A stretch of 63,344 nt of DNA, the filler included, from Conidiobolus incongruus B7586 (taxonomy: Eukaryota): the NCBI GenBank assembly GCA_000697335.1. It is 7 parts of 7 records of this genome, joined end to end, with 100 filler letters (N's around TTAATTAATTAA, not from the genome) between each part and the next. Parts side by side here need not be neighbours in the genome. Positions count along the whole stretch, not along the records: positions 1 to 6,923 come from JNEM01006173.1; positions 7,024 to 22,826 come from JNEM01006176.1; positions 22,927 to 25,278 come from JNEM01006178.1; positions 25,379 to 36,816 come from JNEM01006179.1; positions 36,917 to 54,049 come from JNEM01006183.1; positions 54,150 to 61,866 come from JNEM01006185.1; positions 61,967 to 63,344 come from JNEM01006192.1. The stretch is one strand, 5' to 3'. The notes below the pieces were generated by a model. The model saw nothing but the letters and a program-made list of their open reading frames with translations. It searched no databases and was not told where the DNA came from. A program made the translations under genes and the position numbers. This document shows positions 1 to 63,344 of the stretch, in pieces. The first letter of the stretch is position 1. Each line of letters begins with the position of its first letter.

Positions 1-675
1 AAAAAATAACAGTTAAAATTAATTTTTTAGATTTTAATAAAAGTTAAATAATTTCTTTTAACTTTAAAATAATTTATATAATAATAATTAATTAATTAAT
101 TTAAATAATGCTTTATAATCAAAAATTATATATAAATTTTAAATAATTTTAGAGGGCTTATGGTTAAGTTTTATTGATGCTAAAATAAAAAACTTTTGAT
201 GATTATTATTTGGATAAAATATAACTATAACAATAAATTTTAAAATATTAATTTTTTAATCAAAAAACTATTTTATATATATATAATTTATTACTATATA
301 TTTTCCTATTTATTTTAAAATATTTTATTATTTGAAACCAATAATATATTTGAAAAATCAGAAATTAAAAATTTTTCTATTTTTCCTATTTAATTATTAA
401 TTATTTTCCTTTATTCTAAATAATCCTTTAATTATATATATTATTATTTAATTATATTTTATTTAATAATTCAAAGATGAAATTATTAATATATAAAATT
501 ATATTTTAATAAAATTAGATTAAAATTTTAATATTCAATTATTTGACTAATAAATCATATTTTGTTTTATTTTGGTTTTTATTTTTGAAATATAAAATAA
601 TTATTTGTAATTGATATTATTTATTACATATTTATTAATTATTATATATTTATTAAATTATTAATCTATATGAAT

Positions 676-2176
676 TTAGTTTGCGTAACATTCATCATAA
701 TAATCCCAAGTCTTTTGCTTAGAATCTCTGAATAATTCAGGGATTTCGTTATCGACAAAGCCTAATTCGTCTCTAAGGTAGGCAATGTAGTCGCTAACCT
801 TGCATACTCCCTTGGGACACCAGCTGGTTCCGATGACTTCGCCGTTGTACATAACACGGACAGTTAAGTCAAGGTTCTTGACGGCAGTGTCCTTCTTCTT
901 GGAATTCCACAATTCAAAGACTAAGGTACTGGCATAAGGTGGCCAGTGGACCTTGTCAACGTTCAAACCACCCAAGAGGGGAGAGACGGTAGTGTCGTGA
1001 CCAGAGTAGATCTTAAGACGGGGATAGTTTTCAGTTTCGCATTCAGGGTCTTCGGCGAGGAGAGTGGCAGGAGCTTGGAGCAAGTTGTTCTTGATTTCCC
1101 AAAGCATGGCACCGATTTGAACACGGATGAATCCCTTCTTACGTAAGCTGTTGGGACCGAACCAGAGCTTGATTTCGTCGTTGGCAGCTTGCATGACTCG
1201 TTTCAAGTTGTATTCGCTGACACACTTGGTGCCGTTCTTACCATCATCAACACAGAGGGGAGTCTTACCGTGGCAGTGACGAGAGGCAAGAGTATCGAGC
1301 CAGAGGGCAGTCCAGAAGTTGTCGTCATTGAGATCTTGAGGGAAGAAAGAGTTGAAGTAGTCTCTCAATTCTTGGGTTTCGTTGTAGTGAGCTTTGTATT
1401 CGGGGCTCTTTTTGAATTCAGCTTCGAGTTTCTTCAACTTGGGGCATTTCTTGGAGGGAGTCATGACATCGAGATCGGAGGGGAGGACTTCAAAACGAAT
1501 GGGGTTTTCCTTGAGATCTTTTTCGGTAGGAGCGAACCATCCGGTGAGGAGAGAAGTAGCAGATTGTTGAGTTCTTTGGACATCAGTACTGCGGACATAA
1601 ATGTGTTCTTTGGCATCGGACCAGTTTTGGGGCAAGAAGTTGAGCTTGTTAACGTAGACATCTCTGTAATGTTTACCAATATCAACAAATTGTTCGATAC
1701 CCTTTTGGGTCAATTGACCTTGATAGCAATTTCCTTTCCAGCCCATCTTTTGCATGGGATTATAACCGCAGTAGGCCATGTCGTCTCCGCATTGATCAGT
1801 GTATCTGTTGTGGAGAGTGCGGTTGACACCAAGAGGCTTGAAGGTGACGGTCTTAACTTCAGCAGGGCAGTTCCAAGTATCCTTAACTTGAAGCTTAGGA
1901 GGCATGAAGTGAATGGGAGTACGATCACCATGTCTGTGGAAAATTTGAACACTTAATAATTCACCTTCAGGGTACTAATAATTTAAATTAGATCAATTAT
2001 GATAAGATCATATAATATGCACTTACTAAGGGAGTATATTTATCGGCAGAAGGAGCACCAGCTTGGCAGTAGTCGTAACCAGCTTCCTTGATGGGATCTT
2101 CCTTTCCGGCATATTGAGCCAAGTAAGTCGAGCTCAATCCCAACAACTTGACAGCAAGGATTAATTCAAATTTCAT
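676..2176 (-). CDS. Secreted histidine acid phosphatase (branch 2, ACP6-like); exons 2176-2027 and 1974-676, 482 aa
   Basis: ATG at 2176 gives a signal-like N-terminus MKFELILAVKLLGLSSTYLA. A 52-nt phase-0 intron (2026-1975, GTAAGT..TAG) joins it in frame to exon 2 with RHGDR, GQLT, RSTDVQRT and SGHDTT motifs. Confidence 0.93.
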
Positions 2177-5008
2177 TTTTATTATTTACAAACTATAGAA
2201 TAGTTGTTTAAGGAAAAATTCAAAGAAGACAGTTGCTTAAAAATAATTACCAAACAAAATGATCCACTGTAAAATTTGAAGTCATGATTATGTTCCACCA
2301 ATACAGTCTGAGTTAATTTACCTCTCTGAGAAGAAATTCGATCTGTTGTTTACACTTGAAAAGAAGAAATGAGTTTGACATAACCCATCCTATGGATTTG
2401 TACCACTACAATTCGGATCTATTTTCTCTTAATTAACAAACAATATCCAATAAAAAAATGAATATTACTAAAATGAGTCAAATAAATTAAAACTAAAAAT
2501 ACTTTATTGGATGAAATAAATTATTTTAAAAAAAATTTTGAAAAAAATAAAAATTTTATTATAATAGCTAATTTTATTGGTCAGCTATATTACTTAATTC
2601 AGAGCATAAATTCATTGTTAATATTGTTCTTTTATTAAATTCAAAATTATACTCGGTACAAAATGTGAAATAAAAATAAAAAACTTTAAACTGTGATAAT
2701 GAGACTTTAAAATATCTTGACAGATAAATAAAATAACCGAAATGTATAATAATAATTAATTTAACAGATCTTTACCCCACAAAATTTTATTGCCTGATTT
2801 TGATATTGACTTATTAATCCGGAATTATCCCGAAATTAGTCATCGTATGATCATAAAGATTCAGATATATATGTATATATATTGCTATCATGGCTTAAAT
2901 ATAAAATAAACAGTTATATAATTTTCATTACTAGGTAAATAGAAATGTAGATATTGAACCATTACAACCCTAATTGCTTTTGAAAATAAACTTAGATTTT
3001 ATAATTAAGTTGTTCCATAGTCACCTGCTAAAATTGTGCGTGGGTTTGTGAATGTGAATATAATTTCAGTTTATTCAATGGGTTACTTAGGGACATTAAA
3101 GACATTATTTTAAGATCATTCAGTAACTATCATTTGATCACTAATCATATTTGGTACATTATAATACACGAAACAAGCACTTTATATTATCTTGTTTTAT
3201 CGAATATATTTTAATATTAATTAATTTAACATTGTCAATATACTCTTGATTATGCCAATTATTTAATTCAGAAATAATCTGACTAAATTGAAATTTAAAC
3301 ATTGAAAATCATTAAATGTGAATTGATAAATATGGTATGATTTATTTAATACTTGTAGTTATATATTTTACAAATTTAATTTTTTCTAGTAGACAAAATT
3401 TTATACTCAACTTTAATCAAATATTTTAAGTAAATACTGATTTATAATTATTTAGCCTATGTCATTATTTATGGCTGTTTTAATAATAATATCAAGGGCT
3501 AATTTGAAAGCAAGGATCTTTGTAGCAATATATAGTTTCATAATTGAGCATAGTTTGTTTGAATTTTAATAAAATTAAATTAAAAAATTTTGTTAGGAAT
3601 GAACAAATTATCTGAAATTTTCAGTTTAATAAAAATCTTGATTTTTTAAGTTTAATATTCTAAATATTATTTTATAGTCTTAATTAGAGACTTGATAGTT
3701 TAAAATATTACGAATACAACTTTTAAAAATTCAGTTTCATTAATTATTTAATATAAAATTGCTTAGCCAATACACCACTGCAAAATTGCTGTAATTTATT
3801 AAATAAAAAATAAGAAACTGGTATTTTATTTAATTATTCATATTTTTAAAAGTTAATAATTTAATTAAATCACTTTGAGTAACTTTTATATCCTATATAC
3901 ATGTTTTAAACTAACGTTATTATTTATTGTAATGAAATACAAAAGTGTTTCAAGATACATTGAGCTAAATCATCGAATATTCAAATCTTAATTTTATTTT
4001 TTAAACTGATTGATCTATATTAAAAGATTTAATTTGAATAAACCTTTAACCCGAGTATCTTAACATTAGTCCCAGCTTACAATTCAAAATATTTCAAGAA
4101 TACTGAAATGCAAACAATAAAAAGGATTATAGAGTATTTTGTATAATTTAATAAAATCTATTCAAGTTATGTAAAATTTTGATGATTTATATCTATTGCC
4201 TTAAAATTAGAATTGTTAGTTAAAATTTTATCCATAAATTGTAATTGTATAACTTGATGAGCTATGGTAATATTATGCAATCAGTAAATAACTAGCTATA
4301 ATAACACTCTCTTTCCATTAAAAATAAAGATATAATTATAAAATATTTATTTAACTTAAGGTATATTGTTAAGATATAATATCACCATGAACATAATTTC
4401 AATATCAATAAGAAATTATAAATTTCATTAAAAAACCTTTAATATTCAAATAATTATAAACTAATCAATAATTTTAAAAATATAAAATTAATTATATTGA
4501 ACATTAACCTTATATATAACCAATAAATAATAAATATTATATTAATATTTTAATTTTTAAACATGAAATATTCAAATTAACAATATATATATAAATTAAA
4601 TATTATTTGGTAAAATTTTTAATATTTATATCAAAATAATAATTTAAAAAATAATTTCATAAATTTTAAATTAAATTTTAAATATATATTATCTAAATGC
4701 TAGAAACTAAGGTAGTTATATTAAGCTATTTTATAAAATTAAATTACTAAATTTATTTAAATAGGTAAATCAGAAAAAAATTAACTATAAGTTTTGTTAA
4801 GAGATTAGTTCTTTAAATTCTTATATATACTTTCATATAATTCAATTAACTATAAATTATATGATTAATTTATATATTTATAGCTAAATTAATTATATAA
4901 ATAATATTAAATTATCTAATAAATAAGGTTTTCCCCTTTTTCCTTTTAATACTTACTATTTCTTATCTTTTCTATTATTTCTAAGATTAAAACTATATCT
5001 TGTTAATA

Positions 5009-6581
5009 CACTAACCTACAAAAGTAAGTCATAAAATCAAAAACACCTATATTTTTACTAATAACTTAATTAATATTTAATGAAATAAACTTAAATTAAA
5101 TAATTAAAATCTATTATATTTATTAGTTATATATATCATTAAATGATGATATTTAGCTATTAATTGGTTAAAATATAAACCTTTAAATTTTACCTAAGGT
5201 GAGTTATAAATTTGTAGGTTTTTGGTGATAAAAAAAAATTAAAACCTAGTGTATCTACCTTTAGCTTTTCTAACTTCTTTAAGTTTGTGGGGTATAAAAT
5301 CAACTAACTTCTTACATTAAAAAGGGTTAATTTTGTTCTATACTTCTTAAATATATTTTTAAAGTTGATTTAAATTTTTTACTAGGGGGAAAACTTTAAT
5401 AACTTTTTTTAACTAATCCCAAAAGTATTTAATTAAATTAAAGTTAGGAGATTAAAAAAGCCACTTTATAACTGTTATCTTGTTATTTTTAAGTTATTTG
5501 GTAGTAGAAGTTGTAGTATAGCAAGAGGTATTATCTTACTAGAAAATAACATTAGATTTGTTTAACCTATATTATTCAATGGTTTTTTTCAATTTATTGT
5601 TTAGAATACTTTAGTACATTTCAGTATTAATTCCCCTATTAACTTTACAAAGATACTTTACACCTAAAGATAATATATATCCCTAAATAATAATTGACCC
5701 ACTATTATATTTTTAGGTAAAATTAACATAATAGTTACAAAGTAGTTTTGTATCTTTTCTAAAGTATCTAGCTTTTCTATTAAATCTACTAAGGTATATT
5801 ATTGTTTCATTAGATTAAATAACCTTACTGTAATTAGTTTCAATTTAACATTAGTAGCAACATTTAAACTCCCACCTAGTTTTATAGTGGGATTTCTTTA
5901 GTTAGGGGTGTTTTTTCTTAAAGTGTAAGTGGTATCCATGTTAATATAAAGCACATATAATAATATCAGTGTTAACTAATATTCCTGTATAGTTTTATAG
6001 TTCCTGTTGTATTTCTACAACAGTACTATATTTGCTTGTATTAACCAACCTACAAATATACTTCTTATTATGTTCATCTATAATCTTAACACATTTAAGT
6101 TTAGGTTTAAATGTTTCTTTATTGCTATTCTTAACAACTCTAGCTATAGTAAACTAACTAACACTAGTAATTCTAGCAATATTATGAGTTGATTTACCTT
6201 TTTTATAAAGTTGATTAATACACAAATAGATTTTTTTAGAGAGGGATTTAGGTATAATAATACTAATAAAAAAAATTTAGTATATCTATAAAATATTATA
6301 TAAAATAATAACAAAGAGAGAAAAAAGATATGATTATATATTGTTAAATATATCCCCTTATCTCAAAAACCCACAAATTTATAACTTACCTTGGTTAAAT
6401 ATTAAAGGTTAATATTTTTACTTATAGTTTACTAAATATATCTAAATATATTTATCTATTATTAAATAATATACCTTAATTATATATTATAGTTTTAAGT
6501 AATCTAATATATACAATTGTTTTAGTTATTAATTAAAAAATATATATTTTTGATTTTATAACTTACTTTTGTGGGTCAGTG
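5009..6581 (-). mobile_element. Tc1-family DNA transposon copy 1 (1573 bp), transposase pseudogene 6255-5239
   Basis: TIRs CACT(A/G)ACC(T/C)ACAAAAGTAAGT..., TA on both flanks (5007-8, 6582-3). A 339-codon frame with many stops retains degenerate VIWSDET, FQQDNA, WPPQSPDFNPIEHLW motifs and a KAKG..TRF* end. Confidence 0.92.
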
Positions 6582-6923
6582 TATTATAGTATATTAGCAC
6601 TAACTAATATAAATCTCAATATATCAGTGACTCATCCCAATTTGAAGCTTAATTAAACTTTGTTTACATTTGCACACTACAGCTATATTATAATATTATG
6701 TTTTGTGTCACACTACTTTTATATTAAGTTTTCCTTTATATTATATTAATACTTACTACCATGCTTATAAGTTTTATTAGAATTAATTTTATAGGAAATA
6801 AAAAATAAATTTATTAGGATATAATTCAAATAATTTAAATAAAATATAATAAAATATAGATTGTAGGAGAATTTAGTTAAAAAATATATAATATTAAATA
6901 TAAATATAATTAAATAATAATAA

Positions 6924-7023
6924 NNNNNNNNNNNNNNNNNNNNNNNNNNNNNNNNNNNNNNNNNNNNTTAATTAATTAANNNNNNNNNNNNNNNNNNNNN
7001 NNNNNNNNNNNNNNNNNNNNNNN
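6924..7023. other. Assembly gap with TTAATTAATTAA linker (also 22827-22926, 25279-25378, 36817-36916, 54050-54149, 61867-61966)
   Basis: Six 100-nt N-runs, each with the same central six-frame-stop 12-mer; true gap lengths unknown. Confidence 0.95.
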
Positions 7024-9291
7024 AATTAATTATATTATATAAGTTAATTTAAATTAGAATTAATTAAGTTATTAATAAGAGAATAAATGATTTGAATTTT
7101 ATACCTTATTTTTATAGCCTAATATATATTATATCTTTTATAATTATATAATATATATTAAACTAAGGAAATTAAATCAAATCATTTTATATAATAATAT
7201 AATTAAATTTGAAAAAAGATAATAACTTAATTAAATCATTTATATATTGATTTATCCTTAGTTTATTATATAACACATTTATAATTAATATTACCATTCT
7301 TAAAAATCTGATTAAATGATAATAAATATTTGATATTAATAGTTTTAGAAAATTACAATTAAATATTATATTTGAATATATTGGTAAAACCTTATATTTA
7401 TTAGAAATTCCTTATTAATTAGTATATTGAACTATGAAATATATCTTGTATTAAGGGTTTAGATTTAGATGTTTCAATAATATGATAATAGATTTATTGG
7501 TATGAATTACATATCAATTGAAAACAATGGAAATTCTAAATATTATAAATATGTATAAATTATTTTAAATCTTTTTAATTTTTTTTGTTGTTGGAGCTTT
7601 GTAATTAATTAAATGATATTGATTGTTAAACATAACGCAATACAAAAAATCAAACAAAAATATTTTGATATTTAAAATTTAATATCAAATAGTTAATATA
7701 TATAAAATTTTGTTGCTCAATCCTTTAATATTCCACTTATATACTGATAAAATAATTTAATAAATAACGAATCATTTCAAAGTATTACCAATGTTAGAAT
7801 ATATGTGCTAGAGTTTAGATGACACTAATATTAATAATTTATATTCATCTAATTAAGAGAGAGTTTCAACTAAAATAAAGAGTATATTGCAAACCTAATA
7901 AAAACTTAAAAATAAGATATAAACATAAGGATTTTAAGAAAAAATAATAGTTATGACACATAGTTAATAATGTCACTAAAACTAATATTATCAAATCACT
8001 AAAAATTATCCAATATTTGTTCAAAGATATCAAATATATTTATTTGATTGATTGAATTGAGAGCCCCGTTTATTATTAGATAGTTCAGTTATATTAATAC
8101 CTAATAATAAATTGCAGAATTACAGTCTATTCAATGAATGGATAACATTAAAATTAAAATTTAGTAGTGTAAAGGTTTCCAAATGAATGACAAACATAAA
8201 AAGCAATAATTGTTCTTTGGAAGATACTATGCTATGCAGCATTACTAATAAATATTTTAAGTATTTAAGTTAAATTTTAATTAAAATTTTACAAGAATAA
8301 TTTTAATAAATACTAAATTTTTAACCAATACTCTAACTTATTAGAATTACTGATCTCTTTATTGATGCTAAACCTATCATACTTTTTGGAATGTATAAGT
8401 TACATATGTAAATATCACTCTTTGGTTAAAATGTTATCATTTTAAATTAAAGTATGTTTTTAAAGGATTTAATTATTCGAGTAGATATCTAAATGAGGAG
8501 GAATGGGTATATGATTTAGTGTGTATTAATTATTTATAATATATATATATTATATCGAAATTTTTGTTAAATTTATCTATTTTTTAAATTGATTTATTTT
8601 TTAATTAAATAATTAAAATTTTAATCAATTAAATTTTTTGAATTTAATTTAATCAACTTTATCAATACCAGTTATTTATCAACTAAATAATATCATTAAT
8701 TTATTTATATGATTTAAATATTCCACTTATTTTAATCACAATTCATTATTTAACAATGTTAGATGTTGTTACATCCCTCAATTTTAAATGGTTTTAATTA
8801 AGATTTAATTCAAGAATATGTATAATTATTATAATAATCAATATAGGTCAAGGTTTTTTATGATAAAATATAGAATTATTAGTTTTTTTAAATCTATACA
8901 ATTAATAGTTTATAATAATAATTAGAATTTGAATCAATTTAAAAACCTTTATAAAAAATTGATTATTTTGAGTTTATCATTAATATTTATAGAAATATTT
9001 AAATATCGCTTATTTGAAATTTGAAGTACAAATGAGTAAATAATAATGATAAATTAAAATATTATGATATCTGGATATTGATAAATTGGATATTTTGAAA
9101 GATATAATGTTTTATAAATTTTAATTATGGTGTATTTATATCATTATCTCTCGGATATCAATAAAGGATAATTTTAATTTCGATCAATCTATTCAATCTT
9201 TAAAGTAACTAATATAAATATCAAATTAGTTAATAATATTACATTGATAAATATTGTTGATATTTAAAAACCTTCAAGTATCAAAATTTTA

Positions 9292-10780
9292 TTAATTATA
9301 ACATTCTTCAAAATAATTCCAATCATCGTGATCTTTAAGTAGTTTCAAATGTGTCAAATACTCATAAAAATTCACCAATTTGCAAGATCCTAAGGGGCAC
9401 CAAGAAGTCTTGAGGATTTCGCCATTGTAGATCATTCGCATTGCAAGCTGGTCGTTCTTGACCACAGTGTTATTCTTTTGAGGATTCCACACTTCAATAA
9501 TCAGATTGCTGGCGTATGGCGGCCAGTGGTTAATTTCAGCATCTAAGCCTCCTAAAAGAGGACCAAGTGTGGTGTCGTGGCCGGAGTAGATCTTGAATTT
9601 GGGATTAGGTGTATCATGCTCATTTTGGCGTTGATATACGATTTGTCGCTGGTTAACCAACTTGCCCAATCTGAAAACTTTATTAGGGAAAGTGTTCACC
9701 CTAAACAAATTATGGGCAATCTCATTCAAAACTGGACCAATTTGGAGACGTGTGAGCTTCCTGGAATTTTTACTTGCATTGAACCAGACCTTGGACTCTT
9801 CGTTAGCTGCATTCTGCAGCTCCATGAGTTCGTAATCCCCAAAGCAATCCTCACGATCCTCTTTGAAGCATAGGGGTGGCTGACCGTGGCAGCTTCGAGC
9901 TACTAAAGTATCAAGGAACCAAGCGGTCCAAAAGTTATCGTTGGAAACGTCATAATTTAAATGCTTTTGGAAATTCTTCCTCAAATGAGATGTCAATTTA
10001 AAGAAATTCTGGTACCTTGTAGATTTCTTGAACTTTTGCTCCAACTGTTTGAGATTGGGGCATGAGTTGCGGTTTGGATACAACGTTTCGATCTCCGCTG
10101 GAAACACCTCCATTCGGATCTTCGTGTCTTCGCCATTTTGGTGATTGGATGATGGGAAGAGCCCAGTCAGTAGTGAACTCACACTCTGTTGCGTGCGTTG
10201 GAGATCGCTACTACGTACATATAGATCATCTGCAGCTTTATCTAAAGTATCCGGTAAGAAATTCAAGTGGTCGACATATATCTTCTTCAATTGTTCGCCA
10301 ATCGATCGCAATTGAGTAATTCCTACTTGAGTTAATTGGCCCATATAACAACTTCCCTGCCATCTTAGTCCCTCAAGGGGACTGATGCTACAGTATCCCT
10401 TTTCAGAATCGCATATCGAAGGCGGGAAAGGCATACGAGGCAATACATGAAAATTGGGCTGATGAGATTCAATAGGACAGTCCCAAACATCCTTGTTTTG
10501 GAATTTTGGTGGTAACAGATGGACTGGTGAGCGGTCTCCATGACGATGGAATAACTGGACAGATAGTAGCTCACCTTCAGGGTACTAAAATACAAATTAA
10601 TAAAAGTTCAACTTTGGAAATTATTTTAGTGTTTACTAATGGCGAATAATTTTCAGCGATAGGAAAACCAGCTTGACAATAGTTATAACCTTTTTCCAGA
10701 ATATTACCTTCGTTACTAAAGTTCAATACTTCACCTCTTAATAGAGAAATTAACAACAAAATAAAATGATTCGATTTCAT
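9292..10780 (-). CDS. Secreted histidine acid phosphatase paralog 2; exons 10780-10637 and 10584-9292, 478 aa
   Basis: Signal-like MKSNHFILLLISLL; 52-nt intron 10636-10585 at the same position as in paralog 1 (..SPL|YPEGEL..); RHGDR, GQLT, RSSDLQRT and SGHDTT motifs. Confidence 0.92.
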
Positions 10781-13700
10781 ATTTTATTTAATTGTAAAGA
10801 TAAAGTCACTAATATTTCCTTGGGATTAATATTAAATTAATAATAATAATATTAACTCTTATTAAAATATAATATTTAATAATATTTTTTTGTTACAAAA
10901 TTGTTTTCTAAAAAATTTGGAAATATCGCCTTGGTAGCACTATTTATACAATAAAATTAGAACTAAATTAAGGAGTGAACTTAACAGTCATTAAAAATCC
11001 ATAATTAAATTGGGGTTACTTTGCAGACACTAATTTAAGTAATCACAAACCTGTAATTTACTTTTCTTTTAGTGACGATTCATTACGTCTTATTGTATTC
11101 AATGGTCGGTGACTTATTTTCAATCCTTTTTAATTTTCATTCCATCATTATCCGAAATCTTACTCCTTATCCCAAAACACCTAACAATTTTATTTAAGAT
11201 GATATATTACGATTTTGTGATGATAGAAATTAACCAATCAAATATGCTGAAATTGAATCTTTAACAATATATTTAAGTAGTGAGTGTAATTACCCAATAT
11301 AGTGAAAAATTTCTTAGTTATAATTCTTAAATTAAAATAAATTATGGGATGATGATGAAAATTTGAAATCATTATGAATAATATCGTATTGAAATTTAAA
11401 AAGTGAATTACTATAAAAAATAACATTATATTATATTGTCAATTGTTGAGATTAAAAATGAAAAACTATATTAATGCTAATTAAATAAATTAAGATAAAA
11501 TAACTCAATAATATACCGTATAATTTATGACATTCAAAATTGCATTTAATATAATCTTCCATAATAAAAGCCCACAAAAATTTGCCCAAATCTATAAAAG
11601 AGCGTGTAATACAAGTTAATCAACCTATTCTCCAATAACTCTACCAACTCTAACTTTTTTACTCAATATTACTCTATTACTAATAATAAAATCCTTATGA
11701 TCTTTGGAAATAATTAATTTTAGAATTTATTATTAAATTGAGTAATTGATAAATAAGGGAATAAATTTCAGATGACATTAAAAATTTAATTGATTACGTA
11801 TTAAGTGGATGATAATGAGATTAATTCGAGAAGGAATTACACCCAAGTTTTGAAAAGTTGATTTTTTATATTTTTATTTTCATTTGAATCAAGAATATTA
11901 CCAAATATTAAAATAAATTGTTTATATTTAAATATTTTTAGTTATCGATTAATTATTCAATTTATTATAGAAATTTGAATAAAAATTTAAAAACAAATTG
12001 TATGAAATCGTTTTTTACTAAATTCAGTAAAATTAGACTCGAGGATAATCTATATTCTCATATAATTAATTAACTTAAATTAATTGAAAAAGAAAAAAAC
12101 CTTCTTGGTCATACCTACTTTATGATACAATAAATGAAAGATGAAATCTTTCCATACAGTCTTGTGATAACATTGAAATATCAAAGGTATTATAGCATTA
12201 AAATATCGTTTCTTATTTTCTCAACCACTACAAATATTTTGCAATTTTAGAAATACAAATTCAAATTAAAAACCTCCAAAAATAATTCCTGAAAAGTTAA
12301 ATATGATAGACTAAAGATATTATTAGGAAAATTTTTTCAATTTGGTAATATTTATAGTAGGCAATTGTTGAGTATTTAATAATTATTCACAAAAAATAAA
12401 AATATTTTGAATATGTTTTACAGGTAATTGATATTGAAAATTTAATATTATTTGAAATTTTGTTGAATTTAATTTTTATTGAATTCACTGAAAATTTGTC
12501 ATAATAATAAGTCAACAAAAAAGTACTATTATTATTAATTGAGTCATATAATACCCCATAAAATAAGTCTAGAACTCCCAAACCCAGCCTCAATACCAGC
12601 AATAATTCAATTCCTACAACGAATAAAAATAATGAATCAACGATGTTACAAATTTACTTTGAAAGAATATGAAACGATTCACTTCAAGACTGTTATTCAC
12701 TGAAAAATTCTCATTGGGTTAAAATTAGAATTGTTGAAACTTGAAGTGAATACTTAGTTAAGTAACTTTCTGATTGTGATTTTGAATTGAGGAGCCGATA
12801 ATTTTCTAATTAAATTACTCAATTTGTAAATTTTTGATTGATCTTATGACTTACCCGAAATATTGTATATTCGTTTGTTTGCTATGGTATTAATTAATTG
12901 ATCTATTAATCAATTAATTATAGTGAAAAGAAAAGTGGGAAAAAGTTTAAAAATTAGTTAAATTTTATAACAATTTGTTATGATATCAACACATTTAAAT
13001 GTTGGATTTTGAATTTAAATTCATCAAAATGTCACGCTTTGAAATATTGAATATAGAGCTAGTTTCGGGTAATAGCAGTTAGATTCGAGTTAATCTTGTC
13101 TCTACTTGTGATAATTATCATATTTAGATTTTTCTAGACTGCCTTGAAATGAATGGATCATTTTGTAAGCCTAGAGCCAATGACACCTAAAAATCTGGTT
13201 AGTATATGTTATGGTGTCAGGTGATTGGTCAACTTGATACAAAATTTTCTCAGATTCCACCTGATGTCCATTCAATCCAGGAGAATTCAGGGACTGAAGA
13301 CCTAGTCAGAAACTTCTACGCAATGGTGCAACCTATTGCTAATGTAATCTCAGAGAAATAATGGTGAGAAATTTCAATAAGCTGAAAATAGATTTCTATG
13401 TCCTTCTGATTACCCAATCTAGTAATCGAATCCAAAAAGTGAGATAAGAAAACTTGGACTAAACTAATTATAACCAACAAGCAGCAAATCAAATGACTTC
13501 TATAATGATGATATCATAGCTCAGAAGAATTACCAATTGCTCTGGAGCATACAATTAACCGAAATTATTAGTAATTCAACCAATTCAAAATTATTTCATA
13601 CATTATCCCGCCAGTTATTTTTAAATTAACCAATATTAATTATATCTATATTCTAAATAAATTTAGTAAATTTTTAATTGATTTAATATATTTGAAAAAT

Positions 13701-14197
13701 ATACTGATACTCCCTAAGCCTAAACTCGAAATTATTTCTTTAGAAGATCCTCAAACACTCTCAAAAAATTGATGATTTGTAATATTTTTTTTGCTTCGGC
13801 TAATGTTTTAAAATATTATTTTAATGCTCCTCCATAAATTTAAATACCCGATCTTAATTTAAAATCTTTTCAAACATTAATTTAAAACCAATTAAAAATA
13901 TAATTAAATATTTAAAATAGATAATCCCGTAAAATTCCTCTAATTTTAAAATCACCCGTTAATTTCCAGTAAAATAGAAGGATTAGAAATATAATGTTTA
14001 AAAAATAGGATAATCTTATACCATGAGTTGGATATCAATTAGACTAAATTTATATTAAATTAATAATAGAGATTTAATAATAATTCGAATTGATTAGATA
14101 ATTGAACCATTTTGATTATTAAATTTTAATAAATATTTTTATAATAACGTCATCGAAAATAGATGAAAAGATGAGACATATATATAATAGAAATACC

Positions 14198-14201
<4 letters not shown>

Positions 14202-14232
<31 letters not shown>
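14202..14232. repeat. (TA)n microsatellite (others near 22935-22962, 31588-31611, 34113-34137)
   Basis: Uninterrupted TA dinucleotide runs. Confidence 0.85.
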
Positions 14233-14234
<2 letters not shown>

Positions 14235-15181
14235 ACCATAATGATATTTTGGTTCGAATTGAATTAAAAATTGTGGTGATTTAATATAAATTCTTGAATT
14301 TTTGACGCATATTTTAATTAAAAAATTTTTTTTTAGTTTTAGATGATACAAAGATAAATAAAATAAAATTTTAATGAATTTGAATTTAATTTAATATTCA
14401 CAATTTGCTAACATAATATCAATTTGATTACTTCAGAAGGTTCCAATGCTGGTATGCTTATTATAAAACGAAATCATGCCAATATAATAATCATACCACT
14501 TTTCAAAAATATTGAAACATACGTAAATGACTGGATATCTAATGGACAACTGGTAAATGTTGAGTCCTTTTAAATTAATGTTTTAAGCTTTTATTATTGT
14601 TTAATTAATTAGTTTGATTAATAAATTCATATGCTAGATTGATTTTCGGGATAATAAAGTGTGGAGGATGACATAATTTGGACCAATTGGATTTAGGGAG
14701 AAAAATTGTGATAAAGTTGTGATTGGCTAATTTGATATTGAGATATTGATTTAAAATTGCGAAATTTTTGAAATGATTATTTATAGCTAGCAACCTTTAA
14801 CAAGAACAACGTATGCTAAATTGTGTTAAAATTTATGGTTGGCAATAAAATTTCTGATCACAACAAAATCACTATACAAATATTTTCTTAAATAATTTTG
14901 CGTGAATTGCTAATAGTAGCATTTTATGGTTAGCATAGTGCTTAATTGATCGTGATTAAGGATATTGATATGGTTTACATAAATGAGACCTGAAACAAAT
15001 TCTCTTCAGAATCTTTAAAGGATTAATTGAGAGTCTTCAAAATAGTCTAATAAAAAATGTGAAACATCCTCAACCTTTTGGTTAACAAGGATTTGAAATT
15101 AGTTTGAGGAGACTGAACTAATTGAATAAAATTATTCGATACTAAATATATTCCGGTTCGAGCATCCGGATCGAACATTGA

Positions 15182-15273
15182 GAGGTGGGTGGAAAATATT
15201 ACAAATTTGAAATGGATTAATGGATGCTGAATGGAGGTGTGGGTGGAAATACCCACCAGAATAAGTATAAATA
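15182..15273 (+). promoter_or_regulatory. Putative promoter: repeated GGGTGGAAA motifs and TATAAATA box
   Basis: GAGGTGGGTGGAAA (15182), GAGGTGTGGGTGGAAA (15235), inverted ACCCACC (15251) and TATAAATA (15266-15273), about 70 nt before ATG 15342. Confidence 0.5.
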
Positions 15274-15341
15274 GGCTCAATAATCTCCATCTTCTCAACA
15301 TAATTAATTTGGTATTTTTATTTCATTTGTTTATTTTCATT

Positions 15342-15716
15342 ATGAGTTTATTCAAGATTCACGTTGATGCTGATAGTTATGATTTATTTCCCACCAATGA
15401 CTCTACTTTCGAGTCCCTCTCAGATCTTGACTCGTCGTTTCACTCCGACATTGACTCTGACATGTCTTCCACCGAAAATGCCATCTCATTGATTGACTCC
15501 AGCTCTACCAAGAGCTCGAGCCGTCGTCGGGTGGGCTTCAGTGACGATGTCACACTCATCGCCTTCGACAGAAAAAAGGGCGATGCTCTTATTGATGAAT
15601 TAGTTGTTGAATATGTTGGGGGCATGGATGAGGTTAAAGAACTTTACAACCGCAACCACACTAAGAACCGATCGAAATTGGGCAAGTATCTCAAGAAGAT
15701 CTTCAACAAGGAATAA
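15342..15716 (+). CDS. Small hypothetical protein (124 aa), Ser/Asp-rich, with RRRVGF (RVxF) motif
   Basis: GC-rich coding-like island in AT-rich DNA. ATG 15342 lies downstream of the TATA box; the upstream 37 codons of the ORF call run through the TATA box and AT-rich leader. Confidence 0.7.
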   Translation: MSLFKIHVDADSYDLFPTNDSTFESLSDLDSSFHSDIDSDMSSTENAISLIDSSSTKSSSRRRVGFSDDVTLIAFDRKKGDALIDELVVEYVGGMDEVKELYNRNHTKNRSKLGKYLKKIFNKE

Positions 15717-18700
15717 TTACCTCATATCTTGACGATTTTGGGCATGTATTTATCTAACCATAACTCTGTATTTCTATTGTATAATTAATTAATGTATATT
15801 ATCAACACCTTACTGATTACTAACCTCTACGCCACTATCCTCAAGAACCCGGGGTTCTCAAAATATATATTTCTAAAACTACAAAAAATGACAAGGATCA
15901 TTTCAAACCAATAAAAACTAACTTGAAAAGTATAACCCACTTACTTGACTATCCTTTAACATTGTCCCAACTAAATTTAATCCACCAATTATATGTTAAA
16001 TTTAACTAAATATTCCAAAAAGTTTTACTTTTAACTAACCCTCTAATACATTCAAATTCCAACTATTTTTAAATATTTATTACTATTACTAATAAACAAG
16101 TTACACTTAGTTATTTCAAGTTATTTAAAAGTATTTTATCATTTATCATTGTTACACTCTTTTCACTTTTCTATTTTTAATATATTATACTCTTTAGCTC
16201 AATAATATTAATTTTATTGAGAATGGATTTTTATTATCATTTTTTTATATCAATTAATATAAAAAATTAAAGCTATAATCCTAAAAAGATCAAATCCGTT
16301 AACATCAATTAGATTCTAATATTTTGCAATTATATTTTCATTGCAGTCCTTCATGAATTTTTTTACATTTATCAACTGTCTTTTAAAATGCTTATGGATT
16401 GAATACTAAATTTTCTCTTTTGGTGTTTCTGCCAATTTAATTTCATTACTAACCTTGTAATGGAGTTAAATTTGATTTGAATCAAATTATTGATTTAGCA
16501 TATTAATATACTAATTGAATTTTATATTTTACTTAATTAGTTAATTTTAATTAAAATTTTGGAATATTTATGGATTAAAATTTGGATCATTTACTTATTT
16601 AGATATTAAACAAATAAGAAATTTGGAATTAATCTAATTATTTTAAAATGGATAATACAAATTTACTAAAATTATATAAAAAATATATTTTGCATAAATT
16701 TGATTTTATACTTTAATTAAATAATAATTTATGTATTTTTCATTCCATAAATATTAATTAAATCTTTATTATTTAATATCTTTCAATTTTGTTTAAGATT
16801 GGCTAACAGGTGTATAAGATATATAAGAATGGATAAATAGTGCCAATGCTATGAATTCATCTATAATATTTTCACCTCAAGATTGGATTAATGGCTGTTA
16901 TTGATATTCAATCAGTATGAAGCGCTAAGACTTTTGAATCTAACATAATTTTGTTAAATATTTTGTTCAGTATCAAAAATAACAAATATTTATTGGATAT
17001 ATATTAATTTATTTTTAATTTAATAGATTACCAATGATAAATAATATTAATCTAAATCATAATAATGCCTTAGTTTAGTATCAAGGATGCGATGAATAAC
17101 AAAATATTATTATAAATTAATTATCAATAATATTCAAATAACACAAATATTAAAATTAAATACGATTTTTAATTTTAATTCATACTAATCAAGAAAAATA
17201 CCAATTTAATCAATAAAAAATAAAATCAAAATAAATAAAAATTCAAATTTAACGCTTTTAGATCGTTTAACTCACCATATTAAATAATTTAACCTTGCCG
17301 ATGTCACCCAAATTTATTAAAATCCTCCTCCAATTCACTTAATTGAAAGGTTGATTGCTTCAAAGGTTATCTATTTTTGGTTAATATTGGACATTGGGAT
17401 CGATAGAGTTCCTATATTACCCTGGATAATGGACTATATTAAACATATAGCATAGTTTTTATTGCGAGTGTTTTATGTCAAATAATCTTTCGGTATCGAT
17501 AGTTATGATTAGCTAGAATGGAAGCAAATGTAATATAGCTCAAATAGCTAAAAATCTTTGAAATGTTAAGTAGTTGTCAAGTGTGATGATCAATATTATT
17601 TATTGATGATGGGGTTGTAATTTTATGAACGCCTATCAGATATATTTTTTTTGAATTGTGAATGATCATTAATATAAATTTAAATTTCCAAATTTGATCT
17701 TTATATTAGCAAGATCAGTTTAAAATCAAGAATACCAAGCTTTTATTATATATATTTTTTAACATTTTATTTTATTAATTTTAATATAAATATAATTTAT
17801 AATCAATATTATTCAATATAAAATTTTCAATTCATCGTATATTATTTGATCCTTATCAAATACAAATTTTACTTAAGTGCAGTTAAACCATTGTATAGAA
17901 CCTTAGTCAATAATAGATGCCAAGGTATAGCATTAATATATGATTCTATAAAAATATATTCTAATATTAGAAATCTCTTAAATAATTCTTTCCAAGAAAA
18001 TGTTTGAATCATAAGGTTAAACTGAATCATTTATTTGATTAAATTGACATATGCATAGAAGTGGTTCTATGCCAAACTTTAGTGGAATTTAATTTACTCT
18101 TTTTAGTTCAATTTATCAAAACTTAATATCTTAAGCTGCGCGCTGATGGTTTGTTCACCAAGCCATTCCCGCCCCTTTTCCCAGTCTTCAGGCTGAAATA
18201 GGGGTTATGTATAATATATGCTAGTTCGAATGGACGGTTTATTTGATCGATTATTTTATCAATTCTTTACTATTAAACTCGATTTTATCCATTAATAAAA
18301 TTTAAATTGAAATATAAATTAACAAATTTTAATTTTTATTTTATCATAGAACTTAGATATAAATTTTTTCTTTGCATAATAATTACTTTTAAATATTATA
18401 AAATCCTTAAAATTTCAAAAATATTTAAAAAAATTGATGAATAATGAAAGTTATGCATTCAATTAGAGTAATTGTAATCAAGATATTTACATGTTTTAGT
18501 AAAATTAAGTGATATTTTATATCATTTAAAAGATTTCGAATATTAGTATTAGAAATGTTAATTATTATAATACCCAAATTTATAAGGCAGTTATGGAGGT
18601 TTTAAATATATTTCAAATTTGATCCAATTCCTCAACAAACTTGTATTATATAGACTTAACACAATATATGTGTAGTGGCTAAAAATATATCAATCTAATT

Positions 18701-21700
18701 ATAAATAGATAAAAATCAAATTTAAATTGATATTATTTTAATTTATCTAAATATTTTCTTAGTAAAATTTAATAAAATTTATTAAATCTAAAATCCCAAT
18801 AATAATTTTGGGAATTTATCATAATTTGATTTTCCGTTAATAATATTTAGTAATTTGATTGTATTATGGTTTATGAAATTTCATTTTATATATATACTTA
18901 CACTAATTTTATAGGCATTTTCAAAATATTATTTTAAATTTTGTAAGTTGATTGGTGGCCTTGTCTTGTTATTTCAAATATGTAGAATCATTTTAATATA
19001 TATCCCAATACATTATAATCACCCAAGAAAATCATGTGGTTTTTTGCCAATATTCAGTTGTAAAAATGCCAACTTTTATCTTCTATTAACAAATCTACCT
19101 GCGCATCAAGGTTCAATATAGAACAAATCTGGTATTAATGACATTCCTTTTCTTGTCATAATACGAATAGTAATAAGATCGTTCGTTCGAATTGCAATAA
19201 ACATCCAATTTTGAATCAACATCAATTAAGCATCACTTATACTTTTGAATGAATATCAAATAAAAGTAGATCAATAATTAAAGGTATGATATCATAAATA
19301 ATTAAATTATGAGTAATTAATATTGTTTTGTAAATAGTTTTATTTTTTTTGAAAAGTTAATGATTTTTTTCCAAATAAAGTCACAATAAAAAATTATAAA
19401 ATAATTCAAATTATATAAATGTATTTCCCTGATACATATAGTATATTTGTATTAATGTAATTATCAAGGATATAAGAAACGATAAGCGAGTGCAATGAAA
19501 TTCAGCCAAAGAGTATTTAGCATTCAGTTTATCAAACTTTGATTTTGATTCAAAAAATATTCAATAACTAAATTAGGAATCGAATTATAAAAATCAATTA
19601 ATTTTTTTCAAAAATTCAATTTCGAATCAGATATAAAATAATTTGAATATAATGATTCAATATAAAGTCAATCATTTAAATATATTGGTATTAAAGCTAT
19701 TCAAAAATATTGCTATTACATTTATATTATCATTATATTGAATATTGAAATGATAAATTAAATTCGTGCTGGAAAAAGATTAAATTTGTTGGAATATATT
19801 TAATTAAACCCATTAACCCAAATGATTTCATTATTTAATTAAAAGTCTTGAAACTATTTTGAAATTTGGTTTAATATTAAATTATCCTATCCAATAGTTA
19901 AAAGTAAGATTAATTAAACTATTAGTCTATTGCCAACAGCATATACCTTTATCTTTGCAATGTATGGATATCAATGTGATTTAATGTAGTTTGTATCAAT
20001 AATTCCAAAATAGAATTTATTAATTAAACAATATATCCAACATATAATCCCTATTTTTTATGAATCTTATTCCATTTTAACATTAATGAGATCCTTGAAT
20101 ATTTTGTCACTAATTGAAACAATATTTAATTAAATAATTTATTAATTGTATTACTTTATTTGTTGTTTTCTTTATGATTCATAAAATACATAGGCCTTGA
20201 TAATCGTTATGAAGGATTGAAGTTAAAATAATTGGATATACTATTTTAATATTAGTGAAATAAATCTCATAACTCGCTTAACTATTGAAAATTTTACTTT
20301 TAATAATTATGCTTGTAAAATCATTCAATTATTATAATAACGAATCAAATAATTTGACTATACACCTAATTATGCCAAAAATTAAACAATAACCAAATTA
20401 ATGCTAATGATTTTCAATTAAAGGATATAAACGAGCCGACTAGGTACAAAATTTGAAAAATTTAAAAATATCCAAATTTCTGCATAGGTAGTATTTACAA
20501 ATTTAAATTTTTGCATAGGTCACATTTGGTAAACATTTAACTTATGCATAATTCGCTGATTAAATTCGCATTTTAGTTTACTTTCAATTTGATTCAATTT
20601 TCTTTTCGAATTTGAATCAATAACAATGATTATTGGATAAGAAATCAAGTTCAAATTCGATTAATTTCGATCAATAGAATAACAGATATATAGTGACGTC
20701 AATTATTTGTTGCATGCTCATAAATGGAGTTTAATAGTTTGAGCTTTAACCTAATACTTGTTCTGGTATGTAACTACTCTTTTATAAATTGTTTAATCTT
20801 TTATGGTATGATTTTCATGCTTAACATGTCATATTTACATGATCAATTCAATAATTGTATTTATTTTATTGTTAATATATTCATACATCGATATTATACA
20901 ACATTCGAATATCATAGCAATACTAAGGAATAAATTATTTAATATCTAAATGTTCACATTTTAAAGGTCCATATTTATCACTATTATCATTATAGAATAT
21001 TTATGATTTTTTCCATATTTTAGTACATATTAATCGAATGAATTAGAAATAAATTGATCTCTATAATATTACAATAAAATCATTTTTATAAAATATTTAA
21101 CTAAAAGTTTTATTTTTAATTTTTTTTACTGAATCAAATTTTATATTTTTTATAAAATTTCTACATAAACAAAATAAATATTCTCAGCATATTTAAATTT
21201 ATGCAAAATATTTTTTAGATTAAATTATGTACTATGTATTATATATTGATATAATATCCAACAATGTAAACATAAAAAGATTTTCCAAGTTATGTAGAAA
21301 TCAATCACCCTTACAATGATATTTTAATATAATTACAAAATATTAGTTCAATATTAATAATAAAATGTCATTGTATTACAAAAATATTCACTATTATCAA
21401 TAATTTTTTTTTAAATTTAATAAAGTTGAATATAATTTTAGATAAAAAAATAAATTATACTTAATATAAATATATATTAAACGACATAAAAATTACACCA
21501 TTCATAAAATATGATTGTAAAACTGGTTTATATTATATTTCCGGTAGCATAAACTCTAATCTGATGAAATTCATCATCAAACAATATAAATAATAATGAA
21601 AATATCCACTTAAATTATCAAAGATATTTAGCAGCTAGTATTATTATTTTTAATATTAGCATTCAAATCATATTCTTTGTATCACAATCTAGTTTTGTTT

Positions 21701-21768
21701 GATTAATATTATCATTTACACTTTTTTACTAATCGCCAAATATACACTTTTAAATAATACAGTTATTT

Positions 21769-22101
21769 TGTCACGAGCCAGGTGACTCCCTTCTACTCAA
21801 GTATTCTTATATCAACCTAATGTTAAAGCCATTTCCCCCTCGCATACCATCTGCTCCAGCTGTATCTTTTAATTGACCGATGATGCAAGACACCAGAGAA
21901 CCTCATGAATCACCTTACCCAACTCACACTATATAAAATCCGGAATTAGAGCTATTCTCAAAAGGAGAGTTCTATCTTGGTCCTCCCAGCTATTGGACTT
22001 AAACCAATAAATCCCCCATCTCCCTGACACTTACCTGGAATTCACCAGATCTCTCACTTTTATTTAAACTATTCTGAACACGGCTTTCCCAAGGTGTATT
22101 A
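21769..22101 (+). mobile_element. Solo-LTR-like repeat, family A copy 1 (~333 bp)
   Basis: Begins TGTCACG; internal TATAAAA and AATAAA; aligns over its length to the reverse complement of 26612-26947. No clear TSD. Confidence 0.7.
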
Positions 22102-22931
22102 AAATGATCCAATTAAAATTATAAAATTCAATTAATGAATTTGCTATCAGATTGGTATATTATCAATTAAAATCTCATATATATTAATCATATAATATAA
22201 ATAATTTTAAATTATCATAATTTTTGTTATTTATAATTAAATTAATTTTTTTATAATATCTTACCATTTTTCTTTTAAATTTGTTCTTTAATTTAAACTT
22301 ATAAATTAAATTTTATGATATTTTTTATAGTATATTTATCAAATTAATTTTTATAAAATCATTTGACTCTTAATAATTTAACTTTTTTATATTACTATTT
22401 TTCTTGTAATTTTAAAAAACTCTAATTGATTGTTTACTTATATTAATATAATAAGTAAGTATATCAACCTTTAAGTTACCAAATTAAAATTAAAAATTAA
22501 ATTATTTTCAGAATCAAGAAATTTGATTGATGATTGAATTATATTAAGACTAATATTAATTTAATATTGTTGGACTTTCCATATGTGATGAATAAGTGAT
22601 TATTAAATGCTATATATAATAACTATATAAATACTTAAATATCGAGTAAATTTGAAATATTCAATAAATATATCCTGAATAATTAAAATAATATTTAATT
22701 TACTTATTATTTATATTTTATATATTATTGATTTTATTATTTTCATATTGAGTTAAAATTATAATAAATAGAAAATTATATTAAATAATAAAAATTAATA
22801 TTTTACTTATTATAGAATATAATAATNNNNNNNNNNNNNNNNNNNNNNNNNNNNNNNNNNNNNNNNNNNNTTAATTAATTAANNNNNNNNNNNNNNNNNN
22901 NNNNNNNNNNNNNNNNNNNNNNNNNNAAGAT

Positions 22932-22962
<31 letters not shown>

Positions 22963-23887
22963 TTATTTATAATTAATAATATATTTAAAAAATCAAAAAT
23001 TAGAAAATTTCCCATTATATAAGATTTAATTTAATAGATTAATTAAAATATAAACAAATATAGAATATTTTAAATTATATATTTTTGATTAAAAAATCTT
23101 TAATTCTTTTATATAATCCTTTAAATAAAACAAAATAAAATATTAAATTAACTTAAATTAATCATTTTTATTTAATTTTAATTAATAGAAATTGAAATAT
23201 AAGCAAATATTAATTATTTTAATAAATAATTTTGATATATAGTTTTAATTTTTGATATCTCAAAGTAGGTCAATTAATAATTAATTTTATATTATTTTTG
23301 AAATAAAATAATTTCTAAATGATATTTTCAATATAAATTAAAATTATCTATTATTATATAAAATATTTGCAAAAATTAAAAGATTAAAGCTATAATAGAT
23401 TTTTTGTATAAAAATTTAAAAAAACACCATATTTAATATATTCTCTTAATTATAACACATATGATTATAGTTATTTTAAATAAATATAAAATTTGTTTAT
23501 AAGAAATAAATTCTTAAAAAATTAATTAAATTAATATAAAAAATATTAAATTTCAGTTATTAATAAGAAATTTGATTTCTAAATAATAAAAACTAGTCAA
23601 AAATAAAGAAAAAGGTTATTAAAAATAAAAAAATATTATATTTATTTATTTTATTAAATTTTATATTTTATTTATTAATTTATTTATTTAATTTTAATTA
23701 TAAAATTATGCCATTATTAAATCTTTATATTAATTTATTTAATCTAATATTATTTCAATTTAATATTATATTTAATTATAATTTCACTAAATCTTTTCTA
23801 TACTTATATAACATTTTTCTATATTATCTGAATTATATAATTATATTAATATATATTACCTAAATAAGTTTAAAAAATAAAAGAATA

Positions 23888-25278
23888 CACTGACCTACAA
23901 AAGTAAGTCATAAAATCAAAAACATTTATATTTTTACTAATAACTTGATTAATATTTAATGAAATAAACTTAAATTAAATAATTAAAATCTATTATATTT
24001 ATTAATAATATATATCATTATATGATGATATTTAGCTATTAATTGGTTAAAATATAAATACTTAAATTTTACCTAAGGTGAATTATAAATTTATAGGTTT
24101 TTGGTGATAAAAAAAATTAAAACCTAGTATATCTACCTTTAGCTTTTCTAACTTCTTTAAGTTTGTGGGGTATAGAATTAACTAACTTCTTACACTAAAA
24201 AAGGTTAATCCTGTTCTATACTTTTTAAACATATTTTTAAAGTTGATCTAAATTTTTTATTGAGGGGAAAGCTTTAATAACTTTTTTTAACTAATCCCAA
24301 AGGTGTTTAATTAGGTTAAAGTTAGAAGATTGAAGAAGCTATTTTATAACTATTATCTTGTTATTTTAAGCTATTTGGTAGTAGAAGTTATAGTATAGCA
24401 AGAGGCATTATCTTACTAGAAAATAACATTAGATTTGTTTAACTTATATTATTCAATAGTTTTTTCAATTTATTGTTTAGAATACTTTGGTATATTTTAG
24501 CATTAATTCCCCTATTAACTTTATAAAGATATTTTATATCTAAAGACAATATATATCTTTAAATAATAATTAACCTATTATTGTACTTTTGAGTAAAATT
24601 AACATAATAATTATAAAGTAGTTATGTATCTTTTCTAAAGTATTTAATTTTTCTATTAAATCTACTAAAGTATATTTTTGTTTCATTAAACTAAATAACC
24701 TTACTTTAATTAGCTTTAGTTTAATATTAGTAGCAATATTTAAACTCCCACCTAGCTTTATAATAGGATTTTTTTAGTTGGGGGTGTTTTTTCTTAAAGT
24801 ATAAGTGGTATCTATATTAATATAAAGTATATATAATGGTATTAATACTAACTAATATTCTTATATAATCTCACAATTCCTGCTATATTTTTATAATAAT
24901 ACTACATTTACCTATATTAACCAACTTATAAATATACTTCTTATTATGTTTATCTATAATTTTAACATATTTAAGTTTAAGTTTAAATGTGTTTTTATTG
25001 CTATTCTTAACAACCCTAGCTATAGTAAACTAGCTAACACTAGTAATTCTAGTAATATCACAAGTTGATTTATTTTTTTTATAAAGTTGATTAATATATA
25101 AGTAGATTTTTTTAGAAAGGGATTTAGGTATAATGATACTAATAAAAAAAATTTAGTATATTTATAAAATATTATATAAAATAATAACAAAAAGAGATAA
25201 AAAATATGGTTATATATTGTTAAATATATCCCCTTATCTCAAAAACCTGCAAATTTATAACTCACCTTAGTTAAATAT
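23888..25278 (-). mobile_element. Tc1 transposon copy 2, right end lost in gap
   Basis: TA|CACTGACCTACAAAAGTAAGTC TIR; colinear with copy 1 up to the gap. Confidence 0.92.
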
Positions 25279-26611
25279 NNNNNNNNNNNNNNNNNNNNNN
25301 NNNNNNNNNNNNNNNNNNNNNNTTAATTAATTAANNNNNNNNNNNNNNNNNNNNNNNNNNNNNNNNNNNNNNNNNNNNTTCTTATATATTTATTTAATGA
25401 ATAATATGAATTTCTAATAAAATCGATAAAAAAAACTTATAAATTCTGATTAGATAATACTTTAATTTTTTTTTATTTTGAATGATTGATTTAAATAGCT
25501 TATAGTTTTAATTTTAATTTTAATATATTAATAATAATAAGGGTTTTTTTACAATTAAAATAATAAACTATATTTTAGTATAATTTTAATTTATCTACCT
25601 ATGACTTTTATTCAATAAATTATATTAAAATTATATTTTTATTAGATTAACTATACTAATAATAATCTCTCAAAAATATCCTATTAAATATATACAAAGT
25701 AAAAATTAGTCAGAATTAAATAAATTAAAAACAAATTAAATTATGAAAAAAAAAATTGGAATATTTGAGTGTCACCAACCGTCATGGCATTATCTAAAAC
25801 AAGGTTATATTATGAATATAAAACAAAAGTCCCTGAAGCAAGCCAAAATAAATAAAACAATTAGCACAGAATAAGAAAATATAAAAGAACATATCAGAAT
25901 AGTTCATTAAGCTATTCTGATCATTACTTGAAAGATCCAAGAACTGATAAACCCTTCTTCTCAACATCATAGTATTTTATAATAAGAAACACATATTATG
26001 GTAATGTTTCATTACCTTTTCTCCCCTGTAGTTTTAAAATAAGTTCCCCTTGTAGAGCCCTCGCAGGTATCCACCTTTGTACTCGTTGTCACCATTCTAT
26101 GTGTAACGATTAGCTGTGGAGGAACTTGGTTGACCACAGGGATTAATTGTTGGATCATGCGCTTGTGCCTACTAATGAGCTGGGGAATTCTTATGCATCG
26201 ATGTGATGACCTCGTGACGAATTCTTCGGCCTCTCATTAGCGGATCTTAGAGGCCGTTGACAGATAGCTTTTCGTAGAGGTGATCAACAATTATAGAAAT
26301 TAATTATGCTAAATATGGTATATTTGAAAGTCAATGGAGTTGAAAATAGAAATTAAACTTGTTAGCATATTTTATTTTAGTATCAAAGTTATAGTTGAAT
26401 CCAATCTAATCATCGGTTGAAAACTTGATTAATCGAATAAGTCAAGTTTAATAATCTTAATGTCTCAAATTAGAAATATAAATTCCTATGAGGCTGATAA
26501 TTTTGGTCCTATGTGTCAATATTTTAAAAAAATTGCTTAAAGTGGTATAAAATATATTTATATCAGTGGGCTAATTTTATAATATTTTAAAATTAATCAA
26601 CATGATAAATA

Positions 26612-26947
26612 TGGTAGCACGTCTTGGGAAAGCCGTCTCCAGAGTAGTTTTAATAAAAGTGAGAAATCTGGTGAATTCCAGGTGAGTGTTAGGAAGATAG
26701 GGGGTTTATTGGTTTAAGTCATATAGCTGGGAGGACCCAGATCGAACTCTCCTTTTTAGGATAGCTCTAATTCCGGATTTTATATAGTGTGAGTTGGGTA
26801 AGGTGATTCATGAGATTCACCGGTGACTTTCATCATCGGCCAATTAAAAAATAGAATGGGAGCAGATGGTGTGCGAGGGGGAAATGACTTTAATATAAGG
26901 TTGATGTAAGGATATTTGGGTAGAAGGGAGTCACCTGACTCGTGACA
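26612..26947 (-). mobile_element. Solo-LTR-like repeat, family A copy 2 (336 bp)
   Basis: On the minus strand reads TGTCACGAG...GTGCTACCA (TG..CA); homologous to 21769-22101. Confidence 0.72.
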
Positions 26948-29900
26948 ATAGAATAGCTTGGGAAGGATGATAAATTAAATTAATAATGAGTGAAACTAAA
27001 AAAGTTGAATATTTCTAATTGAGGAAATATAGCATCCTAATCGGAACCAGTATACTTTCAGTTTAGTCTTATTTGAATGAAATTGACCAAAAAAATTATA
27101 TCAAAGTGACTTAATGCGTGGTAAATTGAAATCTTAAACTTCAAAAACAGAATCTGGATGAAAGATTAGTTTATTTGATTTTATAATGTTGAATCAAAAA
27201 TTATTATTTTTAGAATGGTTATTTTATAATCTGAAATTAAAAAATGAAAAAAATTTAAATAATAATATTAAATAATGCACCAGTATTGACTTATTTTAGG
27301 CATATTTACTCTTTCAAAGATCATAAAAATAATTAAATTAATACAACATTTTCTAATAATATCTATCATATTCACTTTCCTAATTGTAAAAGGAGTATAA
27401 TAAGCATATGCAATTAATTGATAATGTTCGGTTTTAATTTTTTTCAAAATTTGAAAAACTAAATCTATGTAATGAATAATAAACTAAAGGAGCTATTGAA
27501 TTATCAAATTTAGGCTTTTGAACTATCAATATTAACTAATTACACAATATTGATATTCCAATTCAAAAGGTAGTAAATTTAGTTATATATAAAACATTGC
27601 ATGAAATACTGTATCAAAGCGAATATATAGATTTTTCCTTAATGTTGTTATTAAAAAGCGCTAATAGAATATCAATAAAATATTTTCAACTATCTCGAAT
27701 AAGGTTATTAGAATACATGTCACATTTCTTAAAATTATTTTTTATTACATTTCCAAACTTTAAAATATGAAGCTTAGTTGAATTGATGAAAAATAAATGA
27801 TTTTGACAACCACATTAATCAAAGTGACCTTATTTCAATAAAAGTTTCCAGTTTATCCCAAATTTGGTTATACAAATCGGTATTGATAAATTCCAGGTTT
27901 TATAATCTGACTCCGAATAATTAAATACATGTGGTTGAATATCTTGCACAAATATTGGATTGGTGAAAATAGGAATGTGGAATATTTTCATATGTTTGAT
28001 CAAGTATTATTTTTCATTGATTGTGAAGCACCGTATATTTCTTCCTATTATAGGTTAATTATACTCAGATTTCATTACAATTACTATATAATTGGTTTTC
28101 AAGACCTGTGGATAAAGATAAATGAAATTACTAAATTCTATTTATTGAATGTAAGCGAAAACTACTATAAATGGTAAGTAACTCCGATTATATGGTAGAA
28201 ATATTAAAATATTTAGTAACATGATAATAATGAAGCACCCAAGTTCGATTTTGTCTACTGGTAAGTGATTCATACCTGTATATTTTAAGGATTTCTATTG
28301 ACTATGCACATTCCCAAATTCAGATTATTTATTATCACAATTAGTTGATTCTAACCCGATTGTCATTATGAGTTTCACAAGAGACATAGTAGTCAAATCT
28401 ATTTATTTAATTGATATCAAGATTGATAAAATTTAAAAATAATATTAAGCCAAAAATTTGATTAATAGGTTTATTTATATGGGTTAAAATTTTAATCTAA
28501 GTTCAAAGCATAATCAATATACATATATGCAATATTGGTTTTATTCATATCTTTGGAAATATAATGTTAGAATATTATAGCAGAAGCTGGATCGTAATGA
28601 TATTGACATATTCTTTAAATACATTTTTTCATTAAAAGTTTGAAATTGTTAGCATTACTTACAAAAATAAATTTAAACATTTTAATTAATAATTGAACCT
28701 AATCAAAATCAATAATTTAATGAAAATATTAATTATATATATTCAGCAATCTTATAAAACTTACAGTGAAAATAATCAAGTATTATTATAAACACACAGA
28801 GATATCTTATGAAGTATATACTTATTATTAATTTAGTATTATATTCTAAAATAATTTCATTTATTTAATAAATATTTCAATTTTCTATAGATTTCATTAT
28901 ATTAGTTAGTTTATTATTAAATAGCAAAGTGAAAGATTGTTAATAGTATTTCACCATTATATAATTATTTACAGAAGATAATATGTAACTTATGGGTAAT
29001 TTTATTAGTTATTATTGAAATATATATTCATTTAATACTAAATAAATATATATTTCAGTTTAATGGGGTTATTCCAATTTTAAGAGTTAAGTATTATAAT
29101 TAAAAACAAATCTATTTAAATTACTTATAGATATAAAAATCTAGTATCCATATTATATATTAAAACACATAACTAGAATTCATATTATTAAATTTATATA
29201 TTACTAAAATAAATGAAATTAAAAAAATATGTTTGTTTGAGCATTAACAGATAAAATTTTCAATTAAATGCTATTGAATGCTAGTAAATACCCCCTTTTA
29301 AGGATCTTTCTACACAAAAATAGGGATATTAAATTATTGATTAGGATTAAGTAATTCAATTAGAAGATTTATAAATACATTGGGACATATTTCATGGTAT
29401 TAATGATGATTAGGATAATTGATATAATTAAATAATACAATGGTAATAAGCTTGGGATAAAATTATAAAGCTTTTGATTACCCAGTCATTTAATATTATT
29501 CATCAATATTTGAGAAATTGTAATATTGAATATTTAGTAAATTAGCGAAAGGAACATTAATAAAATTGAAATTAAAAATGCTATTTTTAAATATTTAACA
29601 CTATTAATATAAAATAATATATTTATTTTATCCATGAAATTTTATAATTTTTATGTTATATAAAATTATATTTATTTTAATCCAATAATACCCTCTAATT
29701 AGAAATTCGAGAAATTAAAAATGTATTTTTTCCATGAAATTTATATACAAAAAACAATACAAACATTACTGGTTCGTTACATTACCAAATTCAGCATCTT
29801 TTCAAGATAGTGGATTTGAATTTGGTAATAATTGATTTACATAGTGTTTTCGATCCAGATCTCTCGCAAATTTTTATTATATTAAATAATTTAATAAATT

Positions 29901-30359
29901 TATAAAACAAATAATATTTGATTTTACTAATTAATATGTAAATATAAATTATTTTTATTTTAAAACTATTATACTTTATTTAATAAAGATTATTAGTTAA
30001 AGTCTGGTTATTAGAAAATATAGTTTCAAAATACTTGGCACTCGGTGTATAATTAATATGTTGCTAATGAGAAAATGTACCAATAGTAAATGAATATCGG
30101 ATATGATCACGAATCAGGTATCTAACTTAACCTCATATTTACAACCTGATGCTAATATAGAAAGTTTATATTAAAGTGATACCAATCCTAGCCAATGATA
30201 TTATTGGTGAAAATTTTATGGTGTGTGAGTTTATTATCAAAGAAATATGAAAATGTTTGATATAAAAAGGAGACTTTAGAATTAAAAATGACGTATAATA
30301 TTTGTTTATTATCGCAGTGATTAAATATTGTATTGTTGATAGAATTCTATTGAATTACA

Positions 30360-31052
30360 ATGCCCAAAACAACTTTTAAAGTCAAATCAAGTAAATCCAA
30401 CAAGAAATCTTGTACACAACATCTTTCTTCTGAATCGGTTGCCCCAAGACCTTGCGATAGATGTCGCAAGCATAGAATTAGATGCGATAGGAACCCTAAT
30501 CAATGCCACCATTGCAAGAGGAAAAATGTGGATTGTACCTATTTAGATATCCCAAAGAAAAGAGGGCCCAAATCCAGAATTGATTTAGCTCTTGAACATT
30601 ACCTCAATAGTTCCAACAATGATTTTTCATCAGATAATACACAAGAACCATTATCTATTGAATCAATTTATGAAACTAAAACAGAAAGTTATTCTCGCGA
30701 CTTCTCGCCTACAATCAGTGACCCCATGATGATTAATATAAGTCTCATTGATAATCAATCGATATATCAGCCACTTTATCATCCAGATCTATTTAATTTT
30801 TCATTCCCCATGAATATTCCTTTCATTAATATGAACAAATTTTATCCATCTACGATTTCTCCGCAAGTCATATATAAAATTCCCAGCTGGGATTGGAATG
30901 GATATATGATGAATATGAATGATTTATCGACAAATATTACCTCCCAATGTTCATTATATCCAAACTCCAATTTTGATTCATTACCTCATGATTTTTGGTT
31001 AACTATATCTAATACTAATTCCGCCTATGATTCGACCTTTTATCACTTTTGA
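30360..31052 (+). CDS. Zn(II)2Cys6 binuclear-cluster transcription factor (230 aa, intronless)
   Basis: CDRCRKHRIRCDRNPNQCHHCKRKNVDC followed by KKRGPK linker; TATAAAA at 30261. Confidence 0.88.
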   Translation: MPKTTFKVKSSKSNKKSCTQHLSSESVAPRPCDRCRKHRIRCDRNPNQCHHCKRKNVDCTYLDIPKKRGPKSRIDLALEHYLNSSNNDFSSDNTQEPLSIESIYETKTESYSRDFSPTISDPMMINISLIDNQSIYQPLYHPDLFNFSFPMNIPFINMNKFYPSTISPQVIYKIPSWDWNGYMMNMNDLSTNITSQCSLYPNSNFDSLPHDFWLTISNTNSAYDSTFYHF

Positions 31053-34000
31053 TATGGTTTCGCTTTTACTTTGAGAGTAATAAACCGTATTATATTTTAC
31101 AGTAAACATATATATATATATATAATTCTTAAATGAACTAATATCGGATAATGAAGATATACGTATAAATTTTTAATATAAAACATTCCGTTTAAATTGA
31201 GATTTTTCCTTTTTTCTAAAATTGATGACAATTTAATAGTAAATTCAACTAATTAAGATTTAAATCCAAAAAATCTCAATAAAATTAAAATTTTATGTAG
31301 TTGAAATGTATTTTCTAGAGAAATATATACTAAACCTCTTATCAATTTTTAAATTTCATTTATACTAAGATGTTCATATATATATTACTAATATTTATAA
31401 ACAATTTTATAATATATTATAGTATATTTGAATTTTGAAAATTGATAAACATTTATAACTTTCTTATAATAAATATTTAAAGAAATATTTATGGAATAAG
31501 AATTGATATGAAATTTTGAGTTAATTTTGATATTTAATTTTGAAATTTACAATTTGACAGAAAATAAACCATTAAATTTTGAAGTGATATATATATATAT
31601 ATATATATATTTAAAAGTCTGTTTAATAAATTACAAACTGAAAAAAGTTCCAAATATGAACTTATTTTTCAATTGAGAATAGTTTATTGGTATTATTTTT
31701 ATCAAATTTATTAACAAAAATTCTTTATAATTAAATATTTGTTAATATTACCATAGTAATTAAAATAATTCGTGAAACTATTATCAAGTTTGACTTAAAT
31801 TACAGTATTATAAATCTATTTTTTCCAATTTTATAATTTTGATGACATATTTAGATAATCATAAGAATCAAAATTAAATTATTATATCAGTTGAAATATT
31901 AATGACAAAATAATATGATGTAGACTTTTCAATTACAAATGTCTTCGCAAATTTTCTTAAAGATATATAGATTTGAATACGCAGTTATAATCACGAGTGC
32001 AATTTTGGCTATAATTTTGAAACTAAACATTATGTATATCTATGGCAGATATTTATTTAAATTAGGAATATAAGAGCTCAGTGTATTCTAAGGTTAATTT
32101 CTGAAATTTAGGTTTCACAATAATGAGTTTGATAAATATAATTTTTCATGGGATTTTAAAGTGATTAATATAAATTGAAAAGCTATCTTTTAGTGTTGGA
32201 AAATGAATGTTTGAAATTTATTATTTATTAAAATTGAGATATCTCTTATAATAAGTGAATATTTAATATAAGAATATATACTTGATTACCTAAAATAAAC
32301 TTGAGAGAAATGTTTTAGTTTTACATGACAATATATTTCTGAATATTGTGTTTTTGAACAGAATATTGGTAGTTAAATACATTGCATAAATATAACGACA
32401 AATTGATATTTGGAATAATATGAAAAATGATTGTAGAGTTCATATAAATCAGAAAATAATGATTATAATTAATTAATATGATTAGTAATTTATTAGATAT
32501 TCAAATTGAATAAGGAAATGCACATATATAATTATGAAAAACAACATTGTATTTTGAAAGATATAGTATCAAATAAATATAAATATTCAAATTAAATGAA
32601 ATTTGTTTTTAGTAAATTTGAGATATGAATTACAATTAAAAATACATATTTAGTATATAATTTTGACAATATAGATAAAAAATATAAATTTTAAATATTA
32701 TTACTTTAATTCATGAATAAAATTTTATATTACTATTAATAAGTTTTAGCCAGAAAATAGCTTTGAATTTGAATCTAATAAACATATTTGAAAATTAGAT
32801 TACAAATGAAAATCAAGAAATTAATAAAAATTTATTATGATAATTAAATCATTGATAAAAATGTTTTCTGGATCTAAAATCGCTGAATTGCCATTTTGGT
32901 ATTTTGACCTTTTCTGGTAAACAGCGATATTTTGAACTCAACTAGGATTTTCACATGATTCTATTATCAAATAGCCACTAGTCAGATGTTTTTTCTTATA
33001 TATGATTGAAATTATTTTTATATTATTTCTATTAGTGAATTTAATTATATTATTCCATCTTTAGTAAGTTTCTTTATTGAAAATAATTGAATTTGATGTA
33101 ATTCTTAATTAGTAAATCAATTATGAACATCCTTCAATAAGGATATTTTAGATTAAGTTAATTTAATTATATAAGTATTAAAACTACGATATAAATACAA
33201 TATAAATTAAAACTAAAAATTGAAAGTATTTCGAGCCTATATATTAATGTATTTGAATTCAAAAAAGGTAATATCTCACTCAAAATCACTCTAGTTCAAT
33301 AATAAATATATTTTTCTACCGTTTCAGACTACGATTGAATTTAATTGAAAGTATATTTGAGTTTCCTCTGAGTAATTTAATATAACCGAAATATCACTCA
33401 ATCAATCCCAATATATTAAATGGTTAGTTGTATAATATATTTATATTATAATATCACACAATATCATTCACTTTTTATTACATTTTTTGATCTTCTCATT
33501 CCAATTGTATTTCTAATTTAAATTTTTTAAAAATTAATTATATTCAAATTAAGGTTAATAATAAAAATTGATCACCATATCGTTACAGCATCAGTTGATA
33601 GCAATAATAAAATAAGTAGCTAAGGCAAGAAAGCTTCAGCTAGTAAATGACAATACTATACCTAAGACCTAGAAGATGAAAGGATGATTCCATATTATGA
33701 GAAGTCGACTATCCTCCTTCCAGTCCAATTTTTAGGAAAAAATAGTGTTTAGAAGTGAGATAGATCTTTAGAGTATAGCGATGTAACTTCCAGGATAACA
33801 TCCCCATAAAAAATAAATGGCCATGCAAAGATGCTTGTGCAGGTTACAATCTAGATAACCACAATATATTGTTAATTCTCTATAGACCTTTACATATATT
33901 AATAAATCCAAATTATTACAATTATTCAGTAATTTGATCTAACCAATTTATCAATTTAAAATATCTAAATATTGACATCTATGTTTAGTGTTAAAGGATT

Positions 34001-35120
34001 TATAAAGTTCATTATAGTTGTTTTTCCATTTGACTTATCCACTCAAGTATTTGTTCTTTAACATACAAAATCAATTGCATATAAAAATCTTAATCGATAC
34101 TAGATTTTACTGATATATATATATATATATATATATACCAACTTAAGGAGTAAAAACAAAACTCTTCAAATTCAATAACTTTAATTTTCTAATTTACCTT
34201 AGTGAATTTGTTATTATATAATAAATTGAACCATTTCAATTCGATTGGTTGTCAATATTTGTATTAAATTTGTACCAAATTCAGTTTTATGAAATTTTAT
34301 TGCTTTAAAGAAAATTTAATAGTTCCTTCTTTCAACAATTTTAATATTATTCTCTGACTATCATTAATCACTATTATTCCTCTAAAATTTAAGGCTATTT
34401 CTTTTAAATCTTATTCATTTTAATACCGCTTATTATATTTTTTATTACAAGAAATCATTAACTACACTAATTTTCTTAACAAAATTAACTAATGTACAAA
34501 CTATTTGAAAAAATAAAATTATTTTCAATATTTGTAATAGATACCTCACATTGAAAAAAAATTATTAAACTTTTGATTTTAATGAACCCATTATTTTTAT
34601 TACTTCGAGTTGCCTCTTAATTTTACTTTCATATAAAGTAACTATTAATGATGAAATATAGAGATAATTAAAATTAAATAAAAAATTATTTAAATCTTCA
34701 AAGAGGTTTAAAATATATTATCAAGCTGAATATATATATTTTATAAAAAACTATATACTTATTTGATTTATGAATAACTATTAATATGTGATTAAAATAA
34801 ACTTATAATTGTAAATCAAACCCTTGAATAATATAATAGATTATTACAAAATATTAACTTATAAATTGAAATTGATTAGGGTTTTGAAAAATACTTTATT
34901 TTAGAAAATAATATAAATAATCAAAATAATTCAATATAAAAATAATTGAGGAAAAAATATTTTCTAATATTTTTATATTAATATTACAAAATAATATTTA
35001 TAGATTTAATTAATATGAAATATTAAAATAAAAAGCTATTTAATATTTATAAAATTTTATTTTTGAAATTTTTTATAATATTTAATTAATATGTTGGTAT
35101 TTGATTATGTAATATATATA

Positions 35121-36690
35121 CACTAACTTGCAAAAGTGAGTCATAAAATCAAAAATATATATTTTTTAATTATTAACTAAAATAATTATATATATTAAAA
35201 TACTTGAAACTATAATATATAATTAAAGTATATTATTTAATAATAAATAAATATATTTAGATATATTTAGTAAACTATTAGCAAAAATATTAACCTTTAA
35301 TATTTAACTAAGGTGAGTTATAAATTTACAGGTTTTTAAGATAAAGGGATAAATTTAATAATATATAACTATATCTTTTTTCTCTCTTTGTTATTATTTT
35401 ATATAATATTTTATAAATATACTAAATTTTTTTATTAGTATTATTATACCTAAATCCCTCTTTAAAAAAATCTACTTATATATCAATCAACTTTATAAAG
35501 AAGGTACATTAATTTATGATATTATTAGAATTACTAGTGTTAATTAGTTTACTATAATTAAAATTATTAAAAATAGCAATAAAAAAATATTTAAACTTAA
35601 ACTTTAATGTATTAAAATTATAGATGAATATAATAAGAAGTATATTTATAGGTTAGTTAATATAAGTAAATATAATACTATTATAAAAATATAACAGGAA
35701 TTATAAGATTATATAAGAATATTAGTTAGCATTAATACTATTATACATATTTTATATTAGTATAGATATTATTTATACTTTAAGAAAAAACACCCATAAT
35801 TAAAAAAATCCCATTATAAAATTAGGTAAAAATTTAAATATTATAACTAATGTTAAACTAAAACTAATTAGAGTAAGGTTATTTAATTTAATAAAACAAA
35901 AATATACTTTAGTAAATTTAATAAAAAAGCTAGATACTTTAAAAAAGATATAAAATTACTTTGTGATTATTATGTTAATTCTACCTAAAAATACAATGAT
36001 AGGTTAATTATTATTTATACATATATGTTGTCTTTAGGTATAAGGTATTTTTATAAAGTTAATAGGGGAATTAATATTGAGATATGCTAAAATATTCTAA
36101 ACAATAAATTGAAAAAACTATTGAATAGTATAGGTTAAACAAATCTAATGTTATTTTTTAATAAGATAATATTTCTTGTTATACTATAACTTTTATTACC
36201 AAATAATTTAAAAATAACAAGATAATAATTATAAAGTAATTTCTTTAATCTTTAATTTTAATTTAATTGAATATCTTTAGGATTAGTTAAAAAAAGCTAT
36301 TAAAGCTTTTCCCCCAGCAAAAAATTTAAATCAACTTTAAAAATATGTTTAAGAAGTATAGAACAAGATTAACCTCTTTTTAATATAAAAGGTTAGTTGA
36401 TTCTATACCCCACAAACTTAAAGAAGTTAGAAAAGCTAAAGGTAGATATACTAGGTTTTAATTTTTTTTATCACCAAAAACCTATAAATTTATAATTCAC
36501 CTTAGGTAAAATTTAAAGGTTTATATTTTAACCAATTAATAACTAAATATCATCATTTAATGATATATATAATTAATAAATATAATAGATTTTAATTATT
36601 TAATTTAGGTTTATTTCATTAAATATCAATTAAGTTATTAATTAAAATATAAGTGTTTATGATTTTATAACTCACTTTTGCAAGTTAGTG
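35121..36690 (+). mobile_element. Tc1 transposon copy 3 (1570 bp), transposase pseudogene 35446-36461
   Basis: TIRs CACTAACTTGCAAAAGTGAGT at both ends, flanked by TA within TATATA runs; reverse complement of copy 1. Confidence 0.92.
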
Positions 36691-36916
36691 TATATATATA
36701 TAATTATAATTTTAATTTAAAATTGTTTTTATTTTAAAATTACCTTTAATATAATAATAAATATATCTAATTCATTTGATTTTAGATTATTATTATATTT
36801 TTGAATAATTTTAAATNNNNNNNNNNNNNNNNNNNNNNNNNNNNNNNNNNNNNNNNNNNNTTAATTAATTAANNNNNNNNNNNNNNNNNNNNNNNNNNNN
36901 NNNNNNNNNNNNNNNN

Positions 36917-39087
36917 GATTCCTTGGGATTTAAGAAAACTTTATCAAATCCTCTTAATCTCTGGAATTCAGGTGAAATAGATCTGTAAATTTGGGTGGCA
37001 TACATGAGCACTGATTCAGCTCCTGGCATTGATCCTGTATTAGTAACAGTCACGCTCACATCAAGAGTGCTGTTAGGTTGGATTTGACTGCTAGACAAAG
37101 TAAGATCGGTGTAGTTGAAGGTAGTATATGACAATCCGTGCCCAAATTCCCATTGAGGATTGTAAGTATCACTGTATCTTCTATAGTTGTTAATGGTAGT
37201 CATACTGGCCTTATTAGTATAAGTAATAGGAAGCTTTCCGGAAGGGTTCACGTATCCATAGATGATTTCGGCGATAGCTTGACCACCTTCAGGTCCAACC
37301 AAGAAAGAAGTTAAAATTGCAGATGGAAGATCAGCCACATTATCGAAGACTCTAGGGCGTCCTTGAGAAAGTACAAGGATGAGAGGTTTGTTAGATTTGG
37401 CAAGGAGCTTGACAAGATCGAGTTGACCTTCTGGAAGACGCATATCGTCAATATTACCAATAAGTTCTGCATAGTTACGCTCTCCAAGACACACTACATT
37501 GACATCGCTGAAGCTGGCAGCACCAGAGATTTGCTCAGGAGAAGTATTGTTTAGCCACTTTCCTTCAATATCTACGCTGGGTAAATAGCTAATATTATTT
37601 CCACCAATCTTCTTAAGTCCTTGAAGTATAGTAGTTCCCCGACCCTCAAAGAAATCTTCACGGATTGCTCCATTCCAGTTCGAAGCACCCTGCCATGTGA
37701 AAGTCCATCCACCAGTTAAATAGTTGAGACTGTCAGCGCAAGGGCCAGTTAAGAATAACTTAGTACTGGGTTTAAGGGGAAGGACTTTGTTACGATTCTC
37801 CAAAAGTATCACTGACTCTCTAGCCATATTTAGGGATGCGGCACGATCTTCAGCACGACCAATAGTTTTAATAAGTGGTGAACTGGGATCAACTTGACCA
37901 TCAGATCCGAGCAAGCCAAGCTTGTATTTAAGTTCAAGAACCCTCTTAACATTTTGATCAATAGCTTTAGCTGGAACACGACCAGATCTGACCAGTGAGA
38001 CCAACATTTCAAAGAACTCACCATTGTATGGAACCATACTAACATCAATAGTTCCCAATTTCATTGCCATCACTAATGAATCGTTTAATGATTTGGCAAC
38101 ATGGTGCTGTGAGTGGAGTTTGAAAATCTGTTCAAAATCAGTTACTAAAGCGCCTTTGAAACCCATTTGCTCTCTAAGCAAATCCACCAATATTTCTTTG
38201 CTCTTGACAGCATGGTTACCGTTGATATCAGAGTAAGATTCCATAGCAGTTGCAATACCAGTGTCAACCAAAGCCTGAAATGGAGGCACAAAATATTCAT
38301 CTAAAATCCTCTTAGACATCCAAGATCCATCAACATCGTGTCCAGATCTTGAGTTGGAGTATCCGATGAAGTGTTTCATTGTACCAGCTACCTTGTCTCC
38401 TCGCTTAAGATCACATACACTTTCACCTTGGTAGCCCAAGACGACTTCCTTACCAAGTTCTCCAGCAACATATGGGTCTTCTCCAAAAGTTTCGTAAATA
38501 CGTGGCCACTGTTTGTTTACAGCAATATCAGCAAGTGGGCTAAAATTCCAATGTACACCAACCGCTCTTGTATCTTTGGCAGTGATCTCACCAAATATAC
38601 GTGCAGCAGTTCGGTTGAAGGTGGCACCCATACCAATCTGCTGAGGAAATAGGGTAGCTCCACGAACGTAGTTAGCACCGTGGACTGAATCAAGACCAAA
38701 TATCATAGGAATCTTGAGACGAGTATTTTTCTGGATATAATCTTGGATTTCGTTCATGACTCGAACCCAAGTAGCAGGATCGGCACAGTTGAGATCAGTA
38801 CCATCGGACAAATTATTAAGAAATGATCCTGCAAGTCGTTGTTTGATGTAATAGTCTAATTGAGTTGTATTCAACTTTCCGCTATTGGCGTCGTATAGCT
38901 TATTTATATTGATTTGAGTTAATTGTCCGACTTTTTCTTCAAGAGTCATAGAAGCCATAAGTGCGCCAACTCTAGCGCTCATTTGTGATTCGAATTGTCT
39001 TGTATCACATTTTGCATTGCTTGGACTTTGTGCATAGATGCAAGATATTAAAAGAAGTGTCAATTGTGAAAAATATCCTGACAACAT
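36917..39087 (-). CDS. Secreted GH3 beta-glucosidase A (3' end in gap)
   Basis: Signal peptide, MTLEEKVGQL, GLDSVHG, WPRIYETFGEDP, KHF, LVTDF nucleophile motif, VCLGE, PSGKLP, FGHGLSYT and Fn3-like tail. Confidence 0.93.
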
Positions 39088-40361
39088 TGCGAATTATTTA
39101 TAATATGTATTGAGTAATTTTACCTGAGTTTAAATAATAAAATATTAATTAAAATAAATATATTAAATAAATTTTTGATTGTTATCACTTAGCTAAGTGA
39201 AGCTTAATTTCAATGAATTAATTCTTTTTATACTTTGATTAAAATATCATCCAAACTAAAGTTCTATATTCAATTACATCATTTTAACTATTAAATGTAA
39301 ACAAAGCGGCCATACTATATTTATTATAACATTACTAGTAACAAACCTTGCGTATTGTCATATTGTCTTTGCTTAATCCTAAGAAATACTTCCGCTCAAA
39401 ATCCTAAATTGGTTAGCACATTAATTATAATTAACTATTCATGAGTGTTAAAATTTAGCAGAATTAATTTTGGTGTTTAGTGGAATTTAATTTTAATTCA
39501 GGGTTAACCATGTGGTTTTTTGTTGACATTCCATTCACCCAGTCACAATTCTATATTTGGAAATTGTCCATCATCAATTGAATTTTCTAATAATTTTAAT
39601 AGAAAAATTGATTTCAGTATCTGATGGAATAGATATGGTTTTTTACAAATTTAATAAAAATAAATTATAATTATTCAATAAGATCATATGTAGCATATTG
39701 CTCCTTATATATTTTTAACAATGTCCCTTGAAACCGCTATTAATGCAATTTAATAAAATTTAATCTATTAACATTTTATATTGTCGATTTTTCGTAAAAA
39801 TATAAAAATCAGAGTAAATTGTATATATAAATATAAATATATTTACTATTTAATATAAAATTATAAATTTAACTTTAAAAATTTTAAAGAATATTAAACA
39901 TCCCAAAAAATTTCATTGGTTAAATAAGATTTATGAAAACAAATATTCATATCCAATTTGATGCCAAAATATGTTTTTATTAATTCTTTTTTATTTAGTA
40001 AAAGTGAATAATGATATTTTTATTCATCACTTTAACATGGTATAATAGTGATTTAAATTTAAAAAATCAGCATCTATTTTATAATTTATTCAGTATTGAA
40101 AAATTATTTCAGTTAAAATATTTTATATTATTCCTATTAAGTGTTTACTGATATTTTACAATTTTCTAGATAAATTTATCATTTAAATTCACGAATACAC
40201 ATTTACTTAATTTCATTAAGAATTAAATACACTTTCATGTCAATATATAACAAACTAAATTTTATTTCAATATATAAAATTAGTATACCTCTAATACTGA
40301 ATTATAATTCATATTATATTGAAACATAATAATTAGAGTAATAATTATCATATATCTCAGA

Positions 40362-40970
40362 TATTAACAATATTTGAGAAATAAGTGTGCTGATCAGAAA
40401 TAGTTTTTGGAGGTAAACCTGGATAATTGGCTATAAAATGAGTTGAAAGAGATTGTATTAATTCTGTCAATTAGCGGTGTATTATCCTAGTGCTGGAAAC
40501 TGAGATAATTATATTGAGTTAAGCTTGATTGTTTATAACTTATAGTATTTTGATATTGTTTATTTAGAATTATGTTTAAAAGTTAATTATAAAGATTTTG
40601 ATCTAATTTCCTTTAGCTAGAAAAAGTATGTTTTCTCCCCTCTGTTGTTGGGATAAGATCTGATAAATTTGAGAGAAAATAGGATAAGAGGCAAATTGTG
40701 AGTAATAGAAATAAAAAGTTAAAGGTATAAGGAATAATTTGATAGGGACGTGACAAGCGGGGAGGACCCGGATCTGGGTGATCTCGGTATTAATCGCTCA
40801 AATACCGGATTTTTATGGTGTAGGTCGGGTAAAGTGATTTAAGAATTGCTGAGGTGGCTTGACTGTATGGCGAATCACCGAATGAAAACTAATTCTGTAT
40901 GTGAAGGACAAATAATAATTACGTTCAAGTGCTGTAAGGATACTTGATGAGAGTAGAGGCTGCGGCCACA
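40362..40970 (-). mobile_element. Diverged family-A-related solo LTR interrupted by a nested insertion (left end approximate, 40350-40365)
   Basis: Shares GGGAGGACCC.GATC, CCGGATTT, GGGTAA.GTGATT and TGTAAGGATA.TTG blocks with 26612-26947; ends CA at 40970. Confidence 0.55.
40478..40755. mobile_element. Nested solo LTR, family B (278 bp), with 5-bp TSD AGCGG
   Basis: TGT...ACA termini; AGCGG at 40473-40477 and 40756-40760; right end CGTGACA as in family A. Confidence 0.75.
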
Positions 40971-43900
40971 TATCAATATGTATTAATTAATAACTATTAC
41001 CAAAATATTCAAATATATATCAATATGGGAAACTTCTTTCATTATTTAGTTGAATATTGAATTAATTTGTTGATTAAGTCAATTACTACACTTCATAATC
41101 TTTGAGGAAATCATCTAATATATTTTGGCTGATGCATATTTATTTGATATTCAAAGAGTTAATGAATGAAATAGATTAGAAAGTTGACTAACTATAGTAT
41201 ATCAATAGATATTATTTTAAAACTATCAACCATAATGTGTTGTTTTTCATCATTGAAAATTATAAACACATATGCAATGTATTAAAATAAAATTTTTCTA
41301 CAATTCTCTACATGAAAATATTCAATGTCAATTCTGGTGAATACATTTATATATTGATTATCTGAATAATTTTTAGATTGTTAATTTTACAATTTATGGG
41401 TTGATATAATATTTTTATATTAATACCTGAATATTTTGAAATATCAAAATAATGATATTATTAAATAAAGGAATTTAAATTTCTATCCTTATGAATACTA
41501 TTCTAATATAAAATATATTGCTTTTCCAATATTCAATAACCTTCACACATCTGAAATTATTATAAAATTTCTGATCCAAAGGTAATATATATATATTATA
41601 ATATTATTGCTAAAAATTATACACACCATTCTATAAATCTATAAACAAAAATAAATATGATTCACATAATTTAACTTGAAAATTTTATAATTTTGAAATT
41701 ATAATAGATATCAAATCATATAAAATTATACTACCGCCAGTTAATATTAAAATGAATAGATTTCAAAGTATCAATGAACCAATGGATTCAAAATTATAGT
41801 TTGTCTAGTATAATACACTAATGTTGAAGTCAGAGAAGCTGATCCTATTTTCAATATTGATGGAAATTCTTAACCTCAACATAAATGTTTAATGAAAATG
41901 TTATACAAAATGTCAGAATAGATTATACTATGAGATTTGAAAATTTTCCCAAAAATATTTATCTAGTATTATCATATACATTCCCAAGGATAATATTTTG
42001 GAAATATAATTATTAGACTTTGAATAATCTAAAATTAATTTTGCATTTGGTAATTTCCTTAGAATTATAGACGATATCAATTTAAACAAATCATTGTATT
42101 TGATTAAAATAATACAATTTTCTTAAGCTTGATATTGTCAGTTGAAAATGCCATAATATATTAATTATTAAATTAAAGAAGTAATATATTTCAAAATCAT
42201 TTTACTCAAACCTCAAAAAGCATATACAAAATATATTAAATGATTTCAAATAATAATAAAGACAGTTTGTCACAACTAATGTGATATATATGGATCCATC
42301 TTTTGTTAGATCTTTATTTCTATTTTGGATTCAGTTTTAAAGTAAATATTTTAAAATGTAGTCTTTTTTGATCAATTATGTCATATTATTATAGTTATGT
42401 GTTATAATATTAGGAAATTAAGGAGACAGAATTTTAAAATAGAAATATTTAATAATAAACTTGTTGATACATAATTTGTTATCAAAGTCTAGTTTTAAAA
42501 AATATTGATAAAATAAAATGAAAACAAAATAATACTTTGACATTCTTGTAGCAAGGGCTGTTCCTGGAATTTCCACTGGTTCTTAGCACGTCAACCAATA
42601 TTTAATCAAGGCCTCGGTAAACTATCACTTGCAGCAAAGGAATTTAAATATTATTTTACAATAGTATTTAATTAAAAACAGTACAGCACTAGGCACACTA
42701 TTATCATTCTTAATCAAAAATAAACCATTTTGACTGCTTTTCCGCCTCTACAATACAAAATTCAAGTTGGAATCTCATCAAGCAGTATTAGGTATTGGAA
42801 GAGAGCTGAAAATGTTCGAACTATATGAACTGTACATGGACTTAAGCTTTACTTAGTCTGTAAAATTAAATAACTTTTTGCTCAAATAAAAAGCAACACC
42901 TAACCAAAAAATATGCTATCAAAGGTTCGTTAAATCATACAAAATAAGACCCCAAATGGCAAGTCTAATACCTTAAAAATGCTTCCCTGAACATGAAGTT
43001 ATTTGAATTGCTAAATCAAGGTTTTATTACAAGAATCATTTCTTATAAGCCTTATTAGAACAAGTATATAAAGGAGCTATTTCTGGAAGTATCATTGGGT
43101 ATATGCATAGGCTTTTTCACTATAAATTTGAGTTTTTTAAATTAACTATTAAATAACAGATAAAATTATCATTCTAAATAAGACACTAATCGGTATAATT
43201 CAACAAAAAATATATGAATAGTTTCTTCATAATTTGTAATCATCTCGTGGCTATCAGGAGATTAGTTCTGCGATTCCTTATATACAATCCTAAGTTTTTA
43301 TTTACTTTTAATTAAGCAATTTATACTTAAAACCCAGTTTAAAGTTAATTGAATGATATAAATTCCCTTAATTAAACTAAAAAATAGGTCCTCTCTTTTT
43401 CTCTCAATATCTTGATATTCTGTTCTGATTATTATTAATCACTGCTATTCCTTAAGGTTCGGGATTATTTCTATCAGTATTTTAATATATATAATACTAT
43501 CTACTAGATCTACTAGCATATTCAAAGTCTAAATAAACTTAATGATAATTTGATTACATCATCACTAATTGAAGTCCTCCAAAACATATCGAATTTACCA
43601 CCTACTGTTTCATTGGCAAAATATAATTCATTAAATTTGGTCAATAAGAAAAAAATAAAATTCAATATAAAAAAGAAAATAAATAAAATATAAAAAAGAA
43701 AAAACTTAGAAAAACTAACAAATTTAGACTTTTTCAGATATTGGAACAAAAAAAGTATTAATGAAGTTATTTGGAAAAATATGATATACCTGCAACTTAT
43801 GTCTTAAGTTTAAATGTAACAGTGTATCCTAAACCAAAATATTAAAATCAAAATATTAATATTCAAATTACAAGGATAAAAAACAATGAGTATTAGAAAA

Positions 43901-45757
43901 TTTTTATTATGTTTAAGATGAAACATTAATTTTTTAAAAACATCTACTACCAGTTTTTCTATGCAAAAGAGAGCATTCAAATATAGATAAAAGGTAAAAA
44001 TTAATACGAATCAAATTAATAATTATTTTGAATATTGGAAGGCAAATGTTTTTATCATATAAATTTTGATGACAAATGAAAGTAAAAAATTGAAGCATTT
44101 CCAGAAATACTCTATCATAATTATTATTTTTATAAGACAATGAATGATAAGTTTGACCGTTGTATATTAGTAACATTAGAAATTATAGTTGATAACCAAG
44201 CAGAAAGTAAAAAATTTAAACTATTTTGACCTTAGCCACAGAATACAAACCATTATAATAAATTAGTCTCTTCTTAGTTTCTTTATTAAACAAAGAAAAG
44301 ATATCAAGAGAGGTTATCAACTTAATTATACTTATATCCATCTATAAATTAAATGGCCTTAAAAATTATTTATCAAGAATAATATATCATAAAAAATAAC
44401 TCAATTAAACAAGTTACACAAGTAACCTATCAAATTGATTGTTAAAGAACATCACACTATTTTAAATCTTGAATTTAAGACTCGAGGAATAAGGAATGAT
44501 GAGAAAAGTCAATTAATGCACTAGGAGTAACAACAAATGAGAAATGTTAAAATAGTCGTATTACAAATTTAATCCAAAATTTACTTAGCCCAATAAGAGA
44601 GTACTGTTAGTTAAAGTCTACCATTTGTAATAAAAATCACATAAGAAAAACATATAATGATCCTAAAAATCTGCACATTTAAAATAGATAAAACAAGATT
44701 TTGAAATATCATTAATAAATATAAAGACGGATCAAGAAATAAATAGTGCTAGAAATTACCGCTTCATTATTTAATAAATAATCATGTTAGCCTTCGAGGA
44801 TTGGTGTTTGGGTTTACCTCTTTGGGGATTTTTAAACTCTATTTAAGACTTGGATAAAAATGATCAAATTTAAGCAACTTTGGATAAATTCAATAATAAA
44901 TGAGGACTTAAATCAAGGGTATGCTTGAGCCTTTCATATTCCTTATGTTTATTGATTATCAATTCTAATTAATACTAATTTTAACTAATGTTATAATAAT
45001 CATGAAAGTATTTTCAATCATTTTCCAAATCTTTTCATAATCTATTATTTTAAAAATGAAAATTACAAAACCAAATTGATACAGTTTTTTTGAATATAAT
45101 ATAGTAGTTATTAAATTTAAAAAATGCATTTCATTATATAACGAATAATATTGTCTAAAATGTAATCAATCAGAACAAATAAGAAATCAATATGAATCAA
45201 TAATTTATAATATAACACATAATTAAACCCATATATAAAATTCAATTTGAATTGAATATTTAGTTTGATTCTGATGGATGTTAAATAATTTGATCGATTC
45301 AATGATTTTAAGGTTGATCAACAATATAAATAACTTTGCTTTAATATGAATTCCAAGTCACTTGATCAACTCTTTCTCAACAAATGTTCTCAAAAAAAAC
45401 TTAAAATTTAAATTAACATTTGTAGAAATTTCTTGTAATAAAATGTATATTTATAATTCCGAATGAGAACTCTATATGCAAGTGCTTATTATTGAGAATT
45501 ATACCAATTTGATATACAATAGAAAACTGACTGGATATGTGATATTTATTTTATGGCGGAAAATGCATTTAAACTTATTAGCATTATGTGATGTAATTCA
45601 ACCTTAGATAAGATGTTAAATATTGCAGTATATAAGGGATGGACTTAAGTCAAAAATTTAAAATCTACTCATTTATAACTAGTAAATTTAATTAAATTTA
45701 AATATATTAATCAAAAGAAATTATTTTCATCTTTTATTGATATATTGGTAATTCAGA

Positions 45758-48118
45758 ATGTTGTCAGGATATCTTACCCAATTGGCACTTCTCTTAGTGT
45801 CAGGAGTCTATGCAGACTATCCTACTAATCCCAAATGTGATGTTAAGAGCTTTGAATCTAATATGAGCGCTAAAGTCAATGAATTGATCTCCAAAATGAC
45901 CCTGCAAGAAAAAATAGGACAGTTGACTCAGATCAACGTGAATAATCTATACGATGCCAAGAGTGGAAAACTGAATACCACTCAACTAGATTATTATATC
46001 AAGCATCGTCTTGCTGGATCTTTCCTCAACAATTTGTCTGATGGCACTGATCTTAACTCTGCCGATCCTGCCACTTGGGTTCGTGTGATGAATGAAATCC
46101 AAGATTATATTCAGAAGAATACTCGTCTCAAGATTCCTATGATCTATGGCCTTGATTCCATCCACGGCGCTAGTTATGTTCGTGGCGCTACTTTGTTTCC
46201 TCAGCAGATTGGTATGGGTGCTACCTTCAATCGCACTGCTGCTCGAGTATGGGGTGAAATCACCGCCAAAGATACTAGAGCGGTTGGTGTACACTGGAAT
46301 TTTAGCCCACTTGCTGATATTGCTGTAAACAAACAGTGGCCACGTATTTACGAAACTTTTGGAGAAGACCCATATGTTGCTGGAGAACTTGGTAAGGAAG
46401 TCGTCTTGGGCTACCAAGGTGAAAGTGTATGTGATCTCAAGCGCCCAGACAAAGTAGCTGGGACTATGAAACACTTTATTGGTTACTCGAGTTCCAGATC
46501 TGGTCATGATGTAGACGGAGCTTGGATGTCTAAGAGGATTTTAGATGAATATTTTGTGCCTCCATTCCAGGCTTTAGTTGATGCAGGTGTTGCAACTGCG
46601 ATGGAATCATACTCAGATATCGACGGTGATCATGTTGTTAAAAGCAAGAAAATATTGGTGGATTTACTCAGAGATCAAATGGGTTTTAAAAACGCATTAG
46701 TTACCGATTTTGAACAAATTTTTAAGCTCCATTCCCAGCATCATGTCGCCAAATCATTAAATGATTCATTAGCTATGTCTATGAAATTGGGTACAGTTGA
46801 TGTTAGTATGGTTCCTCATAACGGCGAGTTCTTTGAAATGATGGTATCGTTGGTTGAATCTGGTCGTGTTCCAGTTAAAGCTATTGATCAAAATGTCAAG
46901 AGAGTCCTTGAACTTAAATACAAAATGGGCTTGCTCGACTCTGATGGCCACGTTGATCCTAATTCACCACTTATTAAAACTATTGGTCGTGCTGAAGATC
47001 GTGCCGCATCCCTAAATATGGCTAGAGAGTCAGTGATACTTTTGGAGAATCGTAACAAAGTCCTTCCCCTTAAACCCAGTACTAAGTTATTCTTAACTGG
47101 CCCTTGCGCTGACAGTCTCAACTATTTAACTGGTGGATGGACTTTCACTTGGCAAGGTGCTAAAGATTCTACTGGAGCTAGTCGTGATGATTTCTTTGAT
47201 GGTCGTGGCATCACTTTACTTCAAGGACTTAAGAATCTTGGTGGATTTAATGTCAGCTATTTACCCAGCGTAGATACTGAAGGAAAATGGCTTAATAATA
47301 CCTCTCCCGAACAAATTACCGACGCTGCTAGTTCTAGCGATGCTTCAGTTGTTTGTCTCGGTGAGGACAGTTATACAGAATTAAAGGGCAATATTGACGA
47401 TATGCGCCTTCCAGAAGGTCAAACTAACCTTGTCAAACTCCTTGCTAAATCTAACAAACCAGTGATTTTGGTACTTTCTCAAGGACGCCCTAGAGTCTTC
47501 GATAATGTGGCTGATCTTCCATCTGCAATTTTAACTTCTTTCTTGGTTGGACCTGAAGGTGGTCAAGCTATCGCCGAAATCATCTATGGATACGTGAACC
47601 CTTCCGGAAAGCTTCCTATTACTTATACTAATAAGGCCAGTATGACTACCATTAACAACTATAGAAGATACAGTGATACTTACAATCCTCAATGGGAATT
47701 TGGGCACGGATTGTCATATACTACCTTCAACTACACCGATCTTACTTTGTCTAGCAGTCAAATCCAACCTAACAGCACTCTTGATGTGAGCGTGACTGTT
47801 ACTAATACAGGATCAATGCCAGGAGCTGAATCAGTGCTCATGTATGCCACCCAAATTTACAGATCTATTTCACCTGAATTCCAGAGATTAAGAGGATTTG
47901 ATAAAGTTTTCTTAAATCCCAAGGAATCTAAGACAGTCAAGTTCCAAATTCAGCCCAAGAGAGATTTGTCCTTCATTGACGAGAATGATAAGAGAGCACT
48001 CGAAATGGGAGATTTTATTGTAAAAATTGGTCCATTATCACAGAATTTCACTTTGACTTTAACTGGCAAACCAAACAATCCTTTATTTGTAGAAGAATCG
48101 GACCATATTTTAGTATAA
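45758..48118 (+). CDS. Secreted GH3 beta-glucosidase B (786 aa, intronless)
   Basis: Complete ORF with the same GH3 motifs as copy A plus a full Fn3-like C-terminus. Confidence 0.95.
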   Translation: MLSGYLTQLALLLVSGVYADYPTNPKCDVKSFESNMSAKVNELISKMTLQEKIGQLTQINVNNLYDAKSGKLNTTQLDYYIKHRLAGSFLNNLSDGTDLNSADPATWVRVMNEIQDYIQKNTRLKIPMIYGLDSIHGASYVRGATLFPQQIGMGATFNRTAARVWGEITAKDTRAVGVHWNFSPLADIAVNKQWPRIYETFGEDPYVAGELGKEVVLGYQGESVCDLKRPDKVAGTMKHFIGYSSSRSGHDVDGAWMSKRILDEYFVPPFQALVDAGVATAMESYSDIDGDHVVKSKKILVDLLRDQMGFKNALVTDFEQIFKLHSQHHVAKSLNDSLAMSMKLGTVDVSMVPHNGEFFEMMVSLVESGRVPVKAIDQNVKRVLELKYKMGLLDSDGHVDPNSPLIKTIGRAEDRAASLNMARESVILLENRNKVLPLKPSTKLFLTGPCADSLNYLTGGWTFTWQGAKDSTGASRDDFFDGRGITLLQGLKNLGGFNVSYLPSVDTEGKWLNNTSPEQITDAASSSDASVVCLGEDSYTELKGNIDDMRLPEGQTNLVKLLAKSNKPVILVLSQGRPRVFDNVADLPSAILTSFLVGPEGGQAIAEIIYGYVNPSGKLPITYTNKASMTTINNYRRYSDTYNPQWEFGHGLSYTTFNYTDLTLSSSQIQPNSTLDVSVTVTNTGSMPGAESVLMYATQIYRSISPEFQRLRGFDKVFLNPKESKTVKFQIQPKRDLSFIDENDKRALEMGDFIVKIGPLSQNFTLTLTGKPNNPLFVEESDHILV

Positions 48119-48989
48119 TTTCTATTTTCTATACCAATTACGACTAATATTTTTAATAAATTAATTATATTTTTGTTTTCAATATTAAATATGCTAATAT
48201 ATTTCTATTTTATATCAATAAATTCAATTAATATATATTAATAAACAATGATATATTAATTGATATATGATCTAGAAACAACTGATTTTAATATCTATTG
48301 TCAAATATATAATGAATTAACAACATTATATTTAAATTTATTACTCAATTAAAAATATGAGTTAAAATTCGAATTTTATTATACAATAATGCTGTATTAA
48401 AGATATTTTATACTATAAGTGTATTGAAAAGTTAGGATTAAAATAGAATTATTTAAAAATAATTATATCTACTTTATTCCTTAATATTATCTACATACAT
48501 TTTATTATTAAATATTCCATTTAATAAAATGATATAACAAATTAATTAAATTTATTTAGAAAATATTCTACTTTGCAATTAATAATATAAAATTCATTTT
48601 CAATACTAATAAAAATTATATACTGGATAACTACATATTAATATCATATTTTTAATATTTTATAATAGCTAAACTAATTTTCATTAATATTATATTCTAT
48701 CATTGTGACTATTTAGTAATAATAAATGAAACACATATTTTATTTTCATATTATATATTTATGTTTATATTATGTTTTTTTGGTTATATTAATTTATAAT
48801 ACAATCTAGATTTATTACAAAATAAATTATAATCAATTAAATATTATCATTTTATTTATTCAGAGCGATATTAGTTGAAAAAAACAATGACGAGCCTTAA
48901 TGTTTTGTGAGGCTACATCCAAAAATCTCAGCACCAGATGACTCAAGCTTAGAATTGATTTCAAGTTCAGTACTTTTGATGATATCATT

Positions 48990-49540
48990 CAATTTTTGGG
49001 AGATACATCGATGGTGGCAATAATATAAAAGTTTTGTTTCCATTTAAGTTATTGGCTGTTTTGCTTGATATTGGTTGTCCGAGGTCCAATATAACTGAAA
49101 CCAGAAAAATTCCAAGAACTGAGAGTAAAAAAAACTTGTAATATTTGGTTACAGCTGAGGCATTTTCATAATAATTATTACTGTTACCAATTTAAACACC
49201 AAGTTCACTGAATAGTACTTCCATATTATGGGAAGTTTTCTTTTTACCATGGTTGTGAAAGTTGATGGTTCTACAAGCAAAAGTTTTGTCTGATCTATCA
49301 TACACCTCGCGAATGTCCAAGATGCAGCTTTGTGCTCAGTAATATATAACCAATTTCTAGAGCCACCTATAACTTTCGATAATAATCATTTTCTAGTGGA
49401 TTTTCTTCTAATAACCAAAGGAGTTTGACCATAATAAATTCGATTACCAAATAATCATTCGTACTATAAACAATTTTATAATGGCTATTTTATCCAAACT
49501 GAGCAGTGGCCATAAAAATATTTGAATAAGATTAAAGCAT
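48990..49540 (-). pseudogene. Decayed paralog of the secreted protein at 51904-52509
   Basis: Manual translation with stops/frameshifts: AQFG*NSHYKIV, GNRIYYGQTPLVIRRKSTRK*, RNWLYITEHKAASWTF, KTSHNMEVLFSE, IATID; these match blocks of the 52509 frame in order. Confidence 0.8.
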
Positions 49541-51903
49541 TGATAAAGGTTTCAGAATTGACTGTTAAATTATAATAATTTTGGTCTTATTAAGTAAGCA
49601 TTATTTCTAATGTATAATAAACAAGGTTTTAAGAACTTATTTAGTATCTAATAAGTTTTAATATTTTATTTAATATTTAATTAAGATTAAGTTTAATTTT
49701 ATTATCAAGGAAGTTATAATATAAAAATTATACTCTTTGATATATTATATATTCAGATTTTAGTTTGTTATATTGCTATATGGTTAAAAGCTTTAGATTT
49801 TCTGAAATTTGGATGATTGGTAAATCCAAGCTTAATATTCAGTTTACTGGTTAAAATAAATGCTACTAATGAGAAACCATATATGTAATTTTATCAATGA
49901 AAAGAATAAAATTTTTAAAATAATAAACAATTTAACATAGTATTATTTCAGGAAAAAGGGGTATTTAAAATTATGATATCCATTGCATTCAATGTTACCT
50001 TAAGGAATTTTTAATTATTACAATTTTATAATTTTATATCTGATTATCATAAGTGGGAAATTGAATATTTTGATAAATATGATAATATTTGCAATATGTA
50101 TAATATCAGGACTTGGTTTGTGTTTGTAATATAATTTGTGAATAAAGGTCTTTGTTAGAAAAGTGCTCGTAATATGATTTAGTAAATTAATTTATTAATC
50201 CTGCTCTTTAAGCTTTCGGGACTGTATATATTGATATTTACCTACTGTTCAGATGTCATGGCAGAATATCTAAAAAAACCTTTTTTCTCTTTGTCGTTTC
50301 TTGGTTTAAATAATTCGTTCAGTGTATTGCATAGGAATTGGATACACTCTAATAAGAGGAACTAAGGAACATCATATGATTGTGGAGCAACAAATCCATT
50401 CTGAATGAAGAGTGATTTTGACTTGTCTATCAAATCAAAACAGATGGGTATTTTCGAAATACCACATTGATTAAAACTATATTGAAGAGGATAGGCAACA
50501 AATAACGCGATAATTTGAACCTAGAATTCCTTCAAATATAGGTAAAATTATATCAAATATCACGAGTTTTTTCTTTTTTTCCAAACTTTTAAAAACAATA
50601 ACAAAACGAATAAATTTTATATTTCCAAAATAAATGAAATCATTTTTAATGTTTAATTTTAATAATATTTTGAATAAATCTCAGATTGATAGGGTTTTTA
50701 TATAAAAGAGATTATTTATTTAATTATATATAAACTTCTCAATAAATACATTAGGTTTGAATATTATTCATTGAATAAATTTGATAAAACAATGCTCTCA
50801 ACCATTGGTTAGTTAATCGGTGAAAAGTTGGTATTCATATGGATCTAGTCAACTAAACTAAATTCCAAGTTTAGATTCAATTGGATTGATTTGACAACAA
50901 CTGATATTAATTGGAGTTTTTAATGTTTCACATTTGATATTTTCATATGTATAGGAGTTTTCAATATATACATTTGATGAAATATCCTTATTCTCGAATA
51001 ACTCAATATATCAAAAAACTAGATATTTATAACTTATATTAATGATCAAATTGATTATTAATTACTAAAAATGTTATAATTCTTAAAAAATATTCATTGA
51101 GGTTGAAAAATTGAACTAATTGAGATATATGTTGTATATTATATTTGAAATATTTATATAATATTTTTCAGAATTTTATTATAAATTTACTATAAAGTTT
51201 TAAATACATTATATTTTTAAAGAAATATATAACTGTATATGACAAACATAAGTATTAATCAAAACGAAATTATCTTTATATATTCAATGGTCATAGCAGG
51301 GACAATTTAGTTCACTTTAAACATTTTTCTGAACAGAGTCATCAAACATAAAATCAATTTATTACTATATTTAAATCAATCTTTAAAATATTGCTATTCA
51401 AATATACTTTCAACCAATAGCAATTTATAATTGATTTTATTAATATGAAACAATATTTTTTACATTACAAAGTTGAACTAAGATAGTCAAATTTAAATGA
51501 AATTTTGATAACTATTTCTTGGTATAGCTGGGGTGGATTATTTAATACAATTTCCCCCAAAAATACATCTCTATTAAATCTTTAAATTCAAATCTTAGAG
51601 CTATTTTATGATTTATGAAATGAAACCCATTTTAATTATTGGCATTATGAGTATTGATAAGTTAATAATATGATAACCCTTTAATTCCGACTCTACTGAT
51701 AATAGAAATTTGAATGGCTTGAACTCCTTATCACAATAACAAATTTATAAATATTAACAGATCAAACTCAAACAGAGTTAAAAAATCTAAAGTTTCAAGA
51801 TTATTAAATTTAATAAAATCTTAATATAATTTTACTTAAATTTGGTATAAATAATGAATTTTCTAATATTTACATTTTCCAAATACTTTGACGTTTGGAC
51901 TTT

Positions 51904-52509
51904 TCACAATGCAGTTTGTTTGGATATTGGTTTTTGAATGATCCCATTAGATTTCTGTAGGATTGCATCAAAAGTAGCAATGAGAAAACGATTTTTCATC
52001 CATTCATCATCTTTTTTAACTCTCATTTGAAATGTTCCAACACAACCATGGCCATCACAGCTACCAAAATCTGAAAGTAAAACTATTTCTCTACCTTTTC
52101 TTAAAGCTAAAGCACTTGCAAATTTTCTATTGCCATTGGTGACTATTACACTCGATTCACTAAAAGGAACTCTCATATCATGAAATGTTTTATTTTGGCT
52201 ATTGAAGCCGAAATAAGTCATTCTACAGCCTACAGGGGCTTTGGTTGTATTAGACATAGTGGTGAAAGTCCAAGCGGCTGCTTCGTCATTGGTGAGATAT
52301 AACCAATCTCGATTACCTTCTCTCTCTCGCTTAAAGGAGACCTATTTTCCTGCGGATTTTTCTCTTAAAGCAAAAGGAGTATGACTTTGATAAATCACAT
52401 TGCCACAGGTATCTTTCATATTTTGGATAATTTTATATTCAGCACCTTCCCAATCGAATTAAGAAGAGGTTATAAAGACGAAGATCAAAGCTAAAGTTTA
52501 GAAGTGCAT
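51904..52509 (-). pseudogene. Small secreted protein pseudogene (~201 codons, three in-frame stops, no frameshift)
   Basis: ATG 52509: MHF*TLALIFVFITSS*FDWEGAEYKII...SAGK*VSF...WTFTT, continuing in frame into the 117-aa ORF; stops end at 52498, 52459 and 52342. Confidence 0.8.
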
Positions 52510-53950
52510 TTTATAATTGTTAATGTATTAAAAGTTTGAATTGATTGAATTTTCTTATACTAAATGATTGTCGTTTATATATTATATCAACAATATAATT
52601 TGATCATTTTTACATAATTTCTGATATATTCTTTATTTTGAAATCAAATTAAACTTGAATAATGTATTATTTGTTTGCATATCGAATATTTTTGGACTAA
52701 TGATTTTTACAACAAATATCTAATATGTTGTGTATTTTTAGTTATAAATTATTCGTTAGAGATATAGCCACATATTGAAATTTTTCACATTTTAAATTAC
52801 AAACAATACAGTAACAATTATATTATACTACATACACTGAAGTGGAATTAATCAATATTGATCAGTTTAAATCAACAAAGATGCCAAATAACTATATCAG
52901 TTGAATGTTACTAATATGATATTCAACCTAAATTAGTAAATTTACTATTTTTTTAATTTTATGCCAAAGCCAATTCATTTTATTTTTCTAATAAAACCAT
53001 TAAATTAAATCAGATATTACAATATTCTTTTACTTTTACAGATACTTCAAAGTTAGATTTTAATTATACTATATAAAACTCTACAATATAGTAGTTGTAT
53101 TGTAATTCAATGACTAAATATTAGTCTATTTAATAATTAATTGTAAATATAATAATAAAATAATAATATGATGTTTTATATTCTTTCAAAGTATAAATTA
53201 TTTGTTGAAATATTTTTGAATAAAACTATAGCACCAAATGAATGTTTAATCTTGATATGTATTATTTAAATATAGTTTATAATCATACTGATTTCAATGA
53301 AATGATTTATACAAGTTTATTTGAACAGCTTTGAGCTATTAACTTGGAATATAGCTGAACTTTTATTTAACCAATAAATAATATTATCTATAAAACAGTT
53401 TTAATATAAATGATTTGAATTAAATCTCTTTATATTATTAATTTAATAGATTATTTAAAAAGATATAAATCAACATAAAAATAGAATATTTGATATTACT
53501 CTATATTTTTAATAATGGGAATTTTTTGCAATTAAAAATAAATTAATATTTTAATATATAATATATCAAAATAAATATATAATATAAGTTTAATAGTTTC
53601 TTTTATTATTAATTACTTTTTATTATATTTTTAACAAAGATTTAATATTTAAAAAATAGTTTTTTTTATTAAAGACTAAAATTTGATATTTTATAAACCA
53701 ATTAAATTTTTTTATAAAAATTTTCTTTTTTATAAGCTAGTTTTTTAATTATCTAAAGTAATTATAATTATATAAATTATAATTTAAAGAGTATATTAAA
53801 AATAGTAGTTTTTTCCAGTTATTTTTAATTAGAAAGTTTTTTATAGTTTTAAATTTATATATTTTATAATTATTATATAAGTTAATAAGTTTTTTCAAAT
53901 TATTTAAAAAATACTAATTTGAAATACTTTTATTTAAAAAAAACCATATA

Positions 53951-54049
53951 TATTAGCCTATAAAAGTGAGTTATAAAATAAAAATCACTTATATATTTAC
54001 CTATAACTTAAACAATTCTTAACTAAATTAATTTAAATTAAAGTATATA
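53951..54049. mobile_element. Terminal fragment of a related Tc1 element, cut by gap
   Basis: TA|TATTAGCCTATAAAAGTGAGTTATAAAAT matches the family TIR by transitions; the following sequence resembles the subterminal region of copy 1. Confidence 0.65.
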
Positions 54050-54149
54050 NNNNNNNNNNNNNNNNNNNNNNNNNNNNNNNNNNNNNNNNNNNNTTAATTA
54101 ATTAANNNNNNNNNNNNNNNNNNNNNNNNNNNNNNNNNNNNNNNNNNNN

Positions 54150-57100
54150 ACTGATCATCCTTGTCGAATTTCTCCCAAATGGTTCTTGGAATCTTGATAT
54201 GTGAGAGTTTCTCCCATTGAATTTGCTTCATCTTGACTCCTGCTACCTTCTTAAGATTCTTGCGTTGGGCTAAATGGAAAAAATAAATTAATATTTAATT
54301 AAATTCCATGTAGATATATACTTACGAACTCCTGGGACGCCCGGTGGTGCGGGTGCTCTAGGACCGCCTGGAGGGGGAGGTGGTGGTGGTCCACCCATAC
54401 CAGGTGGAGGAGGGGGAGGAGGAGGACCACTCATACCAGGAGGCGGTGGTGGTGGTGGTGCGCCAACACCAGGTGGAGGAGGGGGAGGAGGACCACCTAT
54501 ACCAGGAGGTGGTGGTGGTGGTGCGCCAACACCAGGTGGAGGAGGGGGACCGCCAGCGCCAGGAGGAGGAGGAGTTCCTGTTCCTGGAACACCAGGGGGA
54601 GGAGGGACAGGACCACCAGAGGTAGGGGGAGGAGGAGGAGCACCAGCTGAGGAATCATCAGGCTTAGCAACATCAGGCTTAGCGATATCAGCTTTTGGTT
54701 TACTGTCTTGCTTGGAACCTGGTAAAACAATGTTTTCTTCGCCTCCAATGGATTCTATAATTTCAGCGATAGATTTACCGGACTTGACATCCTGTAATTT
54801 TTGAAGTGACTGTTTGGTTGGATCAGGGTTTTCTAAATAATAAAATTAATACAAAATCATAATATTGTAATGATCAGCATACGAATATAAGTCTTGAGAA
54901 TATCAGAAAGAGGCATAGAAGATTGTGTAGATAATTTTTCAATTTCTTCAAATGAAATTTCACTTAATTTGTCGATATTCATCAAGCCGCTATTCTTCAA
55001 GTCATTCATATTAGAAATCCTCATCTTGTTCTAATTGAATTGTATGAATAATCGTATAATTGATGTTGATTGATGAAATATTTACCTCCATTTGAAGCTT
55101 TTGTCTATCAGCCTTGACTTGAGTCATTAATTTGTCGAGTAACTCGGTATCAACTTGAACTGTACCATCCTTCAACGTTTGGAGAGCTTTACCACTCTTG
55201 ATTAATGAAAGTTCAATCATTAATTGTTCATTTTTGAGTTTCATATCGTTGTGGTCATCGATCTCTCTTTGAAGAATGGAAAATACCTGTTTTAGTTGAT
55301 TCTGTTGCCTAGTAACTTTCCCATCAAGTTGTGTATACATATCCTTATATTGAGTCTGCATCGCTTCAATGGTTTGGCGAGACATCTTGAGGAAGTTTTC
55401 CAAGGACTGATTTTTGGATTTGAGCGCAACGACCATATCATCTATTGAATTGAATATTAGGATATTTATAAAAAAAATAAATTTTAATATAAATACCTTG
55501 ATTAATTGAAAGCTCCAATTCCAATTCATTTTTCCTACTCAGAACTTTGTTGAGTTGATCTTTAGTTTCCTTCAAATCTTTGAGTGCTTGTTCGAGTTGT
55601 TCTTCTTTCTCAAATTTTGCAATAATGTTGCTGACAGATCCAATTGATTTACCACTTTCAGAATCGAGATAGTGTTGATCCAAAACAACGTTTGTGACAA
55701 GTGAGTCAATAACTTGATAATAACGTGTTCTAAAATTAATTATTAATTTCTAATATTCAACTACATTGAAAATCCAAATTACTTCAAATCATTATCATAT
55801 CTGATGAGTAACATATGTTGTAAAGTTGACAAGAAATAGTCAAAAGCTCTAGTGCCTTCAACAGATCTCAACAATGCCTCAAAGACATCATGGGGATCAT
55901 TCATATTTTGTAAAACATGATTATTATAAGATTCGATGAGTTCTGCCATATCGGCTTCAGCAACTCTTTCGAATTTTCGAATTTGTAAATTAATTAAATC
56001 ATTGTCAAATTCTTCTAAAAGCTATAAATATCAAATATTAAAGAGTTAGATATATCTTCCTAATGACCAATATAATTTTAAAGTGATTAAATTACTTTTA
56101 AAATTTTACTCAACCCACATAGATTTAGTTGATTTCTTAAATGGATACGGAATTCTAATTCGTCAGGAATTTCAATAAGGGCATTCACCAACATAATATT
56201 GGATAACTATATTTCAAAATTATAATTAGACAAGAATAATCAAAGTTATATTGCATATATTTACGGCATAGTCAAGTAACTCCTTATCAGTATGACTCTT
56301 TCGATCATCATGAACGGGGACATTCCTCGAGCTAGTTGTAGAAGCACTTGAAATGGAGCTTCTAATTCTAGCTCGACCTAAGATAGTAGCTTCGAAGACT
56401 TGCATCCAGCCTTCGAATCTCATGGACTGTTGACGATACTTTTGGAGTTTGTCCATACCCTCAATGACGAAGGTATGACCTAAAGAATCTTCAGAACAAC
56501 ACAAATAAATCAACGCGTCAGCGACTAATTTCCTCGTTGTGATGTATTTGGAATCTATTGAGTATGTCAAAGTATAAATGCATTTAGGATTTTCTAACGC
56601 TTCTCGAGAACCAATCTATTATATTAAAAAGGTTGAATAAAAGCGTATAATAAAACTGTTTCGTAATTACCCTTGTATTAAGCAGAGCTTTCAAACATTT
56701 TACAATTTCATGTTCTAAAGTATTATCACCTTCTCGACTAATAAAATAATTTAAATATATGAAAAAAAATAAATAATATTTGAAGGGTAAATTAAGAATA
56801 CTTACCGACTTACTTGACGATTTAAAATGGATAAAGCATCAGCTAACATTCGCATACCGTTGAGGTATATGAACTTTTTCACCCAGCTAAATTGAAATTA
56901 GTTAGAATTATCAATAATTAAAATCTATCCAAATGTACCTAATTGGCTGGGTAGTTAAGGAGACCCTAAGGTATGTAAATTGCTTGAATGGCATCAAATT
57001 ACCATCATACTCCTTCATTTTATGAATAAAATATTCGGGTGTAGTTTTGTCAGGTCTACCATCCAATCTATTTTTTGACTAAATAATATTGTTAAAAATT

Positions 57101-57609
57101 GAAATTCATAATTAAAATCTAATTACTTCTATTATTTCCCTGTCTCTCTGACTTCTAATAATCATCCATTTACGTTCGGGTGGTAAAGCTCGCATTTCTC
57201 TCCTTTTTGATTCTTTAAGGTCCATACTATCCTATAAATTACGTTCTTTTAATTTTAATACTATTATCAGCAAATTTTAAATTAATACCATTAGATTTTC
57301 AAATAATTCTTCCAAAACACTATCTGTAGGACCATGCTCAGAATAGGTGGACTCTCTAGCTGTATTATCGCTATAAGCGGTATTTGTGGAAGTGGTGGAA
57401 CATATGGAAGGAGTACGATCTACTCGAGGTTCATTTCTTAAATTTGGAGTATATGAAGATGCACTAGAAGTTCTTAAAGGTAAACTATTATAAGTTAAAG
57501 GCTCCGATATTGTGTTAATATTGTGATAAGCTTCCGAACTAGAATTCGTTTGTATCGGAAACGAGATTTTAGTAGCTGGTTCTTTCTTCTTTTTACTCTT
57601 ACTAAACAT
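54150..57609 (-). CDS. Diaphanous-type formin (SepA/Bni1-like), partial; exons 57609-57289, 57231-57127, 57078-56939, 56886-56806, 56737-56671, 56615-56265, 56206-56096, 56021-55783, 55729-55497, 55441-55086, 55030-54883, 54832-54326, 54269-54150
   Basis: Twelve short GT-AG introns join in frame. GBD/FH3 motifs (LPPERKW, LRVSLTTQPISWV, CLKALLN, FRIHLRNQL), coiled coil, poly-Pro FH1 and start of FH2 (KMKQIQWEKL...TIW); the rest is lost in the gap. Confidence 0.92.
54335..54645 (-). repeat. Tandem poly-proline repeats encoding formin FH1
   Basis: Repeated PPPPPPPG(I/M/V)G(G/A) units; near-duplicated ~63-nt blocks. Confidence 0.85.
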
Positions 57610-59348
57610 TATTATTCAAAATAAAATAATAATTGTTTGGTATTAAAAAAATGGATTAAAATATTATATATATGTGTGTGTATATTAATTAATTATTATT
57701 TGCTTTTTCTTATTAAATAAATTATTTAAATGATTGATATAATTAAAAAATATAAAGATTTAAAATGAGTAATCAAGAATTAAATTTCAAAAAATAAAAT
57801 AAAATTAATGGGGAAATTAAAACGGTATTGAATTACTCGGAAAAATTTCTGGTAATTTAATGCTGTTTCAATATGATCTGGTTTTCATAATTTTTTCTTT
57901 GTCAATACCTTAATATTTGTTAGTTATTGTTTTCAATTAGTTGAATTGATTATTTATTAATATTAAATATTAAATATATTATGAAATACAATAGTTTTAT
58001 TTTATTTGTTCGGTATATGTTAAATTATTCTCATATATCAAATTTTAAAATCTAAAACCTATATATTGCAGTTGTGAAATTGAATATAAAATAATATTCA
58101 TTTGATCTTTTATGAGTTCTTCCATTATAAGGAGTAAAATATCATTATCATTTATTTTATTTTTATATCTCATTATCCTGATAATTATATCTAAATTCAT
58201 ATTAATCAAATTCCATAGAATATATCATTATATTAATGAAACAGATTTAATGTATTAATTATCCTTGTTCTTTGAGATACCTTTATTAATATTTTTATTG
58301 TCCTATCATTAAATAACAAATAATGATATAAGTTCCTTTTGATATATCTTTCACGAAATCAATTATATTACTTGATATATAATTTATCAATAGGCACTAT
58401 TTAATATCAATATGAGAAAAATAATTAATTGACCGATATTTTACATTAAAAAAATCTAGATTTTCAATTTAACTTATGTTGATTAAATGATTAATTGCTG
58501 TATGTTAAGTATTTTTACATATATAGTTGAAATATGGGCTTTGGAGAATTATTTTGAATCTATGAAATTGAAAAAGCTATTATTATATCTTAAATATTAC
58601 AAAAACTATTTTTAATCATATTTCTTGAATAATCCAATCCATCAATCAATTTTAACTGGACATGTTCTAATAATTGTTCAGTATCGTATAAATAAATTAT
58701 TAAGGCAAAACAATGATATTGAATAGTTATTTATGATTATAAAAAATTCATAATATAACAGAATTTGGAGGTCATAACCAACTGATAATCTGTATGATTT
58801 AACCATGATAATATTGAAATTATTGTGATTATATTTAAATGGTTTTGCCATATGTGGCGGTATCGCAATAGGTGCCAATTTTCGAATTTGAAAAAAAGAC
58901 TTGGAAGATTTTGAAAATCAGTGTGTAAAAATCACCTTTATAACTATTTGTGCTCAAACGATTAAATTTACTCAATTAATTTTCACAAGTTTCATTTATT
59001 TTATTGATATATATAGATTTGAAAGAAATTAAATTGCATATTAATTTAAATATATATTTTCAATACAAAATAAGATATTCAATTAAATATTTATTTTTAT
59101 TAAAGGATTATTATAATCATAATATTGTCATGAAAAGATATAGATATTTTTAAAAGATAGAAGAATGCTTATTAGTTATCCTATGATAAAAACTATCAAT
59201 TAATTAATTAATGAACATAAAAATAATATGGTAATAGAGCTATGATATGATAATATTGAGAATTGATAATTTATTTAAAAATCTGTTACCTCGGAAGAAA
59301 GTAGACAAAAGTTAATAGCAATTCAGTCAATTAACTGATAATATCAAA

Positions 59349-59639
59349 TCAATACCTCTAAATAACTTCTCCTCTAGGCCCCCTAGCCATATTAAGAAGT
59401 TTTTCATTATATAATAACAATAATAATAATATTAAAGGTATAAAATTAATTTGCTACAATTCAGCAAGAACTTGTGCTTTATCAGCATCAATCTTCTAAA
59501 CTTCAACGTGAAGATGTTTTTCCGAGAATTGTTCAATAAAAGGGGTGATAGCCTGGCAAGAGCCACACCATTCGGCATAGGGGTGGCAGGAGACTGGCGA
59601 ATCAAGGAACTCTTTGTATATAGTTATTTTTGTTATTAT
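59349..59639 (-). pseudogene. Thioredoxin pseudogene
   Basis: One frame reads YAEWCGSCQAITPFIEQFSEKHLHVEV*KIDADKAQVLAEL*QINFIP...; WCGSC at 59570-59556; three internal TAG; probable start ATG>ATA at 59639. Confidence 0.8.
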
Positions 59640-61966
59640 TGTGATTATGAATAGTTTTTGAATGATGTTGAGTTGATGAGTTCTAAATATTTATATTCAT
59701 TTTTACCCAGTTTTGAAACATAAATTTAGTTTTTATGATATTTTCTGAATATTTTATCAATACCCAATTGTATTATTTAACATAAATACTGAATTCTTGC
59801 AAATTTTATTCAAAATATTGTAATTTATGATGGATTTATTCAAATGTTGAACTAAATTATATCATAAATTCAACAACTATTTTTGGATTATTGATTGCTA
59901 TCAATTTTGACTATATTTCATCATATTTTGGGATGATTTTGAAAATATTTAAATCTGAACCAAATAACAACCATTATATATAAAGAACTATCAGGATCTT
60001 AACTCAGCAAAGAGATCTTGGCACTCATTTGAAAAAATCATTAATTCCGTATATGATTAATTAAAAATGATTATTTATTAGTGGATGAAGTCTTGTTATC
60101 GTAAGGGCAGATTAAATTTTAAATCGTTATATCTCATAATGCGATCAATAATTTTCAAAAGAATATCAGCTTATATAGTTAGATTGTTACTTTGAAATAT
60201 ATACTTAAAGGGAATAAATTACAAATAAGTATGAATCTCGGATTGATAGGAGTCTGTGACGGTAATAAACTGCGATATTATTCTAATTTGTAAGCATTTT
60301 ATTATAGGACTTTCACCACGCAATATTTGATCCATTAGATCACTTTGTTAAACAAACACTCATCCTCAATTATAGAAAAACAATTTGAAAGGAACTTTGA
60401 TTATTGATAACTTCGTATAATAATGAAATGTTCAAGAAGGGTGATTATTTTTGGTAGAAAGTTGATATAGCCTTTTAATAGCTTATGAATGATATTTATT
60501 AATATAATTTTGATTATTCAGTGATTGTCGACTATCAGTCATGCTGATAATTTCGATTCAATTGAAGAGATTAGTTCATTATGGATTATTAGAATTTGAT
60601 TAATTTTCATTGATCTAAAGAAGTAAGCTTTTAAGTTATTTATTAATGAAAATTAGTATGTGTGAACAAAAATTAAGAAAAAAACATTCAATTAATTTAA
60701 TAAGATTTAAAAGTTGCAACTTCAAATCACAATTCTTCAAAGGTGAAATTTTACTTTGTCATGATTAAATTAGATATTGATGAATTCTGATATATTAATT
60801 TAACCTTTGTCAGTCAAAAATACACATGATTAATAATACAAAATAAATTTATATTATATAGAATATATTATTAAAAATCAAGTTTTATTGTCTATAATAT
60901 TGGAGCATAAAATCATTAATAGTAACTAGATTGATTGATAATTATGTCTCTAACCTTGTATCACTAATATCTAAAAAATAATGCATAAGCAAAAATTTTT
61001 ATTATAAAATTTAATAAATAATAAACATGCCAAGTATTAAATCTTATACCTAATAAAATATCAATTTAGCTTATTTTAAACATTGTTATATTATCCTTTG
61101 GTAATCAGATTGATTGAATTATAGTGACTAGCTATGGATTTATTAATTATATTTAAGTTAATTGCCTTTAATAGTTAGAAATAATTAGAAAATAGTGTTA
61201 AAACACGAAAATATTATAGTTTTATAATTTAAATATTACCTTAGAATTGAAAAATGGGAAATTTTTTAATTTATAATGTTTTAAATATATTATAAGCTTT
61301 AGAACATTTATATTCAAAATAAATAGGATAATATATATATATAAAATGTTTTTTCATTAAACAATTAACTATTATAATGTTATAATTGAATTAATCATAT
61401 CAAAATTAAATAGTGATTATCAAAAGTTCTTTATTTTTGTATTTATAAAATTTTAATAATTATTTAAAAAATAAAAATAAGTTTCAAAAATAATATATTT
61501 TAAATCAACTATTAATTATTAGGCAAATTATTTTAAAACTAAAAAGTAACTTATAACATGTTCAAATTTATAAAATAATTTTAATTATTATTATTCTTAA
61601 TTATCAATAAAGCGATAAAATATATTCAAAATATATCTTTATAGTTTTTTAAAAAGTTATCAAAATAATTTAATATTATTTATATAAGTATTTTATACAA
61701 ATATATTATTATTATTATTTTATAAACTTAAATTAATTAGTAACAATATAAAATTAATATCTTATAATTAATTAAGGTTTCAAAAAGGCTGGTATAGTCA
61801 AAATCAAATAATATTTATCAAAATATAATTAAAAACCAAAGTTATTATTATTGTTTATTATAATAANNNNNNNNNNNNNNNNNNNNNNNNNNNNNNNNNN
61901 NNNNNNNNNNTTAATTAATTAANNNNNNNNNNNNNNNNNNNNNNNNNNNNNNNNNNNNNNNNNNNN

Positions 61967-63284
61967 CCATGTCTTTTTTCTCTATTTGCTATTATTTTAT
62001 ATAATAATTTATAGATATATTAAATTTTTTTATTAGTATCATTATACTTAAATCCCTTTCTAAAAAATTCACTTATATATTAATTAATTTTATAAAAAAG
62101 ATAAGTCAACTTATAATATTATTAGAATTACTAGTGTTAGCTAGTTTACTATAGTTAAAGCTATTAAGAATAATAATAAAAATACATTTAAACTTAAATT
62201 TAAGTATGTTAAAATCATAGATAAATATGATAAGAAGTATATCTATAGGTTAGTTAGTATAGATAAATATAGTATTATTATAAAAATATAGCAAGAACTA
62301 TAAAACTATGTCAAAATATTAGTTAGCACTAATATTATTATATATGCTTTATATTAGTATAGTTACCATTTATACTTTAAGAACAAACACCCTTAATTAA
62401 AGAAATCCCATTATAAAGTTAGGTAAGAATTTAAATATCATTATTAATATTAAATTAAAACTAAATGAAATAAAGGTATTTAATCTAATAAAACAAAAAT
62501 TTATTTTAGTGGTTTTAATAAAAAAGTTAAATATTTTACAAAAAATATAAAACTACTTTATAACCATCTTATTAATTTTATCTAAAAGTATAATAATAGA
62601 TTAATTATTGTTTTAAGATATATATTGTCTTTAAGTGTAAAATATCTTTATAAAGTTAATAATGGAATTAATATTAAGATATATTAAAATATTCTAAATA
62701 ATGAATTAAAAAAATTAAATGATATAAGTTAAATAAATTTAATATTATTTTTTAACAAGATAATATTTCTTGTTATATTATAACTTTTATTATTAAATAA
62801 CTTAAAAATTACAAGATAATAGTTATAAAATAGTTTTTTAAATCTCCTAATTTTAATCTAATTAAACACCTTTAGGATTAGTTAAAAAAAGCTATTAAAG
62901 CTTTCCCCCCAATAAAAGTTTTAAATCAACTTTAAGAATATATTTAAGAAGCATAGAAGAAAATTAACCCTTTTTAGTGTAAGAAGTTAGTTGATTCTAT
63001 ACCCTATAAACTTAAAGAAGTTAAAAAAGCTAAAGGTAGATACACTAGGTTTTAATTTTTTTTATCACTAAAAACCTACAAATCTATAACTCACCTTAGG
63101 TAAAATTTAAGTATTTATATTTTAACTAATTAATAGCTAAATATCATTATATAATGATATATATTATTAATAAATATAATAGATTTTAATTATTTAATTT
63201 AAGTTTATTTTATTAAATATTAATTAAGTTATTAGTAAAAATATAAGTGTTTTTGATTTTATGACTCACTTTTATAGGTTAGTG
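61967..63284 (+). mobile_element. Tc1 transposon copy 4, left end lost in gap
   Basis: Colinear with copy 3; ends ACTCACTTTTATAGGTTAGTG|TA. Confidence 0.92.
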
Positions 63285-63344
63285 TAATTAAATAATTAAT
63301 AAAATAATAAAAAAATAAATTAAAATAGATATTATTATTTTAGA

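What the first reader, a model, noticed from the sequence alone, without database searches (positions are those of the whole stretch)
5009..63284. RIP-like C-to-T hypermutation of every Tc1 copy, probably in an early-diverging fungus
Seen: the four colinear copies (5009-6581, 23888-25278, 35121-36690, 61967-63284) differ almost only by transitions; by eye 14 of 14 differences in 5241-5400 vs 24119-24278 are C/T or G/A, indels are rare, and I saw no CpG in copy 1. Conserved codons are hit on both strands: ATG>ATA start in all four, TGG>TAG/TAA, CAA>TAA, CAT>TAT, (T)GAT>(T)AAT, mostly CpA>TpA with some CpT/CpC. Known: this is the signature of repeat-induced point mutation of Neurospora and other Pezizomycotina, with RIP-like patterns in some basidiomycetes. 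Inference: the host looks like a zygomycete-grade fungus, so this may be an uncharacterised repeat-directed mutator.
Basis: partly seen in the sequence, partly recalled or inferred. Interest (0 to 1): 0.88.

Follow-up and report, generated by a model that had tools for sequence, protein, structure and literature searches.

The report
RIP-like transposon hypermutation outside Dikarya
In a Conidiobolus-like mould, from a fungal branch thought to lack this defence, four copies of a jumping gene have had cytosines changed to thymines on both strands at about ten to thirty times the local background, likely by a methyltransferase-linked mutator aimed at transposons, which would extend RIP-like genome defence to early-diverging fungi.

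Summary
Four Tc1 copies (85-90% identical) differ by 130-168 transitions against 8-29 transversions per pair and hold no CpG in 5,848 bp. An intact homologue fixes the direction as C>T/G>A (77 against 11). Per transversion, CpA mutates 17-33 times and CpT 8-16 times faster than in a control repeat, while CpC stays near background. At least ten inferred ancestral CpGs are gone in every copy. Both strands are hit equally. The host is close to Conidiobolus coronatus (GH3 80% identical), in Zoopagomycota. Plain AT drift and CpG-only deamination are excluded. It is not shown to be RIP: a linked 2.2-kb GH3 gene duplicate with a 458-bp identical tract and a 326-bp LTR-like pair are untouched, there is no robust strand clustering, and no genome was held to look for RID or DIM-2. 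Best reading: a chromatin-guided, DNMT-coupled mutator of high-copy transposons (about 0.5). Rivals are pairing-based RIP (0.25) and passive deamination of dense 5mC (0.17). In print I found only an index-level hint in Zoophthora; a 2025 kingdom-wide screen calls such signatures unique to ascomycetes, and its k-mer test stays below threshold on these copies.

The parts
5009..6581 (-). Tc1 copy 1, full length, about 215-bp imperfect terminal inverted repeats, flanked by TA; transposase relic on the minus strand (about 5236-6255) with 20 internal stops and no frameshift
23888..25278 (-). Tc1 copy 2, cut by a contig gap; 20 stops in the copy-1 frame plus frameshifts
35121..36690 (+). Tc1 copy 3, full length, opposite orientation; 25 stops
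61967..63284 (+). Tc1 copy 4, cut by a contig gap; 23 stops; most private transversions (17)
53466..54042 (.). Older Tc1-related relic with a terminal-repeat fragment on the GH3 contig; 0 CpG, GC 11%, RIP indices 1.16/0.59; partner relic at 23295-23762
7026..7220 (.). Older Tc1-related terminal-repeat fragment
4797..5008 (.). Left part of a second high-copy element into which copy 1 inserted (right part about 6582-6748); other copies differ from it mostly by transitions at the listed places
   Evidence: depth, joint 5006-6582, loose ends
36917..39093 (-). Negative control: GH3 beta-glucosidase copy A, cut by a contig gap
45758..48118 (+). Negative control and host marker: GH3 copy B, 87.6% identical to copy A with a 458-bp identical tract, no RIP-like signature
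21768..22093 (+). Negative control: 326-bp LTR-like repeat, copy A (the LTR label is my inference from its TGTCAC end; no Rfam match)
26623..26948 (-). Negative control: 326-bp LTR-like repeat, copy B
676..1974 (-). Histidine acid phosphatase on the same contig as copy 1; named hits are Mortierellaceae and a chytrid, none is Dikarya; paralogue at 9292-10584

Best explanation
The four Tc1 copies carry a transposon-confined C-to-T hypermutation on both strands, with CpG lost entirely, CpA hit more than CpT, and CpC nearly spared; it is likely made by a cytosine methyltransferase of the DNMT1/DIM-2 type that would be guided to high-copy transposons by silent chromatin rather than by pairing of any two similar sequences. 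Shown: the spectrum, its direction, its context, its confinement to the Tc1 family and probably a second high-copy element, and the death of the transposase. Inferred: new insertions become heterochromatic; the enzyme attacks C in CpG, CpA and CpT on both strands; the C ends up as T through enzyme-assisted deamination or unrepaired T:G mispairs; this repeats over many generations, while dead copies with usable ends may still be moved in trans. Duplicated host genes in active chromatin would be spared.
For: Multiple-hit-corrected C>T distance per transversion is 82-159 at CpA, 39-76 at CpT and 3-16 at CpC in the six Tc1 pairs, against 5, 3 and 7 in the LTR-like pair and 3, 4 and 2 in the GH3 pair. 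Ti/Tv differs from the LTR-like pair (p 1e-5 to 9e-3) and from GH3 (p 2e-16 to 2e-9). Direction: 77 against 11 at polymorphic codons, and 68 against 3 where no copy keeps the homologue's residue. Both strands are hit alike in each copy: 53/43, 71/53, 94/81, 88/75. All three incompatible four-taxon splits are well filled (33, 25, 21 sites), so the same sites were hit repeatedly. Across the family, contigs of one sample show 397 transition against 23 transversion places in run X1. The GH3 pair is on one contig, 6.7 kb apart, with a 458-bp identical tract holding 9 CpG and indices 0.88/1.20. Precedent: Dim2 drives C>T at CpA in repeats during mitosis in Zymoseptoria (PMC8016269, passages); DIM-2 is reported in Phycomyces and methylates all CpN (PMC13297926, passages); the entomophthoralean genomes studied carry PF00145 genes (PMC11105155, passages).
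Against: No methyltransferase gene or 5mC was seen, because no genome is held. The Zymoseptoria Dim2 mutator hits CpA in more than 98% of cases and spares CpG, unlike this spectrum. The LTR-like pair is probably transposon-derived yet is spared, which a length threshold for pairing explains more simply. Mutation tapers towards the ends (CpA 0.29-0.38 near the ends, 0.55 inside), which fits pairing as well. 5mC is described as scarce in Zoopagomycota (PMC11258239, passage). The GH3 control is under selection, and its identical tract ends at a contig break, so it could be an assembly collapse.
Confidence: 0.5

Rival explanations
1. True RIP or a convergent equivalent: homologous repeats above a size threshold are recognised by DNA pairing around zygospore formation and mutated by a RID-like or other methyltransferase.
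For: A CpA plus CpT signature was tied to RID-bearing ascomycetes such as Magnaporthe, Botrytis and Sclerotinia (PMC4352252, passages). The Tc1 copies pass the stringent RIPper thresholds (1.28 and 0.61, against >1.15 and <=0.75). The 326-bp pair is below the roughly 400-bp minimum of Neurospora RIP (threshold recalled, not from a call). Mutation tapers at the element ends. Copy 1 has 74% of its Trp/Gln codons turned to stops but only 2 private transversions in 1,393 sites. C. coronatus has 0 repeats of 1 kb at 95-100% identity and 555 at 80-95% (PMC12543289 supplement; assembly collapse is an alternative cause).
Against: The linked GH3 duplicate shows no trace even at synonymous sites (32 transitions and 43 transversions at 294 four-fold sites), and relatives also carry two GH3 paralogues. 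RID/Masc1 homologues were found only in Pezizomycotina and a few Taphrinomycotina and Agaricomycotina (PMC5751038, passage). There is no robust strand clustering: 2 of 8 same-strand tests reached p about 0.02, uncorrected.
Confidence: 0.25
2. Passive decay: transposons are densely methylated in all contexts, and 5-methylcytosine deaminates spontaneously with poor T:G repair. No dedicated mutator is involved.
For: The order CpG > CpA > CpT > CpC matches the usual preference of DNMT side activity (own knowledge). Both strands are equal and unclustered. C>T load rises with private transversions (0.23, 0.32, 0.42, 0.44 against 2, 2, 9, 17; rho 0.95, p 0.05, n = 4).
Against: The excess at CpA is 17-33 times the control, above the roughly tenfold typical of fully methylated CpG (recalled), and it would need near-complete non-CpG methylation. 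Measured non-CG methylation in Phycomyces is 0.5-0.9% genome-wide. The load is far from proportional to age.
Confidence: 0.17
3. A cytidine deaminase (APOBEC/AID-like) edits the elements.
For: The changes are C>T only.
Against: Specificity lies 3' of the C, not 5' (sites polymorphic: ApC 0.60, TpC 0.71, CpC 0.51). Both strands are equally hit, and Tc1 has no long single-stranded intermediate (own knowledge).
Confidence: 0.03
4. Genome-wide AT-biased drift, an assembly artefact, or contigs from a contaminating ascomycete.
For: The window is 24% GC and is made of contigs joined by N linkers. Copies 2 and 4 lie on short contigs with no host gene seen. The phosphatase on copy 1's contig has no named Conidiobolus hit. 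Short-read copies may be mosaics.
Against: CpC inside the same elements mutates near the background rate. Other non-coding DNA has indices 0.88/1.37 and CpG o/e 0.66. Independently assembled contigs of the reads show the same spectrum and very high family depth against 30-33 for a single-copy flank contig (one sample). Copy 1 shares a contig with a phosphatase whose named hits are non-Dikarya, and a family relic lies on the Conidiobolus-like GH3 contig.
Confidence: 0.05

Closest known systems
Repeat-induced point mutation (RIP) of Neurospora and other Pezizomycotina, especially the CpA+CpT signature of Magnaporthe, Botrytis and Sclerotinia (PMC4352252, passages)
   Same: Dense C:G>T:A on both strands of transposons, CpA and CpT hit, CpC spared, positive RIP indices, transposase killed at Trp and Gln codons.
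   Different: The host is in Zoopagomycota; CpG is also wiped out; a linked 2.2-kb gene duplicate is untouched; RID and premeiotic timing are not shown.
Dim2-dependent mitotic C>T mutator of Zymoseptoria tritici (PMC8016269, passages)
   Same: Methyltransferase-linked C>T in transposon regions at non-CpG sites, with no need for sex.
   Different: There more than 98% of changes are at CpA and CpG is spared; here CpT is a major target and CpG is lost. No dim2 gene was seen here.
RIP-like TpCpG/CpG hypermutation of Pucciniomycotina (PMC3318451, passages)
   Same: Repeat-associated C>T outside Pezizomycotina, with CpG loss.
   Different: Most visible events here are non-CpG, with no strong 5' preference.
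Index-level RIP signal in Zoophthora radicans (24.2% of windows) and low values in Entomophthora, Entomophaga and Massospora (PMC11105155, passages)
   Same: Same order of fungi; the same suggestion that RIP may act outside Dikarya.
   Different: In the passages read, that work used a composite dinucleotide index only, with stated caveats. Here there are aligned copies, direction, context and internal controls, in a different genus.
Tc1/mariner transposases of the Sleeping Beauty type (PDB 5cr4; Pfam HTH_Tnp_Tc3_2, DDE_3)
   Same: Colinear DDE transposase with long terminal inverted repeats and TA target (E 4.9e-28; both Pfam hits just below the gathering cut-off).
   Different: All four copies are dead; the nearest intact representative (P0128, unnamed) is 39% identical to mutated copy 1.

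Membership tests
RIP (Pezizomycotina) | Excess C:G>T:A transitions in repeats, on both strands | tested here: met
RIP (Pezizomycotina) | Dinucleotide preference led by CpA; RIP indices above stringent thresholds | tested here: met
   CpA > CpT >> CpC; indices 1.28/0.61; CpG is also lost
RIP (Pezizomycotina) | Acts on any long, similar duplication, including linked host genes | tested here: not met
   GH3 pair untouched. One case only, under selection, and the identical tract may be an assembly collapse.
RIP (Pezizomycotina) | Strand-coordinated clusters from single rounds | tested here: inconclusive
   2 of 8 same-strand tests at p about 0.02, uncorrected; saturation and mosaic assembly could hide clusters
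RIP (Pezizomycotina) | Depends on RID/Masc1 | not testable with these tools
   No genome held; the survey read places RID almost only in Pezizomycotina
RIP (Pezizomycotina) | Premeiotic timing | not testable with these tools
   Needs progeny sequencing
Dim2 mitotic mutator (Zymoseptoria) | C>T almost only at CpA, CpG spared | tested here: not met
   CpT 8-16 times control; 0 CpG left against >98% CpA
Dim2 mitotic mutator (Zymoseptoria) | dim2 gene, 5mC on the mutated regions, action in mitosis | not testable with these tools
   No genome or methylome
Pucciniomycotina TpCpG hypermutation / plain CpG deamination | Changes confined to CpG or TpCpG | tested here: not met
   118 of 136 CpA and 118 of 186 CpT sites polymorphic with an invariant 3' neighbour
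Tc1/mariner (IS630-Tc1) | DDE transposase with HTH, terminal inverted repeats, TA target duplication | tested here: met

The most novel reading that the evidence does not exclude
Entomophthoralean fungi run an active, RID-independent RIP-like mutator with its own target code (CpG, CpA and CpT, not CpC) that destroys high-copy transposons while sparing duplicated host genes. It would be either a convergent invention or a survival of the ancestral DNMT1/DIM-2 activity from which RIP arose, placing mutagenic genome defence before the origin of Dikarya.
Probability: 0.5. Interest if true: 0.9.

Novelty: new variant of a known kind. Interest (0 to 1): 0.76.

Why it matters
Whether RIP-like mutagenic defence exists outside Dikarya is open. 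Stajich et al. 2024 wrote that RIP had been observed only in Dikarya and offered an index-level hint with major caveats. Badet and Croll 2025 concluded that ascomycetes are unique and scored C. coronatus 'no_rip'. This window gives alignment-level, polarised and internally controlled evidence in a Conidiobolus-like fungus. It also shows why a k-mer screen can miss the process in an AT-rich genome: the eight AT-rich k-mers listed for C. coronatus are enriched only 1.03-1.47-fold in these copies, below the 2-fold cut-off. If it is confirmed, a culturable zygospore-forming fungus becomes a model for asking which enzyme mutates repeats without RID, whether sex is needed, and how gene duplicates escape.

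Tried and rejected
No whole genome is held, so the search for RID, DIM-2, DNMT1/5 and deaminases, and a genome-wide copy alignment, could not be done. The word-based protein search with the broken transposase found nothing (715 candidates, none at E <= 1e-10). The terminal-repeat pattern had 0 matches in metagenome contigs. The GH3 scan of metagenomes gave 19 loci at 30-41% identity, none a close relative, and none was used. Viral contigs gave 17 pattern hits and 0 confirmed. No RNA holder was listed; this is no evidence on expression. The Rfam scan of the window found 0 matches. Strand-clustering tests were inconclusive. A binomial estimate of sites mutated in all four copies (7% for CpA) is contradicted by the homologue comparison (68 of 337 aligned codons), so per-copy rates from the four-copy alignment are underestimates. 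Bewick et al. 2019, the main survey of fungal DNMT repertoires, is not held; it may say which DNMTs Conidiobolus has. The supplements of bioRxiv 2025.06.16.659975 and the Zenodo data of PMC11105155 and PMC12543289 were not seen and may hold per-genome RIP or DNMT values for this genus. PMC12019607 and PMC8105982 gave nothing usable. Four look-ups of earlier findings gave none on this genome or genus.
Full report
1. Observation. Self-comparison of the window finds four colinear copies of a 1.57-kb element at 85.2-89.9% identity with 3-9 gap positions. The terminal motif marks 5009-6581, 23888, 35121-36690 and 63284 (6 matches, 0.00 expected). The window is seven contigs joined by N linkers, and copies 2 and 4 stop at such gaps. 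Over whole copies, transitions/transversions are 130/8, 166/14, 168/23, 143/15, 152/19 and 156/29. No copy has a CpG; 34-50 would be expected. RIP product and substrate indices are 1.28 and 0.61 in the copies, 0.88 and 1.37 in other non-coding DNA, and 0.72 and 1.33 in ORFs. The stringent RIPper limits are >1.15 and <=0.75 (PMC7882544, passage).

2. The element. Read with X at stops, copy 1 gives one frame of about 340 codons. It matches HTH_Tnp_Tc3_2 and DDE_3 (E 3e-7 and 5e-5, both just below the curated cut-off) and Sleeping Beauty transposase (E 4.9e-28). The best of 3,766 representatives is an intact, colinear, unnamed 338-aa transposase, P0128 (E 3.5e-69, 39%).

3. Direction. At polymorphic codons where one allele matches P0128, the matching allele is the C/G one in 77 cases and the T/A one in 11, with 18 other. 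Of 337 aligned codons, 162 keep the homologue's residue in at least one copy; of the rest, 68 are reachable from it only by C>T or G>A, 3 only by the reverse, and 104 by neither. All 10 Trp and 5 of 9 Gln of the homologue align with a stop in at least one copy. Stops make up 74%, 66%, 89% and 81% of the Trp/Gln-type codons.

4. Context. With the 3' neighbour invariant, polymorphic sites are 118 of 136 for CpA, 118 of 186 for CpT and 3 of 26 for CpC; the 5' base matters little. The stops confirm this independently: 56 TAA, 29 TAG and only 3 TGA, as expected if the CpC of a Trp codon's reverse strand is cold. CpG existed in the ancestor. Five columns show CA in one copy and TG in another, and ten codons where P0128 has Arg now read Cys, His, Tyr or stop in all copies, which implies CGN codons (inference). 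Host genes use CGN for 40 of 68 Arg codons; the copies use none. After correction for multiple hits, C>T per transversion is 82-159 at CpA, 39-76 at CpT and 3-16 at CpC. Each copy is hit on both strands (53/43, 71/53, 94/81, 88/75), all three conflicting splits are common (33, 25, 21), and there is no robust strand clustering. Mutation is lower near the ends than inside.

5. Controls. A 326-bp LTR-like pair is older by transversions (13 of 326) yet shows 23 transitions, keeps 5 and 7 CpGs and has no context bias (6/35 CpA, 5/43 CpT, 10/43 CpC); its pooled C>T per transversion is 4.8. The inverted GH3 duplicate, on one contig 6.7 kb apart, shows 159/114 overall and 32/43 at 294 four-fold sites, CpG o/e about 0.6, and a 458-bp identical tract with 9 CpG. 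The Tc1 pairs differ from both controls (p 9e-3 to 2e-16). These are two cases; neither is a single-copy pseudogene, and the gene pair is under selection. Older AT-rich relics (23295-23762/53466-53941 and 2-385/61249-61595) have Ti/Tv below 1 but about 10% GC, no CpG and nearly every remaining CpA or CpT site variable, which fits exhausted targets.

6. Genome-wide check. Four runs of one sample hold 86-87% of the sampled words of 600-6600. Laid on 4600-6860, about 30,000-39,000 contig pieces per run match. In X1 the variable places are 397 transitions and 23 transversions, and the other three runs are alike (40 of 445 places were printed). The family is therefore high-copy and transition-dominated beyond this assembly. 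Depth is not a copy number, and these runs may be the window's own source, so they are not independent support. They also show copy 1 sitting in a second high-copy element.

7. Host. GH3 copy B is 80-81% identical to two C. coronatus proteins and 53-55% to Entomophthora, Massospora and Neoconidiobolus proteins. I read this as a Conidiobolus-like species distinct from the sequenced C. coronatus strain; no tree was built. The four large copies are not on the GH3 contig, but a family relic is. Copy 1 shares a contig with a phosphatase whose six hits are two unnamed JGI proteins, three Mortierellaceae and a chytrid. Copy 3's contig shares the LTR-like repeat with the contig of the second phosphatase.

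8. Mechanism. Shown: a transposon-confined, context-specific, two-stranded C>T excess. Generic AT drift is excluded because CpC in the same elements runs near background. CpG-only deamination is excluded because most visible events are at CpA and CpT. A deaminase is unlikely because the specificity is 3'. Inferred: a C5-methyltransferase is the agent. The spared linked gene duplicate points to chromatin guidance (0.5). The spared short repeat, the end taper and the speed fit pairing-based RIP (0.25). Passive decay of dense 5mC (0.17) needs near-complete non-CpG methylation. The large class of sites mutated in all four copies means either hot sites or descent from an already damaged copy moved in trans; this is not resolved.

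9. Literature. [quoted passage not shown] PMC12543289 (abstract, sections 8 and 9, passages, supplement rows): signatures unique to ascomycetes, C. coronatus 'no_rip'. My approximation of its k-mer ratio gives 1.03-1.47 on these copies, below its 2-fold cut-off; that paper did not list this species among the Conidiobolus rows I saw. bioRxiv 2025.06.16.659975 (passages): RIP-proficient taxa almost exclusively ascomycetes. PMC8016269, PMC4352252, PMC3318451, PMC5751038, PMC7862722, PMC13297926 and PMC11258239 were read as passages. Ten full-text searches listed no alignment-level description of RIP-like mutation in Conidiobolus or other Zoopagomycota; the library lacks most subscription papers, including Bewick 2019. 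RIP's length threshold and the tenfold figure for methyl-CpG are recalled, not from a call.

10. Verdict. The feature is real and far beyond chance. It works like RIP in outcome but is not filed as RIP, since one defining feature was tested and not met and two could not be tested. It is a new variant of a known kind, in a phylum where recent surveys say it is absent. Interest 0.76.

Noticed in passing
window 4797-5008 and 6582-6748: Copy 1 is nested in another high-copy, AT-rich element of about 380 bp; read contigs join 5006 to 6582 without the Tc1. Its left part holds a 70-bp imperfect palindrome at 4844-4913.
   Followed up: partly
window 36917-39093 and 45752-48118: Inverted GH3 pair with identical tracts of 458, 186 and 143 bp in otherwise 87.6% identical genes, suggesting ongoing gene conversion. 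C. coronatus and an unnamed JGI relative also have two such paralogues.
   Followed up: partly
window 45758-48115: After the Entomophthorales hits, the GH3 relatives mix Mucorales, Mortierellaceae and Bacteroidota (Mucilaginibacter) at 40-44% identity; the gene is intron-free. An old bacterial origin is possible; no tree was built.
   Followed up: no
window 21768-22093 and 26623-26948: 326-bp repeat, 42% GC, starting TGTCACGAG, probably solo LTRs; not hypermutated; no Rfam match.
   Followed up: partly
window 676-1974 and 9292-10584: Two intron-free histidine acid phosphatase paralogues in the same orientation.
   Followed up: partly
window 54094-57615: Multi-exon formin on the minus strand (GBD, proline-rich FH1, start of FH2 cut by a gap).
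   Followed up: no
window 30354-31052: Zn2Cys6 transcription factor on the contig of copy 3.
   Followed up: no
window 49149-49385 and 51904-52341: Two similar short minus-strand ORFs with no Pfam match for the one scanned, possibly a further tandem gene pair.
   Followed up: no
window 59432-59690: Thioredoxin-like exon with a WCGSC motif, recognised by eye.
   Followed up: no
alignment columns 141-194 of the four copies (terminal repeat): Copies 2 and 4 share three transversions only in this part of the terminal repeat, suggesting a subfamily, recombination or a mosaic assembly.
   Followed up: no
P0128 cluster: An intact relative of the transposase has 14 unnamed members, most on contigs of about 1,194 bp, so a closely related family appears active in some other organism.
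   Followed up: no
window 6924, 22827, 25279, 36817, 54050, 61867: Six 100-base gaps each carry the artificial linker TTAATTAATTAA between runs of N; contig order and distances across them are not guaranteed.
   Followed up: yes
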